Source of the DNA: an uncultured Candidatus Saccharibacteria bacterium
GTDB taxonomy: Bacteria > Patescibacteriota > Minisyncoccia > Phycocordibacterales > CAIZLB01
DNA: 64,000 bases
Direction: 5' to 3'
NCBI GenBank assembly: GCA_964467385.1
Contig: CAYXQC010000003.1
Location: 37,798-101,797 of the forward strand
Numbering within the stretch: position 1 is the stretch's first letter; the number at the start of each line of letters is the position of its first letter. Of the stretch, positions 1 to 64,000 are shown piece by piece. Both the position numbers and the translations under genes were made by a program. A model generated the notes under the pieces. That model was not told the origin of the DNA, searched no databases, and saw nothing but the letters and a program-made list of their open reading frames with translations.

Positions 1-1125
1 AGGTCTAACCTGTGACTGGCTCATACCCTCGATGTTGTATTCCACTGGGTCTTCGAGTGAAAGTACGTTTTGTGTTTCTCTATCAATTGCATTGATCATT
101 GAATACAGTGTTGTGGTTTTACCAGAACCAGTTGGCCCAGAGATAAGTATGAGACCATAGGGACGCTTGAGCGCTTTTTGAATCATCTCAAGACTTCGTG
201 CAGGAAGACCGAGTTTATCAAGTGCCTGCACACCCCTTTGTTGATCCAAGATTCGCATCACTACTTTTTCACCAAAATATGTTGGGAACGTAGAAACACG
301 GAAGTCAATTTTTCGCCCATCGATTCTTGCAGAAAATCGTCCGTCCTGAGGCTTTCGTTTTTCATCAAGCTTCATATTACAAAGCACTTTAATTCGTGCC
401 ACTACTGCATCGAGTACCTTGATCGGAAGGACAAGGCTTGTATTTAAAACACCATCTACTCGAAATCGCACACGTACCTTATCTCGAAGCGGTTCGATGT
501 GAATATCAGATGCCTCACCTTCAATTGCATATCGAAGTGTTGTAGCTACAATTTTTGTCACCGGAGCATCTTCGATAATATTAACCTGTCCATCAGCACC
601 AGTTTTTGTCACGATTTCATCATCACGACTCATTTCAATATTTGCACTTGCAGTATTGAATTCAGATTCGAGATCACCGAGCGCTTTATTTACTTCACCT
701 GTAAAACCCTTGTACGACTGAAGAACTTTCTGAAAGTCATCCTCAGAAACAACATATACCTTAAATGGCATATTTGCCTTAGCGGAGATGAAATTGAGAG
801 CGTCTCGAGCTTCAATATTGTCGGGATCAACCACACCCACTTCAAGCACTCCATCTTTTATATTGATCGGAATGATTTTGTAATGAAGCGCTGATTCTTC
901 TGGAATGAATTTAAGAATTTCAAATGGAACTTCCCTATCTTCAAGTGAAACACTTGGAATATTAAGAAGTTCGCTTTTTGCTTTAGCGATTGCGGATGCA
1001 CTAATACCACGTTCACGAAGCACTTCTTCTACAGGCCGCCCACTTGAAGCCGCTTCTTCTTTTATATATGTCACATCATCTGGTGTAATAATGTTCTGTT
1101 TTGCGAGTGTATCGAGAAAAGTCAT
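1..1125 (-). CDS. pilB: Type IV pilus assembly ATPase PilB/GspE family. The N-terminus is at 1125 and the C-terminus runs past the window start.
   Basis: Reverse translation from the ATG at 1125 gives an N-terminal GspII/MshE-like domain, then Walker A GPTGSGKTTT near 100-130 and typical GspE motifs. No stop codon before coordinate 1. Confidence 0.85.
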   Translation of the reverse strand, partial: MTFLDTLAKQNIITPDDVTYIKEEAASSGRPVEEVLRERGISASAIAKAKSELLNIPSVSLEDREVPFEILKFIPEESALHYKIIPINIKDGVLEVGVVDPDNIEARDALNFISAKANMPFKVYVVSEDDFQKVLQSYKGFTGEVNKALGDLESEFNTASANIEMSRDDEIVTKTGADGQVNIIEDAPVTKIVATTLRYAIEGEASDIHIEPLRDKVRVRFRVDGVLNTSLVLPIKVLDAVVARIKVLCNMKLDEKRKPQDGRFSARIDGRKIDFRVSTFPTYFGEKVVMRILDQQRGVQALDKLGLPARSLEMIQKALKRPYGLILISGPTGSGKTTTLYSMINAIDRETQNVLSLEDPVEYNIEGMSQSQVRP

Positions 1126-1148
1126 GTATTTTATTTTACGCTACGCAA

Positions 1149-1622
1149 TTATTTCTTTGTAGCAGGTTTTGTAGCAGGTTTTGTTGAGGTTGAGGTTGGT
1201 TTTGAAATTGTTTCAATACTTCCGACATCAAATGCATCACCGAAAGAGTTTGAAAGCGATGCACTGCCTCCAAGTGCAGAAAAGTCAGTATCAAGTGGCG
1301 CAAAAGGATTTTGGCGGCCTATTTCCTGAGGAATAATTTGCTTACTAAATGACCGAAGACCTTGATATACAGGATCAGCAAATAGATTAAGATTAAATTT
1401 AATACTTTGAATCGCTAAAAGCTGGGTAACGAATTCTTTACCAGGACCATCAAGTGCAGCTGAGCCAGCTTGACCAGCTTGTGCAAAAGCAATGGATTGT
1501 TTTGTAATCACCTTTGAATTCGAAGATGTGCTCGATCCCCCCTTTCCAGTTACCATACTATATCCCACAAATGCAAGCATGATGACGACAGCTATGATTA
1601 TGATTTTTTTGATATTAAACAT
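1149..1622 (-). CDS. Hypothetical membrane-anchored protein in the pilus operon. Single N-terminal TM helix and a Thr/Pro/Lys-rich C-terminal tail.
   Basis: ORF track; N-terminal hydrophobic helix IIIIAVVIMLAFVGYSMV; co-oriented and tightly packed between pilO-like and pilB. Confidence 0.4.
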   Translation of the reverse strand: MFNIKKIIIIAVVIMLAFVGYSMVTGKGGSSTSSNSKVITKQSIAFAQAGQAGSAALDGPGKEFVTQLLAIQSIKFNLNLFADPVYQGLRSFSKQIIPQEIGRQNPFAPLDTDFSALGGSASLSNSFGDAFDVGSIETISKPTSTSTKPATKPATKK

Positions 1623-1629
1623 GGTTTTA

Positions 1630-2178
1630 TTATTTGAGCCAATATGTTTGCAATGTTACATTAAACTCATATCGACCATCTTTATTTGAAGTAAATGTAA
1701 GTGCAGTTACATCAACCAAACGCTCGCTCGACTCCAAATCTTTTAGAAAAGCGATGAAGTTTTCGTAAGTTGAAGTAACTGAGAACGAAAGTGAGATGGT
1801 ACCGTATTTTTTTGAATCAGGACCAGCTACGACCGCTGCAGATTTTGACGCAGAAGTTGATCCGTCATTCACGCGAGTATTTCTAATCCGCATACCATAA
1901 ATACCGGCAATGTTATCGATGTCGATAATAAGGCCAACATTTTCAACACCATCAGGAAGCATCTTCTTGATCTTATCAGCATCGTCCTGTGAGATTTTCT
2001 TTCGATCGTCTGTAAGTTTTTGTCGAACTGCTCGGAGTGTAGCAGCTTTATTGTTTGCTTCTACGATTTTATCTCGATCGTCAACATGAGACTTTAATGT
2101 TTGATACTGTGGATTCGTGTAGAAAAAGAACAGTGCGATGGCTCCGAGTATAAAGATGATTGGCATTATTCTTTTCAT
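1630..2178 (-). CDS. pilO: PilO-like type IV pilus inner-membrane assembly protein
   Basis: 182 aa with N-terminal TM helix and coiled-coil, then a periplasmic domain; position after pilN-like and pilM in the same operon. Confidence 0.5.
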   Translation of the reverse strand: MKRIMPIIFILGAIALFFFYTNPQYQTLKSHVDDRDKIVEANNKAATLRAVRQKLTDDRKKISQDDADKIKKMLPDGVENVGLIIDIDNIAGIYGMRIRNTRVNDGSTSASKSAAVVAGPDSKKYGTISLSFSVTSTYENFIAFLKDLESSERLVDVTALTFTSNKDGRYEFNVTLQTYWLK

Positions 2179-2187
2179 GTTCTTGGT

Positions 2188-2964
2188 TTAATTATTTGAA
2201 GCTTTATTGGTGCCATTAGTCTTATCGCCTGATGTTTGCACAAAACCTTTACCATTATCAGCTGCACCTGCAGCACTTTCATCACCTACATTAAAATCTA
2301 CACCACTATCCATTCCGCCATTTACCCCAGTTGATCCAGAGTTAAAATTTGCCGGTGCACCATTTGCAGAATATTCTTCTTTCTTGAGTTTATAGTAATC
2401 AACTAGAAGAGGGTCGATATTTGTAGAAAATGTAAATGAAACATTGCCCTGATTATCAAGTGTCAGATCACCAAAGAGCGGGCTTCTAAATACATTTTTC
2501 AAATCTGGATTAGTGAACTCTTTTGACTGAAGTGCTACAGTTTCGTAGCTCGTCGCCTGTCCTTTCATCGTAAGGCTGATCTTGTCATCAGTTCCGGCAT
2601 ATGAAAAATCATTGAATCGAACATTTCTAAGTGTTGAATTGGCGAGCACAAGGAATAGAGTTGAGACGCTCTTGTGTTTCTTGAGCAGTGTTTCAGCAGC
2701 ATTGATTCGATCGTTTAGTCTCGTGAGCTCGCTGATCGTATTTGGATCAAATGCGTTCTTATTCAAAGTGAGCTGGTTTGTTCCAGCTTGAATGCTTTTA
2801 TTTACAACTTGTGCATATATAAAGACACCTCCGGCTGCGGCTACACTCGCCATAAACGCAATAAATGAGAGCAAGAAAAAGAGACTTGACGCCGAAGCAT
2901 GATGGGGAGCTTCTGCTGTCACTGGTTGTTTTGGAATAAATGATGTTTGGAATTTTGTTTCCAT
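2188..2964 (-). CDS. pilN: PilN-like type IV pilus assembly protein
   Basis: 258 aa, single TM helix (FFLLSFIAFMASVAAAGGVFIY) after a short cytoplasmic N-terminus; immediately downstream of pilM. Confidence 0.5.
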   Translation of the reverse strand: METKFQTSFIPKQPVTAEAPHHASASSLFFLLSFIAFMASVAAAGGVFIYAQVVNKSIQAGTNQLTLNKNAFDPNTISELTRLNDRINAAETLLKKHKSVSTLFLVLANSTLRNVRFNDFSYAGTDDKISLTMKGQATSYETVALQSKEFTNPDLKNVFRSPLFGDLTLDNQGNVSFTFSTNIDPLLVDYYKLKKEEYSANGAPANFNSGSTGVNGGMDSGVDFNVGDESAAGAADNGKGFVQTSGDKTNGTNKASNN

Positions 2965-3036
2965 GTGCGCTTATACCTATTTCGTGTTTTATTATATCAC
3001 TTCGTGGAAATAAACGACAATAGAGTTGTGTATATT

Positions 3037-4161
3037 TTAGTTCAATTCTTGCAATTTTCGAAGTGCGAGACCAAGTGCAGTAGAAAATTCGAGACCAGTA
3101 ACCTTTAACACATCTTCGAGAAAGGCTGGTGATTCTACTTTATTGAATGGAGTTCCCATTACAACTTCAGTTTGAAAATTCGCTCGTGCCATTTCAAGTA
3201 CCCCCTTCATTGATACACCCCCTCCTGTCAAAATCACCTTACTAATGGCTTTATTGAATTTTCGTTGATAGTTTAATATAACTGTATTTGCCTCAGAGAA
3301 AATATAATCAAGTGTCAAAGAAACAATCTCATAGATATTTTTTTCTTCACCTGGAGAACCTGCACCGAGATTTCGTTTCAAATGCTCCGCACGGTCAAAT
3401 GTCAGATTCATACCCTTCGAAATGCTTACGGTGATTTCCTGTGAGCCACGATTGATAATATGTGAATACTTCACAACCCCCTTTTCCAAAATATAAATCT
3501 TCGTAGAGGACGCACCCATATCAAAAATCATCACGGGCAGATTTTCACCAGCAAGAAGTGCACGTGTTGAGCTAAACATTTCTATTTCAAAGAAACTTGT
3601 GTTGAGTCCAGCATCACGCACAATTGAGCTGTACGTACTCAAGACATCATTGTGAATAGAGACCACAAGCACCTGAATCTTATGCTTATCTGAGACCTGA
3701 TTATTATCTTCATCAACACCCTCAGCAAAATCAAGATCGCTCGCAGAATCAGTTGGCACCACCCACCAATCCATAGTCACTTCATTGATAGGAACTGGAA
3801 TATATTTTCGTGCTTCAAGAGGAATCATTTCCTGAAGTTGATGCGGATCAGCTGACGGAAGATCAATAAGAGATACGAGACTTGATTTGAACGGAATAGA
3901 CACACCGGCGCTATTAGTAGTCACATTCGCCTCTTTGAGTACGTCTTTGATTGCCTCGGCAATTTTATCAGCCGGCAAGTTAGTAGATTGACCGACTGTC
4001 AACCCTGCGTATGGACCAAGTGCCAATTCACCATAGGTTTCAAGTACCGCTCGTCCTTTTTTCTTGCGAAGTTGTACAACTTTTATAGATGAAGAACCCA
4101 CATCAACACCAATGACACTCTCGTTAGGCTGCTTGAAGAAATTTTGAAGGAAATTTGACAT
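3037..4161 (-). CDS. pilM: Type IV pilus assembly protein PilM (actin-like ATPase fold)
   Basis: 374 aa; N-terminal IGVDVGSSSIKVVQL sugar-kinase/actin-fold phosphate-1 motif, overall PilM/FtsA-like pattern; first gene of the pilM-N-O arrangement. Confidence 0.8.
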   Translation of the reverse strand: MSNFLQNFFKQPNESVIGVDVGSSSIKVVQLRKKKGRAVLETYGELALGPYAGLTVGQSTNLPADKIAEAIKDVLKEANVTTNSAGVSIPFKSSLVSLIDLPSADPHQLQEMIPLEARKYIPVPINEVTMDWWVVPTDSASDLDFAEGVDEDNNQVSDKHKIQVLVVSIHNDVLSTYSSIVRDAGLNTSFFEIEMFSSTRALLAGENLPVMIFDMGASSTKIYILEKGVVKYSHIINRGSQEITVSISKGMNLTFDRAEHLKRNLGAGSPGEEKNIYEIVSLTLDYIFSEANTVILNYQRKFNKAISKVILTGGGVSMKGVLEMARANFQTEVVMGTPFNKVESPAFLEDVLKVTGLEFSTALGLALRKLQELN

Positions 4162-4223
4162 GTTCTAAGTACAATACGTCTACACGATGCGCTTGCTCTC
4201 TAGTATATATCACTCCCGTAACA

Positions 4224-5075
4224 ATGAAAATAGCAATTACTACATTAGCAATAAGGTTTTTTACAAATACAGTACGAATTATGCTCAATGGGCTCTTTTT
4301 CCTTATAGCTGTACTTTTTCCATCAAAGAGTATTAAACATAATGAAGTTGAAATAGGCGCAGAAATTTTCACGTCGCAAAGCAACAAACAATCAAAAGTT
4401 AAAATGGACAATTTGTGCACATTCACTGAAGCAAAAGTACCAGTTCTCTATAAATTTAACTATCGCAATCTAGAAATTAAACGACTGGTGTGGCAATTTA
4501 AATATTATAAAAATAAAGCATCTAGAGAAGCACTCGAAATACTCGGTGATCATCTGTATGACGAGCTTGTCTCTATAGTATCCGACCGTATCTGCGCAAT
4601 TCCCTTTCAAAAATCAGTTGTATTAGTACACTGTCCATCTTCGACTTATTTTAAAGGTGAAAAAGATTTTGATCATATGAAAGAATTACTTTTGTACATT
4701 GATTATGTCGGAAATACTCATTCGAAGGGATTCATCGAGCGACAATCTACGAATTTTTTTACAATTTGCACGCATGCCATTTTGCCAAATCTAAAAAGTG
4801 GCACACAGAAACAAGCACAACACTTTGGAAACCGTGCCGAAAGGTTTAAATGGTCAAAAGATAGATTTATAATTTCAGAAAGATTTGAAGAGTATTTTAG
4901 GCAATCTGTGATCGAAAATCCACTCGTAGAGCAACAAATGGCGTACAAACCGCATATACCATATATATATTGTATAGATGACGTAGTTACAACTGGGGCC
5001 AGTTTTGAAGCCATATCGGCTATGCTACAGTGCAAACTTGGCGTCAATGTAAATTGTGTCGCACTTTGCCACTAA
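4224..5075 (+). CDS. ComF-family phosphoribosyltransferase-domain protein (competence). Start uncertain: 4155, 4224 and 4404 are all possible.
   Basis: C-terminal PRTase signature IDDVVTTGAS; placement next to the pilus operon; no clear N-terminal zinc finger. Confidence 0.5.
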   Translation: MKIAITTLAIRFFTNTVRIMLNGLFFLIAVLFPSKSIKHNEVEIGAEIFTSQSNKQSKVKMDNLCTFTEAKVPVLYKFNYRNLEIKRLVWQFKYYKNKASREALEILGDHLYDELVSIVSDRICAIPFQKSVVLVHCPSSTYFKGEKDFDHMKELLLYIDYVGNTHSKGFIERQSTNFFTICTHAILPNLKSGTQKQAQHFGNRAERFKWSKDRFIISERFEEYFRQSVIENPLVEQQMAYKPHIPYIYCIDDVVTTGASFEAISAMLQCKLGVNVNCVALCH

Positions 5076-5104
5076 ATATGGTATCTTGTCTCTACAAACC
5101 ACAT

Positions 5105-5193
5105 GGAGACGTGTCAGAGTGGTCGAATGTGCCTCTTTGCTAAAGAGGTGGGCCTTTAAAAGGGTCCCGAGGGTTCGAATCCCTCCGTCTCCG
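5105..5193 (+). tRNA. tRNA-Ser (anticodon GCT), class II with long variable arm
   Basis: Acceptor stem GGAGACG/CGTCTCC, anticodon stem CCTCT/AGAGG with loop TTGCTAA, long variable arm, T-arm GAGGG-TTCGAAT-CCCTC, discriminator G. Confidence 0.8.
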
Positions 5194-5221
5194 CCTTGAC
5201 AATTTAGTATCGGCGTGACCC
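5174..5221 (+). repeat. attL-like direct repeat (tRNA-Ser 3' end plus downstream block)
   Basis: Identical 21 bp, then a diverged 9-nt patch and a second 18-bp block (TTAGTATCGGCGTGACCC) matching 18415-18432 at 16/18. Confidence 0.6.
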
Positions 5222-5270
5222 TATTACTCGCGGGAGTAGGGCGACCCACGTACCTACTAGATTGCACAAA

Positions 5271-5301
5271 ACACCAAGAGAATTCTCTTGGTGTTTTGTT
5301 G
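5271..5301 (+). terminator. Rho-independent terminator-like hairpin downstream of tRNA-Ser
   Basis: ACACCAAGAGA-ATT-CTCTTGGTGT followed by TTTGTTG. Confidence 0.5.
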
Positions 5302-5317
5302 TTTATATAATTATGAA

Positions 5318-6004
5318 ATGAATTTTGGGAAAGCTATTAAAACCATCACTAAACTTCTCAAGAAAGAAAAGCCTAAAACATTTAGCAGTTCTTGGATTTC
5401 TACCCGTTCTCCTCTCGTATATCACTTCATCAGAGTTAACTTTAGAACCGAAAATAACCACATAGACTGGGACAAGGTCACAGCGGCCCTCGATCCTAAG
5501 TATGCAAAGTGCTGGATGCGTTACAAACGCAAGGTTGCCAAGCCTTACGAGAATCAGATAGAGGTGGATATCATACTTACGAAGTACAAAGACAAGCTCT
5601 ACACCTTTGTCGCTCTTGTTGATGATGGTGATAAGGAAACAAGGAATCAGCTGATCATCGCTCTTGTCCGAATCGCCCAGAAAGGAAATATTCTCGCTCA
5701 ATTAGAACTTACGAAGTGGCTGAAGTATGTCGTCGATGATTGGGTCGATAAATATTACCCGCTATTTAAATGGAAGGGTTACACCGATGACATTGAAGAC
5801 AAGATCCATGGCTGTATTCGCTGTTACAAATACACCGGATCATTTCTTGGCTACTTGTTTAAAACGCTCGAATATTCTGGTCGTGGCATACGACCCCTTC
5901 AAGCATGGTCGCTTGATAAGAATGTCGGTGATGACGGTGCAACGATGATTGATTTCGTTGCTCAGGATAGTGAAACGGGAGAGGTGAAGTTGTTCGGGAG
6001 GTAA
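5318..6004 (+). CDS. Hypothetical protein (island cargo). Start probably at the internal ATG at 5318 rather than 5288, which overlaps the terminator.
   Basis: ORF track; no recognised motifs. Confidence 0.35.
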   Translation: MNFGKAIKTITKLLKKEKPKTFSSSWISTRSPLVYHFIRVNFRTENNHIDWDKVTAALDPKYAKCWMRYKRKVAKPYENQIEVDIILTKYKDKLYTFVALVDDGDKETRNQLIIALVRIAQKGNILAQLELTKWLKYVVDDWVDKYYPLFKWKGYTDDIEDKIHGCIRCYKYTGSFLGYLFKTLEYSGRGIRPLQAWSLDKNVGDDGATMIDFVAQDSETGEVKLFGR

Positions 6005-6023
6005 TTATTGATACTCGCTCTGT

Positions 6024-6866
6024 CTAAATTATTCTCCCGTCAATTTCGTGGAATAGATTACTGACCATGATAAGGCGACCGAGCGCATCGTGGTGCGGAA
6101 GTTGATCTTCGTCGCCGTGGCTAAGATTGTTTCTCCACCAGTGCATAATACCCATGGTGGTGAGCTTGAAGCCGAGTTGCTTATTGATCTCCTGCGGTGT
6201 TGATAGAGCGTTGAACTTTATTTTCGGGTTCTGTTCACTGAAAACAGCCGCCATCAAATCAGGTCCTTGCTTGTCATGAGTGCTTGTAAGGTCTTGGACC
6301 GTCTTCTCGAACCTTTCAAGAGCTTTCCTCACTGACTCGTTGATATGACCTTCGATGAACATCTTTTTGCAGTCAGGAAGAAGTGAGGGATGAAGAACGT
6401 ATGCATCCAAGATTTTCTGAATCGCTATCGGAGGCGGAACTGTCTTCGGTCTTTCCTTTGGAAGATTCATTGCCACAATTTCTGATTCAAGATCAATGTT
6501 GAGAGCCTTAAGTCGCGCTGAGAGTCCAAGAGCTTCAGCTTCCAATACGGGATCGCCTTTCTCGTGTCGCTTTTCTATCGCCTTCGGTAGCATCTCTCGC
6601 ACGAGGATTTTTATAGTTCTCGGCTTCTGGCAGTAAAGATTTCGCAGGAACTCGTAGAAAGATTCCTTTTTGTTGGCCGCCTTGGCGGGAAGATATTTCG
6701 ACAGACCCCTTTCTTTAGCAATGGTCGTCAAAGAAAAGGAGCTTCGGAATCCCGAAAGAGCAATGAGCTTCCCGAGCTGTTCCGCGAGTGCGCGGATTGC
6801 CTGAGTCTGCGGTGCTGTGACAGTTACTCTTTTCTTCGCAATCTTTTTCTTGGTTTTCTTTTTCAT
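6024..6866 (-). CDS. Hypothetical protein with a basic N-terminus and a C-terminal HEPN-like Rx4H motif. Possible Abi/toxin-like RNase domain.
   Basis: N-terminal MKKKTKKKIAKKR; C-terminal WRNNLSHGD fits the Rx4-6H HEPN signature; 4-nt gap to the upstream Zn-ribbon gene. Confidence 0.35.
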   Translation of the reverse strand: MKKKTKKKIAKKRVTVTAPQTQAIRALAEQLGKLIALSGFRSSFSLTTIAKERGLSKYLPAKAANKKESFYEFLRNLYCQKPRTIKILVREMLPKAIEKRHEKGDPVLEAEALGLSARLKALNIDLESEIVAMNLPKERPKTVPPPIAIQKILDAYVLHPSLLPDCKKMFIEGHINESVRKALERFEKTVQDLTSTHDKQGPDLMAAVFSEQNPKIKFNALSTPQEINKQLGFKLTTMGIMHWWRNNLSHGDEDQLPHHDALGRLIMVSNLFHEIDGRII

Positions 6867-6869
6867 AAA

Positions 6870-7400
6870 TTATTTGGTCGTGTGGACATGGAATCCGCAG
6901 GCTCGGCAGATTCCGTTTATGTTGGCATCTCCGTTTACGTGGAATTCAAAGTTTTCCTTACCGCAAACAGAGCAAACAACTCGACCGCCACTGCGTTTCG
7001 TGGCATCAATCGTATCCAGTATGTCTCTCACGTTCAGAACGTATTTGTTTACCTGTTCACGGTCGTTCAGGTATCCCTGCACCCAGAGATTCGTTGTGAT
7101 TCTTCCTGCAGATGTTTCCTTGTAGTGAATCTTTCCCTCGTTCAGAAGTTTCTCCCAGTACTGCCGTGTCTTGCCATATTCTCTAGCCACATCGCCAGAA
7201 GACATGAGTGAGGCGTTATGGGGAATATATCCCTGATTTTCCATATTTTCTACGCAGGCTCGGATGCCTTCAGCGAGCGCACTCTCTTTTTCCTCCTTGG
7301 AAAATTCGCCAGTCAAATCAACACCGAGGCTCAAAGTGCCACCACTGCTTGTGTTGGCGTGCCAATAGAATTTTCGTTTGTCGTCTTTGGTTGCAGACAT
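6870..7400 (-). CDS. Hypothetical protein with C-terminal CxxC...CxxC zinc-ribbon
   Basis: CSVCGKENFEFHVNGDANINGICRACGFHVHTTK at the C-terminus; co-transcribed orientation with 6024-6866. Confidence 0.4.
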   Translation of the reverse strand: MSATKDDKRKFYWHANTSSGGTLSLGVDLTGEFSKEEKESALAEGIRACVENMENQGYIPHNASLMSSGDVAREYGKTRQYWEKLLNEGKIHYKETSAGRITTNLWVQGYLNDREQVNKYVLNVRDILDTIDATKRSGGRVVCSVCGKENFEFHVNGDANINGICRACGFHVHTTK

Positions 7401-7538
7401 GGCATAAGTATATGCTTGTTGGTTTCTAAATGCAACCAGTTATCTAATACACACGATGTATCAGATAGTATTAGTTTGTATCAGATTAATACGGCTATAA
7501 GGTATGTAGCCGATTACGGCGGATTACAGCCGAAAGGC

Positions 7539-8888
7539 TTATTCCTTCACCAATGTCAGCGTTTTATCCTTGTATATAATTCTCGATCGCAGATTGGCCA
7601 ACAGCTCCCGCTTCTCACTCGTCATGCCTTCCTTGAGGATGTACTTGGCGTAGTTTCGGATATCGGTATCCTTGTCGGTCTTTATCTTCTCCGTTGCTCC
7701 AAGCACAGATCTTTGGAATATATTGTATCGATTTATCTCCTCCTCAAGCTTCTGCCTCATGCCAAGCTCGTTGATGTTCACCTTGTCGAGAATTTTCAGA
7801 AGTTCAGTAATCAGTTCTTCTTCACGAATATATTTGTTCTTGCAGTTTCGGTCCCTAGCTCGTGAGCATGAGTAGTAGATGTAGCGGTTGGCACCTCCGT
7901 CCTTTAGTTGCTTCCATTTCTCCTCAGCCGATATGCCTGATTGGCAGTATCCGCATGTGAAGAGTTTGGTGAAGGCGAACTCCTTCGTTTCTCGCACGAT
8001 CTGGTCGCGCTTCAACTGTGCTTTCGTTTTCTCGAACAGTTCTTGAGTGATCAAGGGCTGATGTTTTCCCTGATACCAGTTGCCGCTTTCCCTTGGTCTT
8101 TCAAATATTCCGTAGTAGAAGGGATTCTCTAGGATTCGATACACACCACTCAGGGTCAGAGGTCTGTTTCCACGTGTATGGAAATTCAGCTCGAACCTCA
8201 TCCAGTTGTATACCTTTCTTCCAGACCATTGCTCATATGCAACTTTCTCGAACATCTTCTTGATGATTGGCGCTCTCTGCGGATCCACAAGCACCTGACC
8301 TTTCTTGTCCATATGCTTTTGATTGAGATATCCAAGCGGTGCCGTTCCGACCCATAGTCCCATCTCGCATCGGGTTCTTAGTCCTCGCTTCACGTTGATG
8401 CCTCGATTGTCATTCTCCAATTTTGCTTGGCTACACAGAATCATCAGCATGAACTTGTCGTTCGGGCTGTTGGTGAATCTTTGGCCGTAGGTGCGGATGT
8501 CCTGCAGATAATTTCCGTCCATAAGATCGATCACTTTTCCGAGATCGCCTGCGTTTCTTGAAATACGGTCTGGTGCCCACGTCAGGATGCCGTTAAACTT
8601 TCCTTGCTTGATCTCATCCACGATCTCATTGAAGACGGGGCGCTGCCCAGTCTCCTTAGCCGAGTGCGATTCTCGCTTCATGGTCACGATCTCCAATCCT
8701 TCTCTTTCTGCCAGTTGGAGCATCTCATTGATCTGGCTATCAATGCTCAAAACCTGCCGTTCCTCCGATTCCGTCGACTTTCTTGCGTAAAGGCAGTATT
8801 TCACCTTTACGGGGCTTGCTACTTTGGCCGCAGTCCCTAATGGCTCTGGTCCTTGTATTTTTGTCATACAACACAAGGAATGACGCAA
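7539..8888 (-). CDS. Large serine recombinase (resolvase/invertase catalytic domain + recombinase domain + zinc-ribbon). True start may be an internal Met.
   Basis: N-terminal YARKSTESEE (the catalytic Ser within the Y-x-R-x-S-T motif), an approximately 450-aa multi-domain length, and C-terminal cysteine pairs CGYC...SCSRARDRNC. Confidence 0.8.
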   Translation of the reverse strand: MRHSLCCMTKIQGPEPLGTAAKVASPVKVKYCLYARKSTESEERQVLSIDSQINEMLQLAEREGLEIVTMKRESHSAKETGQRPVFNEIVDEIKQGKFNGILTWAPDRISRNAGDLGKVIDLMDGNYLQDIRTYGQRFTNSPNDKFMLMILCSQAKLENDNRGINVKRGLRTRCEMGLWVGTAPLGYLNQKHMDKKGQVLVDPQRAPIIKKMFEKVAYEQWSGRKVYNWMRFELNFHTRGNRPLTLSGVYRILENPFYYGIFERPRESGNWYQGKHQPLITQELFEKTKAQLKRDQIVRETKEFAFTKLFTCGYCQSGISAEEKWKQLKDGGANRYIYYSCSRARDRNCKNKYIREEELITELLKILDKVNINELGMRQKLEEEINRYNIFQRSVLGATEKIKTDKDTDIRNYAKYILKEGMTSEKRELLANLRSRIIYKDKTLTLVKE

Positions 8889-8959
8889 CTCGCCCCAAGA
8901 GTCCAGAGCGTCCCGAGTACCTCGAAGTTGGTAACTTTTGCCTGTGGAAAACCCAATAG

Positions 8960-9225
8960 GTGGTTAAGGAAGTTAACCAAAATCGGTAAATTTCGTTAAC
9001 CAGAACTGGTTAACTTTGTTAACACACAAAAGAAAGAGAAATATAGAGAAACTTAGTATTAGGTACAACCTGTGGAAAAACTAGTCTAGTAGGTAGACTA
9101 GTCTAAAATTCAGACTACTTTTGGTCTATTTAGTAGACCGCAAGTAGTCTACGAAGTAGACACACAAAATCTAGGAAACAAAGGGAAACCTAGTATTAGG
9201 GATCGGGTGTGGACAAAGGGTCAAA
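8960..9225. promoter_or_regulatory. Palindrome/repeat cluster upstream of the recombinase gene. Candidate operator or recombination site.
   Basis: - Four GTTAAC-containing palindromes, including the 20-bp GTTAACCAGAACTGGTTAAC at 8995-9014.
- A 23-bp palindrome CTAGTCTAGTAGGTAGACTAGTC around 9081-9105.
- Further GTAGAC/GTCTAC half-sites to 9172.
- About 37-bp imperfect direct repeats (ACYTAGTATTAGG...TGTGGA.AAA) at 9049-9087 and 9187-9223 bracketing them. Confidence 0.4.
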
Positions 9226-9531
9226 AGCCACGACCTCTTTCCTTAATTTCTCAAAATCTCTGAAAACCCTGTTGTATATCCTTATGACTTTTCCTTTGCG
9301 CTTCTTGGTATCGCCATTCTCAAGAAAATCGACGAGGTCATCGTCGATGAAGGAAGCGAGAGAAATGTATGAGGCGACCAATAGCCTAATCCGCTCCCTG
9401 ATCGCCATCTTCAGATGCCTCTTTGACTCAGGCAACTTTGAGATACGGTTAAAAGGAGTAGAGCCTGTTGGCTCATGGTATTTGAAATGCTTTGAGGCTT
9501 CTATGATTGCTTCGATATCATCGTCTTTCAC
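9196..9531 (-). CDS. Hypothetical small protein (island)
   Basis: ORF track only; acidic/basic mixed, no motif recognised. Confidence 0.3.
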   Translation of the reverse strand: MKDDDIEAIIEASKHFKYHEPTGSTPFNRISKLPESKRHLKMAIRERIRLLVASYISLASFIDDDLVDFLENGDTKKRKGKVIRIYNRVFRDFEKLRKEVVAFDPLSTPDP

Positions 9532-9634
9532 CCCCTAACTGATGACGCTGTTCGCAAAGCCTGTCTAGACCCCTCAAAAGTCTCGAGGTTGGTAACCGAC
9601 TACACAAATTCCGATATGTAAGTTATGGTACTAA

Positions 9635-10633
9635 ATGCCTCTAAAAATGCTTCACTTAAGGTCGTTTTTATGCTTTAATATAGCCATTATGGAATTAGTT
9701 CGACTATTCAAAAATCTTACTAAAAACGATGCTGCCATTGCAGGTGGCAAAGGAGCCTCTTTAGGTGAGATGTCCCAAGCAGGAATCCCGGTCCCTCCGG
9801 GATTTGTTGTATTGTCGGAATCCTTCGAGCAATTTCTTCGAGAAACTGATCTTATTCAGGAAATTGATGCAATTCTCGATAACTTAAGTCACAAGGAGAT
9901 TCATCTAGTGGAAGCAGCATCAGAAAAAATCCGCGCACTTATTCTTTCCAAAGAGATGCCGAAAGATATTGCAACTGAAATAAGTAAATCTTCCAAAGAA
10001 CTTGGTTCAGAATTTGTAGCCGTACGATCGTCGGCCACTGCAGAGGATGGCCAAGATCACTCATGGGCAGGTCAACTCGAGTCTTATTTGAACGTAAAAG
10101 AAAATGATGTACTTAATAAAGTTAAGCACTGTTGGGCTTCGCTCTTTACCCCACGTGCAATCTTTTATCGTTTTGAAAAAGAACTTCACACAACAAAGAT
10201 TTCTGTGGCGGTTGTGGTGCAAAAAATGGTTGATTCAGAAATTTCTGGAATTGCATTCTCGGTTCATCCTGTAACTGAAGACAAGAACCAACTTATTATT
10301 GAAGCAGGATATGGATTGGGAGAAGCAATAGTGTCGGGATCGATTACCCCCGATAGTTATGTGGTTGAAAAAGAACCTCGGAAAATTCTCGATATCAATA
10401 TAGCAACACAAACCGAGGCACTCTATAAAAATACGGCGGGAGGAAATACATGGAAAAACATCCATGAACCAAAGGCAAGCTCTCAGGTATTAAAGGAGGT
10501 TCAAATTCTTGAGCTTGCTGATATAATTTTAAATATCGAGAAACATTACGGATTCCCCTGTGACATCGAGTGGGCGTTTGAAAGCGGAAAGTTTTATATT
10601 GTGCAAAGCAGACCCATTACTACATTAACTTAA
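9635..10633 (+). CDS. PEP-synthase / pyruvate-phosphate-dikinase N-terminal ATP-binding (PPDK_N) domain protein. Forms the N-terminal part of a rifampin-phosphotransferase-like enzyme.
   Basis: AIAGGKGASLGEMSQAGIPVPPGFVV and VAVRSSATAEDG motifs are typical of the PPDK_N nucleotide-binding domain. The ORF ends at an in-frame TAA three codons before the next ORF. Confidence 0.7.
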   Translation: MPLKMLHLRSFLCFNIAIMELVRLFKNLTKNDAAIAGGKGASLGEMSQAGIPVPPGFVVLSESFEQFLRETDLIQEIDAILDNLSHKEIHLVEAASEKIRALILSKEMPKDIATEISKSSKELGSEFVAVRSSATAEDGQDHSWAGQLESYLNVKENDVLNKVKHCWASLFTPRAIFYRFEKELHTTKISVAVVVQKMVDSEISGIAFSVHPVTEDKNQLIIEAGYGLGEAIVSGSITPDSYVVEKEPRKILDINIATQTEALYKNTAGGNTWKNIHEPKASSQVLKEVQILELADIILNIEKHYGFPCDIEWAFESGKFYIVQSRPITTLT

Positions 10634-10642
10634 ATCAAATTT

Positions 10643-12181
10643 ATGAATACAAACATCGAACAATTATTACAAAAATATACATTAACTCCCGATTTACTCA
10701 CTGATCCATTGATGAGTCTTGATATGGCTAAACTTGGGGACGACATCACTTCTTTTAAAGAAGAAGGTCTTTCCCAAGGATTTATTCGTCGTCGCATCGT
10801 GCTTTTTATGGATGGCTATCGATATTCGCTTCGTGCAGCAGAAAAGAGATGGGGTATTGATTTTGGATTTTATGAAACTGGAAAAGAACCAGTGAAGAAA
10901 GTATATTTTTCAGGAAAATTTAACGATAATGCAGCCGTGGTTTGGTTACAGAAGATGAACGAAGATAAAGACTTTGGAAATAATCTCGTTGAAGAACTCA
11001 AGACAATAATTGAAATGGAGAAATACTTGGCCGCTTCTGTCTCACAAACAGAACTGTCTAAGGAACAAATTAAAAAACACTTGGAGAATCATCTTTCGTG
11101 GTGGATTCAATTTTTTGAATTTGGATTTCTGTGGTTTTGTGCAGAAAATATTCAACAAGACACAAACGCAAAAATAGAAAAGATCTGGAAAGATACACCA
11201 GAATCGCTTAAGGAATTTCTTGAGGGTGTTTACAGACCAATGGACTTACCTGTATCAAGTGTAGAACAGCGAGATATTCTTGATATCAGCCAATTACAAG
11301 GAGAGGAACTTGAAAAAGCGCTCGACGCCCATTGGAAGAAGTACAAGCACCTATCTCTCCATAATATTGATGATGAGCCTTTTGATAAGGACTACTATGT
11401 AAGTCGAATTAAATCTCTACAAAAAGAAGGAGAATATGCAAAACAAAAAGACTTATTAACCCATGCTGATGCAGAAATTGGTGAAGCGACAAGCCTTCTC
11501 AAGGGTGCGGATATTCCAGAGGAACTAAAAAATAGAATCGAGTTTGTTCGCTGGTTCATGTTTCTTCGAACTGAATCGGTCGACAATATGATGCTAGTGA
11601 ATTCCTCATACAGACATGTATTCGATTCTCTATCAAAGTTATTTGATTTACCGATAGAGGCAGTACTCAATATGACATACAAGGAAATATTTGAGAGTCT
11701 TGAGGCTGGTAAACTTACTCTTTCTAAAGAAGTTATACTGGATAGATTAGAAAATGGTTATGCTTACTTTATTGGATATCGAACTGAAGCATTGCTTACT
11801 GGAGATGATAGACAAAAACTTATTGATATCCTACATCCTGCAACAAACGAAGAAATTATTAAGGAAATAAAAGGACAGATTGCATACAAAGGTAAGATTC
11901 AAGCGATAGCACGAGTCATTCTTGACCGAAAAAATGCTTCCGAGCTACAAGAAGGTGAAATTCTTGTGACCGCCATGACATCTCCAGACTTCGTGCCAGC
12001 CATGAAGATTTCAGCGGGAATCATTACCAATGAAGGAGGAGTACTGTGTCATGCCGCTATCATGTCTCGCGAACTACGAAAGCCTTGTGTTATAGGTACT
12101 AAGACGGCTACCGATATAATAAAGACTGGGGATTTGGTTGAATTAGATGGTGATACTGGAATAATTAAAATTCTAAGCTAG
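10643..12181 (+). CDS. PEP-utilising-enzyme mobile (swivel His) domain protein. C-terminal part of the same RPH-like phosphotransferase.
   Basis: C-terminal GGVLCHAAIMSRELRKPCVIGT is the PEP-utilizers phosphohistidine domain signature, at the extreme C-terminus as in rifampin phosphotransferases. Same reading frame as 9635-10633. Confidence 0.7.
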   Translation: MNTNIEQLLQKYTLTPDLLTDPLMSLDMAKLGDDITSFKEEGLSQGFIRRRIVLFMDGYRYSLRAAEKRWGIDFGFYETGKEPVKKVYFSGKFNDNAAVVWLQKMNEDKDFGNNLVEELKTIIEMEKYLAASVSQTELSKEQIKKHLENHLSWWIQFFEFGFLWFCAENIQQDTNAKIEKIWKDTPESLKEFLEGVYRPMDLPVSSVEQRDILDISQLQGEELEKALDAHWKKYKHLSLHNIDDEPFDKDYYVSRIKSLQKEGEYAKQKDLLTHADAEIGEATSLLKGADIPEELKNRIEFVRWFMFLRTESVDNMMLVNSSYRHVFDSLSKLFDLPIEAVLNMTYKEIFESLEAGKLTLSKEVILDRLENGYAYFIGYRTEALLTGDDRQKLIDILHPATNEEIIKEIKGQIAYKGKIQAIARVILDRKNASELQEGEILVTAMTSPDFVPAMKISAGIITNEGGVLCHAAIMSRELRKPCVIGTKTATDIIKTGDLVELDGDTGIIKILS

Positions 12182-12183
12182 AT

Positions 12184-13026
12184 ATGAAAGAGTCTTTTCC
12201 AAACAATTCCGACGCTATAATCACCAGACATTCTATTCGAGGGGAAAACTCTGAATATGAAGGGCTGTCACCAGAAGGTATTGAGAAAGCAAAAGAAAGG
12301 GCAAAGGATTTCGTGGAAATTATTGAAAAATCTGAACCAGGTACGGTTATATTTTTTGGCGGTGGTTCAACAGAAGCTCGAACAACCTCCACTTTGGAAG
12401 TTTATGTGGATGAAACAAAAAGCTTGTTAAAAGAGAAAGAGGGTGTCTTGTTTTTCGATCAGGAATCAATATCAGAAAAAGCACAGCGTGGTCACCTGTC
12501 CGCAGCAGAAGAGCTTAAAAAAGAAGCAGATGATAATCCTGAGGCAAAAGTAGTTGTAGATCTACCGCTTGTTATTAAGGATTTTCTTAAAGACGAATGG
12601 TGGTATGAGGAAGATGGAACGGTTAAAGAGCCGTGGCAATCTTTATTAGATAAACATGGGAAAGATTACTCATCCATAGTTCGAGACTGGTTTGAGACTC
12701 AGGGAATGTATGATGGTGAGCAAAAGGTTCCTAAACCTATTGAAGTTGCTGAAAGCTATCTAAATGGAATTAAACGATTACAAGGTTTTGTTAGAAAGTT
12801 TTCAGGAGATAGGAACGTTAAAGTTGTAGTTGTCGGGCATAGCATTCAGATGGATGCTTTACTTACTTATTTGGCAAATGATGGGGTTGTAGATTTAGAA
12901 GGATTTGAAAATATCGGAGACAAAGTTGTAGATACAACTGAAATGTCTGTTATTGAACCTGATGAAGATGGAGGCATTCATCTTTCTTATAGGGGTAAAG
13001 AGTTTATTTTTGGAGAAAATCAATAA
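12184..13026 (+). CDS. Histidine phosphatase superfamily (phosphoglycerate-mutase-like) protein
   Basis: N-terminal ITRHSIRGEN (RHG-type catalytic motif) and VVVGHS later; start 2 nt after the preceding stop. Confidence 0.55.
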   Translation: MKESFPNNSDAIITRHSIRGENSEYEGLSPEGIEKAKERAKDFVEIIEKSEPGTVIFFGGGSTEARTTSTLEVYVDETKSLLKEKEGVLFFDQESISEKAQRGHLSAAEELKKEADDNPEAKVVVDLPLVIKDFLKDEWWYEEDGTVKEPWQSLLDKHGKDYSSIVRDWFETQGMYDGEQKVPKPIEVAESYLNGIKRLQGFVRKFSGDRNVKVVVVGHSIQMDALLTYLANDGVVDLEGFENIGDKVVDTTEMSVIEPDEDGGIHLSYRGKEFIFGENQ

Positions 13027-13031
13027 ATAAT

Positions 13032-15128
13032 CTAAATCCCAATATATGGAAATTGGGGTAAGTCATCTTCCTCAAAATCTTCCTGCTGTGCTGGTCTCTG
13101 AATAATTCTCTTGTCTTTTGCAATAGTGAGTACAAGCGCATCGGGAATAGACGAGTCGATACCTTCTTCAGTAAGTTCATCTCGATCAATCATTTTTCTC
13201 TTGCCATTCGTATCGGCATAAACCATGTACAGAAGATCATCGAAGACATGTCTCCCTACAAGCTTTCCAATCCTTAACCATCCTGTCAGTTTTGAATATG
13301 CCCTCGCCCAATTGTCGGCAAACAGGTTGCCATCAAACTGTGGTTGCTCATTCATAGTGATTCCGTACCGTTGTCGATTCCCATATTTGTTGATGTTGAA
13401 ATGACCAACTGCGAGATGTCTCAATAGATTGCACAATTCCTGCCCTCGATCTGCTTTGTCGATAAAAATGTTCTCGTCCGATATCGGCACGTCATGTATC
13501 TTTGCGAGTTCGATAACTTTTAAGACGACTGTCGTCACATCCTGCATCGGCTCATGATACAGAACCTCAGCCGCATTCTCAGCTCTAAGCACGATAGTTG
13601 AGTAAGTCCTGTTTTTGTCTGCCAACACCACTCCCAGTCTTTTGTCTCCGAAATACGAAACCCTTTCCTGATAGCTGTCATTAAGAAGTCTTTCATCAAA
13701 GAGTGCATGATACCCCTTTGGTATATTCGATTCCTGATCCATCATGCTCCATACGAGGATGCAGAATGCATCTGAAAGGTCATCGTGCTTTTCCGTGCCA
13801 AAGCCCACGAGCTGTTCGATCAGCTTCTCAGCGCCATATCGAGGGAAGAGCACTGTTCCTGATTGAATGTGGTGTGAGATGAGTGACAGTCTAGCTCGCT
13901 TATCCGATCCTTGAGTCTTGTATTCCTTTGCGGGAAAGTTTTCCGATTTCAGATGGTCGATGATCGACTTCTGGTATCCCGCGTTCTCGATCCATACGTG
14001 TGCGTTTCCTAAAGTCTTTGACAGCGACTTAATCTTCTCAATCGTCTTCGGGAAATCCATTCGCTCGTTCACAGGATTCGGCAACACATAAATCTTCAAT
14101 GCCTTCTTTCTGCCGTATATCTTTCCTGAAACCATCGCTGTATAGTCCGCATTGTCCTTCTCGCTGATTGCGGGATCAATGCCGGTAGCGGTGAACCGAC
14201 ACGCATCAGCAGGCAGTGAATCGTAATATCGTATCCATTCAGGACGAATTACTTGATCATCATCTGCAATAATCTGGAGCATGTATTCTCTCTGCCATGC
14301 TTGAAGGCTCGGTACTGATTTTCTCAAAGTTTCTACTTCAGCATCCGTTCGGTACTTGTCCTTCCATAAAGGCTGATTATTCTCATCAAGGAATGGATAC
14401 GCCCTTGCAACGCCATCCATTCGACCTTCGAGAATGGCTTTCTTCAATCTCATGATGATCGAATCGTTATGAAGCTTCGTGCCGATCACAATTAATCTCG
14501 TGTCCTTGTCTCCAAGAGGAATGATGTCTCCCATAAGCCAGTTGAACATCTTGTCTCGACTCTCTTGGGTTTTGACGATATCCAAATCCTCAAGGTCGTC
14601 AGCAATTATCAAATCTGGCCTATGCGCCCCGTGCTTGATACCTCGAATCGAGTTATCGATTGAAGCTACTGTCACTCTCGCTCCGTATTTCGGCAACACG
14701 ATTGATACCGCACGCCACTCATCATTCGGCTCCTCGAATGGTCCGAGGTCTAATCTAAGTAATCGGTTGTGCTCAAGCTCCAGTTTGATGTTTGCAAGAT
14801 ACTGCCGTGCTTGACTTTCGGTCTTGGCGATAATTAAAACAAATTTTCTCTGCTGCATTCCGAGGATAGACCAGATCGCATAGGAAGTCCCCATGATCGT
14901 GGTCTTTCCTGATCCTCGGAATGCTTCGATAACCATGGTCTTATGAGACGCTTCGGTGAGTTCAAACAATTCCTTATGAAATTGCGCCGTCTTGTATTTA
15001 ACATAGTGGGAAAAGTAGATGTGGAAGAACCAGTGATGACAGGCTCTTGTAGTCGCACGCCTCACTCGTTGATTCTTAACTATCTCATCAATCTTTTCTG
15101 CCGATACTTCGGTGTCGTGGTTATGCAT
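13032..15128 (-). CDS. Phage terminase large subunit-like protein (ATPase + nuclease)
   Basis: Walker A EAFRGSGKTT after an N-terminal extension of about 60 aa; Walker B-like LIIADDLED; approximately 700-aa length; immediately preceded by a small HTH protein with overlapping stop/start. Confidence 0.6.
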   Translation of the reverse strand: MHNHDTEVSAEKIDEIVKNQRVRRATTRACHHWFFHIYFSHYVKYKTAQFHKELFELTEASHKTMVIEAFRGSGKTTIMGTSYAIWSILGMQQRKFVLIIAKTESQARQYLANIKLELEHNRLLRLDLGPFEEPNDEWRAVSIVLPKYGARVTVASIDNSIRGIKHGAHRPDLIIADDLEDLDIVKTQESRDKMFNWLMGDIIPLGDKDTRLIVIGTKLHNDSIIMRLKKAILEGRMDGVARAYPFLDENNQPLWKDKYRTDAEVETLRKSVPSLQAWQREYMLQIIADDDQVIRPEWIRYYDSLPADACRFTATGIDPAISEKDNADYTAMVSGKIYGRKKALKIYVLPNPVNERMDFPKTIEKIKSLSKTLGNAHVWIENAGYQKSIIDHLKSENFPAKEYKTQGSDKRARLSLISHHIQSGTVLFPRYGAEKLIEQLVGFGTEKHDDLSDAFCILVWSMMDQESNIPKGYHALFDERLLNDSYQERVSYFGDKRLGVVLADKNRTYSTIVLRAENAAEVLYHEPMQDVTTVVLKVIELAKIHDVPISDENIFIDKADRGQELCNLLRHLAVGHFNINKYGNRQRYGITMNEQPQFDGNLFADNWARAYSKLTGWLRIGKLVGRHVFDDLLYMVYADTNGKRKMIDRDELTEEGIDSSIPDALVLTIAKDKRIIQRPAQQEDFEEDDLPQFPYIGI

Positions 15129-15558
15129 GGTCGATTGTAGTTAATCCGAGAGCCTCACGCACCATCTTTTCTTCTTGAGGAGTGAGAGCTTCTTCCTCTG
15201 CGGTCTTGGTGGTAAGTTCGACCTTGTTTCTATACTTAGGATGATGCTGTCTGAGCCACAATTGGATTGCAGGAAAATTCTTTTCCTTGATGAGTGTAAT
15301 GAGCTGACTTTCGGAAAGATCATTGATCATTTCCTCGCCGTCCTGCATGGCCTCGTCAGTCGCTTTCTTGAATTTCGCATCATCACGTCTCCATCGGTAG
15401 TAGGTGCTACGACCAATATTGCTTCTCTCACATGCAATCTGCACGATCGGTATCTTTCGGAGCTGTTCCAAGACGACTTTCTGTTCAACTTTGTTTCTTT
15501 TTAGGGTTGATTCTCTTTTCATAATTTCATTGCTTTTAAGTTTGTTAATTTTTCCCAT
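15121..15558 (-). CDS. Small HTH DNA-binding protein. Probable terminase small subunit.
   Basis: 145 aa; helix-turn-helix IACERSNIGRSTYYRWRR; 8-nt overlap with the terminase large subunit start. Confidence 0.4.
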   Translation of the reverse strand: MGKINKLKSNEIMKRESTLKRNKVEQKVVLEQLRKIPIVQIACERSNIGRSTYYRWRRDDAKFKKATDEAMQDGEEMINDLSESQLITLIKEKNFPAIQLWLRQHHPKYRNKVELTTKTAEEEALTPQEEKMVREALGLTTIDHA

Positions 15559-16349
15559 CTAATAATTGCGGTCTGTACGTACTCGGGATCAAGCTCTATG
15601 GCGATACATGCTCGCTTGGTCTGCTCGCACGCCAATAGACATGTTCCAGAGCCAAGAAAGGCATCGTAAACGACATTGCCAATGCGAGTGCTATTGAGGA
15701 TGAGATGTCGAATAAGTGGCACAGGCTTAGTCGTAGGGTGGAATGGACTCTTGTTCGGCTTCGGATGAACGATGACACTCTTGTCTTTTGATTTTAAGAA
15801 TTCATGCGTTCCATACCATCCGTATGCGATGAGTTCATGCATCGGTGCATAATCCATTCTTCCAACCACTGCTTGAGTTTTCACCCACACAATCAATTGA
15901 GCGAATTTACAGCCGATTGATTTCATTCCGTCACGCAAGGCGAATATCATCTTGTCGGAGTTGAAGATGTACAGAGCATTCTTCCGTTCAAGATGTGGAG
16001 TTACCGCACTAAGCCAGTCTTCAGTGAACTTCTTGTATTCCTCGTCAGACTGAAGGTGATCATTCTCAATCTTCTTGCCTTTGAGCAATGCTTTAAAGTT
16101 CTGCTTGCTCTCCGCAACCGCAACTCCGTAGGGCGGATCGGAAATGATTGCCTTAATTTTTCTTTTACTAACCACCCTTGAGACGAACTCCTTGTCTCTC
16201 GAATCACCGCAAGCAATCGTGTGTTCGCCAAGTTGAAAGATGTCTCCCGCCTTAATTGAGTTTTGTGACTTTTTCATTTGGAGAGAGTTGTCTAAAGCGG
16301 TTGATAATGAGTTGGCAGAATATCGGTTCCATTTCGCAGAGATACGCAA
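15519..16349 (-). CDS. DNA N6-adenine/N4-cytosine methyltransferase (N6_N4_Mtase family). Real start probably the internal Met near 16277.
   Basis: IISDPPYG catalytic motif and C-terminal FLGSGT SAM-binding motif. Confidence 0.75.
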   Translation of the reverse strand: MRISAKWNRYSANSLSTALDNSLQMKKSQNSIKAGDIFQLGEHTIACGDSRDKEFVSRVVSKRKIKAIISDPPYGVAVAESKQNFKALLKGKKIENDHLQSDEEYKKFTEDWLSAVTPHLERKNALYIFNSDKMIFALRDGMKSIGCKFAQLIVWVKTQAVVGRMDYAPMHELIAYGWYGTHEFLKSKDKSVIVHPKPNKSPFHPTTKPVPLIRHLILNSTRIGNVVYDAFLGSGTCLLACEQTKRACIAIELDPEYVQTAIIRWEKLTNLKAMKL

Positions 16350-17538
16350 TGCGTTTCAACTGTTCGCACGCTGACAGGATGCTTCCTGATCCGCCAGTAA
16401 TATCGAGGACGATATCACCAGGGCGACTACACCTACGCAATGCTTTCTCATGCAAGGTAGGAGGCTTCTGTGTCGGATGTGCATATTCCTGTGACGGCAG
16501 TCGCTTCACGAGCCAGATATTGAGCATGTCTAGAATATCCTCGACTAATCTGTTGCCAGTCGTGGTTTCTTTGTTCAATACTTCATTGAGATTTTTAATC
16601 TTGTCAGACAAGTAAGGTTTTCCTCTCGTGCCGTATACGCAATATTCGGTGACCTTGTTGAATGCCACCTGCGGTGTCGGGGAAGCATTGTCTTTAACCC
16701 ACAAGCAGAGTCGCTTTGAATCGATACCAAGCTCCTTGTAGAGTTCTTGGAATAGCCAAACGTATCGCTCATCGCACCAGAAGAAAACGTGAGCGTCTGG
16801 CTTGGTCACGCTCAATGCGTTTTGGATAAGTGTCTTTGCGAATGTTTTATACTCGTCATCCGTTTTGCTGTCGTCAGTTGTTCCACCATATTTAGCTTTA
16901 TTGCCGACACCTTTGTCATACGAGAGACCGATGTTGTATGGAGGATCGGTATTGATCATGTCGGCAAGATTTTCATTCATGAGAAACTTGATCATGTTTT
17001 GATCTGTAGAATTGCCGCAGAGAAGTCTGTGGCGACCGAGAGCAAAGTAGTCGCCGAATTTTATATCGGTTTCCTTTATTTTCTCCAACTCTTTTTCCTC
17101 ATCGAAGTTGTCGTCACTCACTTCGAGATTGTCATCAAAGATATTAGTGAGATCGGTTGAATCAAAGCCTGCCATGAGCAGGGTGTCGATGTCGAAGTCG
17201 CTCGCCAGTATCTCCCAGTCCCAAGAGCCGCCTGAACGATTGCTTGTTAATAAATATTGTTTGAACTCAGAAGGGGTGAGCTTGCGATTCGGTGTTCTCA
17301 CCTCGATTTCTTCTTCACCTCGACCTAGCAGTTGCAGCGCTTTGATGCGCTGATGGCCTGCGACGATCTTTCCGTCAGTGTTGATCGCAGGAAGCTCTGC
17401 AAGATTGAACTTCTTCAAGCTTTCCTTTAAGTCTTCCATCTGCTTGTCCGTGATTTTCCTCGGATTCTTCTCGTAGGGCAGAAGATCGTTTACCCGGCGC
17501 TTTTCGGTACGCCATACCAGTGGTGTTAATTTGGACAT
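16252..17538 (-). CDS. ParB-like nuclease domain fused to DNA methyltransferase (phage-type ParB-MTase)
   Basis: N-terminal ParB/Srx-like region (KITDKQMEDLKESLKKFNLAELPAINTDGKIVAGHQRIKAL), INTDPPYN catalytic motif, C-terminal DITGGSGS SAM motif. Confidence 0.75.
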   Translation of the reverse strand: MSKLTPLVWRTEKRRVNDLLPYEKNPRKITDKQMEDLKESLKKFNLAELPAINTDGKIVAGHQRIKALQLLGRGEEEIEVRTPNRKLTPSEFKQYLLTSNRSGGSWDWEILASDFDIDTLLMAGFDSTDLTNIFDDNLEVSDDNFDEEKELEKIKETDIKFGDYFALGRHRLLCGNSTDQNMIKFLMNENLADMINTDPPYNIGLSYDKGVGNKAKYGGTTDDSKTDDEYKTFAKTLIQNALSVTKPDAHVFFWCDERYVWLFQELYKELGIDSKRLCLWVKDNASPTPQVAFNKVTEYCVYGTRGKPYLSDKIKNLNEVLNKETTTGNRLVEDILDMLNIWLVKRLPSQEYAHPTQKPPTLHEKALRRCSRPGDIVLDITGGSGSILSACEQLKRIAYLCEMEPIFCQLIINRFRQLSPNEKVTKLN

Positions 17539-17599
17539 ATATATTTACGGTTATTAATAATAGGCACAGTATGCGTTCCACAACTTGATCTAAATGTAG

Positions 17600-17775
17600 G
17601 AATTACTCTTGCTCCTCACTTAATCATGCGTGTGAAAAAGTGATTTTTGTGTTGCATTACTCTTCTGTCCTGAGACAATGGTAAATCCCAAAAAGTGACA
17701 AATCGTGGTGCATTACTTTTGCCATCCATAATGCTACTCGTGAAAAAATGCAAAAAGGTGTGCATTACTTTCTCT
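17600..17775. repeat. Periodic iteron-like repeats upstream of the ParB-MTase/terminase operon
   Basis: Four copies of ..TGCATTACTYTT / ATTACTCTT at 17603, 17656, 17712 and 17764 (spacing 52-56 bp). The three downstream copies at 17630-17664, 17690-17720 and 17739-17772 are preceded by AAAAAGTGA-type blocks. Confidence 0.45.
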
Positions 17776-18172
17776 ACCCAGAATCGTATGCTGGCCAACG
17801 TATCCGATTAGTGGGTATTGAAAATGCTACTGGATAAAAAACGTGTAAAATCGTGCGGAATCAATTTCACTTTCTTATCCTCTAAAAGCGTAGCGGACCC
17901 GAACCCTTCTGTCTGGGGGAATTACCTGGCAGAGAATGAATATGAAAATCAGTCCAGCAATCCTCTGAAAATATGCAAAATCAAAATGGCACACTGCTTT
18001 GGCACAGTGTGCTGTTCCAATACCTCTGAAATACCCTTATGTTGCTTGGCGAAAGATGTCGAAACCATCCTTACGGGGCTTGTTTGAAACACTGCCCCTG
18101 CGTGTGCCAAATTGTGCCAATTTGGGAAAGGGAGACCCCGACCCACGAACCCCAAATTGATCAGTCCAAATA

Positions 18173-18229
18173 TGCTAAAATACCCTTACAAGGTCTCACC
18201 CATGGGGTACTTAACCCACGATGCCCGCA
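18173..18229 (+). repeat. Copy A of a 57-nt duplicated block with an extended -10 promoter-like start
   Basis: TGCTAAAATACCCTTA ... GGTACTTAACCCACGATGCCCGCA; followed by hairpin ACCAGTTTTAACTGGT. Confidence 0.4.
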
Positions 18230-18384
18230 TTGACGATACGAACCAGTTTTAACTGGTGAGTGTCGGCAACTTTCTGATACAGTAGGAAGCGAAGCTTTTG
18301 GGGATTCGAAAAGGTTCTCCCATATTTTCGAGAATGAGCGTAGCGAGTTTGAGAAAATGGGAAACCTGTACTGAAGCTGTAAGC

Positions 18385-18432
18385 TTCGAATCCCTCCGTC
18401 TCCGCATTAAGAACTTGGTATCGGCATGACCC
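18385..18432 (+). repeat. attR-like direct repeat (displaced copy of the tRNA-Ser 3' end, no 5' half)
   Basis: TTCGAATCCCTCCGTCTCCGC identical to 5174-5194; no complementary T-stem or acceptor 5' strand upstream. Confidence 0.6.
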
Positions 18433-18438
18433 GAGTGC

Positions 18439-19080
18439 CTAAGAAACCTTCTTAAATACCAAATCACCCGAGATTCTATCTTCGGTGTTAGGTCGCTTCC
18501 AAAGAAATATATTTTGAGTAAATTCAGTAGGATTTTGAATTTCTGAGGCTGAGTGATTGTAAATATTGATTCCTCGCCCCTTCATCATCTCGATTATTCT
18601 TGGTTCAAATTGCTCTAGTGATACGAAAATACTTTGTCGTGCCACTCTCTCAAATTCCTTCGCTAATTTTTCCCAATCCTCAATAAAGTAAAGGGAACTG
18701 AGTGCGATGATGTGGTCTACAGATTTATCCCTGAAAGTTTCAATGACATCCTCGACAGCCCCGATATGTCCCTCAAAACCTCGCTTTTTTGCCTCCTCAA
18801 TCATTGCGGGCGAAATATCAATTCCTTCGTATGTAAATGAGTCACCTAAATATTTCTTGAGCTTTCCCGTACCACAACCAATATCGAGCAAAGTTCCCTC
18901 GGTTATTCCATATTTTTGATATGTTTCCAGTAGAATTCTTGGAATCTGATATTCAGCTTTTCCTTCAAAGGATTCGTCGTAGACTGATGCGGCCTCGTCA
19001 TAAAAAAGGGTCACATTCCTCCTCTGTGTTTCAAGTTCTGTTTTTTCTGGACTTGGCGGTATTTTTTCCATATCTATCAT
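18439..19080 (-). CDS. Class I SAM-dependent methyltransferase
   Basis: LDIGCGTGKL motif I and DISPAMIEEAKKRGF; 213 aa. Confidence 0.6.
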   Translation of the reverse strand: MIDMEKIPPSPEKTELETQRRNVTLFYDEAASVYDESFEGKAEYQIPRILLETYQKYGITEGTLLDIGCGTGKLKKYLGDSFTYEGIDISPAMIEEAKKRGFEGHIGAVEDVIETFRDKSVDHIIALSSLYFIEDWEKLAKEFERVARQSIFVSLEQFEPRIIEMMKGRGINIYNHSASEIQNPTEFTQNIFLWKRPNTEDRISGDLVFKKVS

Positions 19081-19142
19081 ATTATCGCTAATGGCAAGAT
19101 TAGACTAGTGACCCACATACCTAATTTCAGTCTCAAAAAACT

Positions 19143-19199
19143 TGCTAAAATATCCTTAGGGGGTTTCGCCACTCTGGTACCTAACCCACGATGCCCGCA
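19143..19199 (+). repeat. Copy B of the same 57-nt block
   Basis: TGCTAAAATATCCTTA ... GGTACCTAACCCACGATGCCCGCA; same spacing as A with a 17-nt variable middle; followed by perfect hairpin GGACAGAATTTATTCTGTCC (19212-19231). Confidence 0.4.
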
Positions 19200-19309
19200 A
19201 CGATTCGCGAGGACAGAATTTATTCTGTCCGATGCGGAGCGTATCTTGGACATGATAGGTTGATGAGAAAGACGGAGCGGATGAGGCGAGCATCCTGTGC
19301 AGCAAGCCT

Positions 19310-20119
19310 CTATTTCAAAGCCTTTTTGATATTCTCTAGCTGAATTTCTACATCCTTCTCTGTCATATTTATATTTTTATCAAGATTTTTCAATATAATA
19401 GCCTCCTCCTTTGTGAGATTTCTGACACCTTTTGTATTTTGCAAGAGCTCTACAGTCATTTGCACATTATCCCGTAAAGCCTTGAAGCTCTTATGCAGGT
19501 GAATTTCTGTCTTTGAAACATCGTTTCTTATTTTTCTTCTTAAGGTGAAAAGCTTGGAAGCAAGGAACCATCCGAAGGCAATCAGGCACGCCAAAGTCGA
19601 CAAAATTATTATTCCAATTCCTAAATAATTTATTACGAGGCCCCCTATTCTAAACAGAGCTTTTTGCTTAACAAGGATTGTCACTGGCACTGTCTGTTCG
19701 CTTTTCGCTCCCCTTCTATCTTCTACAAGAGCTGTCATTGAATAGGTTCCTGGATCAATTTTTTTCGTCCAGATTAGCGCAAAGTCCCCCGAATCATTTG
19801 TCTCTATTGACTGGTATTCTATTTTTCCATTTTTGTCTTTCAGATAGACGGTTACTGTCGTATTAGGGTAAGAAGTTCCTTTAACTTGAAAAACTTCTCC
19901 TACTTCAAGTTCTTTCGGGTAATCGATCAATTTTGGGCTTGCTATCGCAAGAATACTGAAGTCAGCGGACTGGACCGTAGAATTTCCAGCCTTATCAACT
20001 GCTTTAACCAAAATACTGTGTTTTCCTGGATTCAAGGCAGGAGTTACATAAATTGTAGATGAAGCCTCAGAGTTTATGATAATGCAGGAAATTACAGTGA
20101 AAAGACAAAGATCATACAC
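19310..20119 (-). CDS. Membrane-anchored protein with an Ig-like extracellular region and a C-terminal coiled-coil
   Basis: ORF track; beta-rich N-terminal region, TM helix GIGIIILSTLACLIAFGWFL, charged C-terminal tail. Confidence 0.35.
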   Translation of the reverse strand: MYDLCLFTVISCIIINSEASSTIYVTPALNPGKHSILVKAVDKAGNSTVQSADFSILAIASPKLIDYPKELEVGEVFQVKGTSYPNTTVTVYLKDKNGKIEYQSIETNDSGDFALIWTKKIDPGTYSMTALVEDRRGAKSEQTVPVTILVKQKALFRIGGLVINYLGIGIIILSTLACLIAFGWFLASKLFTLRRKIRNDVSKTEIHLHKSFKALRDNVQMTVELLQNTKGVRNLTKEEAIILKNLDKNINMTEKDVEIQLENIKKALK

Positions 20120-20169
20120 GTAGAAAACAGCAGGTAGTCTGCCTTTTTAAAATAAACAGAAAAAGCCCT

Positions 20170-21276
20170 GTGTTCAGAATGACGATGTTATACTATTTTT
20201 ACATGATCAAATTTCATTTAAATAGAATGACTCGTCACTTCTTATCAGTGCTTATTTTTCTAATAGTATGTATACCTATCATCACTTTTGCGCATGAAGT
20301 ATACGTATTACAGCCGGATGATATACAACATGCGGTAACGACTGCATCCCCGAATCCATTCGATGTGATCCCATCACAAGAACAACAGTTTATCATTTGG
20401 GGAATACTAAGTATCATTATTGTTCTTGTTGTACTTACAATATCGATTTCTCCCCTCTTCGAACGAATGTTCGACCCGATACTTTTCCGGTTAAAGAAAA
20501 TTGCCCCTTTTATCTGTCGTATCACGGTTGGTATAAGTTTATACTCATCTGGATACCATCAAGCACTTTTCGGACCAGAACTTCCCTTATCACAGTTATT
20601 TACCAATCCACTAGAAATCAGCATTGTCTCCATTATGCTCATGTTTTTTGGAGTGTGTATCACATTCGGTTTTTTGACTCGATTCTTTTCTGTACTCGGT
20701 ATTTGTCTCTATATATATGCAAGCTTTGTACACCATACGTACATGCTTATGTATACTGACTACTTGGGCGCACTGCTCTTTTTGATTATCTACGGCGGAC
20801 ACATCTGGTCTATTGAAAATTTACTACCAATCAAACATAGATTCAATATCTTATTCAGCAAAATTAAACACCGTTTTGAGTCATATAGTTTTCTTATACT
20901 ACGTGTTTTCCTCGGAGTCGCCATATTCTATGCCTCTTTTTATGCCAAATTTTTGCATAGTAACTTGGCTCTGAGTACTGTACATAGTTACCAATTAACC
21001 GATTATTTTCACTTCACTCCACTCTTTCTAGTTTTAGGTGCCTTCATTCTAGAAGCTATTTCCGGCATCTGTATTGCGATCGGTTTTGAGATTAGATTCG
21101 TGGTACTCTTCTTAGCATTCTTTTTAACTCAATCACTTTTGTTTTTCGGAGAAGATCTCTGGCCGCATATTATCCTTTTCGGTTTAGCACTTTCCGTCTT
21201 CTTTCATGGGTATGATAGGTACACAATGGAAAAAGCATTATTCCAGAGACATAGAAAGGGTGAACCTGTACTATGA
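20170..21276 (+). CDS. Integral membrane protein (multi-pass), unknown function
   Basis: Approximately 9 hydrophobic helices throughout the 368 aa. Confidence 0.45.
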   Translation: MFRMTMLYYFYMIKFHLNRMTRHFLSVLIFLIVCIPIITFAHEVYVLQPDDIQHAVTTASPNPFDVIPSQEQQFIIWGILSIIIVLVVLTISISPLFERMFDPILFRLKKIAPFICRITVGISLYSSGYHQALFGPELPLSQLFTNPLEISIVSIMLMFFGVCITFGFLTRFFSVLGICLYIYASFVHHTYMLMYTDYLGALLFLIIYGGHIWSIENLLPIKHRFNILFSKIKHRFESYSFLILRVFLGVAIFYASFYAKFLHSNLALSTVHSYQLTDYFHFTPLFLVLGAFILEAISGICIAIGFEIRFVVLFLAFFLTQSLLFFGEDLWPHIILFGLALSVFFHGYDRYTMEKALFQRHRKGEPVL

Positions 21277-21295
21277 TTATGTTTAATAAAAAACA

Positions 21296-21529
21296 ATGAT
21301 GCAAAATATAAAAACTGGTTTATACCAACATTACAAAGGAAAGGAATATGAGGTTATTGGTATCGCAAAACACAGTGAGACCCTGGAAGAACTTGTCATT
21401 TATAAAGCACTGTATGACTCTGAAGATTTTGGTAAAAATGCTATTTGGGCAAGACCGGTTTCAATGTTCACAGATACTATTACAATAGATGGAAAAGAAA
21501 TTCCTCGATTTGAATACAAAGGAAATTAA
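21296..21529 (+). CDS. DUF1653-family small protein
   Basis: GLYQHYKGKEYEVIGIAKHSETLEELVIYKALY...WARPVSMF...IPRFEY matches the conserved DUF1653 pattern. Confidence 0.55.
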   Translation: MMQNIKTGLYQHYKGKEYEVIGIAKHSETLEELVIYKALYDSEDFGKNAIWARPVSMFTDTITIDGKEIPRFEYKGN

Positions 21530-21942
21530 AAAGCTATGAGATGTGTCTAGTAAATTCATCCAAATCCTTCCCTAAAGAATTCATCATCTTCGGCATCAAA
21601 CAAGCACAGCCATGAATTGTTGACCCATGAGCTCAAATGTCACCGTATCACAATCCCCTGATGGCGTATCATGAATAGTTGTAATATTTGTCACTTTTGA
21701 ATTCGGAAAAATGTTTGTATAGAAATTGACCGCCTCAACCGCTTGTGTATCAAACCAAAGATGCGTAATGATTTTTTTGACATGTTTTTTTAATTTAAGC
21801 TATTATCGCCCACTATTGTTATGAGCAACCAACTCATCTAACTAGCCATACTATACGGTGCAATGTTTTTAGGTTTATAATATGCCTGTAAGTATAACTC
21901 ATTTATTACTCATATATAGACAGCAGTCTAACCAATAAAACC

Positions 21943-22470
21943 ATGACTTCACCACACATGACTCGTGAAGAAATTATCGCTAAATATCCAGATATTTATG
22001 TCAACGAAAGTGGCGGTAGCGATAGCTATCAGGAAGGCCAGTCGATTATTGAACGTGATCCTGTAGCTGTGATTATCGAACATCCGACTGAAGAAAAAGT
22101 CCTTGTCTCTATGTGGAAAAAATCAAACTGGAATGGTTTTCTAACTGGTGGTATCGAAGGTGACGACACACTCGAACAAACTGTTGCTAAAGAAATTCAC
22201 GAGGAAACTGGTTTTAAAAATATTGCAAAAATAGTGCCAACTGATTTTATAGCACACGGCCTCTTTTTCCATCCGATTAAAAATGTAAATCGCCTCGCGC
22301 ATTATCATCTTGTGCTCGTAAAACTTGCAGACCTGGAACAAGACGAGGTTTCTGAAGAAGAAAAAGCTATTGCTGATTTTGAGTGGGTTGATAAATCTGA
22401 AGTTGAAAAAATGCTCACACAAAAAGACATGCGTATGTTGTGGCAATATTTTGTCGAGCACGCAAAGTAA
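21943..22470 (+). CDS. NUDIX hydrolase
   Basis: Nudix box GGIEGDDTLEQTVAKEIHEETGF (Gx5Ex7REUxEExGU pattern). Confidence 0.65.
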   Translation: MTSPHMTREEIIAKYPDIYVNESGGSDSYQEGQSIIERDPVAVIIEHPTEEKVLVSMWKKSNWNGFLTGGIEGDDTLEQTVAKEIHEETGFKNIAKIVPTDFIAHGLFFHPIKNVNRLAHYHLVLVKLADLEQDEVSEEEKAIADFEWVDKSEVEKMLTQKDMRMLWQYFVEHAK

Positions 22471-22614
22471 ATCCTTGAGGTTTTTTTCTTACTCTTTGAA
22501 ATTCACCTTCAGGCTTTGACCAACAAAACACCGCCAAATTTCCCTTTGCCTAAAATAAGGCGACATATCATCTCGCTCAAAAAATTCTCAAGAAACTTTA
22601 GAATGATTTAACTA

Positions 22615-23031
22615 TTACCACCCGATCACAATTCCCATCGCAAGCATCACCACAAGACTTGCAAAACATTCATAGATCCAAAGTTTATAGCTTCGTCCCA
22701 TCCAGATTACTTCCATTGATGTACTCGTGACGATAAATCCGAGCCATACAATAAATCCGCAAATCATTCCATTTACTACAGTTGATCCGCTAAGCGCACC
22801 TGAAGAAGCAGAGAGTGCAAACGCCACCGCAAGACCAGTAGCTGAAATGATATTTGAGACAAAATTCCAAGCCATATTTCCGATCATGTCAGAAAACTTT
22901 TCATTGCCAGTTGGCACAATATTTGCGAGTCGCATCCACATTTTCCCAAGGACAGGACCATGCAACAAGAATCCGATGATAAAAGCTACTACGGCTGCTA
23001 TAAATATTGAGAGGAAATTGATAGATAACAT
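22615..23031 (-). CDS. Small multi-pass membrane protein (DUF1761-like)
   Basis: Four hydrophobic helices in 138 aa. Confidence 0.4.
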   Translation of the reverse strand: MLSINFLSIFIAAVVAFIIGFLLHGPVLGKMWMRLANIVPTGNEKFSDMIGNMAWNFVSNIISATGLAVAFALSASSGALSGSTVVNGMICGFIVWLGFIVTSTSMEVIWMGRSYKLWIYECFASLVVMLAMGIVIGW

Positions 23032-23200
23032 ATATCTTTTGATTATCTGTTAATGTACATATTATATCACTCTTAGGAGACTACAATTTTGTACCAACTT
23101 AAACGCAAATAAAGCAAAACCGCCCACGTTTAGGACGGTTTCGCTCAATTATTTAACTACGAATCTCGAGTCTATTTGATTTGACCACCCAATCTACTAC

Positions 23201-24259
23201 TTACTGCGCATCCGTTGTGAATGAACCAGTAGCAGATGCTACAACGCTTGTACCTGTCGAGCTGGCATTTGCGTCAGCAGTAGCAGTACTCTGAATCACA
23301 TAGTAATACTTTGTATTAGGACCAAGATTGCTCACCGTTACGCTGTGCAAGAACACATTGTCGGCAATGGCGACTGTGGCTGTAGCACTTGTATCGACTG
23401 AAGAGTTTGTGCTAACCCACACCTTGCTATCAGCTTTGTGATTAGTAAACCATACAATTCGCGATGAATCTGAATCTGTTTCAATACTTGTACTGAAGAA
23501 GATACGTAGATTCGCAATGATCTTAGCTTCTGATTTTGTATGGAATTTCATAACACCTGTTACTTTTGTATTTCCATTTGAATCCTTAGCTGAGATTGTG
23601 AAGAAGTATTTTGTATCTGTTTTAAGATTTGGAATGAATACAGAGTGACTCGTCGAAGCAGTTGCGTCAACCGCTACACTATCGTATACATCAACCTTTT
23701 CATCAGTACTGTATCGTACTTCACCTGTTGTAACTTCATTTGTGTTCCATGTGATTGTTACAGTTGAGGTTCCAGCAACAGCATCTATCTTTCTAATGTT
23801 TGGAAGTGAAGCATCTACTGTGCTACTAGCTGTAGTTGTAGCATGTATACCAAACTTTCGAGTAAACCATCCCCAAAGACCTGAAGGAAGTCCTTTACCG
23901 TCCTCAATTCGCTTCTCGATACCTGGAGCATGCTGGATACCAGCTGGAAGAGTTGAACTGGCACCAACTTTCCATGTACTTGAAGCATTCACTCTGCCAC
24001 TATCACCTCGCATATCTCTATCGCCTTTGAAATCAATTTCTGTTCTTGAATTTACATTTCCATTCACATCGATACGAGTATTCGAACCTCGATTGAAACT
24101 GCCTGAGGCATTGACGTTTCCTGAAACTCCGAGATCGGCACCAAGTGCCGTCAACGTCATCGGTTGAGCATCAGCAAATGAAGGGCTACATACAAATGCG
24201 AATGCTACCATGACGGAGACGATGCTGAATATATTTTTTTTGTAAGTAATGTTTTTCAT
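23201..24259 (-). CDS. Secreted protein with fibronectin-type-III-like repeats
   Basis: N-terminal signal peptide; two repeats of the ..TITWNTNEVTTGEVRYSTD.. / ..TKYFFTISAKD.. FN3-like pattern. Confidence 0.5.
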   Translation of the reverse strand: MKNITYKKNIFSIVSVMVAFAFVCSPSFADAQPMTLTALGADLGVSGNVNASGSFNRGSNTRIDVNGNVNSRTEIDFKGDRDMRGDSGRVNASSTWKVGASSTLPAGIQHAPGIEKRIEDGKGLPSGLWGWFTRKFGIHATTTASSTVDASLPNIRKIDAVAGTSTVTITWNTNEVTTGEVRYSTDEKVDVYDSVAVDATASTSHSVFIPNLKTDTKYFFTISAKDSNGNTKVTGVMKFHTKSEAKIIANLRIFFSTSIETDSDSSRIVWFTNHKADSKVWVSTNSSVDTSATATVAIADNVFLHSVTVSNLGPNTKYYYVIQSTATADANASSTGTSVVASATGSFTTDAQ

Positions 24260-24438
24260 GGTAGTGATTTATTAAGTCATAAGGTAGGAATATACATGTA
24301 TATCTTTCCTACACACACTACAAAGACGTCGGCACATACAACTGCTTACCACTCATATATACAAGCGTATTTTATGTAAAGCATTTGTATACTTCGCAAA
24401 TTATCAAAATATGATAAATAATATAATTAAAATTATCT

Positions 24439-24476
24439 AAAAAAACAAAACCGCACGCCAGTTATAGTGACGTGCG
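24439..24476 (-). terminator. Rho-independent terminator for the minus-strand gene 24556-25215
   Basis: On the minus strand CGCACGTCACTATAACTGGCGTGCGG followed by TTTTGTTTTTTT. Confidence 0.55.
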
Positions 24477-24555
24477 ATTCTGCTTTGTTCTTTTCCCCTC
24501 TGGCCCAACACCTTTTATCCGGTGCCAGTACCCCGCTATCTAGGCTTTTGTCCGA

Positions 24556-25215
24556 CTAAATAGCGGTGAAGGATCGTGGAAGTGTAACTGTTACATTACC
24601 TGCCGCGTCTGTCGCGTGGACAACATACCAATACTGTTGACCAGCTGTCAAGTTAGGAAGAGCGATACTCTGTCCAGCTGAAAGTCCTGTACCTACATTT
24701 ACATATGCAGCACTAATTCCTACTTGTGATGTGCCTTCAAGGGCTTCAGTCATAGTAATAGGCTTTGAGTCGAAGTATACACGGCCCATAACAGCTTCGT
24801 TTGAAGTCCAGCTAACAGTAGCCTGACCTGAAGAAACGATACCGTTAAGGTTATAAAGCATAGGTGCAGTGTTATCCATAGAAGCACCAAGTGAACCACC
24901 TGTAAGGATCATGTTGTTAATCGCAGCAAGAGTAAGAGGTCCTACTCGTCCGACCTGTGGAAGACCAACCATTGCCTGGAATCGTGCCACGGCTCTAGAT
25001 GTCAGTATTCCGAAGTAACCAGTAACTAGACCCTCAGGATAGATCGAAGAATTAGTTCCGAGAAACGCCTGCAAGTTTGAGACGTTAACTCCTCGTGAAC
25101 CAATACCCATCTGGGCGGTTAGTGCGGTGGCAGCAGAAACTCCAGAGGCACTAAATACAAGTGCAAATGCTGTGAGCATAACCGCCACCTTAAGATTCCA
25201 ATTGTTCTTTTTCAT
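24556..25215 (-). CDS. Secreted protein with a peptidoglycan-binding (PG_binding_1-like) domain and an FN3-like domain
   Basis: Signal peptide; LQAFLGTNSSIYPEGLVTGYFGILTSRAVARFQ PG-binding-like motif; C-terminal VSWTSNEAVMGRVYF...QYWYVVHATDAAGNVT. Confidence 0.5.
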   Translation of the reverse strand: MKKNNWNLKVAVMLTAFALVFSASGVSAATALTAQMGIGSRGVNVSNLQAFLGTNSSIYPEGLVTGYFGILTSRAVARFQAMVGLPQVGRVGPLTLAAINNMILTGGSLGASMDNTAPMLYNLNGIVSSGQATVSWTSNEAVMGRVYFDSKPITMTEALEGTSQVGISAAYVNVGTGLSAGQSIALPNLTAGQQYWYVVHATDAAGNVTVTLPRSFTAI

Positions 25216-25548
25216 AGTTATGAATTAATTAATGTGTGATTATTAATTTGATATTGAACATTCCCGTTATTGTTATATCAGTCGCAATAACCGACCTTTA
25301 CGTACATAAAGACGGCGGTTCTTATCAGTGCTTACCAGTCTCACAAATAAGATAAAAATTTATAAGGCTTAAACTTCAGACATTTTAATAGACATAGTAT
25401 GGTTATGGAAAAGACTAGACATATATAATGGGAGGAGTACAGTGTAATTAAGAGAAAGGTAATTTACACCTTTGAGCTACAACATAAATGCTCATAAATA
25501 GAACCGGCGCTTTCCAGAAATCATTTAAGCCTTTCTTCGTCTTATAGC

Positions 25549-26079
25549 ATGGAGGATCTAAAAAACAAGTTTGATGAAGCCTATACTACTCATGCAGATC
25601 CAATCTTTCGCTTCTGCTTTTTTAAGCTGAATGATCGTGAATTGGCTAGAGATATGATGCAAGAAACATTCATGAAAGCATGGACGACAGCATCAAAGGA
25701 AGGATCCAACATTGAAAGCATGAAAGCTTTGCTATATAAAATAGCAGGAAACCTTGTAATAGATGAATATCGGCGCAGAGGTCGACGTGGCCAAGAGCCA
25801 TCCCTTGACGTTCTCCACGAAGAAGGATTTGATCCTTCTTTCGACGATACCTCATCACTCCTTGATATTATTGACGGGAAAGAGGCTATAAGACTTATAA
25901 GCCAAGTACGTGAGCCATATGGTGAAGCTGTGTTTATGAGATATGTGCAAGACCTCACACTCCCCGAAATAGCCAATATCACCGGTGAGACCGAAAATAC
26001 CATATCGGTAAGAGTACATAGGGGGATAGCTATACTAAAGAAGATATTCAATCACGAACAGGAACACGCAAATACATGA
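25549..26079 (+). CDS. RNA polymerase ECF-type sigma-70 factor
   Basis: Region 2 (ADPIFRFCFFKLNDRELARDMMQETFMKAW) and region 4 HTH (LTLPEIANITGETENTISVRVHRG). Confidence 0.75.
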   Translation: MEDLKNKFDEAYTTHADPIFRFCFFKLNDRELARDMMQETFMKAWTTASKEGSNIESMKALLYKIAGNLVIDEYRRRGRRGQEPSLDVLHEEGFDPSFDDTSSLLDIIDGKEAIRLISQVREPYGEAVFMRYVQDLTLPEIANITGETENTISVRVHRGIAILKKIFNHEQEHANT

Positions 26080-27734
26080 AAAAGAATAATTTATACAAGA
26101 TCATAGAACAAATGAATAATGAAGATGATAGTGAGATTCTCATACATGGTGAACTCTCACAGGTGCCCTCAGAGGATCTTTTATCTCTCCTCGAAAAAGC
26201 AAATGACATTTCGTTAACTACTGAAGAAAAAACAGCAGGTGCTTCAGCGTTCCGTGCATTTATGGAGATAAATACTCCAGCCAATGTTCCCGCCGAATCT
26301 ATCGAATCCACCGAATCTGTCAAAACCTCAAATGTACAGAAACCAAAAGAGAAGCTTAAGTCTTTATATACAAGCTGGGATATTTTAACCATGAAAGCTT
26401 CTCGAGAAGCTTCACGAGCTCTCGTTTTCATAAAAAAGAATCATATGGCATACACAGCTGTGGTGTTACTATTTGCATTCCTCTTCACTTCAAGCATAGC
26501 GTACGCTTCCCAAGATTCACTTCCGGGCGATATCCTCTACCCTGTTAAAATTCATGTACATGAAAAAATTGAGTCTGTTCTCGCAACTAAAACTGAAGAT
26601 AAAGCGCGAGTAGCCGTAAAACATGCGGTTAATCGTGTAAAAGAGGCTGAAACACTTGCTTCAGAAGGAAAAATCGACAAGGAAAACAGAGCGTCCATAG
26701 ATGCAGCCATTGAAAAAGATAGCTCAAAAGCAGAAGCTAGTCTCGCAAGACTCTCAGACGAAGGAAAGGCTGACTTGGCAGTACAAATCAGTTCTGATTA
26801 CGAAGATTCACTTAGTATATTTGCAAAAAATATTGAAAACATCAGTGCCAAAGAATCAGCTCGAGTCGCCATTTCTGTAAATGAAAAAGCTACACGAATC
26901 ACGAAGCTCGCCACAACTATGGAAAGATCTAACAAGTCTGAGGATACAAACAACACCATCGAAACAGAAAATGAAGTGGAAAAAGCAAGTATTACAAAAA
27001 ATATTGAAATTAAACTTCAGAATAAATTAAAGGTTTTAGCTGAACAACGAATCGCCCTTGAAGCTAAACTCTCAGCATCAAGCACAATTGTTGCCACTAA
27101 GAAAAACGCAAATAGCGAGCAAGATTCTTCTAAGCAAAAAATTGATAATATTGAAAAATACGTTAAAGTTCCTGATGAAAATTTCACCATATCTGCTACA
27201 GAAATAAAAGAAATTAAAGACAAAGTGGAAGTGGCTAAAAATACATATCAGCAAGGAACCCAGAAAATGAATGTTGGTGCCTACGGAAACGCTTTAACCC
27301 TCTTCAAAAATGCCAAGACAGATGCTGAAAATGCTGAGAAAAAACTCATTAATTCATATAAAAAAATAGTACCGGCTGATTCAGCAAACCCAGGAAATTC
27401 TTATGGTGCAACATATGTAGGCAGTTCAAAAAAACGAGATGGTACTACTACAACGCTCCTCAACATAAAATCTCTCACCATTGTTGACCTTGATGCTTTT
27501 GGATCATCAACACAATCAAATACAGTGGCGAGTTCAAGTTCGTCAACCAATATTGAAATAAATTCTAGTGCAGCAGGTTCTGCAAGCTCTGGCGTTCCCC
27601 CGACAAGTGGACAAAACTCATCCGTGACAACACCCACAGCATCAACACCAGCCGTTTCAACTCCTGCAGGAACTGTCCCAAGTGCTTCTATACCAGCGGT
27701 TTCAGCACCCGCTGTTTCTGTGCCTGGATTATAA
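26076..27734 (+). CDS. Putative anti-sigma-factor-like membrane protein with a coiled-coil ectodomain and a Ser/Thr/Pro/Ala-rich tail
   Basis: ATGA start/stop overlap with the sigma-factor gene; single TM helix (YTAVVLLFAFLFTSSIAYA); low-complexity C-terminal PTASTPAVSTPAGTVPSASIPAVSAPAVS. Confidence 0.45.
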   Translation: MKKNNLYKIIEQMNNEDDSEILIHGELSQVPSEDLLSLLEKANDISLTTEEKTAGASAFRAFMEINTPANVPAESIESTESVKTSNVQKPKEKLKSLYTSWDILTMKASREASRALVFIKKNHMAYTAVVLLFAFLFTSSIAYASQDSLPGDILYPVKIHVHEKIESVLATKTEDKARVAVKHAVNRVKEAETLASEGKIDKENRASIDAAIEKDSSKAEASLARLSDEGKADLAVQISSDYEDSLSIFAKNIENISAKESARVAISVNEKATRITKLATTMERSNKSEDTNNTIETENEVEKASITKNIEIKLQNKLKVLAEQRIALEAKLSASSTIVATKKNANSEQDSSKQKIDNIEKYVKVPDENFTISATEIKEIKDKVEVAKNTYQQGTQKMNVGAYGNALTLFKNAKTDAENAEKKLINSYKKIVPADSANPGNSYGATYVGSSKKRDGTTTTLLNIKSLTIVDLDAFGSSTQSNTVASSSSSTNIEINSSAAGSASSGVPPTSGQNSSVTTPTASTPAVSTPAGTVPSASIPAVSAPAVSVPGL

Positions 27735-27785
27735 ATTACAAGATGATTTAACAGCGACGGATTTGTGTTAATTTCAGCAGTTATC

Positions 27786-28376
27786 TTAGGCAGATTTTTC
27801 AAAATCAAGCATCACTTTTTTACGTTCACTTCCCCATCTGTACCCACCGAGCTCCCCGTCCGATTTCAAGATTCTGTGACATGGAACAATAAAAGCAATT
27901 GGATTATTGCCGATAGCAGTTCCGACCGCACGATATGATTTCGGTGACCCAATCTTTTTTGCCAGTCCAGCATATGAAGAAGTTTTACCAAAAGGAATAG
28001 TAATGAGTGCTTCCCAGACTTTTATTTGAAAATCCGTACCTCGTACATAAAAAGTTAGACCTGTGTTGATTTCTTCACACCCTGCCTGAAGATTTGAAAA
28101 ATATTTTACAATTTCTTCATGTGTACCATGATTCTTTTTCAGAATCTTTGCCTTTGGCCAGCGATCTTTTAGGTCGGCAACAATATCACCTGCACTATTT
28201 CCTGTTTCTGCAAAAAGCACATTACAGATATCATTATTCAAAGAAGCAACAAGGCATCTACCAAAAGGTGTCTCACATGTAGTGTAGTGAATCTCTAAAT
28301 TTGCTAAGTCTGTTGGTTGCATTTTTCTTAGCTTAATTTTTGGAACCCTTCTCGGGACATGAGATTTTCTTTTCAT
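27786..28376 (-). CDS. ogt: Methylated-DNA-protein-cysteine methyltransferase
   Basis: Active-site PCHRILKSDGELGGYRWG (PCHR motif) in the C-terminal DNA-binding domain. Confidence 0.7.
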   Translation of the reverse strand: MKRKSHVPRRVPKIKLRKMQPTDLANLEIHYTTCETPFGRCLVASLNNDICNVLFAETGNSAGDIVADLKDRWPKAKILKKNHGTHEEIVKYFSNLQAGCEEINTGLTFYVRGTDFQIKVWEALITIPFGKTSSYAGLAKKIGSPKSYRAVGTAIGNNPIAFIVPCHRILKSDGELGGYRWGSERKKVMLDFEKSA

Positions 28377-28457
28377 GGCGCTATTGTATAATGCCGATAT
28401 TGAACCGCCTAGTCTAGCCAGATAAATAGATTAAAGAATACTAGGTATCATCAGCCC

Positions 28458-29282
28458 ATGTCCACATCACCGACTAAGATCAGAGAATTCAAAAAACTTA
28501 TCTGGAACTACTATAAAGAATATGGCCGTGATCTACCTTGGCGAAAGACCACAGATCCATACAAGATTTTAGTTTCAGAGATAATGCTCCAGCAAACACA
28601 GGTCTCTCGAGTTATCCCAAAGTATAAGGAATTTCTCAAAAAATTCCCTAATATAACCGCACTTGCTGAAGCAGACAGGACTGCTGTACTAAAAGTTTGG
28701 ATTGGTCTTGGCTATAATCGCCGAGCACTTTTTTTGAAGCGAGCAGCCGAAGAAGTGGTGATTAATTTTCAATCAAGATTTCCTAAAGATCGAGAAACTC
28801 TGATGAGATTAGCAGGTATTGGGCAATCCACAGCTGGCGCAATCATGGCATTTTCATTCAACCAACCAGTTACATTTATTGAAACAAATATCCGTTCAGT
28901 TTTTCTTTATCATTTTTTTAAAGAAAAAACAGATGTCAGTGATGTAGAGATTTTACCCATTATCGAACAAACAAGTGATACAAAAAATTCTCGTGAATGG
29001 TACTACGCCTTATACGATTACGGCTCAATGCTAAAAGCAAAATTAGGTAGACAAAAAACAATACTCCACAAACAAAGTAAACACTATGTAAAACAGAGTA
29101 CATTCAAAGGCTCGAATCGCCAGATCCGGGCAGCTATCGTGCGATATGCACTGGAACATCCTACTGGAACAAAGAAGGATCCTGCGGCAATTTTCAAGAA
29201 TCTTAAAAAAGATTTACCACACCTAACCTTAAGCAATCTTAAAGAAAATCTAAAGAGGTTAACAGCGGAAGGATTGATTTAG
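28458..29282 (+). CDS. HhH-GPD superfamily DNA glycosylase (MutY/Nth-like) without a C-terminal Fe-S cysteine cluster
   Basis: LPWRKTTDPYKILVSEIMLQQTQVSRV and LAGIGQSTAGAIMAF (HhH-GPD); no Cx6Cx2Cx5C cluster. Confidence 0.6.
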   Translation: MSTSPTKIREFKKLIWNYYKEYGRDLPWRKTTDPYKILVSEIMLQQTQVSRVIPKYKEFLKKFPNITALAEADRTAVLKVWIGLGYNRRALFLKRAAEEVVINFQSRFPKDRETLMRLAGIGQSTAGAIMAFSFNQPVTFIETNIRSVFLYHFFKEKTDVSDVEILPIIEQTSDTKNSREWYYALYDYGSMLKAKLGRQKTILHKQSKHYVKQSTFKGSNRQIRAAIVRYALEHPTGTKKDPAAIFKNLKKDLPHLTLSNLKENLKRLTAEGLI

Positions 29283-29346
29283 GCAAAAAAGCACAATTAA
29301 AACACCATTTTTATGTACTTTGTCCATACCCCATCCGTGATATAAT

Positions 29347-29856
29347 TTGTATATGTTAAGAAATACGGCTATAAATCTAAGTTTAAAGATCGGCCTAGCT
29401 ATCCCTTTCATGTATACCTGCCTTGCCTCATTTTTCGTACCTGATCATGTGCTTTCTTTCTGGCCCAAATTCATAGTACGACACATCAATGAAACAGTTA
29501 TTCTCTTCATAACAGGACTCGGCACCCTCATCTTTGTCGTTTCCATGCTTTTTTTCCGATCTTCAGATCATCAGAAATTTGTCGTCTCAAGTTCTGGCAT
29601 GATTGCAATTGCATTAGTAGGACTTTCAAATCTCGACAATGTACCCTTCTTGATCGACCTCGTCCCTCTCTTTTTCATCGCGCTTGCACTTACCCTCCGA
29701 TACTATCCTAGAGTTCGAGTCGTGGCGGAAACAAAAATTACACCGCTTGCAAATGTAACCATTCAAAAACATAAGTATGCCGAAGTGAAAGACACTGTTG
29801 TTGAAGTAGGTATCGATGCAGAACATGATCAACATATTTTTGTCCCAAAGCAGTAA
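29347..29856 (+). CDS. Hypothetical membrane protein
   Basis: Four hydrophobic helices; ORF track. Confidence 0.35.
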   Translation: MYMLRNTAINLSLKIGLAIPFMYTCLASFFVPDHVLSFWPKFIVRHINETVILFITGLGTLIFVVSMLFFRSSDHQKFVVSSSGMIAIALVGLSNLDNVPFLIDLVPLFFIALALTLRYYPRVRVVAETKITPLANVTIQKHKYAEVKDTVVEVGIDAEHDQHIFVPKQ

Positions 29857-32143
29857 AGAGTTTTTTCGCCTGACGCCAAATCAGCAAAGCGCTCTCAGAA
29901 AAATTGGTATCGAGAGTATTCGCGATGTCTTGTATCATTTACCAAAAAGATACGAATATGCCTCGTCTGCGAAACTGATCCAAGACCTTGTCCCAGATGA
30001 ACATATCACCGTATATGGTCGCATAAGCGGACTTAAAACTGGAAAATCTTTTCGCACAAAAGTCTCAAAAGCGGAAGGAAAATTAAATGATGAAACAGGT
30101 ACTTTAAAATTACTCTGGTTTCATCAGCCGTATATTGCAAAGATTATTCAAGACGAAAGTCTCGTACGTGTTCATGGAAAAGTGAGTGAACGAAATGGGG
30201 AGCTATCGATGTTGAATCCCGAGATCGAGTCCATCTCGGCTATCCCAGATAATATCGGGCAAAATTTATTTGCTGATGCGATTGCAAATGGAGTTAAAAT
30301 CGAAAGTATCAATGGCGTCAATAATAGCACATCACTGACAACTCCGATTCCAATTTATCCAGAAAGCAAAGGGATCACATCGCGATGGTTCTATCATGCC
30401 GTGCAGAAAGTTTTCAAACATCCTGAATTCGCCCGTATTGAAGATCCTATACCTGAAGAAATTCGCAAAAAATACAATCTTCCCTCTTTGCAAACAGCAC
30501 TTGTATGGATTCATACGCCGAAAAAATCAGAAGATGCAAAAGTGGCCGAGAAACGCTTTGCTTTTGAAGAAATATTTTACATACAACTGCGCAATGAATT
30601 TACCCGTGCACTCCATGCTCGTGAAAAAAGTTTTGCTATTGAAAAACCAGCTAATGAAATAGATGCATTTACTGAGCGATTCCCTTTTGCTCTCACTGAA
30701 GGACAGCAAGTAGCTATCTCACATGTTTTAGCTGATTTTAAAACTGGTCACCCAATGTCGCGACTCCTCGAAGGTGATGTAGGATCTGGAAAAACTGCCG
30801 TTGCAGCCGTAACAACTTATGCATGTGTAGCTTCACGTCCACGTGGACAAAACTTTGGCACGCTTCAAGTTGCATATATGGCACCGACCGAGATTTTAGC
30901 GCGACAACATTTCGAATCATTTATTCAATACTTCAAGCACATGCCAATTTCGATCGGACTCATAACTGGGAATGGCTGTAGAAAATTTCCATCAAAAGTA
31001 AATCCTAGCGGTTGGACCGATATTTCTCGTGCGCAATTTTTGAAATGGGTAGCAAATGGCGAAATTTCAGTAGTAATTGGAACGCATGCACTTATTCAAA
31101 AAACTGTTCGTTTTAAACATCTCGCATATGTAATCATCGACGAGCAACACCGCTTCGGTACCGAGCAAAGACAAAAACTTGCTCGTAAAGAAAAAGTGAT
31201 GCCTCACCTTCTTTCAATGACAGCTACTCCGATTCCGCGAACACTCGCACTTACTATGTATGGCGATCTCGATCTGTCTGTGCTCGATCAAATGCCAAGC
31301 GGTCGTAAAAAAGTTATTACTGAAATTGTAAACAGCGGAGGTAGTGTGGGACAAAGATCAAATCGACATAAAGTATACGAACATATTCGCAGCGAACTTA
31401 AGGCAGGTCGGCAAGCATATGTAATTTGTCCACGTATCAACGAACCTGATCCAGAAAAAGAACAGACTGTCATGGCACGTTCCGTGAAAGAAGAAGCTAA
31501 GCGACTTCGTGAAGATACTTTCAAAGAATTTCGCATTGATATTATGCATAGCAAAATGAAACCGACAGAAAAAGAAGCCGTGATGGAAAAGTTTGCACGA
31601 CATGAAATTGATATTTTAGTTTCAACTTCTGTAGTTGAGGTGGGAGTGAATGTACCAAACGCTTCTGTAATTGTGATTGAAGGTGGTGAACGTTTCGGTC
31701 TTTCTCAGCTTCATCAGCTTCGTGGACGAGTGATTCGAGGAAATCATCAGCCGTATTGTTATGTATTTACAAGCGACAGCAAACGCGTTTCAAATGGGCC
31801 AAGTAAAGGTGCGACTGCAAAAAATCAAAGTTCAAGTAGTGCAGGCGCTGGGAAGAGTGACAAGACAATTGAACGTCTTCACGCATTGGCTACCGCCAAA
31901 AATGGTTTTGAACTAGCCGAACTCGACTTGGCGCAGCGAGGTGCCGGAGAATTATATGGCGGAAAACAATGGGGGCTTTCAGATATTGCCATGAATGCTA
32001 TTAAAAATCTCAAGATGGTTGAAGCCGCTCGAACTGAATCTCAAGCATTAGTGCGTGAGCATGAGACTATGGAAAAGTTAGCTACAGCCGTTCCGGCACT
32101 TGGTGCCATTTTGCAAAGCAAAAAGGAGGTACATATGGAGTAA
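29816..32143 (+). CDS. recG: ATP-dependent DNA helicase RecG
   Basis: N-terminal wedge/OB domain, helicase motifs GDVGSGKT, DEQHRFG, TATPIPRTL, QLHQLRGRVIRG; 775 aa. Confidence 0.85.
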   Translation: MQNMINIFLSQSSKEFFRLTPNQQSALRKIGIESIRDVLYHLPKRYEYASSAKLIQDLVPDEHITVYGRISGLKTGKSFRTKVSKAEGKLNDETGTLKLLWFHQPYIAKIIQDESLVRVHGKVSERNGELSMLNPEIESISAIPDNIGQNLFADAIANGVKIESINGVNNSTSLTTPIPIYPESKGITSRWFYHAVQKVFKHPEFARIEDPIPEEIRKKYNLPSLQTALVWIHTPKKSEDAKVAEKRFAFEEIFYIQLRNEFTRALHAREKSFAIEKPANEIDAFTERFPFALTEGQQVAISHVLADFKTGHPMSRLLEGDVGSGKTAVAAVTTYACVASRPRGQNFGTLQVAYMAPTEILARQHFESFIQYFKHMPISIGLITGNGCRKFPSKVNPSGWTDISRAQFLKWVANGEISVVIGTHALIQKTVRFKHLAYVIIDEQHRFGTEQRQKLARKEKVMPHLLSMTATPIPRTLALTMYGDLDLSVLDQMPSGRKKVITEIVNSGGSVGQRSNRHKVYEHIRSELKAGRQAYVICPRINEPDPEKEQTVMARSVKEEAKRLREDTFKEFRIDIMHSKMKPTEKEAVMEKFARHEIDILVSTSVVEVGVNVPNASVIVIEGGERFGLSQLHQLRGRVIRGNHQPYCYVFTSDSKRVSNGPSKGATAKNQSSSSAGAGKSDKTIERLHALATAKNGFELAELDLAQRGAGELYGGKQWGLSDIAMNAIKNLKMVEAARTESQALVREHETMEKLATAVPALGAILQSKKEVHME

Positions 32144-32284
32144 ATGGTGGTCACGGATATTTTCTTGCTACCCGCTCTAAAATTCCTCGACCCTAGCTCG
32201 TCTATTTTTCCTACTGGAAAAATATGACTCCGCCTCGCCAAAAGTAAACAAAAACCCAGACTGCTCTGGGTTTTTGAATCTTTG

Positions 32285-32358
32285 TGCGCGTGCATGGACT
32301 CGAACCATGGACCGCCGAGGTATAAGCTCGGTGCTCTAACCAACTGAGCTACACGCGC
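32285..32358 (-). tRNA. tRNA-Ile with anticodon UAU (TAT)
   Basis: Reverse complement GCGCGTG-T-AGCTCAGTTGGTTAGAGC-A-CCGAG-CTTATAC-CTCGG-CGGTC-CATGG-TTCGAGT-CCATG-CACGCGC-A folds as a canonical cloverleaf; positions 34-36 of the loop are TAT. Confidence 0.7.
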
Positions 32359-32450
32359 ATCTTTGGAAGACAGCATTGATAATACCACCTTCCAACATTG
32401 TTTCAACTTCCACTTTCTACCGAACATTTTCGCAATATTGCGCCGGTACA

Positions 32451-34488
32451 CTACCCCACTATGGTCTGAGGCTCCTCCACTATAACCGCTTTCTTTTTTG
32501 GCATAATTCCGTTGGCAATCAAGATTTTTTCATACTCTGCTTGCTCAAGAGTTTCAGCTTCAACAAGCTCTTTAGCAATGGCATCGAGCGCTCCACGCTT
32601 TTCTGTAATAATTTTAAACGCACGATCGTATGCTGCATTCATGATTCCTGAGACTTCAGCATCAATAGTTGCACCAACCGTTTCTGAATATTCTTTATCA
32701 CTTACTCCAGCACCAAACATTGTTCTACCAGTAGCTGCTTCAAGTGCAATTGGACCGATCTTATCTGACATACCATATCGAGTCACCATATCGCGCGCGA
32801 GCGCTGTTGAAACTTGGAGATCGTTTGATGAGCCTGTTGTTAGATCGCCGAAAATATTTTTCTCGACTACATATCCACCAAGCGATACGACAATATCATC
32901 AAGAAATTCATTCTTTGATTGCATTCGTCGCTCTTCAAGTGGAAGCTTCATGGTGTAACCCGCAGCTCGGCCTCGAGAGATGATTGAGACTTTGTGCACG
33001 GGATCAGCATGTTCAAGAACAGAGGCAAGGAGCGCATGACCAGCTTCATGATATGCCGTGAGTTCTTTTTCTTTTTTGCTGAGCAAATGACTTTTTCGCT
33101 CTGGACCAATCATTACTTTTTCAATAGATCGGATGAGATCGTACTGACCAATCTTTGTTCTATTTTCTCGCGCAGCGACAATGGCCCCTTCATTCATTAA
33201 TGAATACAAATCAGCACCTGAGAATCCAGGAGTTCTTTCAGCTACCACTTCAAGATTTACATCTTCAGCAAGTGGCTTGTTTTTTGCATGTACATGAAGA
33301 ATTGCCAATCGATCACCTCGATCAGGAAGGTCGATAGTTACCCGTCGATCAAATCGTCCCGGTCTAAGGAGCGCAGGATCAAGCACATCCGGTCGGTTTG
33401 TTGCAGCCATAACAATCACTTTTTCATTTGGTTCGAATCCATCCATTTCCACCAAAATCTGGTTTAAAGTTTGCTCTCGCTCATCATTTCCACCCCCAGT
33501 TCCCACTCCTCTACTTCGTCCAACCGCATCAATTTCATCAATGAAAATAATAGCAGGTGCAGTTGTCTTGGCTTGTCGGAAAAGATCTCGCACTCGTGAT
33601 GCGCCAACACCTACAAACATTTCTACAAATTCTGAACCTGACATTGAGAAGAACGCTACACCAGCTTCACCAGCAACCGCTCGTGCGAGCAAAGTCTTTC
33701 CAGTTCCCGGTTGACCCATAAGTAAAATTCCTTTAGGAATTCGTGCGCCAATATCAATGAATTTTTTAGGATTTTTTAGGAAGTCTACAATTTCTGAAAG
33801 TTCCGACTTCGCTTCTTTGGCACCAGCCACATCTTTAAATGTAATCTGCACTTTATTGTCCTCTGGCAAAGTGAGTCGTGCACGTGACTGACCAAAACTC
33901 ATCGCTTGCATACCCGCACCACGAACTTGTCGAGTTAAAAACCAAACCATGAAAAGGAAAATCAAAATCGGAAATGCGAATGGCAAAATATTTCCAAGCC
34001 AATATGCAAGTCCGGTATCGGATACACTTTCGATTTTCACAGTTGCCAACTTTTCTTTTGGTACACCAAGATTTGAAAGTGTCTCTGTAAGTGAACTCTG
34101 TGTTTCTTTTTTAGATTCCTTCACTGACTTGTCGAGGTATGTAACAGTAAGATCATCATCAGTTACTTTCACACTTTCAACTTTTCCATCAGCAATATCA
34201 GTTGCGATCTGACTAATGGCCACCTTTTCCGTTTCAACCTGCTTATCAGCTACAAATGTATAGAGTGAGATAAGGGCGACAAAAATCAAAAAAGCTCCGA
34301 ACACATTATTGAAAAAACTTCGTCGTACTTCTTTTCTCGACGGCTTGTTTTTAGATGAATTGGACGAGTTTTGGCTCTGCGAGTTTGTAGAATTCTGAAC
34401 TTCTCCATGCTCATTTTCTTTAGATACTTCAATTGGATTATCACCTTTTTGGCCTTTATTTTGAGGTTTTTTTGATTCTTTCATCATG
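32451..34488 (-). CDS. ftsH: ATP-dependent zinc metalloprotease FtsH. Start taken at the internal MMKESKK.
   Basis: AAA motifs [23 protein letters not shown], second region of homology, zinc-binding HEAGHAL; two N-terminal TM helices. Confidence 0.9.
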
Positions 34489-34654
34489 GGATGAGTATAC
34501 AGCAATATATATAGTATTGAAAGATTTGCTATACTGGCTAACAACCAGACGTTTTGAGGCAAAAACGGTGACAAAAGTCCTCAAAAAAGGGGCAAAAAAG
34601 CAATAAAACACCGATCGAAGCAGTGCAGCCAAACGTCGAACAAGCAAAGCTAAC

Positions 34655-35122
34655 ATGAAGCATCAGACCACTTATATTCATAACAAAAAGGCACTCTTTA
34701 ACTACGAAATCCAAGACACTATCGAAGCCGGAATCGAGCTTTTTGGTCATGAGGTCAAGTCAATCAAAAACAACCAAGGGTCACTCGAAGGTGCGTACGT
34801 GATTGTACGTGGAGGCGAAGCATATCTTATCAATATGAACATTCCTGCGTATCAAACTGGAAATATTCCAGCAGATCATGAACTAACACGAAACCGGAAA
34901 TTAATTCTCCATAAAGAAGAAATAAAGAAATTGGCAGATGTCGGAGACAAAGGCGGCAAAGGAAATGGTGGTTTAACTATCATTCCCCTTTCTATATACA
35001 ACAATCGTGGACGCATCAAGGTTGAGATCGCAATCGCTCGCGGTAAGAAAAAAATTGATAAGCGTGAGACTATTAAAAAACGAGAAACTGATCGTGAGAT
35101 ACGGAGGGAAATGAAGAGGTAA
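34655..35122 (+). CDS. smpB: SsrA-binding protein SmpB
   Basis: KKALFNYEIQDTIEAGIELFGHEVKSIK..., RNRKLILHKEEIKKL, GRIKVEIAIARGKKKIDKRE are all typical SmpB blocks. Confidence 0.85.
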   Translation: MKHQTTYIHNKKALFNYEIQDTIEAGIELFGHEVKSIKNNQGSLEGAYVIVRGGEAYLINMNIPAYQTGNIPADHELTRNRKLILHKEEIKKLADVGDKGGKGNGGLTIIPLSIYNNRGRIKVEIAIARGKKKIDKRETIKKRETDREIRREMKR

Positions 35123-35162
35123 GTTTTACAAGTCGCCGAGTTTATAAACATAAATAAGAGTA

Positions 35163-35212
35163 CCCCGGAAACCTTTATGGTCGCCGGGGCGGGCCGTAGC
35201 CCAAATTTTTTT
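35163..35212 (+). terminator. Tandem hairpin terminator after smpB
   Basis: CCCCGGAAACCTTTATGGTCGCCGGGG then CGGGCCGTAGCCC followed by AAATTTTTTT. Confidence 0.55.
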
Positions 35213-35459
35213 ACTTTTGCTTTTTTGCCCTATTTTGGGCTTTTTCTTTTCTTTTCTTTTTCCTTTTTATTCCAGTGCCCACAAAGTGAGCGACCACACT
35301 TTCACATCAACCCAATACACTTACCTCTGATACTTAGATGTGTTACGCAAAAAACATTACGTAGGTGGAGTCCGGAGCTTGTAAGGCATGACTCTACACG
35401 GCCATCCAGAACTATATACCTGTATGAACAGTGAACATATTATACATAATAATATAGTA

Positions 35460-35487
35460 TTGTCAACCTACAAGAGCGTGGTATACT
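35460..35487 (+). promoter_or_regulatory. Sigma70-like promoter upstream of ssrA
   Basis: TTGTCA, 16-nt spacer, TATACT; about 90 nt upstream of the tmRNA 5' GGGG. Confidence 0.45.
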
Positions 35488-35585
35488 TTCCCCGTTTGCA
35501 AGGTTTGTACCTTTCAGACGTCTTTGAAAAAGTAGGCTCTTGAAGCGAAATTTATCGCAGATAGGAAGCCTCACATAGACACAAT

Positions 35586-36026
35586 GGGGATGACAGGCAT
35601 CGACATGCAAGTTCCCTTGTTTGTGCGCAATCGAGTATTCTGAAACCTCGCTAAACTTTCAGGAAACCTAAGTGCTAACGCACGAAAAGCAGTCGCTTCT
35701 CCATTCTATGGAGTAAACGATTTTGCATTTGCTACAGCCCGAGCCTAACTTCGGTTACTCCGCTCTAGCAACATCTCGCTTCTCTTTTTTCGCTGGAGAA
35801 GTTGGGGTGATATACCCGCGAAATAGGCTGGTGAGTTTCTTCACTCAACTACCGAAACCTTAGAAGATCGGTTTGAAAATGTTTTGTGTATTTCCTAGTT
35901 TTCAAACTTAAAGTCGTGACGCGGACATCTTCGGGTGACGCCTCTCTCGGCGAGAAATACAACACGTTGCGTAGACTCACTCAAGAACCTTACATGCACG
36001 CGAGTTCGAATCTCGCCGTCTCCACA
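35586..36026 (+). ncRNA. ssrA: tmRNA (transfer-messenger RNA, standard one-piece)
   Basis: 5' GGGGATGACAGGCATCGACATG resembles the tmRNA 5' consensus. The 3' T-arm is GCGAG-TTCGAAT-CTCGC and the acceptor CGTCTCC pairs with GGGGATG, including a G3:U70 wobble. An internal reading frame ends ..NDFAFATARA-TAA at 35746-35748. The gene sits immediately after smpB. Confidence 0.7.
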
Positions 36027-36037
36027 GTAATACAAAA

Positions 36038-36060
36038 GGCCGACCTGCGTCGGTTTTTTG
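36038..36060 (+). terminator. Terminator hairpin after tmRNA
   Basis: GGCCGAC-CTGC-GTCGG then TTTTTT. Confidence 0.5.
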
Positions 36061-36182
36061 TATTACCTAGTTTGAGAGAGACAGAGAGACGAGAAAGGCG
36101 GAGCTAATGTCGATTCAGCAGACGAGACAGCGAGCCGGGGTCGCGGAAATTTCTGAGCGATGGCGAAGAAATTATCTGTGAC

Positions 36183-36202
36183 CGAATCTCGCCGTCTCCA
36201 CA
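36183..36202 (+). repeat. Direct repeat of the tmRNA 3' terminal 20 nt (CGAATCTCGCCGTCTCCACA); the other copy is 36007-36026
   Basis: Exact 20/20 match 176 bp downstream, without the 5' T-stem strand; followed by its own hairpin AAATAAAATAACCACCTTACGGTGGGTATTTTATTT (36203-36239). Confidence 0.6.
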
Positions 36203-36273
36203 CAAATAAAATAACCACCTTACGGTGGGTATTTTATTTGTACTGATTCTATGGCTTTCAAGAAAAGATAACC

Positions 36274-37014
36274 CTATCTCGCCAAAATATGATTCTGTAC
36301 ATGAAGCACAACCGTTTCTGAAAGTGTTGGAGTCGCTGTATCCGGCTCACCATTTTTCCGATCAAGGTACGAGACACTCAGGTTATAACCTGTAGCACTA
36401 ATCATATATGCCAACTGTTTTGGTTGGTAAGCTGCTTTTTCATTCGGAGTTGCTGTAACACTATTCAAGATCACCCGATCACCGATTGAAATTGCCCCGC
36501 TGTACATAACTGCTTGGCCCACATTTCTAAAAAGCGCCACATGCTTGATCTCAGCGAGCTGTCTGTCCTGAGTTACTGTCATTTCTACAAATACATCATA
36601 TCCACTATCGGTTGCAACTTTTCCGAGAATTTTTCCAATAGTCACTTTTCCTTTAATTGCACTGTCAGTGTAATTTGCTACACCACCAGAAAGTGTAACT
36701 TCAGCACCAGTCACAGGCACTTTGATTTTTGCAGTATTAATAAGAGCGAGTAGGCTTGCATCACTTGGAGCTACTGGAAGTGAAGTCTGTCGAGAGGTAC
36801 TTGTTGTTTTGGTTTTTGAAGAATTTGAACCAGTTGCACCTACTCCATTTACACTAGTCGATGAAGCACTCATGTCTCCATCTTCTATAGTCGACCCATT
36901 CTGCAAATCAGCTGCACTTTTTCCAAAAGGATTCATTCCAGCTACGCTGAAAATGATACCAACAACCACAACTGCTGTCACAATAATTAACACGGTCTTA
37001 AGATTTGAATTCAT
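36274..37014 (-). CDS. Hypothetical membrane-anchored protein (N-terminal TM helix, Ser/Thr-rich linker)
   Basis: ORF track; MNSNLKTVLIIVTAVVVVGIIFSVAG N-terminal anchor. Confidence 0.35.
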   Translation of the reverse strand: MNSNLKTVLIIVTAVVVVGIIFSVAGMNPFGKSAADLQNGSTIEDGDMSASSTSVNGVGATGSNSSKTKTTSTSRQTSLPVAPSDASLLALINTAKIKVPVTGAEVTLSGGVANYTDSAIKGKVTIGKILGKVATDSGYDVFVEMTVTQDRQLAEIKHVALFRNVGQAVMYSGAISIGDRVILNSVTATPNEKAAYQPKQLAYMISATGYNLSVSYLDRKNGEPDTATPTLSETVVLHVQNHILAR

Positions 37015-37240
37015 TGTATATACTTAATATTAAGGCTGATTTTAAGCCGAAGCCAAGGCTCTAATCAAACGAGCTAAAGGCTCTGCCAAAATGAGCTAAT
37101 ACTATAAGTCTACACCCTCCGTAGTAAATTGCATACCGTAAAAGTATAGCAAATTGACACCTTACCTCTAAACTTATACGCTTACATTCAGATCAAAAGC
37201 ACATCACAACGAGTAACCAAAATATAGAGAGGAAATCGAA

Positions 37241-38269
37241 ATGGAACCGCAAACTGAACCCATAAAAACAGAATTGACAAAAACGATCGAACAAATTAGG
37301 GGGATAGCTTTACCCGTCCTACCAATACCTATATCTGTTCGCCGAATCACTGAGGATGACAGACAAAACGGGTGGCACAGAAACAACCGTTCAGGTTGGG
37401 TCACGGAAAAACCATTGGTGCGCTTTGGAGATATTCCAACCATCAACATTCCCTGCCCGACAATAAGAAAACCGGTCGGACCAGATCAGGTGCAATACAG
37501 TAGCCACGAATGTATTGTCGCACTATCGAACCATCTAGGATTCGAAGCTTCTGAAAGCTTTACTGACGGAACCTTACCTCCCTCCACATACGACGCTTTC
37601 AATATGTCGCGATTTGGAATCTTCCGTTTTGAATCTGATCAAGTCACATCGAAAGATGTGCTGGCTTTTTTTACAGCAAATCACATCAAACGAGCCACAA
37701 CCCGCGATCTTCTTATGTTTGAAGAACATTACAAGATGGTTGTTGGTGATAAATTGATCGCACTCGGATGCTCAAATGCAAGTCAAATAGAGCTGGCAAC
37801 CAGCGGTATCTGCAGCTTGCACAACATAGCGAGAAAGATAATCGGTTCAAAAAAATACATCGATCCGCGAAAAATATCCTATCCAATGCTCGCAAAACCA
37901 AGAAGACACGAGCTTAGACTCGATCTGACACACGATCATCCAACTCCCTGGAATTGCGAACATCTCTTTCTTGGAAAGATCATGTGCATAGCGAAATACG
38001 ACGAGTGGATGAACCGTCTGGCTATATCCCTCAAAGAATATCGAGCGTTACCCACACGGGAGAAACTCCCGAAAAACCCATTCTGCAAAGAATGTTTAGG
38101 TAAACGCTATGTTACGGAACAAGGTTGGGTCTGCGAGATCATCAGAGGAGAGGAGGTAGACTATCAGCAAGCACTTCTGCAAGGATTCGACCCTGTTCAC
38201 ACCATTCCGGATTACGCCGGACGAATGTACAGACCAGTCTTCACTGAACTTGGTCTTGCACGTTCGTAG
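37241..38269 (+). CDS. Hypothetical Cys/His/Trp-rich protein, composition looks GC-richer than its neighbours
   Basis: ORF track; several CxxC/CxH-like pairs (CKECLGKRY...CEII; WNCEHLFLGKIMC); terminator hairpin 38303-38338 after it. Confidence 0.35.
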   Translation: MEPQTEPIKTELTKTIEQIRGIALPVLPIPISVRRITEDDRQNGWHRNNRSGWVTEKPLVRFGDIPTINIPCPTIRKPVGPDQVQYSSHECIVALSNHLGFEASESFTDGTLPPSTYDAFNMSRFGIFRFESDQVTSKDVLAFFTANHIKRATTRDLLMFEEHYKMVVGDKLIALGCSNASQIELATSGICSLHNIARKIIGSKKYIDPRKISYPMLAKPRRHELRLDLTHDHPTPWNCEHLFLGKIMCIAKYDEWMNRLAISLKEYRALPTREKLPKNPFCKECLGKRYVTEQGWVCEIIRGEEVDYQQALLQGFDPVHTIPDYAGRMYRPVFTELGLARS

Positions 38270-38302
38270 TTACACTGACAGTTGAACACGACATACAACT
38301 CA

Positions 38303-38338
38303 AAATCCCTGATAGCTTCACGGCCGTCAGGGATTTTT
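38303..38338 (+). terminator. Rho-independent terminator
   Basis: AAAATCCCTGA-TAGCTTCACGGCCG-TCAGGGATTTTT. Confidence 0.5.
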
Positions 38339-38383
38339 AATTTCTCCTACCTGCTATAGAAATAGACTATTGTTTCTTTTGAA

Positions 38384-38809
38384 TTATAATTTCTCAGCTT
38401 GAACCGGCTCGTTCTTTTCGTCAGACTTGTCATGATGTTCTCCGTTTGCATGGTGTGTCCCATTGTGATGCATTTTATTTTTTGGTTGGAACCACACTTT
38501 GGCAAACCAAATCATGTAGACCAATTCAAGAATACCACACGTATTGATAAGAAGGAGCGCGATAAACCACCACTTTTCATTCCTCTTTGCTGCAGTCCAA
38601 AGTGAGTAACCTTTGAGAGCAACTAAAGCAAGAAACAACACAAGTCCAATAATAAAGAAGATAGACAGTGTAAACATCCCAATCGGACCGAATCCGCCCC
38701 AGAAAGAGTCAAATCCACCGAAATCTCCACCACGTGCCCACATGAAGCCATGTCGACTACTGAAACCATTACCGCCACTTAACATGTAAAAATCGTTGAA
38801 ATTATTCAT
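38384..38809 (-). CDS. Hypothetical membrane protein with a Gly/Phe-rich N-terminus and His-rich C-terminal tail
   Basis: ORF track; two TM helices; HHNGTHHANGEHH tail. Confidence 0.35.
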   Translation of the reverse strand: MNNFNDFYMLSGGNGFSSRHGFMWARGGDFGGFDSFWGGFGPIGMFTLSIFFIIGLVLFLALVALKGYSLWTAAKRNEKWWFIALLLINTCGILELVYMIWFAKVWFQPKNKMHHNGTHHANGEHHDKSDEKNEPVQAEKL

Positions 38810-38942
38810 ATATGTTTGATTATGACCCTAATTATACCCCTTAAAAGACGCTAGGCAACGCCTTCACATACCAACCCTTGATGCTCTAGGCCTGATGGAT
38901 GCAAAAGTTCAACCTTCGCCACCTTATGATCACCACGATCTG

Positions 38943-39974
38943 TTAGTACCCAAACACACCCATCAATTCGCCTGAATAATAGAACTCATACGCAAGACCT
39001 CCAAATGTATATGTCTCCCCTTCTACTACAACTGATGAACCTGCAACTTGAGGATTCGGCTTTGGATCTGATTTTTCAAAACCTAGATTGAAAATAGTGG
39101 CAATAATTTCTGGTCGATACTGTATATCAAATCCAGCTCGATTCCACTGTTCGATGATCTGTCGTACAAAAAGTGCAGTGTATAAATATGAATAATAATG
39201 ATCACGAGCATCAGTTAATCGTGCAAAGCGTAAATCACCTATTGTGGTAGAAGTCGCTTCGAGAAGATGTTCATAAGATTTTCCAAGATAATAAGGAGAC
39301 GAAGAATCCTTCAAGTGATCCTCAATAAGTTCTGCCGTTTCTGGTTTTACACCACTTACACCAAGTGAAAATTGAGACAGACTTCCAAGAATCTTCAGAG
39401 GCTCGAAGAATTTTTTAAATGACTCCCTGTCGGATGTAAAAAATCGCATTTGCTCAGCAATAACCACACTCACCAAAAGTCGTGGAGAAATTCCAGCAGT
39501 ATTTGAGGCTTTTTTGATAACATCTTTATCTTTAATCAAAGCCGCAGAAAGTGTTTGCCATTCGCTACTTTGAATCCAGGTAAATTTTTTATCAGGAAAT
39601 GCTTGTTTCCGAATTTTTGCGAGATTATCACGAAGTGCATTTTGCAAAAGAGCGACCGTGTATAGATTCTCTGCCTGCCACTCTTCACTGATAGTGCGAA
39701 CATCTTCCGCTTCAGGATTTGCCCCTTGATGAAAAGTAGCCTTTGCTCGATCAAAAAATTGATTTCGTTCATCGATCGAACCTCTCACATTAAAAAGTCC
39801 AAATTTCATTCCAAAAAACACAATAAAGAAAATAGCACCAAGCGCAGCACAAAGCGCAAAAACGATTTCAAAAATAAAAGAAAATCGATGTTCCTGTAGC
39901 GTCTTATACACCGCATTTCGTGTCACAGAATATAGATACGAGAGTTTTGAAAAAATTTTTATAAAGGTCTGCAT
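38943..39974 (-). CDS. Hypothetical membrane-anchored protein
   Basis: ORF track; single TM helix near the N-terminus (IVFALCAALGAIFFIVFFGM). Confidence 0.35.
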   Translation of the reverse strand: MQTFIKIFSKLSYLYSVTRNAVYKTLQEHRFSFIFEIVFALCAALGAIFFIVFFGMKFGLFNVRGSIDERNQFFDRAKATFHQGANPEAEDVRTISEEWQAENLYTVALLQNALRDNLAKIRKQAFPDKKFTWIQSSEWQTLSAALIKDKDVIKKASNTAGISPRLLVSVVIAEQMRFFTSDRESFKKFFEPLKILGSLSQFSLGVSGVKPETAELIEDHLKDSSSPYYLGKSYEHLLEATSTTIGDLRFARLTDARDHYYSYLYTALFVRQIIEQWNRAGFDIQYRPEIIATIFNLGFEKSDPKPNPQVAGSSVVVEGETYTFGGLAYEFYYSGELMGVFGY

Positions 39975-40026
39975 GAGATGTGCTATCTTATATACTGTAT
40001 TATATACAGATATACCACATATCGCT

Positions 40027-40719
40027 ATGGCAAAAAAACTATTTTATATGATTAGACATGGCGAAAGTATCCTGAACGCCGAGAGAAAACGACAAGGACC
40101 AGATGGGAGCTTGAGCCAACGCGGACAAGAACAAGCTGCAGCAACAGGAAAACGTCTCGAGAATCAAAAGTTCGATGCTGTTCTCGTAAGCCCTTATACC
40201 CGAACTCGCGAGACCGCTGAGATTATCTGTTCATATATAAAGACAAAGAAACCTTTGGAGCTAGTCGACCTTTTAACAGAACGACGGAATCCAAGTGAAA
40301 TCGTAAACCAATCAGCTGACGATCCAAAAGTAAAATACATAGTTGACATCATTGATAGAAGCTTTCACAAAGATAATTATCGCTATTCTGACGAGGAAAA
40401 TTTTGAAGATCTAAAGAACCGAGCACATAACCTTCTCATATATCTTGCACACAGACCATCAAATGAACATAAGGTTTTAGTTGTGACACATAGTATCTTT
40501 TTGAAAATGATTGCCTCGTACATTCTGTACCATGATAAACTCGATGCCCACAAATACAATCTTTTGAGTTACACGAATGCTTCGAACAACGCCTCAATCA
40601 CGATCTGTGAATACAATAGTGGTTGGCTCGGTGATGGACTTCTTGGCCGCATCTTCTTCCCTCCCGAAAGACGATGGAGACTATTGGCATGGGATGATTA
40701 CACAATTAGCACCAATTAG
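40027..40719 (+). CDS. Histidine phosphatase superfamily (phosphoglycerate-mutase-like) protein
   Basis: MIRHGESILN (RHG catalytic motif), SPYTRTRETAEII, VVTHS. Confidence 0.6.
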   Translation: MAKKLFYMIRHGESILNAERKRQGPDGSLSQRGQEQAAATGKRLENQKFDAVLVSPYTRTRETAEIICSYIKTKKPLELVDLLTERRNPSEIVNQSADDPKVKYIVDIIDRSFHKDNYRYSDEENFEDLKNRAHNLLIYLAHRPSNEHKVLVVTHSIFLKMIASYILYHDKLDAHKYNLLSYTNASNNASITICEYNSGWLGDGLLGRIFFPPERRWRLLAWDDYTISTN

Positions 40720-40761
40720 CGTTGCAAGAGATACAATAGATACAATTTACGCGAACAGTAT

Positions 40762-41490
40762 TTAAGCGTGCAATACCTGTGTGATTGAAAAAACTACAAC
40801 AACTCCAAGAATAGTCATAAGTATAGTCTTGAATGAAGAATTATGGCTGTGTGCCTCTGGCAAAATGTCTGATGCACCAATATATAGGAGAAATCCAGCA
40901 AAGAATCCGAGATACATTACAAGAAAATTCGGTGAAAATGTAATGAAGAGAGTTGAAATACCTCCAAGAACCGGTGCAATAGCATTGATAAACAAAAATC
41001 GAAGCGCCTGTTTTACAGAATTTTTATGCGCCAACATAAGAGAAACTGTGTTTAGACCATCTGTGAAATTGTGAGCGAGAACTGCAAGTGCAGTCGCAAT
41101 CCCAAGTGCATCTGAGATCTGAAACCCTAAACCAATACCTACACCATCAAGAAAGGAGTGAGCAGAGAGTGCTAATGCCGAGAAAATACCAACAGTTGGA
41201 TGGTGATGGTGACCGTACTGATCCTCATGCGCATGATGAATGAGTAACACTTTTTCAGCAATATGGAAGAGTAGAAAACCGGCAACCATTGAAAGCATTG
41301 CTGTATGTACATCAAAACCATACTCTCCAGCCAGCTCAAAAAGCTCTGGCAAAATATCAAATGCCACCACAGCAATAAGGACACCCGCTGTGAAGCCGAG
41401 AGTTAGATGCATCTTGTCTTTCCACTTGAGACCAATGAGTCCGCCAAGACAAGCAGAGAAGAATGTCAGACCAATGAATATGAATGCCAT
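40762..41490 (-). CDS. zupT: ZIP-family divalent metal transporter (ZupT-like)
   Basis: HSFLDGVGIGLGF and HNFTDGL signature helices, His-rich loop HHAHEDQYGHHHH. Confidence 0.7.
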   Translation of the reverse strand: MAFIFIGLTFFSACLGGLIGLKWKDKMHLTLGFTAGVLIAVVAFDILPELFELAGEYGFDVHTAMLSMVAGFLLFHIAEKVLLIHHAHEDQYGHHHHPTVGIFSALALSAHSFLDGVGIGLGFQISDALGIATALAVLAHNFTDGLNTVSLMLAHKNSVKQALRFLFINAIAPVLGGISTLFITFSPNFLVMYLGFFAGFLLYIGASDILPEAHSHNSSFKTILMTILGVVVVFSITQVLHA

Positions 41491-42716
41491 ATGAATGTAT
41501 AGTATTATATAAACACATTATGCGAAAGGTCATAGAAAAGATAACCGGAGTGGCAGAACATGCAGCTCACAAAGTTGCTCATGTTGCCCATAAAATCAAA
41601 AAAGTTGTTGGATTAGAGCCGAGATACGAATTCATCGATGAGGCACCCACCACCTGGTCTTTTGCAACCACCACCGAGGATTCTTGGCGTATGCTTCAAA
41701 AAGCATTTAACGAGGCTCGCGAATCTATTTATATAGAGCAGTTTTTATTTTTCCCGGATACTATTGGTCAGCAGTTTATAGAACTTCTCATCAAAAAAGC
41801 GCGAGCCGGTGTCCATGTAAAAATCATCGTTGATTCAGTAGGCAGCTTTCCACTCGGCCGTTCTATGTATTTAGAAAAAATGGAAGAGGCTGGAATTAAA
41901 ATAAAATTTTTTAATTGGATGCTGCCATTTTCAAAGAACAGTAAAAAACTTTGGTATTTTAGAAATCATCGCCGATTGTTTATCATAGATCGTTCTGTCC
42001 TCTTAACTGGTGGTACATGCATCGGCAGTCAAATGACAGAATGGCGAGAAACTCAGATTCAACTCGAAGGACCAGCTGTGCAACAAGCAGTGAAAGTTTT
42101 TGATCAAACTTGGAAGAAAGTGTACAAGAAACGTACATTGAATCTTGGTATCCAGTACAAAAGCGGTATCGATGGATTTTCATATATCACCCAGGCACCG
42201 CTTCCTTCTGAACGACATGTGTACTATCGACTGATTGATGCAATTCGATCAGCAAAGAAACGTGTATGGCTCACGACACCGTATTTTTTGCCTGACAATA
42301 GACTTGAGCGAGTACTTGTCCTCGCAGCAAAACGAAAAGTTGATGTACGTATCCTTACACCAAAAGAGACAAATCACATACTTGTTAATACCGGTTCACA
42401 TACATACTACGATCATCTCTTACAGAGGGGCGTGAAAATTTTTAATTACCTCCCTTGCATGCTCCATTCAAAAACTGCTGTTATAGATGATGAATGGGCT
42501 ATGGTTGGCACTATGAATCTCGACAATATCAGCCTTAGATACAATTTCGAATCTGCATTAATCATTAGCAACAGTCTTTGTGTTTCAGAACTGGCAGAGC
42601 ATTTTGAATACGATCTTCGAAAATCAGAAGAAATCACCTTGGCAGAGTGGCGAGAACGGCCACTTTTACACAAGATCAAAGAGGCTATCGTTTGGCCGAT
42701 TAGAAAGTTTTTGTAG
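41484..42716 (+). CDS. Phospholipase D / cardiolipin-synthase-like protein (two HKD-type motifs). Start may be the internal Met near 41520.
   Basis: NHRRLFIIDRSVLLTGGTCIG and HSKTAVIDDEWAMVGTMNLD (HxKx4Dx6G). Confidence 0.65.
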   Translation: MPYECIVLYKHIMRKVIEKITGVAEHAAHKVAHVAHKIKKVVGLEPRYEFIDEAPTTWSFATTTEDSWRMLQKAFNEARESIYIEQFLFFPDTIGQQFIELLIKKARAGVHVKIIVDSVGSFPLGRSMYLEKMEEAGIKIKFFNWMLPFSKNSKKLWYFRNHRRLFIIDRSVLLTGGTCIGSQMTEWRETQIQLEGPAVQQAVKVFDQTWKKVYKKRTLNLGIQYKSGIDGFSYITQAPLPSERHVYYRLIDAIRSAKKRVWLTTPYFLPDNRLERVLVLAAKRKVDVRILTPKETNHILVNTGSHTYYDHLLQRGVKIFNYLPCMLHSKTAVIDDEWAMVGTMNLDNISLRYNFESALIISNSLCVSELAEHFEYDLRKSEEITLAEWRERPLLHKIKEAIVWPIRKFL

Positions 42717-42795
42717 AAAAACCCGTGCTTTTTCCAAAAAACGTGATATAATCAGGCTCTATTATATAAATCCATAAATTCCCCACTTTACTACA

Positions 42796-43308
42796 TTGCA
42801 GACACCATCAGTTAGAATCAACCACCAAATACGAGCAGCTGAACTTCGGGTCATTGGCCCAAAGGGCGAAAATCTAGGCGTTATGTCAGTTTCTGATGCC
42901 CTTCGAGCTGCCCATGAAAGCAATCTGGACCTTATTGAAATCTCACCAAAAGCCCTCCCTCCCGTTGCAAAAATCGCAGATTATGGTAAATTCCAGTATG
43001 ACGAAAACAAGAAGCAGAAGGCTGCAAAAGCCAACGCTAAGACGGTTGAAGTCAAGAACCTCCAGGTAAAAATAGGCACCGGCGAACACGATCTTATCTT
43101 GAAAGCCAAGAAAGCATCGGAGTGGCTCGGTGAAGGTCATCGACTTCGAATTGACCTATTCCTTCCAGGCAGAACCAAGTATCTCGATGAGAATTTTCTC
43201 AAAGACAGAATGGAACGACTCCTTAGGCTCGTAAGCGTTGATTTCAAAATCAATGAACCAGCTAAGAAGAGCCCTAAAGGGATGTCTATTGCTATCGAGC
43301 GAGCATAA
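42796..43308 (+). CDS. infC: Translation initiation factor IF-3 (apparent TTG start)
   Basis: INHQIRAAELRVIGPKGENLGVMSVSDALRAAHESNLDLIEISPKALPPVAKIADYGKF; the codon at 42796 is TTG. Confidence 0.85.
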   Translation: MQTPSVRINHQIRAAELRVIGPKGENLGVMSVSDALRAAHESNLDLIEISPKALPPVAKIADYGKFQYDENKKQKAAKANAKTVEVKNLQVKIGTGEHDLILKAKKASEWLGEGHRLRIDLFLPGRTKYLDENFLKDRMERLLRLVSVDFKINEPAKKSPKGMSIAIERA

Positions 43309-43387
43309 TTATTAACAACAAGGCACTATAAGTTTCAAGCATATAAGCCTGAACGCCTCGCGTATACGGACGTAAACATATTCAATA

Positions 43388-43579
43388 ATGAAAACAAACA
43401 AATCATATTCGAAGCGAATCAAGGTTACCAAAAACGGTAAACTTGTAGCTCGAAAGGCAGGACACAACCACTTCAACGCAAAAGAAAGTGGCCGAACACA
43501 GATCAAAAAGCGTCGAACACTATCAATCGTAATGACACAGCGAGACAAGCGACGATACTTCGCACAGGCGAGCATCTAG
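43388..43579 (+). CDS. rpmI: 50S ribosomal protein L35
   Basis: Small basic protein KRIKVTKNGKLVARKAGHNHFNAK between infC and rplT. Confidence 0.7.
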   Translation: MKTNKSYSKRIKVTKNGKLVARKAGHNHFNAKESGRTQIKKRRTLSIVMTQRDKRRYFAQASI

Positions 43580-43615
43580 TTATTGGATCGAATTTTCTAA
43601 CATAATCAAACTACC

Positions 43616-43963
43616 ATGGTACGAGTAAAAAAAGGTGTTAACGCACTCAAAACACGACGAAATATTTTAAAAGCAGCTAAAGGTTTCCGAGGTCCTCGAA
43701 AAAACAAGGAAAAACTAGCGTACGAACAGCTCGTTCACTCATATGCCAGCGCTTTTGCTCACCGACGAGACAAGAAGGGTGACTTCCGACGACTTTGGAA
43801 CGTGCGAATCAACGCAGCGCTCCGACCACTCGGTCACTCTTATAGCAAGTTTATTGGCACAATGAAGAAGAAGGGTATGGAAGTAGACCGAAAGACACTT
43901 GCAGACCTTGCACAGAATGCTCCAGCTTCATTCGAACGACTTGTGAAGCAGGTGGTCGCTTAG
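43616..43963 (+). CDS. rplT: 50S ribosomal protein L20
   Basis: MVRVKKGVNALKTRRNILKAAKGFRG...RRLWNVRINAALRPLGHSYSKFI. Confidence 0.9.
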   Translation: MVRVKKGVNALKTRRNILKAAKGFRGPRKNKEKLAYEQLVHSYASAFAHRRDKKGDFRRLWNVRINAALRPLGHSYSKFIGTMKKKGMEVDRKTLADLAQNAPASFERLVKQVVA

Positions 43964-43984
43964 TTAAGCCATACAACTTATATA

Positions 43985-44015
43985 AAAAATCCCGCAGAAA
44001 TTGTGGGATTTTTTA
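43985..44015. terminator. Bidirectional rho-independent terminator
   Basis: AAAAAATCCCGCA-GAAAT-TGTGGGATTTTTT between convergent genes. Confidence 0.6.
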
Positions 44016-44032
44016 TATAAGAGCTTATTATT

Positions 44033-44689
44033 TTAGAGGACCGCAGCCATCTGCTCCTTTGAAGCATCTACCCCATCATAGTTCTTGTATCCTCGCAAAA
44101 TCTTTCGATCCTCTGCCACAAGTTGCAGGAGTCGAGTTACAAGTCGTTTTGGATTATCATCAAAAATGATTTTCTTGTTTGGACGATGACTTTTATTTAT
44201 CATAGTGTGTAAAATCTCATCTGTCTCCCATTTTCCATCTCCTGCCAAAATACCAATCGGCTTCTGATCTTCGAAAGAAATAGTGAATTCGTGATATGTA
44301 CCTATTCGGCCAGGGCCGATAATGATCGCATCACATGATCGTGTAAAAAGAAGGTCTCTCCCGCTATATCCGAAACCGGTATACGTGATGAAATCCATAT
44401 TTTCAAGCGGCAATCTATAAACCTCGGTATGTTCACGCACAGATGCAGCCGGTGAGAGACCTACTGAAACACCGCACTCCGCCTTGCAACCAACTGCTGC
44501 CCAGTACGGAAAACCTGTTGTAGCACCTGACATCATGATTGCCCCTTGTCGAGCGATTTCCTTCCCTACTTCTTTTGCTAATTCATAGGCTTCAGGACCA
44601 AGAAATCCCATGTCCGCCGCACCAGAAACACCAATTTTAGGAATAAGATAATTTTTTGAATTTGTATTGTTTAAGCAAACTGATCCCAT
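44033..44689 (-). CDS. LOG/TIGR00725-family Rossmann-fold nucleotide-binding protein
   Basis: IGVSGAA...GAIMMSGATTGFPYWAAVG and IIGPGRIGTYHEF resemble the TIGR00725/LOG-like fold. Confidence 0.45.
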   Translation of the reverse strand: MGSVCLNNTNSKNYLIPKIGVSGAADMGFLGPEAYELAKEVGKEIARQGAIMMSGATTGFPYWAAVGCKAECGVSVGLSPAASVREHTEVYRLPLENMDFITYTGFGYSGRDLLFTRSCDAIIIGPGRIGTYHEFTISFEDQKPIGILAGDGKWETDEILHTMINKSHRPNKKIIFDDNPKRLVTRLLQLVAEDRKILRGYKNYDGVDASKEQMAAVL

Positions 44690-44802
44690 ATGTGTGTAGT
44701 ATAGCAGATTTTTTCCACGCTGCGCTTAATTGCGAATTTTTTGCATATTTTTATGCTCCTCTAGTGTGTCTTTTGTACACAAATACACAAACTACGTACA
44801 GA

Positions 44803-45792
44803 TTACAATTCTACATTCCCAAAAGGTTTCTTCCCTTCAAATACAGAGACAATATTTTCCGCAGCCAATCGCGCCATTTCATCTCGTGCGCTTTTTCGCG
44901 CTGATGCAATATGCGGAGTAAGAACTACGTTTGAAAATTTTGTTAAGCCTTTTGCAATCTTAGGTTCATCCTCAAATACATCTATGCCAGCACCTGCAAT
45001 TGTTCCCTTTTTGAGTGCCAGGACCAATGCTTTTTCATCAACTACTGGACCACGAGCTGTATTTATGAGAAAAGCTGTCGGCTTCATCATAGCTAGAGTT
45101 TCCTTATTTATCATATGTCTTGTCTGCGGCAAAAGCGGTACATGGAGACTTAAAATATCAGCCTCTCGAATTACCTGCTCAGGTTTTTCACAGAAAATTG
45201 CACCATACTCTTTCTCGAGTGTGTCGTTTCGACGTACATCGTAGTACATCACTTTCATAGCAAAACCCTTACCAAGATGCATCGCGACTCGTTCGCCGAT
45301 ATGCCCCGCACCAAGAATTCCCAAGGTTTTACCTGACAAATCCGTACCAGTAAAAATCATCGGATCCCAACCTTTGTATTTTCCAGCTCGAGTGAATTTA
45401 TCCGCCTCAACGATTCGAGTTGTCAAAGCAAGAGTGAGTGCAACCGTATGTTCAGCGATTGTATCACTAAACGATCCAGGTGTATTTGTGATTGCAATAC
45501 CTGCTGCCTTTGCATCAGCAAGCACAATATTGTTGTATCCAACTGCATAATTCGAAACGATCTTAAGTTGCGAACCAGCAGCTTTGATAAGCTTCTTATC
45601 GATCTTGTCTGTGAGTAATGTCAAAAGCGCATCGTATTGAATACCTTTCTTATTTTGTTTTTTGAGAAAATCTATAAGCTGTTTTTGCGTCGGAGGAATC
45701 TTATATGCACCAATGTCTACATTGTACCCTTTATCTTTTAAAATTTGGATGCCTATTTCAGGGATTCTTCGTGTTACAAAAATTCGTTTCAT
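44803..45792 (-). CDS. D-isomer-specific 2-hydroxyacid dehydrogenase (glycerate/hydroxypyruvate reductase-like). Start taken at MKRIFVT.
   Basis: NAD-binding GILGAGHIGERVA and the catalytic region ...NTARGPVVDEKAL...TPHIASA. Confidence 0.75.
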   Translation of the reverse strand: MKRIFVTRRIPEIGIQILKDKGYNVDIGAYKIPPTQKQLIDFLKKQNKKGIQYDALLTLLTDKIDKKLIKAAGSQLKIVSNYAVGYNNIVLADAKAAGIAITNTPGSFSDTIAEHTVALTLALTTRIVEADKFTRAGKYKGWDPMIFTGTDLSGKTLGILGAGHIGERVAMHLGKGFAMKVMYYDVRRNDTLEKEYGAIFCEKPEQVIREADILSLHVPLLPQTRHMINKETLAMMKPTAFLINTARGPVVDEKALVLALKKGTIAGAGIDVFEDEPKIAKGLTKFSNVVLTPHIASARKSARDEMARLAAENIVSVFEGKKPFGNVEL

Positions 45793-45805
45793 ATTTTTAT
45801 GTATA

Positions 45806-46585
45806 TTAATTTTCTTCTGATATATGTTCTGCTTTAACAACCATGGTTAGACCGTCCCATGCTGGCAAAAGACTCACCTGCTTTTGGAATGTCTCAAAAA
45901 TCCACGTATTAAATTCTTTGATATGTTCAGCACTATTGTCACCGGATTCTTCATATCGGACAAGTCCTTTGTTTAGGGTGTTGTCAACCAAAAGCGTACC
46001 ACCCGGACGGAGAAGTTTCCATGCTTCGAGTGTATATTCTTTATAATTTTCCTTATCTGCGTCTATGAAGACTACATCAAAAAATTCTAAAGTTGGTTCA
46101 TCTTTGGTCAATTTTTCCAACACACCCTTCGCCATACCGAGCTCAAAATGAATCTTCTCTTCTACACCCATTGCTTGCCAAAATCGCCGAGCAAAAGGAA
46201 CAGGTCGTGCGTCTTCATCACAAGCAAATACTTTTCCATCTTTAGCTAAACCTCGAGCGATGAATGCAGTACTAAAACCACGGAATGTACCGATCTCGAG
46301 CGCATGTTTTGCACCAAGCGCCTTCATCAAGACCTCAAGAAACCTAGCCTCTGAAAGTGGTACATTGAGATACGAACGTTCATGCTTTTGATTGCTCCGG
46401 ATACTGAAATTGTCCTCAGGAGTTTCTGTGAGCCGAATCAGCTGTTCTATGTACTGGTTTACATGCATATTTACTTGCACATGACCACCACTTGATCGGC
46501 TTTTTTGATAGTGAATTGCCTTTCGTACTTTCACTGGATGCAATTGTTTAAAAAATTTTCTGATTTTTGAAACTAACTCTTTCAT
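45806..46585 (-). CDS. Class I SAM-dependent O-methyltransferase (family 3, caffeoyl-CoA-OMT-like)
   Basis: ALEIGTFRGFSTAFIARGL, FDVVFIDADKENYKEY, LRPGGTLLVDNTL. Confidence 0.6.
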   Translation of the reverse strand: MKELVSKIRKFFKQLHPVKVRKAIHYQKSRSSGGHVQVNMHVNQYIEQLIRLTETPEDNFSIRSNQKHERSYLNVPLSEARFLEVLMKALGAKHALEIGTFRGFSTAFIARGLAKDGKVFACDEDARPVPFARRFWQAMGVEEKIHFELGMAKGVLEKLTKDEPTLEFFDVVFIDADKENYKEYTLEAWKLLRPGGTLLVDNTLNKGLVRYEESGDNSAEHIKEFNTWIFETFQKQVSLLPAWDGLTMVVKAEHISEEN

Positions 46586-46662
46586 GCTGTGTTTCTGAAT
46601 TTATTATTTATAATTTTCACTTCGCAGTCTGCACTCCCTTTTTTAAAGATAACAATGAGTAC

Positions 46663-48141
46663 CTACTCCAGTGTAACAGTATCTCCTTCTTCAGGATGAA
46701 CAGCGTGCACACCAACATAATCACGAAGTTTTTGTGCCAAGAAAAGCGAGGAACCTGTTTCACCCATAACGACAAATACTTTACGCAAAGTAGCAGCTGA
46801 TTTATCAACAAACTCTACAAGATGGTCCGAATCCTTATGTGATGAATAGCCATCAATTTTTTCAATACGAGCACGTATCGGAACAGCTGTGCCGAGAATG
46901 TTGACCTCTTTCATTCCCTCTTGAATCAAACGCCCAAGTGTCCCAACAGCCTGATAGCCAATAAACACAATAGTGTTTTTAGGATCATTAAGATAATGCA
47001 TTTCATGATGCTGAATCCGTCCACCGCTCGACATCCCTGACCCTGCCATAATGATCTTTGGACTCGGCTGCTTCACAATACTTTTTGACTCTTCAGCACT
47101 ACCAACCACATGCAAACCTGGGAATGAAAAGATATCATGATGATGTCCTCTATGCGCATCAGTCTGAGCTCGCGCATTTAAGTCACCTATCATTGAACGA
47201 TAGATTTCTGTAAGTTTAATAGCAAGTGGCGAATCCATATACACTGGAGTTTTTGGAATCTTTCCGGTTTCTGAAAGAGTATGTATTTCAAAGAGAATTT
47301 CCTGTGCTTTTTCGAGTGAAAATATTGGCATCAAAAGAACACCGCCTTTTGTATGATTTTCTTTGATTACTTTCGCAAGTTTTTCAAGCCGATGTTCTCG
47401 ATCTTCGTGATTTTTGTCACCATATACGCTTTCCATCAACAAATAATCCGCATCTGTTACATCCTCAGTGTCACGAAGAAGTGGCGTTGGACTATTTCCC
47501 AAATCTCCTGTAAATACAATTTTTCGTTGTTTATCTTTCCCTTCCGCCGTGTATGTAAGCTCATACATAGATGAACCAAGAACATGTCCAGAATCTTTCA
47601 GATATACTGAATATCCAGGGGCAAGTTCGTGATGTGTATGATACGGAATAGTTTTCCAAAGCTTGAATGTCTCCATGACATCCTCTTCTTGATAGAGAGG
47701 TGGAACATCTTTTTTTATAGAATCCTGTAACGTCAATTTGAGTGCATCTTGGAGCATTACTTCAGAAAGCTTTCTTGTTTCTGGTGTCGAATAAATCACA
47801 CCCGCAAAACCTTCACGTACAAGCTTTGGTACGCGTCCAATATGATCCATGTGCGCATGAGTGATAAGGAGAAAATCCGCATCAGATGGATTGTACATAA
47901 AATCACGATGATTATTTGATTCAGCTTCATGTGTCCCCTGTTCGAGTCCGCAATCTACAAGAATACGAAGTTCACCATCAGAGTTTGCACCTGCATGTGA
48001 AGTACTCACTGTTCTTGGACCAGTAAGGAGAAAATTTGCGCCGGTTACAGATCCAACTCCACCACAAAACGTCAGTTTCAATTTTTTTATTTTTGAATCA
48101 TGTTCACTTCGTCGGTTTGATGCGGTGGTAGTCTGTTCCAT
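46663..48141 (-). CDS. MBL-fold beta-CASP family RNA-processing nuclease (RNase J / CPSF-like)
   Basis: HAHMDHIG (HxHxDH); beta-CASP-length C-terminal half with conserved His. Confidence 0.55.
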   Translation of the reverse strand: MEQTTTASNRRSEHDSKIKKLKLTFCGGVGSVTGANFLLTGPRTVSTSHAGANSDGELRILVDCGLEQGTHEAESNNHRDFMYNPSDADFLLITHAHMDHIGRVPKLVREGFAGVIYSTPETRKLSEVMLQDALKLTLQDSIKKDVPPLYQEEDVMETFKLWKTIPYHTHHELAPGYSVYLKDSGHVLGSSMYELTYTAEGKDKQRKIVFTGDLGNSPTPLLRDTEDVTDADYLLMESVYGDKNHEDREHRLEKLAKVIKENHTKGGVLLMPIFSLEKAQEILFEIHTLSETGKIPKTPVYMDSPLAIKLTEIYRSMIGDLNARAQTDAHRGHHHDIFSFPGLHVVGSAEESKSIVKQPSPKIIMAGSGMSSGGRIQHHEMHYLNDPKNTIVFIGYQAVGTLGRLIQEGMKEVNILGTAVPIRARIEKIDGYSSHKDSDHLVEFVDKSAATLRKVFVVMGETGSSLFLAQKLRDYVGVHAVHPEEGDTVTLE

Positions 48142-48488
48142 ATGTAAATTGATATTAACCCTCCTATAGTATCATCGATTAAGTCTTTTAGGGTATCGAG
48201 CCAGTAGAAAAGTCCGAGAACTTCAACTTTGTACCACAATTCTAGAATTTCCCAAGCTATACCAATTATAAATACACCGATCAGAAGGTTATGAAGACTT
48301 TCTTGAAGTTTAAGTGCACGCAAAAATACGAATACAAAAAGTCCTGACATGATACCACCAAGGATATGCATAGGGATATCTACCCATCGATAGGTCCAAT
48401 ACAAATAATATTTCGAAGCTAAGAGGTGAAGAGCGATTACAAAAACAGCAGAACTAAGTGCTATGTAGAATAATTGGCGATTGGACAT
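48087..48488 (-). CDS. Hypothetical small membrane protein
   Basis: ORF track; 4 predicted helices; overlaps the start region of 46663-48141. Confidence 0.3.
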   Translation of the reverse strand: MSNRQLFYIALSSAVFVIALHLLASKYYLYWTYRWVDIPMHILGGIMSGLFVFVFLRALKLQESLHNLLIGVFIIGIAWEILELWYKVEVLGLFYWLDTLKDLIDDTIGGLISIYIWNRLPPHQTDEVNMIQK

Positions 48489-48758
48489 AGGGTTTTTACG
48501 GAGTATGTTTTTTCTCTATTATACAAGCTAATAACAAAAATACCCATCGCGAGGATGGGAATCTTTGGTGGTATCTCGGGTATCATACCTAGCTATTAAG
48601 TCTAGGGTGGGTACTCCCTACGGGCATAGCTTAAAGCAAATGCACGAAGCGGGATCCCTTATTTTTTGTATAGAAGTTGATACTTCAAGATACCTGTTCC
48701 TATTATGTTCTTTTGAAAAAATTCTGCAAACTTTACAAGCAAATCTAGTGTTTTCTAA

Positions 48759-49400
48759 TTAATTTTTAGCTGCCAAAATACCGTTCATATCGGGCGCGTA
48801 AAGGATTTCTTCGGAAATCATTTTGTAATCCACAATTTCTTCAGGTTTAAACCAAAAATTGATCTCATCTTCAGCTTCTTTCACTGATCCTGAAGCGTGG
48901 ACAAGATTTCTAATTGATCTATTGTCAGTTTCTGACATTTGATATGAATCGAGCATAAAATCTCCACGAATAGTACCAACATCTGAGGTTAATGGCTCCG
49001 TGCCGCCGGTAATTTTTCTTACAATCTTCACAGCATGTGCACCTTGCCACACCATAGCCACAACCGGACCAGCCGTAAGATATCGTGTAAGCCGTTCGAG
49101 AATATCTGCGGCTAGTTTTTTCGGATCATCAGTTGGCGGAGTAAGGCCTTTATCTAAAAAGCCTTTAATACTCTTATTTCCAACCGCATCGAACCATCCC
49201 GGATCAAGAGTATAATGCTGTCTGACCATATCCGCAGTTGGGACCATCAGTTTCATTGCTACAAGTTTGAGACCAATCCGTTCATATCGACTAATAATCT
49301 CACCCATCAAGCTTCGCTGAATACCATCTGGTTTAATAATTACAAATGTTCGTTCGTGTTTGTGGTGCTGTGCAGTTTTTTCTGATGTATTCATGCACAC
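48759..49400 (-). CDS. ndk: Nucleoside diphosphate kinase (long form with internal insertions)
   Basis: ERTFVIIKPDGIQRSLMGEIISRYERIGLKLVAMK, GPVVAMVWQG, GTIRGDF, NLVHASGS (active-site His), FWFKPEE. Confidence 0.75.
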   Translation of the reverse strand: MCMNTSEKTAQHHKHERTFVIIKPDGIQRSLMGEIISRYERIGLKLVAMKLMVPTADMVRQHYTLDPGWFDAVGNKSIKGFLDKGLTPPTDDPKKLAADILERLTRYLTAGPVVAMVWQGAHAVKIVRKITGGTEPLTSDVGTIRGDFMLDSYQMSETDNRSIRNLVHASGSVKEAEDEINFWFKPEEIVDYKMISEEILYAPDMNGILAAKN

Positions 49401-49435
49401 AATATACTACTAAATAGCCTTTGCCTCCAAACGAG

Positions 49436-49657
49436 CTATTTTATACGGAAGATTTCATGTTCTTTGGCATTTTCATCACTATCTTTGCTGCGCTGGTCCA
49501 AGAGCATACTAATCCCTTCGGCTATTACATCCATTCGGTGATTGAACTCTTCAGCTAAGGCGCCCACATAACGTTCATATGTTTTTCGTTGCTCCTCACG
49601 TTTTGTGTCAATTATTTCAGCCATCTTTGTGCATATATTACTTCTAATAATGCACAC
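49436..49657 (-). CDS. Hypothetical small protein
   Basis: ORF track only. Confidence 0.25.
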   Translation of the reverse strand: MCIIRSNICTKMAEIIDTKREEQRKTYERYVGALAEEFNHRMDVIAEGISMLLDQRSKDSDENAKEHEIFRIK

Positions 49658-49819
49658 AGTCTATCGAATCAAGATGAAGACACTATCAAAAAATTCTAAG
49701 GAAATAGGCTTATAATTAGGCGTATTTTCGCTATAAAAAAATTAATGAAAATTTTATCCACAAGTTATCACATCACAAAAATTCCAGGGTGCAAAAAGAT
49801 AAGAATCAAAAAAATTAGA

Positions 49820-52780
49820 CTAAATACTGAATGAAGATGTACTTGCGGGCGATACAGAGCGCCCTACTGAAGCAGCGGAAATTGACGCCACTGGTTCCTT
49901 CTTATATTTTTCCATAATCAACCCTTCGACAAGTTCCCTTTCTTGACCGTACTTGAGATATGATAATTCTTTAAGACTTTCAACTATTTCTGGGTTACCC
50001 TTTTCCGGCCATGTAAATTCAATATTGAATGGTCGAACTGGTTTGCCACCAGAAAGAAGCTTCATGTAACAATTCATGTTGTCTATGTTCATAATGTCAT
50101 TTGCACTAAATACTGGTTCAAATTGTTTTTGCAAAAATTCTGCATCTTCTGCACCCACACGAAATACCCCCATATTTCCAACGTTTCCGAATACAGCATC
50201 CTTAATCTTGTCATCGAGTTGAGCAATAAACTGGTGAGCAACCGTAAGCGAAAGCTTGTATTTTCGTGCCTCTGAAAGGATGGTTGAAATAGACGGTGTT
50301 GTAATGTTTTGGAATTCATCAATATATAGATAGAACGGTGGCATATCTTTTCCAAATGAATCGACACGAGAAAGTGCCGCCATCAAAATCTTTCCAACCA
50401 AAATAAGTCCGATAAGTGAAGAGTTAATGTCACCGAGTCGCCCTTTTGCAAGATTTACAAGCAAAATCTTTTTGTTGTCCATAATCTCTCGGAAATTGAA
50501 GCTTGATTTTTCCTGTGCAATAATCGGCCGCATAATATCGTTTGCCAAAAACACATCGAACTTGCTTGTGATATATGGCACCATGTTCTGAAGCGACCCT
50601 TCACCTCCTGCTTTCTCGGCAATATCTTTCCAGAATTGCACGACGATTGGATTTTTACATCGACTGATCTTCATATCACGGAAACTTTTAACCGCCATCA
50701 CTCGTGACACATCGAGAAGCGTCGAGCCACTGTCAGGATCTTCAATCACAAGCATCGTAGCATTTCGGAAATACTGTTCGAACATTGGACCCATAGATTC
50801 AGGTACACCACCATAAAGCTTTTGGAAAATACTGAAAAGCTCATTCACTACGAACGTCTTTTGTTCAGGATTTGAGCGATTGTATTCGAGCATATTAAGC
50901 GCCATCGGTCGATCAGTATGACTCGGGTCAAAGTAGATCACGTCCTCATAACGCTCTTTTGGAATATGGGCCAAAATATCCTGTACATCAGAGCCGTGCG
51001 GATCTATGAAACAAACACCTTCGCCATTCTTGATATCCTGAAGAATCATATTTCGAAGCATGGTTGATTTACCTGTTCCGGTCTGACCGATTGCATAGAA
51101 ATGTCGAAGTCGATCTTCTGGAGTTAAGAATACCGGTGTAGCAGTGTTCCGATGCTTGTTTGTACCGAGAAAGAGGTTTCGTTTTGATGAGCCGTCTGGT
51201 AACTTTGTGAAATCACCTGGCATACCAAGTGGTGCAGGTGCACTACCTGCTTTTGTCTGCTTGAGCTGATGCGCACCAACCACCGCTTCAGTTGGAAAGT
51301 GCATGATTGTAGTAAGTTCTCGAATAGAAGCAGGCATGACAATATTCTTATCAAACAATCGATATGTGTAGGCATGTGCAAAACTTGTTATCTCACCCTC
51401 TTTTTTGCGAGAAAATACTATAGTATTCCCGAGCGAATTTTCAAATTGACCAAAAGATGACTCGATACTAGTTAGAATTTCTTCAGCTCTCTGGCGATTT
51501 TCAGCGGAAGCGAGCACACGAATATTACTCTCAATGACAGGCGTCTGAAGCTTAGCTGTGATCTGCTCAACCGCAATAGCGTCAACAACCTTAGGTTCAT
51601 CTTTTTCTTCTTTATCCTTTTTTGTTAGCTCTTTGTAAGTGTCTTTTGTAACCTGCTTAAAAGTTTTTGTGAGATTACCCCAAACAGTGTGACGGATGTC
51701 CGTTGCTTTCTTCACACTCTCCCCTTTTTGAATACTGTCGAGAGCTTCTTTGTACTGCTTATTGAAATATTCACCAGCAGGATTAAATACGAGTTGAATT
51801 GCAGCTCCTTCACCATATTTAGAAATTTTTGAAAGAGCATTCAAGATGACATTGAGCGGATCATGATCGAATTGTTCGTATGTTTTAATCGGAAAGATTT
51901 CTCGTCGTCCTTGCTTTGCCGATGAACCAACTGTCACACCGGCTTCATTGAAAATATTGTAATTATCTTTTTTCTCTTCGAGTTTAGCATCTGGGAAAAT
52001 AGAAAGGAATTGTTTTTCAAAAATCTCCCGCTTTGTATCAGGAACTGTTACGTAAAACACAAACTCATCCGCACCATTGGAAACTGCAAGCTCAATGGTA
52101 AATTGATTTTCAACTTTTTCGCTTCCGTACTCTGATTTTCCTGACGGCAAAGAATTTGCGAGCATGCCAGCATAAAATTGTTCCATTGAAGAAATAAGTT
52201 CTTTGAGGGTTTTTCGTCTATCTTCATCTGTATTCGACTCAGGCAAAGCAACTTCGTAAAGTGTCTGCTTGAGTGACTTGGCGATCGGAAGTGTTTCCTT
52301 TAGACCCTGCGCCGGATAACCCTTCTTAAGGTATTCAACCAAAAAACGATGGAAATCAGTGTCGATATGAGGATTATTCATACCATAAGCAACCTGAATA
52401 GCATTCAGGATCCCCTTTTCGTGCATAATTTTCATCAATTCTTCCATACGACTATCGTGAAGTTCTGGTGAGAGATCGAGAATAATTTCCCATTGCTCTT
52501 GAGCTGGCATCTTAAAATGCTCATGCAAAACCTTGTCAGCATCTTGCTGGCTATAGTGTGCAATTTCTTCGCTAATGATCTGCTCTTGCTGATGCGCCCG
52601 CTCAGCCGACTCAGGACTTGAGGTTAGATGCTGTTCCCGACTCTGCACAACACTACGCAAATAACTCAACTCCTCTTCAAGAGAAGCAAATTTTTTATTT
52701 TCATAAATTGCACTTGAATTTGCACCGTGATTTTTAAGATCACTTTTAGCATCTTTAAAATTGCCTTGCTCGTAAGACAT
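49820..52780 (-). CDS. VirD4/TraG/TraD-like P-loop ATPase (type IV secretion DNA-binding-domain family), 986 aa
   Basis: Walker A GQTGTGKST, Walker B LYIDEFQN, downstream LTVAHQ; large non-conserved N-terminal region. Confidence 0.5.
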   Translation of the reverse strand: MSYEQGNFKDAKSDLKNHGANSSAIYENKKFASLEEELSYLRSVVQSREQHLTSSPESAERAHQQEQIISEEIAHYSQQDADKVLHEHFKMPAQEQWEIILDLSPELHDSRMEELMKIMHEKGILNAIQVAYGMNNPHIDTDFHRFLVEYLKKGYPAQGLKETLPIAKSLKQTLYEVALPESNTDEDRRKTLKELISSMEQFYAGMLANSLPSGKSEYGSEKVENQFTIELAVSNGADEFVFYVTVPDTKREIFEKQFLSIFPDAKLEEKKDNYNIFNEAGVTVGSSAKQGRREIFPIKTYEQFDHDPLNVILNALSKISKYGEGAAIQLVFNPAGEYFNKQYKEALDSIQKGESVKKATDIRHTVWGNLTKTFKQVTKDTYKELTKKDKEEKDEPKVVDAIAVEQITAKLQTPVIESNIRVLASAENRQRAEEILTSIESSFGQFENSLGNTIVFSRKKEGEITSFAHAYTYRLFDKNIVMPASIRELTTIMHFPTEAVVGAHQLKQTKAGSAPAPLGMPGDFTKLPDGSSKRNLFLGTNKHRNTATPVFLTPEDRLRHFYAIGQTGTGKSTMLRNMILQDIKNGEGVCFIDPHGSDVQDILAHIPKERYEDVIYFDPSHTDRPMALNMLEYNRSNPEQKTFVVNELFSIFQKLYGGVPESMGPMFEQYFRNATMLVIEDPDSGSTLLDVSRVMAVKSFRDMKISRCKNPIVVQFWKDIAEKAGGEGSLQNMVPYITSKFDVFLANDIMRPIIAQEKSSFNFREIMDNKKILLVNLAKGRLGDINSSLIGLILVGKILMAALSRVDSFGKDMPPFYLYIDEFQNITTPSISTILSEARKYKLSLTVAHQFIAQLDDKIKDAVFGNVGNMGVFRVGAEDAEFLQKQFEPVFSANDIMNIDNMNCYMKLLSGGKPVRPFNIEFTWPEKGNPEIVESLKELSYLKYGQERELVEGLIMEKYKKEPVASISAASVGRSVSPASTSSFSI

Positions 52781-52846
52781 ACTAAACTACATTATACAGG
52801 CAGTTTGGAGCAAGCGAAAGAAGTAGTGAAAGAAATTACGATTAAT

Positions 52847-53416
52847 TTAATTTGATTTTTTGCCCGCACGACCCACGTCCTTGTTTCGACGCAAGAACTT
52901 TGAATTTTTCGGTAAGAATTCTCCAAGCCACTCAAGCTTTTCTTCGTGTGAATTAATTTTTGTATCAATTTCCGCATATTTTCGCTCGCACTTTTCCCAA
53001 ATAAGATCAACTTTTTCTCCTACGGCCGAGATACGCCACTGATACTCTTCAGTCAATGCTCCAATATGACGGGCAGTGTCTTCGTTGAACTGCAAACGCT
53101 GCTTTGTGAGAGCCTTTTCGAGAGCTTCGTCCAAGGTTTCCTTCATTTGTTTCTTCATATCTTCCTGAAACCACAAACGCTGCAGCTGCAACTGTTTTTT
53201 CATTTCATTTGTATAGATAATTCCCTGATTTTCTATATCAAGCCTAAGAAGCGCAACAAACTCGGCCAGTTTATCTTCAAAAGACTTAGAGTGCTCTCGA
53301 AATCGTGTATCGAGCATAGTCTCTAGCTCTTCGTGTGTTACATATTCTGTTGTATGTGCCGTGCTCATATGTATGATTGACAACATAATAGCACCAGCAC
53401 ATGAAGCCACTATCAA
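52847..53416 (-). CDS. Hypothetical coiled-coil protein
   Basis: ORF track; heptad-rich, charged. Confidence 0.3.
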   Translation of the reverse strand: MIVASCAGAIMLSIIHMSTAHTTEYVTHEELETMLDTRFREHSKSFEDKLAEFVALLRLDIENQGIIYTNEMKKQLQLQRLWFQEDMKKQMKETLDEALEKALTKQRLQFNEDTARHIGALTEEYQWRISAVGEKVDLIWEKCERKYAEIDTKINSHEEKLEWLGEFLPKNSKFLRRNKDVGRAGKKSN

Positions 53417-53532
53417 AAAATTCTAAAGAAACTTGTGTATAAATATAAACTGAACCTAGAAATAAAGCTCAAATACGAAACGAAAATACTAGTTGTCTAG
53501 TTCTCCGTAATCCTCCAACACCTTGTCGCCAA

Positions 53533-54378
53533 TTAAATCTCTGTCAAAACTTCCGCACCATCTTCAGTAATAGCAATAGTATGCTCAAAGTGTACACTCC
53601 TTTTTCCATCCTTAGTTTTCACCGTGTATCCATCTGATTCTAGGATAATTTTTTCTGAACCTTCGTTAATGATTGGTTCAATCGCAACAACGGCACCAGG
53701 CACAAGTACAGGGCCTTGGCCTTTTTTGCCAAAATTTGGAATGAACGGATCTTCATGAACTGCAAAACCTACACCATGTCCACCAAGGTACTCTGCCATA
53801 TGAAAACCATACGTCTTTGTGTAGTACGAAAGCGCTTGCTCGATGACATTTCCAATATCGCCCGTTTTGATGCCATTTGGAAAATCTGTTCGCCAATTTT
53901 TACACGCTTCAACTGCGGCATTTAGAGATTCTCTCCCCGCTTGAAGAAGTTTTCGCCCTTTTTCATTAGTCTTATCCTCGCCTCCGGCGCAAATAGTAAC
54001 GGCACTGTCTACAATTCGCCCTTTATAAGAAATTCCCATATCAAGAGTAACAATATCACCAGGAAGAATCACCTGAATCTTTTCATTCGGAATACCATGG
54101 ACTACCACATCGTTTACAGAAAGTACAAGTGCAGCTGGAAACGGTCGATCGGCACCTTCAGGGGTATAGCCAAGAAAAGCGGGGGTTGCCCCAGCCTCAG
54201 CAGTTAGTTTTCGAGCCAAATTCTCAAGATCAAGAGAAGTTATAGACTTTGCAGATTCACCTGGGGCCACGTTGAAAGCATCCTGGACTGCTGCCTCAAG
54301 CGCTTTCAAAACACCAGCCAAAATCTTCCCCGCTTGGCGTAAAATCTCAATATCTTCCTGTGTTTTAGTCTGTAACAT
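53533..54378 (-). CDS. map: Methionine aminopeptidase type I
   Basis: M24 motifs: ...DIVTLDMGISYKGRIVDSA..., GHGVGFAVHEDPFIPNFG, AIEPIINEG. Confidence 0.85.
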   Translation of the reverse strand: MLQTKTQEDIEILRQAGKILAGVLKALEAAVQDAFNVAPGESAKSITSLDLENLARKLTAEAGATPAFLGYTPEGADRPFPAALVLSVNDVVVHGIPNEKIQVILPGDIVTLDMGISYKGRIVDSAVTICAGGEDKTNEKGRKLLQAGRESLNAAVEACKNWRTDFPNGIKTGDIGNVIEQALSYYTKTYGFHMAEYLGGHGVGFAVHEDPFIPNFGKKGQGPVLVPGAVVAIEPIINEGSEKIILESDGYTVKTKDGKRSVHFEHTIAITEDGAEVLTEI

Positions 54379-54417
54379 TGACCCTACTGTACACCAATCT
54401 GGCCTTATAGACCAGAT

Positions 54418-55029
54418 TTACCAACTCAGCCTTTTCTCGATGTCAGTAGCAACTTGATCAATAGTTTGCTCACCTTTTACATGTACAAATTTGTAACCTG
54501 GATGCTTTTGGAAAAATTGAACTGCAGGCATCACATCAGTGTCAAACCACTCGAGTCGTCGCTCGATAAGTTCCATACTTGCATCATCACCTCTACCCTC
54601 TGTTTTACTTCGGGCCATAAGGTGTTTCTTTGACCATTCTCGACTGACATCGATATAAATAACAGTAGGCTTCTCGCGACCATAAAAAGAAATTGCTGAA
54701 TCGAACACAAGCGCTTCATCACATGAACGTGGCATGCCATCCACTACAAGATGCTCCTCACCTTTCATCTCCTCAATAAGCACATGTGCCCAGTTCCAGA
54801 TGGCCAAAAAGTCTGGCTGCCGACCGCCATTCTTAGCTACCCGAGCAGCTATCTTATTTGTATATCCATCGAGTTTTATAAATTCACGGAAACGTGCACC
54901 TGTTTCAAGATACATGATATTTCGTTTTTGCGGATCGTGTTTTTCCAAATGCTCACGCAAAATTTTAGCCTGTGTTCCCTTTCCACAACCAGATCGTCCG
55001 ATAAAAATAAAAGTTTTAGGTGCAAACAT
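54418..55029 (-). CDS. adk: Adenylate kinase-like nucleoside monophosphate kinase
   Basis: P-loop GRSGCGKGTQA and conserved position between map and secY. Confidence 0.6.
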   Translation of the reverse strand: MFAPKTFIFIGRSGCGKGTQAKILREHLEKHDPQKRNIMYLETGARFREFIKLDGYTNKIAARVAKNGGRQPDFLAIWNWAHVLIEEMKGEEHLVVDGMPRSCDEALVFDSAISFYGREKPTVIYIDVSREWSKKHLMARSKTEGRGDDASMELIERRLEWFDTDVMPAVQFFQKHPGYKFVHVKGEQTIDQVATDIEKRLSW

Positions 55030-55311
55030 GTTTTGTTACGTGCCGAGTTTTTTAATGCGCGCTTGATTTACGAATTTATTTTATCACATATAACGTTTCA
55101 AATTTTTGCGTAGCGATTTTATACAGAGAATAAATCTAGCAGCTTCACAAGATAGACAAAATACCGCAGACACCAATAAACGTACAAATAGACACCCTAC
55201 ACAAATATGCTAGGATAACGCCAAAGCACATGTGTGCTTTGTTCAGAAACTTTACACGTTAATTCAGTCCAACCCTTAGCGGCCATTAAACGGCCATAGA
55301 AAGTTAGCTCT

Positions 55312-55944
55312 ATGACAATTCAATTCATTAGTCTCGGTCTTGCAAACGATCATGAGTTTGGCGACATTGTTGCCTTTCTCACCAAGATCAGGCATCTCGT
55401 GACACCAACCGCTGCGGTTATCTGCGGACTGATTGGAATCCTTCTCGGATCCATGTTTCGTCGTGTTTGGGAGATCCGACATGCGTACGAAATCTCCGAG
55501 AAGGATTGCCATTCTCCAAAAACCTACGATGATGCAGTTGCTCACTATGTGATGCTCACCATCAAAGCTGTGGGCTATAGCTGCGTTGCGTACGCAATCA
55601 CGATTGCAGCAATCGACCTAAGAATCTGGTTCACCCTATGCTCAGGCGCATTGATCTTCATTCTCCTGAAAACACCTCACGTGTTCAAGCCGAAAGAAAA
55701 CTATCCTCCGAGCACAGTACCCCAGCTTTTGTTCGATAGAGTGTCCGCGTTACACCTTGAGGTTCTGGTGTTTTCTATAGGATTTCACATCTGTGGATAC
55801 AGGGACACTCCGCCGATCTCGCTTCTTGTTGTCGCAATCGGGCTCGTTTTTTTCGACTGGATACACATCACCCGTCGTGAAGAAGAGGTTTGTCGAGAAA
55901 AGACAAAAGTGACCAACTCCAGGAAAACCGTTACCTCATCTTAA
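55312..55944 (+). CDS. Hypothetical membrane protein
   Basis: ORF track; 4-5 hydrophobic helices. Confidence 0.3.
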   Translation: MTIQFISLGLANDHEFGDIVAFLTKIRHLVTPTAAVICGLIGILLGSMFRRVWEIRHAYEISEKDCHSPKTYDDAVAHYVMLTIKAVGYSCVAYAITIAAIDLRIWFTLCSGALIFILLKTPHVFKPKENYPPSTVPQLLFDRVSALHLEVLVFSIGFHICGYRDTPPISLLVVAIGLVFFDWIHITRREEEVCREKTKVTNSRKTVTSS

Positions 55945-55986
55945 CGTCCTTTACTTTTTCTCGGATTTACCGAATTCGGTCGATAT

Positions 55987-56026
55987 AAAACCACCTCTTA
56001 GGAGAAATCCTTCGAGGTGGTGTTTT
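55987..56026. terminator. Bidirectional terminator hairpin
   Basis: AAAACCACCTC-TTAGGAGAAATCCTTC-GAGGTGGTGTTTT. Confidence 0.45.
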
Positions 56027-56352
56027 AATTCCCAGAAGCGTATGTGCGTCCATTCATTTACGAAACCTGCCAAACATGTCCGCCATTTTCCAATACAGAA
56101 AACAAATTCCTTGCAAAAGCAGTGCAAATATTCCAGAGAATTCTGATTCCAGGCCAGTAAAAATACCCGCCGTTTTTGATACACGTCGTTTTGTTTTTTT
56201 CATAGCAATGCAATCTATGTGTAGTTTTTAGTGCTTGTTTGTGTAGTTCTATGGTCGTATATTTTGAACAAAAATGTCCGAACAACATCATACAAAAGCG
56301 AGATGAATTCTCTATAAAATTTATCTAAAAAATTTCCAATCATCATTCACGC

Positions 56353-57282
56353 CTATGCCAACTTCAACACAGGTACAATCTGCTTCTTTCGAGAAACAAC
56401 TCCTTGAAGTACATGAGTATCGCCTTCTACGTTTACACCAAATGAAGCCGCTACCACACTTTTTGTAAAATCATTGTACGTAAACACAGTCGCTTCTTCT
56501 TTGAGAATATCAATTACAAAGAAAAGCACATCATCGATGTCACCATCTTTTGCAATCACTTCACCAATCGCTTTCACGATGCCATCTTTTCGCGCAAGAA
56601 TAGATGCAGGATCAGTAGTTTCAACAACTGAGATTCGGATATTTTTATCCCCTACTTCGAACTTCTTGCTATCGATATGAATGAGACCTGTATCAGTAAA
56701 ATCTGAAACGTCTGACTTTGCTTTGAACATTTCATTAGCGTATTCGGTGATGTTGAGTCCAAGTCGTGTGGCTAGCTTTTCAGCAATCGCCTTATCATGA
56801 GGAGTAGTAGTCGGTGATCGAAACTCGAGCGTATCAGAGAGAATACAAGAGAGCATAATACCGGCGATATCCTCCGGCATAGTATCAGCGTGAGCACCCA
56901 TAAGGTCATGCATAACCGTCGCTGTAGAAGCTACAGGCCGTATAGTCATTTCGATAGGTCCTTTGGTTTCAAGGCCTCCTACGAGCTTGTGGTGGTCAAT
57001 AATCTGCATAATATTCGCCTCATTTACTCCAGCTAGGAGCTCCTGAGGGTTGTTCGTATCCACAATCACAATATTGTCGTCTGGAGTAATTTTTTCAAGA
57101 AGTTGAGGTTCGCTGTGACCCCAACGGTTGAGTACAAACTGAGTTTCTTTGTTGAGTCCGCCAAGCACGTAGCTTTCAGCTTTATAAGTAGTGTGGGTAT
57201 TGAGATACCAAGTCCAAATAATGGCGCAGCTTGTCGCATCGGTATCAGGTGAAATATGGCCGAAAACTTTGATTGTTGTCAT
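56353..57282 (-). CDS. ppaC: Manganese-dependent inorganic pyrophosphatase (family II, DHH)
   Basis: VFGHISPDTDA (DHH motif I), DHH, C-terminal QGVVSRKKQIVPVL close to the family II PPase C-terminus. Confidence 0.8.
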   Translation of the reverse strand: MTTIKVFGHISPDTDATSCAIIWTWYLNTHTTYKAESYVLGGLNKETQFVLNRWGHSEPQLLEKITPDDNIVIVDTNNPQELLAGVNEANIMQIIDHHKLVGGLETKGPIEMTIRPVASTATVMHDLMGAHADTMPEDIAGIMLSCILSDTLEFRSPTTTPHDKAIAEKLATRLGLNITEYANEMFKAKSDVSDFTDTGLIHIDSKKFEVGDKNIRISVVETTDPASILARKDGIVKAIGEVIAKDGDIDDVLFFVIDILKEEATVFTYNDFTKSVVAASFGVNVEGDTHVLQGVVSRKKQIVPVLKLA

Positions 57283-57352
57283 GGCTACATCATACAGAAA
57301 ATCGCCGGTTTGACAAAGGATTTTTGGTGAAATTTAGGTGAAAATTATTTGA

Positions 57353-58657
57353 CTAGTACTCCCGCATCGACAACTGTGCATCAACCTTTTTTGTAATATC
57401 AAGTACCACTGACACTACGATAAGGAGACTTGTACCACCAATCGTCAAAAACTGAATACCGGTAAACGCTTGGATAAGCGGAGGAAGAACTGCAATGATA
57501 CCAAGGAAAAGAGCACCTACGAGAGTAATTCGAGTTACAACTTTACCAAGATACTCTTCAGTTGACTGACCTGGTCGAACACCTGGAATAAATGCCCCAC
57601 TTTTCTGAAGATTCTCTGAAATACCCTTTGGATCAAAAGTCACAGCTGTATAGAAGAATGTAAAGAAGAATACAAGCACAAAGTATGCACCAGCATAGAA
57701 CCATTGATTTTTCATCAAATCAGTTACAAACGCATGCACCATATTGATAGTTGGATTCTGCAAATATGTAAGGAAGTTAAGAACCATCTGTGGCAAGAGG
57801 AGGATAGAAAGCGCAAAGATGATAGGAATCACACCAGCCTGATTAAGTCGAAGTGGAAGATATGTAGAACCGGCACCACCAAGAGTACGTCCACCGTGAA
57901 CCTGCTTTGCGTATGTCACAGGAATCGGTCGTTCCGCTTCAGTAATAAGCACCACAAGGAAAATCATAAGAAGAGCAAATACCGCGAGTGCGATATAAGT
58001 GAAGAGTTGGTCCTGAGTGAAGGCATAGAAAATATTTGAAGCAGCTCGAGGAATAGCAGCAACGATACCTGCAAAGATAATCATTGAAAGACCGTTACTA
58101 ATACCAAACTCAGTCATAATTTCACCAAGCCACATCAAGAAAACAGATCCTGAAACAATCACAAGTACGTTTGTTGCAAGTCCAAACATATCGAGATTTG
58201 CGACAATCCCCTGCCGTTGCAAGATCACGATAAAACCAAAAGCCTGAGCAAACGCAAGTGGAACCGTTAGAAGTCGTGAATACTGCGCAAATTTTCGTCG
58301 GCCAATCGCACCTTCTTCTTGATACATCGCCTTGAGTCTAGGAGACATCATTGTGAAGAGCTGCATGATGATAGAGGCGGTGATATATGGACCAACACCA
58401 AGCATTACAAGAGAAAGTGTCGAGAGACCACCTCCAGAAAAGATATTGAGAAGACCGAAGAATTGGTTATTATTCAAAAATTCTGTAAGAGCAAGTTGGT
58501 TTACTCCTGGAATCGGAATTGCTGAAAGAAGTCGAAACACCGCTAGGAGACCAACTACACAAAGTAGTCGCTTTCGAAGAGTTGAATCCTGGAACATATG
58601 CTTAATTTTCTGTATGAATTTTGACATGGTTTTATATACGATATGATTCAGTATCAT
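57353..58657 (-). CDS. secY: Preprotein translocase subunit SecY
   Basis: 10-TM pattern with GGGLSTLSLVMLGVGPYITASIIMQL and the conserved C-terminal region. Confidence 0.9.
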   Translation of the reverse strand: MILNHIVYKTMSKFIQKIKHMFQDSTLRKRLLCVVGLLAVFRLLSAIPIPGVNQLALTEFLNNNQFFGLLNIFSGGGLSTLSLVMLGVGPYITASIIMQLFTMMSPRLKAMYQEEGAIGRRKFAQYSRLLTVPLAFAQAFGFIVILQRQGIVANLDMFGLATNVLVIVSGSVFLMWLGEIMTEFGISNGLSMIIFAGIVAAIPRAASNIFYAFTQDQLFTYIALAVFALLMIFLVVLITEAERPIPVTYAKQVHGGRTLGGAGSTYLPLRLNQAGVIPIIFALSILLLPQMVLNFLTYLQNPTINMVHAFVTDLMKNQWFYAGAYFVLVFFFTFFYTAVTFDPKGISENLQKSGAFIPGVRPGQSTEEYLGKVVTRITLVGALFLGIIAVLPPLIQAFTGIQFLTIGGTSLLIVVSVVLDITKKVDAQLSMREY

Positions 58658-58785
58658 ACCGCCAAATTGGATAAATAGCTACCTTTTAAACCGTCTTTTT
58701 GTGGCCTGTTAGAGGACAATCGAGAACATTCTAAAATACCCCTGGAACGCAAAAACTTCGGTCGCCCGAAGTTTTTTGAACTCTA

Positions 58786-59223
58786 CTATGCAATTTTACC
58801 ACCAGCTTTTTCAATAGAAGCCTTGGCTGAAGCTGAGATTTCACAAGCTCGTACTGTAAGGGCTACAGCTACATCGCCAGTACCGAGGAGTTTTACTCGT
58901 GGGAATCGGCCATTGATTGTAGAAATCACACCTTTTGAAACAAGAGCTGAAGGAGAGACAATTTCCCCAGCCTTAAATACTGATAGTACAGAAATATCAA
59001 GTGTTACAGGCTTAGTCTGGATAGATTTGTTTGAATTAACACCACGACCTCGAAGCTTTGGAAGTCGCTTGATCATATCTCGAATTTCAGGTCGGATCTT
59101 GTGACCAGCTCGAGCCTTTTGACCTTTTGTACCTCGGCCAGAAGTTTTACCTCGCTTGCCTCCTCGGCCAACTTGAGTCTTACCTTTATTTTCAGTTTTT
59201 CGTTTTAGTGAGTGAATTTGCAT
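58786..59223 (-). CDS. rplO: 50S ribosomal protein L15
   Basis: Gly/Arg-rich N-terminus GRGGKRGKTSGRGTKGQKARAGH; position after secY. Confidence 0.85.
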   Translation of the reverse strand: MQIHSLKRKTENKGKTQVGRGGKRGKTSGRGTKGQKARAGHKIRPEIRDMIKRLPKLRGRGVNSNKSIQTKPVTLDISVLSVFKAGEIVSPSALVSKGVISTINGRFPRVKLLGTGDVAVALTVRACEISASAKASIEKAGGKIA

Positions 59224-59267
59224 GGTCGTATTTATTAATTAAGCAAGATTATATATCTCAGTTGAAA

Positions 59268-59882
59268 TTATTTGCTGTAAGACCGAGGCTTTTTGAGCAT
59301 CTTCAAAGCTTCGACAGCTGCTCGCGCGTTATTGAGCTTATTTTTTGTACCAGATCGAAGTTTTGCTGTGATGTTCTTGATACCAGCAAGATCGATGACG
59401 TCTCGAACTGAGCTACCAGCTACAACTCCTTTACCTGGAGCAGGCATAAGATGCACTACTGAGCTACCAAGCTTCTTCTGAACTTCGTGAGGGATGCTGC
59501 CTGATTTCGTAAGAGAGAGTGTGATCATGTTCTTCTTAGCGCTTCGAGCAGCTTTGTCTACTGCCATAGCTGTATCACCTCCTTTTCCTGTTCCTACACC
59601 AACTTTACCTTTTCGATCACCAGCAACAAGAGATACGGCGAAGCTAAATCGTCGTCCTCCTGATGCAACTCGAGTCACTCGTCGAATATCGATAATCTTC
59701 TGATCGTACTCAGGTTTAGCTCGTGGTTCTCGCCGTGGACCTCCTCGTTCACCTCCTCGGCCTCGTGGAGCACCTCTTCGTGGAGCAAAACCAGCTCGTG
59801 GAGCTTGAGGATTTGTCTGCGCTGATGCTGAAGGAGCTACTGCAGGGGTTGTTGTATTTGATTCTTGAGTATTTTCTGTCAT
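59268..59882 (-). CDS. rpsE: 30S ribosomal protein S5 (with Arg/Pro/Gly-rich N-terminal extension)
   Basis: IDIRRVTRVASGGRRFSFAVSLVAGD, GSSVVHLMPAPGKGVVAG. Confidence 0.85.
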   Translation of the reverse strand: MTENTQESNTTTPAVAPSASAQTNPQAPRAGFAPRRGAPRGRGGERGGPRREPRAKPEYDQKIIDIRRVTRVASGGRRFSFAVSLVAGDRKGKVGVGTGKGGDTAMAVDKAARSAKKNMITLSLTKSGSIPHEVQKKLGSSVVHLMPAPGKGVVAGSSVRDVIDLAGIKNITAKLRSGTKNKLNNARAAVEALKMLKKPRSYSK

Positions 59883-59894
59883 ATATGTTTTGTA

Positions 59895-60239
59895 TTAAAA
59901 TTCTAGTCCACCTTCTCGTGCACCATCTGCAAGAGCCTTGATTCGACCTGTGTAGATAAATCCACCTCGATCAAATACGATCTTAGAAACTCCTTTTGCT
60001 TTTGCTAGTTTAGCTATTTCAGAACCAACTACTTTAGCAGAAGTTGTCTTGTTACCTTTCTGACCCATAGATGAAGCAGCCGCAAGAGTTACACCCGCTG
60101 TATCGTCGATAAGCTGAGCATATGTTGCTGTATTTGACTTGTACACAGAAAGACGAGGTCGTTCTGCCGTACCTGAAACCTTCGCTCGAATTCGCTTTCG
60201 TCGTCGGTCTCGTGAAATTGTGATTATTGACTGCTTCAT
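59895..60239 (-). CDS. rplR: 50S ribosomal protein L18
   Basis: [46 protein letters not shown]. Confidence 0.85.
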
Positions 60240-60290
60240 GATTTTATAATTATTTTTATCTTATTGCGTTGATGTGCCGGACTATTTATG

Positions 60291-60824
60291 TTATGCGGCT
60301 TTCTTACCCTGCTTTCGTCGGATAACTTCACCTTCATATCGGAATCCTTTACCCTTATATGGTTCAGGTTTCTTCAAAGCTCGGATCTGTGATGCAAACT
60401 GGCTTGTAACTTCCTTGTCAGCACCTGTAATAGTAACAATACCCTTTTCAGATGTAACAGTAACTCCTGCTGGAATTTCTTTTTTAACAGGATGTGAGAA
60501 GCCGAGGGCCATGTTAAGAGTTGAGCCCTGAACATCAGCTTTGTATCCAATACCTTCAAGGATAAGTTTTTCAGTGTAGCCTTCATTTACACCTTTGATC
60601 ATGTTCTTGATATGAGATGCGTATGTACCCCAAAGTGCTGTAGTAGCAATATCGTTTTTCTGTGGTACGAGAGTAATTTCAGAACCATTGATATTGATAG
60701 CAATGACAGATTTGAAATTTCGCTTAAGTTCAGCTTTTGGTCCTTTCACAGTCAACACACCATCAAGAAGGGTAACTTCTGTTTTTGCTGGGATTATGAT
60801 GATTTGCTTTCCTACTCGTGACAT
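60291..60824 (-). CDS. rplF: 50S ribosomal protein L6
   Basis: MSRVGKQIIIIPAKTEVTL... two-domain L6 pattern. Confidence 0.85.
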   Translation of the reverse strand: MSRVGKQIIIIPAKTEVTLLDGVLTVKGPKAELKRNFKSVIAININGSEITLVPQKNDIATTALWGTYASHIKNMIKGVNEGYTEKLILEGIGYKADVQGSTLNMALGFSHPVKKEIPAGVTVTSEKGIVTITGADKEVTSQFASQIRALKKPEPYKGKGFRYEGEVIRRKQGKKAA

Positions 60825-60871
60825 GTTGGTTGTTTAAGTTAATTAATGTTTATTATGATTGTGTTGATCGA

Positions 60872-61261
60872 CTACCACATTTTGAAAAGAGGCTCTCCTC
60901 CAACTTTTGCTTTTCGAGCTTCTGCATCTGTCATTACACCCTTTGGAGTTGTAAGAACAAGGATACCGTAGCCGTTTCGCACACCATGCACATCAGCTGC
61001 GCTTGTGTATAGTCTTCGTGAGTTTTTTGAGATCTGCTGCACACCTTCAATCTTTGACTTACCATCTTCGTATGCGAGTTCAATTTCAAGAGTTTTAATA
61101 GCTTTTTTGCCTTTCTTTGAGAAAGACTTGATGTAGCCAGTTTTTTCGAGAGTCTTAAGAATCTCTTCTGTATAGTTTGAATGAGGAAGTGAAAGAATCT
61201 CCTTGCCGGCAAGGTTAGAAACTTTAAGGTTATGGATGAGTTGTGAAATTTTGTCTACCAT
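60872..61261 (-). CDS. rpsH: 30S ribosomal protein S8
   Basis: Conserved S8 C-terminus GYGILVLTTPKGVMTDAEARKAKVGGEPLFKMW. Confidence 0.85.
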   Translation of the reverse strand: MVDKISQLIHNLKVSNLAGKEILSLPHSNYTEEILKTLEKTGYIKSFSKKGKKAIKTLEIELAYEDGKSKIEGVQQISKNSRRLYTSAADVHGVRNGYGILVLTTPKGVMTDAEARKAKVGGEPLFKMW

Positions 61262-61440
61262 GATGCTTTTTTAATACCTGGAATAAGACCTTCATTTGCA
61301 GCCTCTCGGAAGCAGATTCGGCACATGTCAAAGTCTCGCATGTAGCCTCGTCCTCGACCACATCGAAAACATCGTCGAGTTACTCGACTCTTGAATTTCG
61401 GTGTCTTTTTTGATCGTGCTACTGTTGATGTCTTTGCCAT
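61255..61440 (-). CDS. rpsN: 30S ribosomal protein S14 type Z (zinc-binding)
   Basis: 61 aa with CFRCGRGRGY...CRICFRE cysteine pairs. Confidence 0.85.
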   Translation of the reverse strand: MAKTSTVARSKKTPKFKSRVTRRCFRCGRGRGYMRDFDMCRICFREAANEGLIPGIKKASW

Positions 61441-61476
61441 AATTTTGATTAAATGTGTTCGTTGATGCTAACAATT

Positions 61477-62031
61477 CTACTTCGCTGTGTCAATCTTCTT
61501 GAAGAGAAAACCGAGGAGTTTTAATACTTCTTCAGTTTCCGCCTTTGTCTTTGCTGTAGTTACGATATTAACAGCAAAACCAAACACATCCTTAATATCC
61601 TCATCCGCTGTTTCAGGGAAAACTGTGTGTTCCTTGATACCGAGCGTGTAGTTACCCATAGCATCGATTGACTTAAGCTCAATACCTCGAAAGTCTCGAG
61701 TTCGAGGAAGTGCAATATTCACAAGTTTTTCAAGGAAGCTCCACATTCGTTCACCACGAAGAGTAACCTGCCAACCTACCGCATCACCCTGTCGAACTTT
61801 GAATGAAGCAATGGATTTCTTTGCAGATTTAACAGTTGCTTTCTGACCAGCGATTTTTGTAAGTCGGTCTCCAATAAGAGCTTTTCGCTTTTGATCCTTG
61901 ATAGAACCGGTAGTTGAAGAAAGAGTTACCTTTACTATTTTTGGAGCCTGAAGAGGATTTTTGTAACCAAATTTCCCTTTCATTGCTTCGTAAAATCCTG
62001 CTTGTTTTTGTTTTGCTGTATCGTGTTTCAT
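61477..62031 (-). CDS. rplE: 50S ribosomal protein L5
   Basis: Conserved L5 blocks (...GYKNPLQAPKIVKVTLS..., RDFRGI). Confidence 0.85.
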   Translation of the reverse strand: MKHDTAKQKQAGFYEAMKGKFGYKNPLQAPKIVKVTLSSTTGSIKDQKRKALIGDRLTKIAGQKATVKSAKKSIASFKVRQGDAVGWQVTLRGERMWSFLEKLVNIALPRTRDFRGIELKSIDAMGNYTLGIKEHTVFPETADEDIKDVFGFAVNIVTTAKTKAETEEVLKLLGFLFKKIDTAK

Positions 62032-62067
62032 GGCTTTTGTATTATTTCGCTTTTAGCTAGGATTGAT

Positions 62068-62322
62068 CTATTTCTTTGCAACGTTAGAAACGTGAATTGG
62101 AGCTGACCTTTCGATAAGCTGACCTTTCTTATCTTTTGTTCGCGCTTTCTGGTGCTTTTTCTGAAGATTCACGCCTTCAACAACAACACGATCAACCTTA
62201 GGCATAGCCTTGATGACCTTTCCTGTCTTGCCTTTATCCTTTCCGGCAATCACTATTACGTTGTCTCCTTTTTTGATCTTCATGTTGATTTTGTTAATTA
62301 TTGAATGGTTTGAATTTTGCAA
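62068..62322 (-). CDS. rplX: 50S ribosomal protein L24
   Basis: [25 protein letters not shown] motif. Confidence 0.8.
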
Positions 62323-62341
62323 CTCTGTTCAGAGTTATAGA

Positions 62342-62722
62342 CTATACGATTTCTGGTGCAAGTGAAGCGATCTTCTGATAGCCTCGTTCTGCGAGTTCTC
62401 GTGGAATTGGACCGAAAATACGACCTGCAAGTGGTTCGGTCTTGTCTTTTCCACCTTTTGTAAGGACAACTACTGCATTTTCATCGAATCGAACGTATGA
62501 ACCGTCTTTTCGTCGGTATGCTTTTCGCTGTCGAACAACTACACCAGTAAGAACGTCCTTTTTCTTCACAGCTTTTCGAGGCTGAGCCTTCTGAACTGAG
62601 AATACTACAGTGTCGCCGATTTCAGCGTATCGCTTTTTTGAGCTGCCAAGCACTTTGAAAATTCGGCCAATTGTTGCTCCTGAGTTATCTGCTATTGAAA
62701 CGAGTGATCGATCTTGAATCAT
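62342..62722 (-). CDS. rplN: 50S ribosomal protein L14
   Basis: MIQDRSLVSIADNSGA... Confidence 0.9.
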   Translation of the reverse strand: MIQDRSLVSIADNSGATIGRIFKVLGSSKKRYAEIGDTVVFSVQKAQPRKAVKKKDVLTGVVVRQRKAYRRKDGSYVRFDENAVVVLTKGGKDKTEPLAGRIFGPIPRELAERGYQKIASLAPEIV

Positions 62723-62741
62723 GGTGGTATTGTTATGCGAT

Positions 62742-62990
62742 TTACGCGATTACGATAAAGTGTTTATCTTTTGAAATAGGTCGACATTCCTCAATAGATA
62801 CCTTGTCACCAATCTTCTTGGTGTTTCCAGGGTTATGAGCCTTATATTTCTTTGTTCGTACAATGTACTTATTGTACTTCGGAGCCTTGATAAATCGTTC
62901 TACCAAAACAGTTGCAGTATCTTTCATCTTGTCAGATACAACAATTCCCTTGAGTACTTTTTTCTTTGTAGTTGTTTGTGCTTTTGTCAT
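62742..62990 (-). CDS. rpsQ: 30S ribosomal protein S17
   Basis: KVLKGIVVSDKMKDTATVLVER...KYKAHN. Confidence 0.85.
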   Translation of the reverse strand: MTKAQTTTKKKVLKGIVVSDKMKDTATVLVERFIKAPKYNKYIVRTKKYKAHNPGNTKKIGDKVSIEECRPISKDKHFIVIA

Positions 62991-62998
62991 GGTAGTGA

Positions 62999-63238
62999 TT
63001 ATTTATTTTCAACTTTAGTTGCTGCAGCTTTCTCAGCGACCGATGCTTTATCAAGAGTTGTAAGAACAGTCATGATCTGCGCGATTTCCTTTCGGATATT
63101 CTTACCTTCTTTTACATTCTTAGTCTTAGAACGAGTGTTGCCAAGCTTGAAAGACTGCAAAGCATCCTTCTTTTCAGTAAGAAGCTTGATGAGATCTTTC
63201 TTGTTTTTATCTGCAATTTTTTGAAATGACTTTGACAT
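62999..63238 (-). CDS. rpmC: 50S ribosomal protein L29
   Basis: Small helical basic protein between rpsQ and rplP. Confidence 0.65.
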   Translation of the reverse strand: MSKSFQKIADKNKKDLIKLLTEKKDALQSFKLGNTRSKTKNVKEGKNIRKEIAQIMTVLTTLDKASVAEKAAATKVENK

Positions 63239-63276
63239 GGCTCGTTCTTTATTTTTATAAATTATATATTCGCGTT

Positions 63277-63699
63277 TTAGTGTGATCGTGCAATGATCTT
63301 TGTCTTCAAAGGAAGCTTTGTGCCAGCCTTTCGGAGAGCTTCTTTTGCCTCAGCATCAATGATGCCGTCTACTTCGAAGATCACTCGACCTGGTCGGATC
63401 TCTACGCAGAATCCCTGTGGATCACCTTTACCCTTACCCATCGGTACTTCGGCAGCCTTTTGTGTCCATGGTCGGTCTGGGAATACTCGAATCCAGATTC
63501 GGCCAGTCTTTCCAGCTGAACGTGCGATAACCTTTCGTGCAGATTCAATCTGATTAGAAGTGATGTGGTTGTATGTGACAGCCTTAAGACCAAATGATCC
63601 GAAGCTAAGGTCAGTACCTCGTGTTTCAGGAGCCAAGAACTTTGGGTTCTGTCGGTTCTTTTGCCATTTTCGGAATTTTACTTTCTTTGGATACAACAT
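63277..63699 (-). CDS. rplP: 50S ribosomal protein L16
   Basis: MLYPKKVKFRKWQKNRQ..., GKGKGDPQGFCVEIRPGRVIFEV. Confidence 0.9.
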   Translation of the reverse strand: MLYPKKVKFRKWQKNRQNPKFLAPETRGTDLSFGSFGLKAVTYNHITSNQIESARKVIARSAGKTGRIWIRVFPDRPWTQKAAEVPMGKGKGDPQGFCVEIRPGRVIFEVDGIIDAEAKEALRKAGTKLPLKTKIIARSH

Positions 63700-63733
63700 G
63701 GTAGTTTAGTTAATCGTAGTGAAAAAACTGATG

Positions 63734-64000
63734 TTATTTATTGAAAACATCACCCTGATAAATCCAGACCTTGATACCGATATTACCGTATGGCAAGTTT
63801 GCTTCATATCGCTTGAAGTCAATATTTGCTCGGAATGTCTGTAGCGGGATTCGACCTTTTTTGAGTTCCTCCTGTCTAGCCATTTCTGCTCCACCGAGAC
63901 GGCCTGAAAGGAAGATTCGAACACCCTTTACCTCTCGACATGCCATAACTTTATCGATCATCTGCTTCATTACTCGTCGGAATGGCATTCGTTTTTCAAG
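63734..64000 (-). CDS. rpsC: 30S ribosomal protein S3, C-terminal part only. The N-terminus lies beyond the window end.
   Basis: [30 protein letters not shown]...[10 protein letters not shown] matches the S3 C-terminal domain; the ORF is open to coordinate 64000. Confidence 0.8.

Follow-up and report, generated by a model that had tools for sequence, protein, structure and literature searches.

The window, the whole 64-kb stretch of DNA that was analysed, comes from a CPR (Paceibacterota) genome and holds, next to a tRNA-Ser(GCT) gene, an integrated mobile element with packaging, methylase and recombinase genes, as an earlier sequence-only reading had claimed. The genes and internal features of the element are as follows:

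5318..6004, + strand: orf228, the terminal core gene, sigma-factor-like with a region-2 fold (true start likely the ATG at 5318)
6024..6866, - strand: slot 2, HEPN-domain protein of the Hypoth_Ymh / TIGR02391 family (PF09509, 1e-20; TIGR02391)
6870..7400, - strand: its partner, a 176-aa protein with a C-terminal CxxC...CxxC zinc-ribbon motif (sequence motif)
7539..8888, - strand: large serine recombinase (LSR), the integrase (PF00239, PF07508, PF13408; phrog_95, 1.9e-60)
9038..9217, no strand: pair of 43-nt direct repeats (9038-9080 and 9175-9217; repeat search), intergenic, upstream of orf111 and the LSR
9196..9531, - strand: orf111, a small conserved gene upstream of the LSR (85-92% aa identity in L057, L059, L060 and L076)
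9635..13026, + strand: slot 1 cargo bay with three ORFs, GC 0.38
9635-10633, + strand: cargo ORF 1, PPDK_N ATP-grasp (profile search)
10643-12181, + strand: cargo ORF 2, C-terminal PEP-utilizers swivel domain (profile search)
12184-13026, + strand: cargo ORF 3, histidine phosphatase (weak His_Phos_1 match)
13032..15128, - strand: large terminase subunit TerL, 698 aa (phrog_38, 9.9e-78)
15121..15558, - strand: TerS-like HTH protein (phrog_4044, 2.7e-10; HTH_Tnp_1_2, 2.5e-5, under the family cut-off)
15519..16349, - strand: N6/N4 DNA methyltransferase (MTase; PF01555, 6.9e-31; phrog_498, 2.2e-64)
16252..17538, - strand: ParB-like N-terminal domain fused to an N6/N4 DNA methyltransferase (PF01555, 3.4e-29; phrog_498, 6.5e-86; phrog_620 ParB-like, 9.1e-24)

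These matches bore out the gene calls made from the letters alone: the LSR, TerL and TerS-like HTH protein, the ParB-MTase fusion and second N6/N4 MTase, the HEPN-like / Zn-ribbon pair, and the RPH-like phosphotransferase with its histidine phosphatase. TerL comprises a complete terminase ATPase and nuclease (aa 19-469), followed by a second domain with a terminase-nuclease fold (aa 465-698; 13035-13736) that has no invariant acidic residues and is probably inactive. The Walker A/B and nuclease acidic residues of TerL are invariant in 20 homologues, and judged by its residues the enzyme looks functional. TerS and the TerL start overlap by 8 nt; the TerS call rests on a modest HTH-region match and on position. 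The LSR has Resolvase, Recombinase and Zn_ribbon_recom domains and the catalytic-serine motif YARKSTESEE, and is 442 aa long if it starts, as is likely, at the ATG at 8867. The 43-nt repeat pair upstream is likewise found in L057 and L059 and is a candidate regulatory site. For orf111, profile searches of the Pfam/NCBIfam/PHROGs type gave no family match; that it acts as a directionality factor or regulator is no more than a guess.

The insertion site and the element ends comprise these features:

5105..5195, + strand: intact tRNA-Ser(GCT), the integration target (ARAGORN; Rfam RF00005, 52.5 bits)
5174..5221, + strand: attL region, an exact 21-nt copy (5174-5194) and, behind it, the P' arm of the element CTTGACAATTTAGTATCGGCGTGACCC (repeat search, homology to L057)
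5266..5299, + strand: terminator-like hairpin just inside attL, perfect 17-bp arms and then a T run (kept in L057/L058)
17539..18229, no strand: conserved non-coding end region of ~690 bp (86-93% identity to L057/L059)
18230..18384, no strand: 155-bp segment from the D1 end to the repeat, found solely in this copy (comparison with relatives)
18385..18432, + strand: second repeat copy, the exact 21-nt tRNA-Ser(GCT) 3' end and a B'-type arm ATTAAGAACTTGGTATCGGCATGACCC (repeat search)
18433..19199, no strand: what is probably left of another element, beyond the coordinates under study, ending in a second D1 copy at 19138-19199
18439-19080, - strand: SAM methyltransferase gene within that remnant

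The B arm of attL is the 3' end of the tRNA gene. The 21-mer TTCGAATCCCTCCGTCTCCGC has exactly two copies in the window, at 5174-5194 and 18385-18405, and such a repeat arose in 0/100 dinucleotide-preserving shuffles, with up to 2 mismatches permitted; the similarity spans 48 nt at 88% identity (5174-5221 vs 18385-18432). Hence the repeat, correctly described before, is non-random and supports a real insertion. Neither ARAGORN nor Rfam found a tRNA in the second copy (18385-18432), which therefore lacks the tRNA 5' half, again as claimed.

The simple attL/attR picture of the sequence-only reading held for integration at the tRNA-Ser 3' end, but not for the right-hand side. The integrase is a serine recombinase, and the conserved terminal arm (...TTAACCCACGATGCCCGC) stops at 18228/18229. 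On the attL side, homology to the sister element L057 extends to CCGCC (5191-5195); on the right, the homology of L057, L058 and L074 ceases at 18228-18231, and in L074 and L057 flanking B'-type DNA directly adjoins the D1 end. The element's conserved end is thus 18229, i.e. 155 bp inside the second repeat copy. The end region contains conserved repeats (17699-17732 / 17751-17784) and is closed by the family-wide terminal arm D1 (18168-18229, ...GGGGTACTTAACCCACGATGCCCGCA), which mimics a tRNA 3' end; the region is a candidate for the P arm of attP, for a pac site or for a promoter region. The segment at 18230-18384 was either left by an earlier occupant or is an attP adaptor; a comparable segment of ~215 bp is present in L059. 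The B'-type arm ATTAAGAACTTGGTATCGGCATGACCC also lies behind a tRNA-Ser or tRNA-Ser fragment in L030, L004, L005 and L074, and the element-free relatives L005 and L024 carry short tRNA-3' duplications only 65-134 nt apart. By this comparison, an earlier occupant may have left the exact 21-nt copy at 18385-18405 as a scar. Nested att scars are present at the locus, and the right boundary could be placed at either 18229 or 18405; the element extends over about 5195-18229, with an outer scar to 18405. DNA beyond 19199 resembles the sequence downstream of the tRNA-Ser genes of relatives. At the tRNA-Ser(GCT) site of the closest species-level relatives (L002, L005-L008), the element genes are not found downstream.

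The backbone is foreign in composition, which also supports a real insertion. Its GC content is 0.45 vs 0.39-0.41 for the host, and its tetranucleotide distance is 0.25-0.29 vs 0.156 ± 0.020 for host 4-kb chunks, i.e. 4-6 SD out. The claim of a GC-richer interior therefore stood for the backbone but not for the 3.4-kb cargo (9.6-13.0 kb), which is host-like (GC 0.38). In this cargo, the PPDK_N and PEP-utilizers ORFs share a frame and are parted by a lone TAA at the domain boundary; the pair is RPH/PEP-synthase-like, split over two ORFs. In sister elements, slot 1 is filled by other, unrelated genes: APH + MTase + GNAT, a P-type ATPase, radical SAM + aminotransferase, or HTH + unknowns. In slot 2, the HEPN protein has PADLOC matches (PD-Lambda-3_B, 1.5e-8; Aga_HEPN, 4e-8) and probably serves as a defence or toxin module; L088 has an AAA+/S8-peptidase pair instead. 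Its 176-aa partner had no family match in Pfam, PHROGs, PADLOC or NCBIfam; the L057 and L059 homologues are 97% aa identical.

The insert might be a defence island, chiefly a mobile carrier of anti-phage and resistance cargo whose TerS and TerL would be an interference device and not its own transfer machinery; they might, for instance, cut invading phage DNA, package it wrongly or titrate the portals of phages. Besides the HEPN matches in slot 2, the bays of relatives hold type I restriction-modification, an Eco57I-like MTase + SNF2/PLD, MTase + ResIII + PD-(D/E)XK + PIF1, TaqI restriction-modification, a SMODS-like gene and HamA, and satellites are known for interfering with helper packaging (PMC10085698). 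However, TerL, TerS and the MTases had no PADLOC match except to generic MTase models, and self-packaging and interference are not exclusive in known satellites. A catalytically intact full terminase that has a cognate TerS and is conserved more tightly than the cargo is consistent with an element that packages its own DNA. We regard this explanation, which also leaves cell-to-cell movement of the element unaccounted for, as unlikely.

The insert belongs, as an intact copy, to a widespread and apparently hitherto undescribed family of small mobile elements (~6-17 kb) in Paceibacteria (CPR bacteria). Its shared backbone of ParB-MTase, MTase, TerS, TerL, cargo bay, LSR and a second variable slot terminating in a sigma-like gene was seen in dozens of Paceibacteria and IMG/VR contigs, with identical order in L057/58, L059, L060, L074, L076, L080/81, L087 and L088. 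All of the ~38 IMG/VR and metagenome relatives with TerL identity of at least 39% carry ParB-MTase/TerS/TerL, and the LSR where the contig reaches it; restriction-modification or helicase-nuclease systems lie between TerL and LSR on the opposite strand. An IMG/VR exact-word scan gave no close relative of the element. Insertion sites differ: L059 and L077 lie at tRNA-Ser(GGA), with repeats of 18 nt (13.4 kb apart) and 33 nt (16.8 kb apart), respectively, and further copies adjoin tRNA-Gln or tRNA-Ser(TGA).

Portal, capsid and tail families had 0 matches among ORFs of at least 100 aa (Pfam, PHROGs), in agreement with the sequence-only reading, and no replication module was found in the element. 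Where the TerL-LSR interval of relatives was read, Pfam and PHROGs likewise gave no capsid or portal genes. As a positive control we used the phages L127, L129 and L130 (TerL 34-37% identical), which have portal, protease and major head protein genes immediately downstream of TerL. Gene order and families of the element otherwise match such temperate-phage packaging modules, its TerL being of the phrog_38 (Terminase_6) type, but here TerL carries the extra nuclease-fold domain and is followed by convergent cargo. An autonomous small virus, its capsid and portal too divergent to be recognised among unannotated ORFs, is extremely unlikely. The 176-aa zinc-ribbon protein, orf111 and an 89-aa ORF do lack family matches, but the unexplained coding capacity amounts to <400 aa, in ORFs no longer than 176 aa, and could not hold both a portal and an HK97-fold capsid. 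For orf228, the largest of the unknowns, the fold is that of sigma region 2, and minimal members of ~5-6 kb (L091, L094) consist of MTase, TerS, TerL, LSR and orf228 only.

Selection was estimated from the window vs L057/L059 (dS 0.5-1.7, near-saturated). Backbone dN/dS was 0.02-0.11, with values of 0.02 for TerL, 0.04-0.065 for TerS, 0.03-0.05 for the MTases, 0.026 for the LSR, 0.085 for orf228 and 0.03-0.11 for orf111; the slot 2 genes gave 0.016-0.018 (zinc-ribbon protein) and 0.026-0.047 (HEPN). These ratios indicate strong purifying selection on all backbone genes. They tell against the degraded prophage that had been offered as one reading, in which the integrase and packaging end of a temperate phage would be left after deletion of the structural genes, with host DNA in their place. 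The phage-like gene order does run as far as TerL, which abuts convergent DNA of host composition, and several att scars lie at the locus, so decay does occur here. Yet no backbone gene is relaxed, the same truncation point and minimal gene set recur in dozens of independent copies with differing sites and cargo, and no relative with TerL identity of at least 39% keeps structural genes, whereas more distant true phages do. We consider degradation very unlikely and this reading effectively refuted.

The observed anatomy and selection, the membership of a family, the lack of virion genes and the variety of sites and cargo lead us to infer a satellite-like element with both terminase subunits its own, packaged in helper-phage capsids. 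An intact packaging enzyme, methylases and a serine integrase, together with swappable cargo and no capsid genes, make capsid theft from a helper the most likely lifestyle, and we hold this best reading to be somewhat better than an even bet. The LSR inserts the element immediately beyond the 3' end of a tRNA gene, and the direct repeat is explained by the element's own end, which mimics a tRNA 3' end. The element retains TerS and TerL as a full terminase, along with a pair of DNA methyltransferases and a sigma-like factor, and has no portal, capsid, tail or replication genes. After excision, its terminase would recognise element DNA and pump it into procapsids of a co-infecting or co-resident helper phage; the methylases may shield the transferred DNA against restriction, and the sigma-like protein may drive transcription of the element. 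The two variable slots would bear host-beneficial cargo, here the RPH/PEP-synthase-like phosphotransferase and phosphatase in slot 1 and the HEPN / Zn-ribbon pair in slot 2. Several points count against the satellite reading. TerL must dock onto a foreign portal, and we know of no satellite that depends on a TerL of its own while lacking its own capsid and portal. The analysis identified no helper phage and detected no tRNA at the site of the sister copy L057, and a rise in copy number before packaging is unexplained because no replication module was found. None of the loci examined had a terminal overlap, and no excised, circular or encapsidated form was seen.

That no helper was found would also suit a capsid-independent terminase, with TerS/TerL and the ParB-MTase processing or translocating element DNA for another transfer or maintenance route that needs no virion, such as supplying linear DNA for host competence/pilus uptake or resolving replication intermediates. 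The capsid-less architecture holds throughout the TerL clade of at least 39% identity, which is set well apart from capsid-linked TerLs, and TerL has been remodelled recurrently (the second nuclease fold here, tandem TerL paralogues in relatives). On the other hand, the ATPase and nuclease motifs are of the packaging-enzyme type, phage late/packaging operons typically begin with ParB-MTase, MTase, TerS and TerL in this order, and a TerL functioning without a portal has, to our knowledge, no precedent. We therefore judge this route improbable.

Known satellites use terminase genes to redirect packaging, and some have serine recombinases (PMC10085698; PMC9618062; tycheposon preprint). PICIs / SaPIs are likewise small, site-specifically integrated islands that have no tail and capsid shell genes, carry accessory and defence cargo and a TerS-type protein thought to redirect packaging, and share a presumed helper dependence. 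Of the earlier "satellite/PICI-like" label, however, only the first half survived. PICI was rejected: the element has no primase-replicase, AlpA/Stl/MerR regulator or capsid-morphogenesis (size-redirection) gene, and differs in its large serine recombinase, complete TerL besides TerS, two DNA methylases, sigma-like factor and CPR host. The cfPICIs also encode both TerS and TerL, but are defined by capsid, portal, head-tail adaptor and connector (PMC10085698), none of which is present here or in the examined relatives.

Tycheposons (Prochlorococcus) and marine VEIMEs share tRNA 3'-end integration with flanking partial tRNA copies, modular structure with variable cargo and, in a minority, large serine recombinases; some members have terS and are found in virus particles (PMC9618062; tycheposon preprint). 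Replication modules (primase, helicase or polymerase) are usual there and absent from this family. In the available text of these sources, TerL is not reported (PMC9618062; tycheposon preprint), and PICI-like tycheposons with packaging genes are described as never having additional cargo (tycheposon preprint); this family combines TerS, TerL, methylases and cargo. SCCmec-type cassettes, mobilised by Ccr large serine recombinases, similarly insert cargo at the 3' end of a conserved housekeeping gene between direct repeats and accumulate tandem/composite arrays and remnants at one site. SCC elements target rlmH, not a tRNA, and have no terminase / phage-type genes; CcrB is the top NCBIfam match of the element's LSR (2.3e-36), with a score of 125.6, far under the family cut-off of 900.

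The roughly 13-kb insert beside tRNA-Ser(GCT) is an intact copy of a selected, mobile family that integrates beside tRNA genes, carries a complete terminase and swappable cargo, and has no virion or replication genes. The tRNA itself is intact at 5105–5195 (ARAGORN and Rfam). There are just two exact copies of its last 21 nt (TTCGAATCCCTCCGTCTCCGC) in the 64-kb window, at 5174–5194 and 18385–18405, as the sequence-only reading had claimed, and none of 100 dinucleotide-preserving shuffles gave such a repeat, even with two mismatches allowed. The imperfect continuation of about 48 bp described there was recovered as well (48 nt at 88%), and the second copy does lack the tRNA 5′ half, no tRNA being called at it by ARAGORN or Rfam. 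A second tRNA-Ser with the unusual anticodon ACT (ARAGORN) lies 1.4–6 kb past tRNA-Ser(GCT) in close relatives (L002, L005–L008, L011 and L023, L-numbers denoting fetched loci of relatives, sister elements or IMG/VR contigs; e.g. L005:2977–3064), and the window has no such gene. The 3′ end of this second gene does not agree with the window copy, so the gene was rejected as the origin of the repeat.

Every earlier gene call, namely the large serine recombinase (LSR), the large terminase subunit (TerL), a TerS-like small subunit, two DNA methyltransferases (MTases), a HEPN/Zn-ribbon pair, a phosphotransferase and a phosphatase, survived profile searches. The LSR has a resolvase catalytic domain with the serine nucleophile (PF00239, 2.5e-18, aa 33–177; motif YARKSTESEE) and a C-terminal recombinase domain with zinc ribbon (PF07508, 8.3e-13; PF13408, 1.9e-9), and matches the phrog_95 integrase at 1.9e-60. 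The TerS-like HTH protein (phrog_4044, 2.7e-10) overlaps the start of TerL (phrog_38, 9.9e-78). A ParB-MTase fusion and a second N6/N4 MTase are present, and the HEPN protein (Hypoth_Ymh, 1e-20) adjoins a CxxC...CxxC protein. No element ORF matched a portal, capsid or tail family in Pfam or PHROGs, which bears out the proposed lack of these genes within the repeats. Searches of Pfam, PHROG and NCBIfam likewise gave no match to a primase, helicase or Rep, nor to an AlpA/MerR/Stl-type regulator; the sole regulator-like gene is the sigma-like orf228, which was rejected as a hidden tyrosine integrase on account of its fold. Two direct-repeat pairs in non-coding DNA, candidates for operator, pac or origin sequences, are both kept in L057 and L059; one is of 34 nt spaced 52 nt (17699–17784), the other of 43 nt spaced 137 nt (9038–9217).

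The interior had been described as GC-richer, which holds for two backbone blocks (GC 0.45) that are tetranucleotide outliers, at distances of 0.25 and 0.29 to the host versus 0.156 ± 0.020 (maximum 0.200) for host 4-kb chunks. It does not hold for the 3.4-kb cargo block, which is host-like (GC 0.38; host 0.39–0.41).

The window belongs to a contig of 185 kb (JACCDT011579363.1, assembly GCA_013565695.1). Its record number and that of L074 (JACCDZ011688720.1) point to assemblies of millions of contigs, so that the CPR contig is probably a passenger, from an environmental or associated bacterium, in a large project that sequenced non-CPR DNA. The flanking pilM gene has its relatives in Paceibacterota/'Taylorbacteria' MAGs, hence the host is a CPR bacterium, in line with the CPR-type genome suggested earlier. 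TerL homologues of ~700 aa with 60–96% identity are found on many CPR contigs, and the family is abundant in Paceibacteria metagenomes, with TerL homologues in the thousands and orf228 homologues in the hundreds. The copies share one backbone order: ParB-MTase, MTase, TerS and TerL; convergent cargo; orf111 and LSR; a second variable slot; orf228; and the tRNA. Slot 1, between TerL and LSR (9635–13026 in the window), holds other cargo in each copy, and the neighbouring tRNA genes vary as well; they are listed here together with slot 2, beside orf228.

Variable slots and neighbouring tRNA genes of family members
Slot 1, window: RPH/PEP-synthase-like pair and phosphatase
Slot 1, L057: APH, MTase and GNAT
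Slot 1, L080/81: P-type ATPase
Slot 1, L087: radical SAM and aminotransferase
Slot 1, L059/L088: HTH and unknowns
Slot 2, window: HEPN and Zn-ribbon
Slot 2, L088: AAA+/S8-peptidase pair
Neighbour tRNA, L059: tRNA-Ser(GGA), 18-nt repeat 13.4 kb apart
Neighbour tRNA, L077: tRNA-Ser(GGA), 33-nt repeat 16.8 kb apart
Neighbour tRNA, L076 and L083: tRNA-Gln
Neighbour tRNA, L078: tRNA-Ser(TGA)

Compared with L057/L059, the window is just 82–88% identical in nucleotide sequence, and its proteins are 91–99% identical. We computed dN/dS for these comparisons, in which dS was 0.5–1.7.

dN/dS of element genes, window versus L057/L059
TerL: 0.02
TerS: 0.04–0.065
MTases: 0.03–0.05
LSR: 0.026
Zn-ribbon protein: 0.016
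HEPN: 0.03–0.05
orf228: 0.085
orf111: 0.03–0.11

Low values on all backbone genes (0.02–0.11) show that the element is not a decaying prophage, and with structural genes absent as well, an intact or cryptic prophage was rejected. The sequence-only reading had offered a satellite/PICI-like element or a degraded prophage. The satellite/integrative-island kind stands as the best reading; the degraded prophage falls with the dN/dS values, and the PICI definition with the missing primase-replicase and regulator. Some IMG/VR contigs hold two separate ParB-MTase/TerS/TerL sets (L096 and L111, L106 and L115, L120 and L121; L126), and an LSR goes with each as far as the contig extends. A genome can thus carry more than one member of the family, in some cases within 10 kb of each other.

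The capsid-less state extends across the TerL clade. Exact peptide words found no close relatives in IMG/VR, and the alignment query gave only TerLs of at most 54% identity; the alignment-based scan yielded 80 loci. All those with a TerL at least 39% identical (L089–L126) have ParB-MTase/TerS/TerL, and an LSR where the contig reaches. Where 4–8 kb separate TerL from LSR, most of the genes in between run on the opposite strand; among the intervening genes are type I restriction-modification, an Eco57I-like MTase with SNF2/PLD, and an MTase with ResIII, PD-(D/E)XK and PIF1. In further copies the cargo includes TaqI restriction-modification, a SMODS-like gene or HamA, and in the element copy L077 TerL is followed by a LexA-like repressor and a helicase, not by head genes. 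Portal and capsid genes were absent from the element and from the sister copies read. As a positive control, three phage-like contigs with TerLs 34–37% identical (L127, L129 and L130) showed a portal, a protease and a major head protein directly after TerL. In temperate phages, too, TerL is encoded next to the portal/head genes of the same virus, which is not so here, and the best isolated-phage TerL is ~27% identical. An unrecognised small virus is very unlikely. The defence genes of the clade also fit a rival reading, a defence island in which the terminase does no more than interfere with phages; PADLOC returned no match for TerL, TerS or the cargo. IMG/VR files these loci as viral genomes on the strength of the terminase, so that counts of CPR 'viruses' are inflated.

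In TerL (698 aa), the Walker A and Walker B residues of the ASCE ATPase, K75 (GSGKT) and D177/D178/E180, do not vary among 20 homologues, and aa 57–217 are matched by the PDB TerL chains 8dgc and 4bij. The RNase-H-like nuclease is matched by TIGR01630 over aa 333–463 at 39.4 bits, slightly below the 41.65 cut-off, and its acidic residues D318, E381 and D449/D450/D453 are again invariant (20 homologues). The terminase profile spans aa 19–469 only, and the C-terminal 234 aa give a confident model (pLDDT 84.5) of a further nuclease fold. This domain has no invariant acidic residue, and the position of the first catalytic Asp reads GVVLA versus GIDPA; judged by these residues, the fold is probably catalytically dead. 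An internal duplication of the nuclease domain was rejected, since hhalign of the C-terminal against the first nuclease domain was non-significant (E 0.17). The C-terminal profile matches the C-terminal halves of many 470–550-aa proteins, which suggests a nuclease-domain fusion from another TerL lineage rather than a recent duplication. Tandem full-length TerL paralogues occur in the IMG/VR relatives L095, L098, L099, L101, L103 and L124 (e.g. L098:2279–3982 and 3861–5564); they are mutually 49–59% identical, with Walker A/B and nuclease acidic residues intact in both.

The left end of the element was bounded by homology with L057, which spans the element-side att arm P′ as far as CCGCC at 5191–5195; by sequence comparison the crossover is placeable only within or left of CCGC(C) at 5191–5195. 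At the right end, homology with L057, L058 and L074 ceases at 18228–18231, the end of D1 (18168–18229), a conserved 62-nt motif (...GGGGTACTTAACCCACGATGCCCGCA) resembling a tRNA 3′ end. No Rfam match at E ≤ 1 was obtained over 17500–19320, either in the right-end region or in D1. In L074 and L057 the flanking DNA adjoins the D1 end directly and is of the same type as that which follows the second repeat copy in the window, ATTAAGAAnTTnGTATCG...GACCC (the target-side arm, B′). From this abutment D1 looks like the family's P arm, the other element-side arm. The sister copies L057, L074, L087 and L088 have the D1 end against B′-type DNA and no long repeat. Integration at a tRNA 3′ end with a partial tRNA copy, a tycheposon trait, is present in the window, L059 and L077 (repeats of 18–33 nt).

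Between D1 and the exact 21-nt tRNA copy, the window has 155 unique bp; L059 is nested likewise, with D1, ~215 bp and an 18-nt tRNA copy. Two further features lie beyond.

18439–19080, minus strand, SAM-dependent methyltransferase gene between the second tRNA-fragment copy and D1b
19138–19199, D1b, a copy of D1 beyond the SAM-MTase gene, at a third junction further right, 79% identical to 18168–18229

Some 60 nt past D1b stands the motif TGATGAGAAAGACGGAGCG, which is found at an equal distance downstream of tRNA-Ser genes in the relatives L007 and L008. The segment 18433–19199 resembles what a previous insertion at this tRNA would leave behind. The simplest account would be serial integrations into one tRNA hot spot, giving in order the tRNA, the intact element (~5195–18229), two remnants (one of 155 bp with the tRNA copy at its end, then one of 0.8 kb with the SAM-MTase and D1b at its end), and, from 19200, host DNA. 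On this account the site bears a genuine att scar in the 21-nt repeat, though perhaps not this element's own attR.

Relatives without the element (L005, L024) have 16–19-nt tRNA-3′ copies only 65–134 nt downstream of intact tRNA-Ser genes (L005:8720–8880, L005:2850–3010 and, in L024, ~134 nt past 1617), followed by B′-type arms. These duplications represent either att-flanked units in miniature or scars left when former elements were deleted. In L030, a 5-kb LSR element lies between the tRNA and a 12-nt copy with the same B′ arm. The closest relatives at species level (L002, L005–L008) are missing the 13-kb insert. No unambiguous empty tRNA-Ser site was found among relatives, because synteny right of the tRNA is not kept, the P′ and B′ arms are alike, and L004 carries a D1-like end 515 nt downstream. 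Terminal overlaps indicating circular or excised forms were seen in no fetched locus, nor did the analysis yield evidence of a helper phage or of particles. At the LSR-side junction of L057 (L057:21300–21420, GCA_030680695.1) no tRNA was detected, only degenerate GTTCGAATC-like motifs, and pilM lies on the opposite side relative to the window, suggesting a rearrangement or a decayed target.

Among known systems, PICIs as defined by SatelliteFinder (PMC10085698) share an integrase, here of the serine and usually of the tyrosine type. The element falls outside that definition, since the primase-replicase module and the AlpA/MerR/Stl regulator are missing. Of the small terminase subunit and/or capsid-morphogenesis gene that the definition also names, it has a TerS-like protein and no capsid-morphogenesis gene was found; its TerL is atypical for PICIs (PMC10085698). 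A cfPICI encodes its own capsid, portal, head-tail adaptor and connector plus TerS and TerL (PMC10085698), of which only the two terminase subunits were found here. Tycheposons and VEIMEs, as described in the sources consulted (PMC9618062; tycheposon preprint), are alike in that they target tRNA genes, are flanked by partial tRNA repeats and in some cases have an LSR or terS; they usually have replication modules, which are missing here, and TerL and methylases are added. The tycheposon hallmark is a tyrosine recombinase or LSR together with a primase, helicase or polymerase, and of these the Pfam, PHROG and NCBIfam searches found only the LSR here. For cargo cassettes driven by an LSR, and for arrays of scars where a conserved gene has its 3′ end, SCCmec offers a good analogue. 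A full-text literature search of incomplete coverage, and hence no proof of novelty, did not find this architecture described. We regard the element as a variant of the satellite/integrative-island kind that is widespread in CPR and has several unusual features.

CPR/Patescibacteria have tiny genomes. To our knowledge, few mobile elements are recognised in them and their gene exchange is largely unknown. The element is an intact copy of a family moving among tRNA sites and shuttling restriction-modification, other defence and resistance-like cargo in CPR. In the life cycle we infer, the LSR would mediate excision, TerS would recognise element DNA (candidate site: the conserved, repeat-bearing non-coding end of 690 bp), and TerL would drive packaging into procapsids of a helper phage; the methylases would protect the DNA in the next host, and the sigma-like factor would run element transcription. 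A rival to packaging is that the terminase is used capsid-independently. A broader proposal takes in both: the TerL clade (at least 39% identity) would consist of Patescibacteria-wide elements that have long kept a complete terminase and never encoded a capsid, as a new satellite strategy or, more radically, for capsid-independent DNA processing or transfer, and either way would be a major unrecognised vehicle of CPR defence and resistance genes. We consider this proposal unlikely. If the satellite strategy were true, members would bring both terminase subunits and steal only procapsids, and the extra nuclease fold or tandem TerLs would have adapted them to foreign portals. Taken by itself, the window's element, if it is a satellite, may represent a new design, with both terminase subunits and nothing of the shell. 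It would then also help in tracing CPR phages, since any helper needs a portal compatible with it. The chimeric TerL with its second, probably inactive nuclease fold and the putative tRNA-mimicking attP arm of a serine integrase are leads for terminase and integrase biology.

Slot 1 of the window holds a PPDK_N ORF, a PEP-utilizers ORF and a weak histidine-phosphatase match. The first two are in one frame, separated by a single TAA exactly at the domain boundary (10631–10643) with an ATG 9 nt after it; either the gene is split or it acquired a nonsense mutation very recently. Their layout of ATP-grasp, unmatched middle domain and swivel His domain gives a predicted RPH/PigC-like architecture. 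The rifampin phosphotransferase model NF041857 scored 290 and 67 bits on the two ORFs versus a cut-off of 999; on the N-terminal ORF, PEP synthase models outscored the RPH model, and all NCBIfam scores were far under their cut-offs. With RPH taken as a single ~860-aa polypeptide (ATP-grasp, substrate-binding and swivel His domains) above the NCBIfam cut-off, the pair falls outside the definition. Elsewhere, the window contains ordinary host features, including a tmRNA at 35586–36027 (Rfam, 74.5 bits) and a tRNA-Ile(TAT) at 32284–32358.

Follow-up and report, generated by a model that had tools for sequence, protein, structure and literature searches.

A serine-integrase element probably inserted at the tip of a tRNA-Ser gene in a Saccharibacteria genome, and a separate element duplicating the tRNA 3' end

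Serine integrases are widely used tools of genome engineering, and tRNA genes are believed not to be among their usual sites; the targets of the characterised enzymes are mostly protein-coding genes. CIMEs are gene-less, att-flanked remnants of integrative elements. Short common cores are usual for serine integrases, e.g. 8 bp in a mycobacterial serine-integrase prophage (PMC9303363). In a TIGER/Islander survey, Mageeney et al. (2020) placed 14 of 297 computationally predicted serine-integrase islands in t(m)RNA genes, a use that "has not been reported previously" and for which experimental proof was said to be needed (PMC7192596). Tycheposons of Prochlorococcus and other marine bacteria carry a large serine recombinase (LSR) in place of the tyrosine recombinase in 27 of 937 cases, and some of them are PICI-like with terS (Hackl et al., bioRxiv 10.1101/2020.12.28.424599). 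The tyrosine integrase of phage mv4 is reported to use the tRNA-Ser 3' end as insertion site in Lactobacillus (bioRxiv 10.1101/2023.11.06.565760). A single keyword search of a paper collection gave nothing on serine recombinases or prophages of Patescibacteria, and mobile elements appear to be little described there.

Here we analyse a window, i.e. the whole stretch of 64,000 nt, from an uncultured Candidatus Saccharibacteria bacterium. A preliminary description had taken two copies of a 21-bp tRNA 3'-end segment as the ends of an island, and had pointed out that its serine recombinase does not fit such long repeats. We consider it probable that the LSR serves as integrase to E1, an integrative element of 13.0 kb (window 5195-18228) which sits at the tip of a tRNA-Ser gene, and that the repeat is due to a tRNA-3'-end-duplicating element (TDE) and is not a product of integration. 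The mismatch thereby disappears, as the second repeat copy belongs to the TDE and the element ends have only CCGC in common. The features are compiled in Table 1.

Table 1. Features of E1 and its surroundings (positions in the window)
Feature	Position	Strand	Evidence or remark
tRNA-Ser(GCT), target gene; putative attB-left = T-arm and acceptor 3' strand	5105..5195	+	ARAGORN; Rfam tRNA 52.5 bits at 5105-5193
attL joint CCGC: acceptor-stem end, discriminator G, C74	5191..5194	+	L002 homology start; attL/attR comparison
E1 right arm, putative attP-right	5195..5257	+	kept right behind tRNA in about 50 loci
Motif A, CTTGACAATTTAGTATCGGCGTGACCC	5195-5221	+	right arm
Right-arm hairpin	5219-5241	+	stem changes between loci, apparently compensatory
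Motif B	5242-5257	+	right arm
Intrinsic terminator, element-supplied, behind tRNA	5266..5299	+	terminator scan: 15-bp stem and T tract
Cargo of arm-integrase interval	5318..7400	mixed	Pfam, PADLOC, gene calls
Cargo ORF, no assigned family	5318-6004	+	gene call
Hypoth_Ymh/HEPN-like, defence candidate	6024-6866	-	Pfam; PADLOC PD-Lambda-3_B and Aga_HEPN matches
Cargo ORF, no assigned family	6870-7400	-	gene call
LSR, integrase	7539..8867	-	442 aa; Pfam, PHROGs, catalytic motif, structure relatives
Variable cargo operon: PPDK_N, PEP-utilizers, His_Phos_1	9635..13026	+	Pfam
Recurrent backbone	13032..17538	-	PHROGs, Pfam
Terminase large subunit	13032-15128	-	PHROGs/Pfam
Terminase small subunit	15121-15558	-	PHROGs/Pfam
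DNA methylase	15519-16349	-	PHROGs/Pfam
ParB-methylase	16252-17538	-	PHROGs/Pfam
E1 left end "D1", putative attP-left	18168..18228	+	conserved block; L003 homology ends at 18229
attR joint CCGC	18225-18228	+	end of D1
Presumed native tRNA 3' flank, attB-right, displaced by insertion	18229..18284	+	inferred from D1 and TDE comparisons
TDE, ~120 nt	18285-18405	+	fold z = -3.0; nhmmer core match at 18301-18397
LSR-less unit, 793 bp, in tRNA-like end of TDE	18406..19198	+	D1 repeat, joint comparison
Short-form right arm	18406-18443	+	part of LSR-less unit
SAM methyltransferase	18439-19080	-	part of LSR-less unit
B-like motif	19110-19125	+	part of LSR-less unit
Second D1 copy, terminating in CCGC	19138-19198	+	part of LSR-less unit

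The recombinase and the element that carries it

The catalytic motif and zinc ribbon noticed earlier in the LSR were confirmed. Pfam recognises Resolvase in the ORF 7539-8888(-) (E 2.5e-18, residues 33-177 of the 449-aa ORF), followed by Recombinase (PF07508, 8.3e-13) and Zn_ribbon_recom (PF13408, 1.9e-9). The ribbon has the cysteine pairs CGYC...CSRARDRNC, the nucleophilic-serine motif YARKSTESEERQ is found and PHROG 95 ("integrase") matches at 3e-60. The start is likely the ATG at 8867; the resulting 442 aa equal the length of a 100%-identical database protein (P0001). By domain content, the LSR is a bona fide serine integrase. The integrases of SPbeta (SprA/YokA), TP901-1, A118, phiC31 and Bxb1 have the Resolvase-Recombinase-zinc-ribbon architecture in common with it. 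Its nearest solved relatives are those of SPbeta (E 2.6e-10) and TP901-1, the similarity to solved phage-type members being distant (E about 1e-10). The LSR would be expected to catalyse attP x attB integration, and E1 may be mobile at present.

A protein search with the LSR gave at least 8000 matches, and 172 relatives were found among GTDB species representatives. The best 80 of these 172 have 77-99% amino acid identity and are nearly all labelled as Patescibacteria lineages. In 52 of these 80 loci the LSR gene is followed downstream by a tRNA-Ser gene in opposite orientation. The element arm is conserved in 68 of 85 sequences and directly abuts a called tRNA-Ser gene in 48 of the 68, with the anticodons GCT (22), TGA (14), GGA (5), "ACT" (5) and CGA (2); in one exception, L037, the neighbouring gene was called tRNA-Asp by ARAGORN. 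The order LSR-arm-tRNA-Ser recurs in about 50 loci with five isoacceptors. The LSR stop is 77-114 nt away from motif A of the arm in 18 loci, where the intervening cargo space is missing, and LSR copies of 97-99% identity occur in differing contexts. The LSR family is tied to tRNA-Ser genes family-wide. It appears to be spread over Patescibacteria and to insert at the extreme 3' end of these genes. For serine integrases a tRNA target is rare and as yet unproven, which makes the family moderately novel.

E1 is phage-derived, since it encodes both terminase subunits and two DNA methylases next to variable cargo, and is devoid of virion genes: among the ten ORFs examined there was no structural PHROG match. 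A phage satellite or PICI-like element, with packaging genes but neither capsid, portal nor tail genes, and a decayed prophage are equally possible. The backbone genes co-occur with the LSR in 11-32 other loci. The cargo operon has a GC content of about 38% and is missing from all related elements compared. A free attP was sought in IMG/VR, where 4 contigs matched, none of them informative.

As stated in the preliminary description, the LSR is the sole recombinase between the repeats. The profile search for tyrosine recombinases which had been proposed there was run on the island ORFs and found none; Phage_integrase was matched by no annotated ORF and by none of the alternative-frame ORFs scanned, which were most of those of at least 80 aa, and the scan was extended to E<=10 for five ORFs without confident match and five alternative-frame ORFs. 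Six related neighbourhoods inspected were likewise free of a tyrosine recombinase. The largest non-coding gaps measure about 330 nt and leave no room for an integrase pseudogene.

The joint at the tRNA 3' terminus

In every case the element meets the tRNA 3' terminus at CCGC, and the same joint is seen in 71 junctions. In the window, homology to L002 starts at 5191 and homology to L003 stops at 18228/9, and in seven complete elements (7.9-13.5 kb) CCGC is the sole run common to attL and attR. These comparisons fix the positions of the joints. The right end of E1 accordingly lies at 18228, 177 bp inside the former one, so that of the explanations offered earlier, boundaries other than those inferred proved correct. 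The premise that serine integrases leave few common bases also holds, and four bp of identity between attL and attR are normal for such an enzyme. An unusually long core is not supported, since the homology breakpoints and the intact tRNAs of five isoacceptors put the joint at the last 4 bp.

The left end D1 consists of TGCTAAAAT, which resembles an extended -10 element, the T-arm mimic GGGGTACTTAACCCAC, N6 and CCGC. We found 21 D1 blocks, 19 in other loci and two in the window, followed either by unrelated DNA (attR) or directly by motif A (tandem junction). Tandem arrays are seen in L044 and L064 on one 348-kb contig, and L012 has three further junctions with a different, psi-type left arm. 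Upstream of the LSR, the 80 loci have almost no exact repeats of the tRNA end, because attR bears D1 and not a tRNA copy; elements longer than the flanks were dropped as the reason for this scarcity. The tRNA-Ser gene itself is not borne by the element, as homology to related elements extends no further than the tRNA 3' end and the genes upstream are those of the host.

Two other crossover positions were discarded. The elements of the window and of L001 are near-identical up to CTCCGCC. Their T-stem and acceptor sequences are unlike, each 3' strand being complementary to the T-stem 5' strand visible in its own tRNA. Crossover in the T-loop, the classical model, does not agree with such near-identical elements in tRNA-Ser genes of differing, well-formed T-stem and acceptor, and psi-type left arms would disrupt the tRNA. 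Crossover at the NNN behind CCGC fails since attL and attR are unlike there in most elements. The crossover dinucleotide probably lies within CCGC. LSRs are expected to avoid palindromic dinucleotides, and since GC and CG are palindromic, CC is the candidate.

We propose that the integrase would bind three DNA segments, the tRNA-Ser T-arm and acceptor (attB-left), the T-arm mimic D1 (attP-left, GGGTACTTAACCCAC-N6-CCGC) and the conserved right arm (attP-right, NNN-GACAATTTAGTATCGG...GACCC), and would exchange strands at a dinucleotide inside the common CCGC. Exchange at this place would leave the tRNA intact and attL and attR identical over 4 bp only. With a slash for the junction, the predicted attB is ...CCGTCTCCGC/ATTGACGATACGAACC, the predicted attP ...CCCACGATGCCCGC/CTTGACAATTTAGTATCGG, and the excised circle or tandem junction would read D1-CCGC/CTTGACAATTT.

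On the host side, the right half-sites (attB-right) are poorly conserved, unusually so for a defined LSR site. The presumed native flank in the window has no obvious terminator, whereas the equivalent flank has one in L021, L047, L069, L089 and L090 (a terminator-like hairpin in L021, L047 and L069). A search with flanking proteins for an E1-free contig of the same strain returned only the occupied arrangement or short contigs; the attB of this genome is therefore reconstructed, not observed.

The 21-bp repeat, the TDE and rival explanations

The repeat noted earlier is real. Positions 5174-5194 and 18385-18405 agree in 21/21 nt and the similarity reaches 48 nt at 88% (5174-5221 versus 18385-18432); by our own estimate about 5e-4 exact 21-mer repeats are expected by chance in 64 kb. 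The downstream copy is the 3' arm of the TDE, which opens with the tRNA 3' end in reverse-complementary form, covering acceptor and T-stem, continues with two hairpins in its interior and closes with the 21-nt direct copy. The 5' arm is not a copy of the tRNA 5' end, since it complements the discriminator and C74 too and gene leaders fail to match it.

TDEs are found apart from LSR elements. In the metagenome contigs L089 and L090, tRNA-Ser(GCT), terminator and TDE follow one another with no element between, and a TDE behind the tmRNA of the window (35586-36027) duplicates about 20 nt of the tmRNA 3' end. TDEs without LSR element adjoin tRNA-Arg, Lys, Val, Gly and Ser genes and tmRNA, with arms that match the local gene, and the internal hairpins are conserved between TDEs of different tRNAs. 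Among 99 t(m)RNA genes, 11 have a copy of the tRNA 3' end of at least 11 nt downstream, as compared to 0 of 92 upstream; two or three of the downstream copies are adjacent tRNA genes with a common 3' end. All 12 nhmmer matches of TDE cores have a tRNA or tmRNA gene immediately before them. The TDE does not depend on LSR elements, and attL and attR of E1 are not tRNA repeats made by integration, as they are in tyrosine-integrase islands. Rfam gave no match at E<=5 on 17500-19400 and chance-level matches only on 36028-36270. Target-site duplication by a transposase was rejected as source of the repeat, as repeat lengths vary from 15 to 22 nt, TDEs are also found where there is no element, and a transposase is lacking. 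A tRNA-like 24-mer at 33430-33453, inside a 707-aa ORF, was dismissed as chance.

At its end the TDE has the T-arm/acceptor/CCGC sequence of the tRNA gene and may for this reason be a second landing site. The short unit without LSR at 18406-19198, which is of the same family, would have landed at this end; having brought its own right arm, it accounts for the similarity block beyond the 21 bp. The repeat would then be two attL-type joints side by side, tRNA/arm and TDE/arm.

The origin of the TDE can be seen differently. The repeat might be the scar of an older integration by another recombinase with its crossover in the T-loop, as is typical of a tyrosine integrase; the element so inserted would have decayed to a gene-less remnant, the TDE, in the manner of a CIME, the LSR element having arrived later and independently. 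The duplicated segments indeed run from the T-loop or T-stem to the 3' end, the classical signature of tRNA integration; TDEs stand in tandem like accreted remnants (L090, L031, L010), and a terminator behind an intact tRNA is what element-supplied replacements often give. This origin is nevertheless unlikely in our judgement. No tyrosine recombinase was seen among the scanned ORFs of the window island or in the inspected loci, a simple att scar predicts neither a reverse-complementary 5' arm nor its discriminator and C74, and the hairpins are common to TDEs of different tRNAs. It concerns the TDE only and is compatible with the LSR acting as integrase of E1.

E1 might also span 5195-18405, with a TDE-like tRNA copy as attP-left and an LSR using at least 21 bp of identity between attP and attB. 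Its attP would be ...GCTGTAAGCTTCGAATCCCTCCGTCTCCGC/CTTGACAATTT, with the tRNA segment inside (...GTAAGC-TTCGAATCCCTCCGTCTCCGC-CTTGACAATTT). Four loci, i.e. the window, L029, L059 and L061, do carry a far-side copy of the host tRNA 3' end, so that some elements may have a TDE-like left arm, and right arms of LSR type follow on TDE-like ends at 18405/18406 of the window and at the L002 junction, which suggests that such ends are recombination-competent. We regard this long core as improbable, given TDEs of locally fitting arms beside genes without any LSR element. Moreover, the closest relative, L003, joins D1 straight to the next unit without a TDE, the block that the elements have kept in common is D1 rather than the TDE, and D1-defined attL and attR have only CCGC in common in seven elements.

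That a tyrosine integrase moved the island and was then lost, leaving the LSR as resolvase, invertase or domesticated gene, would suit an LSR 2.3 kb from the tRNA instead of directly at the end, and an element which without virion genes may be defective, but is hardly credible given an integrase-type architecture unlike that of small resolvases, dozens of independent loci with the LSR beside tRNA-Ser and the conserved arm between, the short LSR-arm distances, the five isoacceptors, near-identical copies in differing contexts, and neither a tyrosine recombinase among the ORFs scanned nor space for its pseudogene.

Relation to known systems and significance

With the LSR as integrase of E1, the element resembles those of phage-type serine integrases in having the gene at the element end by attP and a very short core (CCGC); it differs from them in its target, a tRNA 3' terminus, and in an attP-left that imitates the tRNA T-arm. 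The TIGER/Islander cases likewise pair a serine integrase with a tRNA-gene attB, whereas the LSRs of E1 type form one very large, coherent family with conserved arms, directed to tRNA-Ser across a whole superphylum. Tycheposons are similarly small elements that accrete in tandem by tRNA genes together with partial tRNA copies. They are, however, overwhelmingly tyrosine-recombinase elements, the hosts of E1 are Patescibacteria, and the tRNA copy on the E1 side is in a separate structured element. Phage mv4 is reported to have the same kind of target, the tRNA-Ser 3' end, with an unrelated enzyme family and chemistry. Like CIMEs, the LSR-less unit at 18406-19198 and the units of L012 are bounded by the joints of full elements, and by analogy such units may be open to mobilisation in trans. 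The TDE differs from simple remnants in its inverted-repeat architecture.

We put forward tentatively that the LSR represents a serine-integrase family, the first with good support and superphylum-wide spread, which reads tRNA-Ser T-arm/acceptor DNA and bears a T-arm mimic in its own attP. We suggest equally tentatively that the TDE belongs to a class of structured elements not described before, in which the last ~20 nt of a tRNA occur once inverted and once direct around conserved hairpins, and which lie downstream of many tRNA and tmRNA genes in Patescibacteria. If true, an abundant LSR family with a 4-bp tRNA-Ser joint would settle the question of tRNA-gene targeting by serine integrases, and the conserved arms with the T-arm mimic would provide ready-made attP/attB pairs for a near-universal bacterial target sequence. 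For the delimitation of islands, a perfect repeat of a tRNA fragment need not mark the ends of the intervening element. The TDE, if functional, would be a new tRNA-linked element; it could work as an RNA in the sensing or regulation of tRNA 3' ends, or as a decoy on which integrases land in place of the functional gene. The defence-type and metabolic cargo of the LSR family points to active gene flow in Patescibacteria.

Recombinase and tRNA-Ser target

The large serine recombinase (LSR) of the window had been described as mismatched with its flanking repeat, which resembles the product of a tyrosine integrase at a tRNA gene. By domain criteria the enzyme is placed in the LSR family: it carries three Pfam-type domains and matches PHROG 'integrase' family 95 at 3e-60. 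It is the sole recombinase found among the ORFs scanned between the two repeat copies. As stated before, no tyrosine recombinase is visible: Phage_integrase matched no annotated ORF and no alternative-frame ORF of at least 80 aa among those searched (most, not all), five ORFs without confident match and five alternative-frame ORFs being scanned at E<=10, and non-coding gaps between the copies reach about 330 nt at most. The 442-aa version of the LSR (7539-8867) is 100% identical to one database protein. A protein search gave at least 8000 matches, the best 120 all at least 83% identical; GTDB species representatives contain 172 relatives, the best 80 of which share 77-99% identity and nearly all carry labels of Patescibacteria/CPR lineages. 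By these comparisons, the LSR is remarkably conserved. Upstream of it lies a 111-aa ORF (9196-9531, minus strand) conserved in 7 loci, and a Giovannonibacteria-type element (L091-L096, e.g. L092 9657-9860) has a small, excisionase-like HTH_17/MerR gene, divergent from the LSR and adjoining a type III-like restriction-modification pair. Each of the two genes is a candidate for a role in directionality or regulation.

In 52 of 80 loci the LSR has a tRNA-Ser gene downstream, encoded on the other strand and with its 3' end toward the LSR. Directly 3' of these genes follows conserved element sequence, the right arm, composed of three variable bases, motif A (GACAATTTAGTATCGGNGTGACC), a hairpin and motif B (GCGACCCGAGTNCC); the hairpin stem shows seemingly compensatory changes between loci, judged by eye and not by a formal test. 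Of 85 sequences, 68 match a motif A profile on the downstream side of the LSR. The motif adjoins an ARAGORN-called tRNA-Ser in 48 of the 68 (22 GCT, 14 TGA, 5 GGA, 5 'ACT', 2 CGA) and lies 77-114 nt from the LSR stop codon in 18. LSR, arm and tRNA-Ser form a single module, which rules out an LSR incidental to integration; the proposal that a tyrosine integrase was lost while the LSR does something else is not supported.

tRNA-Ser genes to which ARAGORN assigns the unusual anticodon ACT occur in L016, L040, L054, L059, L074 and L078, often beside tRNA-Ser(GCT), and several of them are occupied by LSR elements. In L037 (1664-1771) the right arm adjoins a 79-nt gene ending in ..GGTCCGC and called tRNA-Asp(GTC) by ARAGORN; this is a rare off-target site or else a wrongly typed tRNA. 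An unoccupied tRNA-Ser(GCT) in L016 (13299-13356, plus strand) has its last 23 nt and 15 nt of flank tandemly duplicated as a 38-nt unit, perhaps through slippage or as a minimal footprint.

Recombination joint and extent of E1

Three lines of evidence place the joint between host and element at the tetranucleotide CCGC, made up of the last two acceptor-stem bases, the discriminator G and C74. Near-identity among the elements of the window, L001 (at tRNA-Ser TGA) and L002 runs as far as ...CCGCC. Left of the joint the tRNAs diverge in T-stem and acceptor, the 3' strand of each pairing with the visible T-stem 5' strand of its own tRNA; BLAST homology to L002 begins at window 5191, and homology to L003 stops at 18229, straight after a CCGC. 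Where motif A lacks a preceding tRNA, an element-type left arm, also CCGC-ended, precedes it in every case. The commonest left arm is a block of ~60-90 nt, the repeat D1 of the window, with 19 further occurrences in other loci. Within D1, GTGG-GTACTTAAC-CCAC-N6-CCGC mimics a T-arm and is in register with a real one; a conserved TGCTA(A/T)AAT, similar to an extended -10 element, precedes it and points outward across the joint. D1 is followed by unrelated DNA, a true attR, in elements of 7.9-13.5 kb (L021, L029, L031, L047, L059, L072), and directly by motif A in attP-like junctions inside tandem arrays (L044 and L064, on a single contig of 348 kb); the tRNA of L012 is followed by three more junctions, whose left arm is of a different, psi type. 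In seven complete elements attL and attR have CCGC alone in common. Since the three bases that follow mostly differ, the crossover must lie within CCGC. Such a short common core is what a serine integrase should leave (an 8-bp core in PMC9303363 is comparable), and the suggested unusually long shared core is not upheld. On the right side of attB there is little conservation.

These joints delimit E1, the integrative element that carries the LSR. Inward from the tRNA it consists of right arm and terminator, three cargo genes (one HEPN/Ymh-like), the LSR, the PPDK_N operon and a backbone that encodes both terminase subunits, large and small, and two DNA methylases. This backbone accompanies the LSR in 11-32 other loci. 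The operon, with a host-like GC of about 38%, is carried by no related element and gave no PADLOC matches. No virion genes were found in E1, so it is a prophage that has decayed or else a satellite-like element.

Features of the window and distribution of the tRNA-3'-end-duplicating element (TDE); slashes mark the joint
Feature	Position	Strand	Remarks
tRNA-Ser(GCT)	5105-5195	+	target gene
E1	5195-18228		13,034 bp
E1 attL			...GTCTCCGC/CTTGACAATTT
E1 attR			...GATGCCCGC/ATTGACGATACG
Strong terminator	5266-5299		behind E1 right arm
LSR ORF	7539-8888	-	Resolvase, Recombinase, Zn_ribbon_recom; YARKST motif
Cargo operon	9635-13026	+	PPDK_N ATP-grasp protein, PEP-utilizers swivel-domain protein, histidine phosphatase (His_Phos)
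D1 copies	18168-18228; 19138-19198
TDE copies	18285-18405; 36084-36202	+
TDE copy	32149-32235	-
LSR-less unit	18406-19198		793 bp; same family, inserted in TDE end
Short-form right arm	18406-18443		ATT-AAGAACTTGGTATCGGCATGACCCGAGTGCC; directly after TDE's tRNA-like end
tmRNA	35586-36027	+	Rfam 74.5 bits; missed by ARAGORN
TDE-bearing loci elsewhere			L010, L021, L029, L031, L050, L051, L058, L059, L069, L071, L089, L090

The flanking repeat

The reported 21 identical bp of tRNA 3' end are present at both flanks, as the start of a 48-nt direct repeat of 88% identity (5174-5221 and 18385-18432), and span the T-loop to one base beyond the discriminator. It was the third suggestion, that the element boundaries differ, which held: the distal 21-bp copy belongs to a TDE outside E1. 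In the window, L021, L029, L059, L069 and partly L047, D1 is followed by a short hairpin-containing spacer and then by this ~120-nt structure. It opens with the reverse complement of the 3' strands of the tRNA acceptor and T-stem; TTCGAAA comes next, then a pair of hairpins, and a direct copy of the final 15-22 nt of the tRNA closes it. The arms match the tRNA-Ser at the element's opposite end, whichever one sits there. Overall, TDEs are ~110-160 nt long and lie directly 3' of tRNA or tmRNA genes, usually past a terminator and sometimes in tandem; inverted and direct copies of the gene's last ~20 nt enclose conserved internal hairpins of two core types, and Rfam gave no match.

Four reasons argue that TDEs stand outside the LSR system. 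Behind the tmRNA of the window come a terminator and a TDE copying about 20 nt of its 3' end (..CGTCTCCACA, recurring about 155 nt downstream), with no LSR arm nearby. Other loci show the same arrangement at genes for tRNA-Arg, Lys, Val and Gly. A metagenome pattern search for a tRNA-Ser(GCT) 3' end repeated after 140-170 nt gave two Patescibacteria-like contigs, L089 and L090, in which tRNA, terminator and TDE adjoin without an intervening element; the second TDE of L090 is 95% identical to that of the window over 44 nt. Finally, among 99 t(m)RNA genes, 11 have a copy of at least 11 nt of their own 3' end 40-400 nt downstream, against 0 of 92 upstream; neighbouring tRNA genes with a common 3' end account for two or three of these cases. 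All 12 nhmmer matches to the two core types fall immediately 3' of a tRNA or tmRNA gene, the window tRNA-Ile included. Given this independence, the TDE at 18285-18405 is most simply read as the native neighbour of tRNA-Ser, moved 13 kb off when E1 inserted between them; 18229-18284 would likewise be native to the host. In the high-GC contig L088 (6626-6890) a tRNA-Ser 3' end and about 60 nt lying beyond it are duplicated together, which looks like a different, classical att-type repeat unrelated to TDEs.

The 'further block' of flank similarity is the arm of the LSR-less unit. In this unit a methyltransferase gene follows the short-form arm, then the second D1 copy with its CCGC end at 19198. 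The TDE end presents the same T-arm/acceptor/CCGC sequence as the tRNA, the L002 element likewise sits at a degenerate TDE-like end, and L003 has a similar short-form arm directly behind D1. As the unit sits in the TDE end, the 48-nt repeat is two attL-type joints, tRNA/arm and TDE/arm, rather than the attL and attR of a single element. In L012 (7274-14901) LSR-less units are stacked behind one tRNA-Ser in a cassette-like layout. These units (0.8-3.8 kb, window and L012) are bounded by left-arm/CCGC/motif-A joints as in full elements and could be movable in trans.

Proposed integration and wider context

From element anatomy and established LSR behaviour, we infer LSR-mediated integration at the tRNA-Ser end; neither a same-strain empty site nor a free attP was recovered. 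LSR dimers would bind attP (D1 T-arm mimic/arm A) and attB (tRNA-Ser T-arm and acceptor/3' flank), and strands would be exchanged at two adjacent bases of CCGC; these are probably CC, GC and CG being palindromic. Many element arms start with CA, so that the integrated gene reads ...CCGCCA, an encoded CCA end, and the element itself would supply the tRNA terminator. In the circular or tandem state, transcription from the D1 promoter-like sequence would enter the arm and run antisense to the LSR gene. An RNA spanning the joint, or antisense control of the integrase, may result, and a role of this sequence as a state-dependent switch is speculative.

The LSR itself belongs to a known enzyme family; the unusual part is its target class. 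In the TIGER survey tRNA or tmRNA genes were used by only 14 of 297 serine-integrase islands, a use termed previously unreported and in need of experimental proof (PMC7192596). Tycheposons accrete beside tRNA genes, and 27 of 937 use an LSR. In the literature on Patescibacteria we found no paper describing this LSR family or TDE-like elements.

TDEs may be RNAs with a function of their own, decoy sites, or what is left of another element that targets the T-loop. If they are such remnants, the 'tyrosine-type signature' of the preliminary description would rightly describe a different, older event.

Follow-up and report, generated by a model that had tools for sequence, protein, structure and literature searches.

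One of the questions raised by the DNA analyzed here, a stretch of 64,000 nucleotides that we call the window, regards a dense cluster of palindromes that sits between two minus-strand genes, a serine recombinase gene downstream and a 111 amino acid ORF (ORF111) upstream. Which protein reads these palindromes, and what do they do? In the initial annotation, made from the sequence alone, the cluster was described as a multi-site array for a dimeric DNA-binding protein, either an operator or an att/res-like recombination site, with the recombinase or the ORF111 product as its possible binder; the closeness of the recombinase gene and the dyad symmetry, which suits a dimer, both speak for such a reading. 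Based on our sequence comparisons, the cluster is instead very probably a pair of orphan origin modules of the phage replication protein O type, and its dyads would be the iterons that an initiator binds.

The cluster lies in a 13.2-kb region (5174-18432) that we infer to be a small integrated island on tRNA-Ser, mobile and of satellite nature. The ends of the island are a 48-nt direct repeat, the G+C content is raised in a step between the junction repeats, and beyond ~19 kb ordinary host genes follow (RecG, FtsH, SecY). The island encodes a ParB-methylase, a second methylase, TerS and TerL, a cargo of PPDK_N / PEP-utilisers / histidine-phosphatase, a 176-aa ORF (ORF176), a Ymh/HEPN-like protein and a 238-aa ORF; genes for a capsid, portal, tail or replication initiator were not recognised in it. 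The stretch from TerL to the recombinase is a site where the cargo varies. ORF111 is a conserved helical protein with no family match and with a poor single-sequence AlphaFold model (pLDDT 54), and exact-protein look-ups with the recombinase and with ORF111 matched no record.

The palindromes that had been described are indeed there. GTTAAC is found at 8972, 8995, 9009 and 9018, which makes four of the nine copies in the 64 kb, and the near-perfect 20-mer GTTAACCAGAACTGGTTAAC (8995-9014) has 9+9 nt of perfectly complementary arms. The 23-bp palindrome is found at 9080-9102, with perfect arms of 9 nt around a 5-nt centre, and the further half-sites are GTAGAC at 9093, 9133 and 9156 and GTCTAC at 9147 (4 of 19 in the window). 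The cluster is better described by a unit of 15 bp, a dyad of the form 5-N5-5 that is often extendable to 17-21 bp and recurs every 23 bp. The 20-mer arises where two neighbouring dyads meet, and its listing as a terminator-like hairpin in a promoter/terminator scan was discounted on this ground; tandem-repeat and CRISPR-like readings were set aside because the 23-bp unit consists of a dyad and an 8-bp spacer, without unique spacers. In 286 bp there are five perfect 5-N5-5 dyads, against 0.41 +/- 0.63 (at most 4) in 5000 dinucleotide-preserving shuffles, and the dyad rate of the whole window would give ~0.5 for the same length; the cluster is real and far above chance.

The direct repeats that were said to bracket the whole cluster are also present (9038-9080 and 9175-9217, 74% identity over 43 nt) and extend to ~58 nt (9022-9080 and 9160-9217), but they do not bracket it. 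They correspond to the A-rich stretch, core and 9-mer of two modules, and since one copy lies behind each dyad array, the region is one module duplicated in tandem. We therefore re-parsed the cluster into two tandem modules, A (8943-9079) and B (9071-9216), each of which combines 15-bp dyads, 23 bp apart, with a DnaA-box-like 9-mer and an A/purine-rich stretch that contains an invariant core (CCTAGTATTAGG) (Table 1). Read in the sense of the ancestral O gene (the plus strand), a module consists of a 9-mer, the dyad iterons, an A/T- and purine-rich stretch ending in the core, and again a 9-mer. Of the four canonical dyads, module A has the fourth in degenerate form only; this three-dyad form is also found in loci L002-L004, L099, L101 and L114. 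Two features of a lambda-type origin are found here, an iteron array (3 + 4 dyads) and an adjoining AT-rich region, with an AT content of 0.77 in module A and 0.71 in module B against a window average of ~0.59.

Table 1. Features of the palindrome cluster and of the surrounding island, in window coordinates.
Feature	Position	Strand	Description
tRNA-Ser(GCT) gene	5105-5195		
Left junction repeat of the island	5174-5221	+	last 22 nt of tRNA-Ser(GCT) and 26 nt 3' of it
Large serine recombinase gene	7539-8867	-	442 aa from ATG at 8867; domains Resolvase, Recombinase and Zn_ribbon_recom
Conserved leader/promoter region of the recombinase gene	8868-8938	-	GTTACCAAC..GGGACGCTCTGGACTC..GCGTCAT..ATG; context, outside the modules
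DnaA-box-like 9-mer no. 1, module A edge	8943-8951	-	TTTTCCACA on minus (TGTGGAAAA on plus), one mismatch to TTATCCACA
Module A iterons (three, 23/23 spacing)	8963-9023	.	GTTAA-N5-TTAAC 8963-8977, GTAAA-N5-TTAAC 8986-9000, GTTAA-N5-TTAAC 9009-9023
Module A A/T- and purine-rich stretch	9024-9045	+	ACACACAAAAGAAAGAGAAATATA; AT 0.77, purine 0.82; putative unwinding region
Module A core	9046-9063	+	GAGAAACTTAGTATTAGG; invariant core
DnaA-box-like 9-mer no. 2, common to both modules	9071-9079	-	TTTTCCACA on minus (TGTGGAAAA on plus)
Module B iterons (four, 17/23/23 spacing)	9084-9161	.	GTCTA-N5-TAGAC 9084-9098, 9124-9138, 9147-9161; GTCTA/CAGAC 9101-9115
Module B A-rich stretch	9162-9182	+	AT 0.71
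Module B core	9183-9200	+	GGGAAACCTAGTATTAGG; after the A-rich stretch
ORF111	9196-9531	-	111 aa, conserved helical protein; stop codon within the module B core
DnaA-box-like 9-mer no. 3, module B edge	9208-9216	-	TTGTCCACA on minus (TGTGGACAA on plus); overlaps the last ORF111 codons
Right junction repeat of the island	18385-18432	+	88% identical to 5174-5221

A structured or known RNA was rejected as the nature of the cluster: between 4500 and 10000 Rfam gave no match at E<=1 except for the tRNA region, and the half-site is constant at GT..A in all dyad types. The fixed positions 1, 2 and 5 of the half-site fit recognition by a protein and not a mere hairpin. A sigma-70 scan found no promoter within the cluster; TTGTAC-N17-TATATT in module A is a weak match and is not kept in L002.

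Does the array belong to the recombinase? This recombinase is very widespread in Patescibacteria, and 80 genomic loci were fetched for comparison. Only four of them have dyad arrays, the window and L002-L004, whose recombinases are 97-99% identical to that of the window, and the remaining 76 have none; likewise, none of five IMG/VR contigs with recombinase relatives carries the modules. Found in such a small minority of recombinase elements, the modules are not something on which this island type depends. The most telling loci are L003 and L004, which keep the proximal GTTAA module and show GTTCA-N5-TGAAC in all four distal dyads where the window has GTCTA-N5-TAGAC, with flanks ~95% identical to the window. 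Eight half-sites were switched together while the recombinase stayed unchanged, which excludes this protein as their reader. The ORF111 product does not follow the dyad type either, being 88.3% identical to that of the window in L002 (GTCTA-type) and 88.7% in L003 (GTTCA-type), and in L005, L027 and L044 ORF111 stands directly before the recombinase without any dyads. Thus, of what had been proposed, an array with sites for a dimeric binder holds, with half-sites that are conserved and switch in concert, while the recombinase or ORF111 as partner and the att/res site do not.

Other candidates that such a location suggests were rejected as well. The attachment site of a large serine recombinase is one imperfect inverted repeat of ~40-50 bp at the element junctions, evolving along with its recombinase, and here the junction repeats are found elsewhere, at the two island ends (5174-5221 and 18385-18432); a res site comprises three subsites for a small resolvase whose gene lies beside it, and here the Recombinase and Zn-ribbon domains define a large serine recombinase. 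In both cases the sites do not track the recombinase. OL/OR operators consist of two to three dyads overlapping divergent promoters beside a repressor gene; in the window there is no adjacent repressor-like gene and no sigma-70-like promoter, and homologous arrays lie inside O-like coding sequence. ORF176, with its HTH-like and zinc ribbon features, was dropped as binder, as L085 has GTCTA dyads but a different cargo. What does belong to the recombinase is a leader of ~70 nt before its ATG (8868-8938), kept in 46 of the 80 loci, most of them without modules; in L005 ORF111 and the leader are only ~60 bp apart. This leader was rejected as a structured RNA, since none of its five predicted pairs shows a compensatory change.

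Arrays adjoin three recombinase lineages in all. Double arrays are found in the window, L002-L004, L085 and L099. In L082 and L117 a GTTAA, a GTTCG and a GTCTA module follow one another, with a divergent recombinase from another lineage on one side and the operon of a ParB-methylase and terminase on the other, and L101 and L114 have ORF111 and one 3-dyad module with the third recombinase lineage.

Public collections were searched for the core; in IMG/VR the degenerate pattern gave mostly chance matches, so the hits were filtered by architecture. At least 35 distinct module copies exist elsewhere with one layout, namely the core, a T-rich stretch, four dyads spaced 23/23/17 and flanking 9-mers. 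The sequence TTATCCACA (TTWTNCACA) is the consensus DnaA box, and 33 of the 35 copies have, at a constant distance behind the core, a 9-mer with at most one mismatch to this consensus, 18 of them perfect, where chance would give ~0.7% per 70 nt. The window has TTTTCCACA twice and TTGTCCACA once, which are, judged by sequence, candidate sites for the DnaA of Patescibacteria.

For 17 of these copies, found on IMG/VR and metagenome contigs, the module is contained in the 3' third of a gene of ~180 aa that matches Pfam Phage_rep_O (PF04492; 38.9 bits, cut-off 28.7) and the PHROG 'replication initiation O-like' (1e-19), and whose nearest annotated relatives are the 'replication protein O' of Acinetobacter, Pasteurella and E. 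coli phages. The modules of the window are homologous to those in the O-like initiator genes of related phages. A Sak4-like ATPase gene precedes the O-like gene and a RusA-like gene follows it, and no helicase loader was seen beside it; the O-like proteins, of ~180 aa, are without a lambda-like C-terminal domain. GTTAA-type dyads lie inside the O-like genes of L088, L121 and others. GTCTA-type dyads are found inside or beside those of L159, L165, L194, L243, L267, L132 and L148, where L132 and L148 show a different gene layout, with a short O-like gene followed directly by GTCTA dyads and TTATCCACA boxes. O phages of different specificity can occur in one sample (L123 and L159 in IMG/VR sample 3300025323). 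Searches of the cluster DNA against 50,697 phage records and of the O-like protein against PDB sequences gave no match, and a literature search on Patescibacteria, serine recombinases and prophages found, within the library covered, no paper linking them. By analogy with lambda, the in-gene modules are probably phage replication origins, and since homologous modules lie inside O-like genes, the expected partner of the dyads is an O-like initiator.

Support for this partner comes from the helix-turn-helix of the O-like proteins, which tracks the dyad type across lineages that are 28-77% identical. GTTAA dyads go with the recognition-helix signature G[LM]SRP[AS]VN (10 proteins), GTTCA dyads with GLARASV (3 proteins) and GTCTA dyads with GLS[RK]Q[SA] (L159, L194, L165, L243 and L132/L148). 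This correlation is partly confounded by phylogeny, as the proteins fall into three to four clades. GTCTA is, however, found with GLS[RK]Q in three lineages, among them L132/L148, which are only ~30% identical to the rest, and at the level of sequence, meeting S[RK]Q together with GTCTA again in so distant a lineage supports the code independently. The constancy of GT..A fits one protein scaffold that would read the variable inner bases.

Another question is whether the modules of the window have remained anything more than pieces of such genes. Recombinase-linked module copies have 2-4 stops in every O-sense frame whereas an open frame runs through the in-gene copies. An HMM built from the N-terminal domains of 15 O-like proteins, which recovers all 24 phage genes, gave no match in the six-frame translation of the 64-kb window (best E 0.39), and none of the recombinase loci gave one either; an origin within or next to an O gene is thus a feature of the 17 viral and metagenomic relatives and not of the window. 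With no O-like ORF in 64 kb and stops in all O-sense frames, we call these copies 'orphan'. In module B a 43-codon frame is 51% identical to the O C-terminus, a remnant which implies that orphan modules derive from gene 3' ends.

In a comparison of related elements, which the initial annotation had proposed, the palindrome half-sites are kept while neighbouring bases vary. Among the four GTCTA-type orphans, 1 of 40 half-site columns is variable against 9 of 38 others (6 of 20 central and 3 of 18 inter-site; Fisher p=0.006), a pattern indicating that the half-sites of the non-coding copies are under purifying selection. The core is conserved at 0.92 among 19 non-coding copies, against 0.98 among the 17 copies within genes, 18 non-coding copies retain all cis parts, and orphan copies are trimmed exactly from 9-mer to 9-mer with no N-terminal gene remnant. 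That core and half-sites are kept without coding favours a complete cis-acting origin over bare binding sites.

A mechanism that fits these data is that the cluster consists of two tandem non-coding lambda-type origins of the replication protein O family that are fired in trans by the initiators of helper phages, a proposal to which we give about an even chance. Dimers of O-like initiators, supplied in trans, would bind the iterons, host DnaA would bind the flanking 9-mer boxes and the A-rich stretch would melt. After excision by the serine recombinase, the island would be replicated by the initiators of two co-infecting or co-resident phage types ('origin piracy'), and the iteron cassette swap seen between the window and L003/L004 would retarget it to another helper. 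Activation in trans is favoured because conservation without coding constraint extends to all the origin parts and is not restricted to the binding sites, because the island has a recombinase and a terminase and no initiator, because several specificities are combined and exchanged while different O types co-occur (L123, L159), and because satellites are known to depend on helpers even for replication (PMC11389934). Given the short O-like proteins and the lack of a nearby helicase loader, cooperation with host DnaA at the flanking 9-mers, as in the plasmid-type origins of P1, F, pSC101 and RK2, would be the likeliest route of helicase loading. That any module fires as an origin, those of the phages included, is deduced by analogy, and a matching helper phage would presumably be found in the island's own host.

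One further explanation, which we think unlikely, is that the orphan arrays exclude phages by acting as decoys: with their two specificities they would titrate or handcuff the O-like initiators of incoming phages and block phage replication, protecting host and island, and the island itself would not be replicated from them. A precedent exists in lambda, where rep-lambda phages are excluded in trans by iterons ITN3-4 when these are carried, along with oop, on a plasmid (PMC3349717). The two or three specificities per array and the rapid cassette swap between near-identical islands resemble an arms race, and the HEPN/Ymh protein of the island cargo matches PADLOC PD-Lambda-3_B. Yet, three to four sites in single copy are a weak sink, where the lambda precedent needed multicopy plasmids and oop transcription, and such a role needs the dyads only, while the A-rich stretch, the core and the DnaA-box-like 9-mers are also kept in non-coding copies.

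It is quite improbable that the modules are functionless relics, that is, leftover 3' ends of O-like genes brought by phage recombination to a cargo hot spot on the integrase side and now decaying. Their descent from a gene, seen in the 43-codon frame of module B, would agree with this, as would the variable cargo site between TerL and recombinase and the absence of modules from most related elements. Decay does not, however, predict half-sites that remain palindromes and hardly change next to bases that do (p=0.006, with four sequences), the retention of all cis parts in 18 non-coding copies, the exact trimming without N-terminal remnant, or tandem multi-specificity arrays that recur in unrelated contexts.

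Similarly improbable is that an O-like initiator bound to the arrays acts as a sensor of the helper and switches recombinase transcription, and read-through from ORF111, on or off, so that excision is coupled to helper infection. The arrays do lie on the 5' side of recombinase genes in three lineages and in both relative orientations, 5-70 bp upstream of the strongly conserved leader. Still, the modules have no good sigma-70 promoter (the one weak match being lost in L002), the modules are absent from most elements that share leader and recombinase, such a switch would not require the core and A-rich stretch to be conserved, and we know of no precedent for O-type initiators that regulate foreign genes as transcription factors. 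Finally, an att/res-like site or operator bound by the recombinase or the ORF111 product is very hard to believe, given the dyad switch next to near-identical recombinase and ~88% identical ORF111 proteins, the 76 recombinase loci and the ORF111-recombinase pairs without arrays, junction repeats that lie at tRNA-Ser ends, a recombinase that is not a res-using resolvase, and the presence of the same modules inside O-like genes far from any recombinase.

Taking origins fired in trans as the preferred reading, a wider picture can be drawn, which we offer as tentative and somewhat doubtful: the island may be a CPR phage satellite without an initiator, with exchangeable origin cassettes that each mimic the origin of a different helper. 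Such a satellite would be replicated by whichever O-type phage infects, and would swap iteron cassettes of ~85 bp via the conserved module flanks. To our knowledge, nearly nothing is known experimentally on the replication of phages and mobile elements of uncultivated Patescibacteria. The modules define a concrete origin architecture and a simple code that links the helix signature to the half-site and lends itself to in vitro tests with synthetic parts. Should the orphan arrays work in trans, they would show how a mobile island can use, or jam, the initiators of several phages at once and exchange its specificity as small cassettes; if the satellite reading is true, the island would be the first CPR satellite on record, and its multi-specific origin piracy a parasitic strategy that is new. 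In any case, a palindrome cluster beside a recombinase gene need not belong to that recombinase.

The closest known system is ori-lambda, which lies inside gene O and has four imperfect inverted-repeat iterons followed by an AT-rich tract; in lambda three iterons suffice for growth, and two with the AT-rich tract suffice for unwinding (PMC7466680). By this analogy, the three dyads of module A may be enough. As in lambda, lambdoid and Stx phages, the initiator family is PF04492 and the origin is embedded in the initiator gene in the phage relatives; four (here 3-4) imperfect inverted-repeat iterons for a dimer stand about two helical turns apart, a strand-asymmetric AT-rich stretch adjoins them, and different phages have matched initiator and iteron specificities. 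Unlike in lambda, the copies in the window lie outside genes, in tandem, with two specificities and no initiator in cis; the dyads are of the 5-N5-5 type with 15-19 bp, DnaA-box-like 9-mers flank each array, the O-like protein has only ~180 aa with the origin at the 3' end of the gene and not in its middle, and the host belongs to the Patescibacteria (CPR).

In iteron plasmids (P1 oriR, F ori2, pSC101, RK2 oriV), initiator sites recur at ~22-23 bp together with DnaA boxes and an AT-rich unwinding element, a period and layout that the modules share; extra iterons in trans cause incompatibility. The iterons of plasmids are direct repeats to which Rep monomers from other families bind, with the Rep gene in cis; here, in contrast, we see dyads, which suit a winged-helix protein of the O type, and the initiator is missing. 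The 'inhibition phenotype' of lambda resembles our case in having orphan lambda-type iterons in trans to the phage, and differs in being engineered on multicopy plasmids, with oop RNA needed and a single specificity, and not a natural chromosomal array (PMC3349717). Satellite origins (SaPI rep-ori, PLE ori/RepA, P4 ori/crr) offer the likeness of a small island, integrated and related to phages, whose origin is of the iteron type and would be used after excision, during helper infection. Characterised satellites encode their own initiator matched to the origin, as in PLE (PMC7145576), whereas the island in the window, whose satellite nature we infer, carries the origins only, and these have several specificities.

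The island (13.2 kb), which shows a raised G+C content, is bounded by a direct repeat that includes the 3' end of the tRNA-Ser(GCT), and the large serine recombinase is the only recombinase within it. A large serine recombinase acting as the sole recombinase is unusual for integration at a tRNA 3' end with a long repeat. A second direct repeat, with one copy on each side of the right junction, may have been left behind by a previous integration or by a tandem one, and a stretch adjoining the recombinase of the compared locus L082 (L082:1660-1720) is similar to part of it. Just inside the left island junction, ORF238 begins within a palindrome whose sequence is 100% conserved in two of the closest relatives (L002 and L003). 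Near the right island end, a group of repeats lies in an ORF-free stretch 5' of the ParB-methylase/terminase operon.

Features of the island and its borders (window numbering)
Feature	Position	Strand	Sequence or remark
Border direct repeat, 48 nt	5174-5221 / 18385-18432		88% identical
Perfect palindrome, 34 bp	5266-5299		ACAAAACACCAAGAGAA / TTCTCTTGGTGTTTTGT
Cargo protein, C-terminal Ymh domain	6024-6866	minus	PF09509/TIGR02391
Recombinase leader, ~70 nt before ATG	8868-8938	minus	GTTACCAAC..GGGACGCTCTGGACTC..N9..TTGCGTCAT..ATG
Diverged leader copy, 5' of ORF111	9540-9600	minus	CT[AG]GAC..N15..GCGTCAT
PPDK_N protein, PEP-utilisers mobile-domain protein, histidine phosphatase	9635-13026	opposite	inside island
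Repeats, three to four copies, ~50 bp apart	17620-17790	minus	contain AGTAATGCA
Direct repeat, 62 nt	18168-18229 / 19138-19199		79% identical; within island / beyond right junction

The Ymh cargo protein also matches the PADLOC models PD-Lambda-3_B and Aga_HEPN, and a similar gene is carried by two viral contigs of the O type (L118 and L121); the cargo gene may serve in defence. The PPDK_N to histidine phosphatase stretch is lower in G+C. Unrelated genes are found at its place in L002-L004 and this position, between the terminase and ORF111, is therefore a cargo hot spot.

Three tandem origin-like modules with three different dyads (GTTAA, GTTCG, and GTCTA) were found at L082:1900-2340 and in the whole of L117 (1043 bp). 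The triple array has a divergent serine recombinase on one side and a 121-aa/ParB-methylase/terminase operon on the other. The 121-aa gene has a perfect TATAAT 6 nt before its ATG, which suggests a leaderless transcript. An O gene with GTTCG-type dyads was not found. GTCTA-N5-TAGAC dyads directly follow an O-like gene that encodes a short winged-helix protein (~130 aa) in L132 (~7700-8200) and L148 (~270-900), with perfect TTATCCACA boxes scattered among them. The L132 gene adjoins a ParA-like ATPase gene on a viral contig of 154 kb and is possibly part of a phage-plasmid replicon. Orphan arrays, which lie outside O genes, and potential helper phages co-occur anecdotally: IMG/VR sample 3300025323 contains one O phage of the GTTAA type, one of the GTCTA type and an element that carries a recombinase (L123, L159, L273), and in the metagenome assembly JACCDG an O phage of the GTTAA type occurs alongside a triple orphan array (L082, L095).

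The recombinase leader is kept in 46 loci of diverse Patescibacteria; no RNA covariation was seen in it. Its diverged copy before ORF111 is found in the window and in nine other loci. The leader common to both genes looks like a putative non-sigma-70 promoter, and its GGAC-N15-CGTC arrangement is similar to that of ECF-type promoters.
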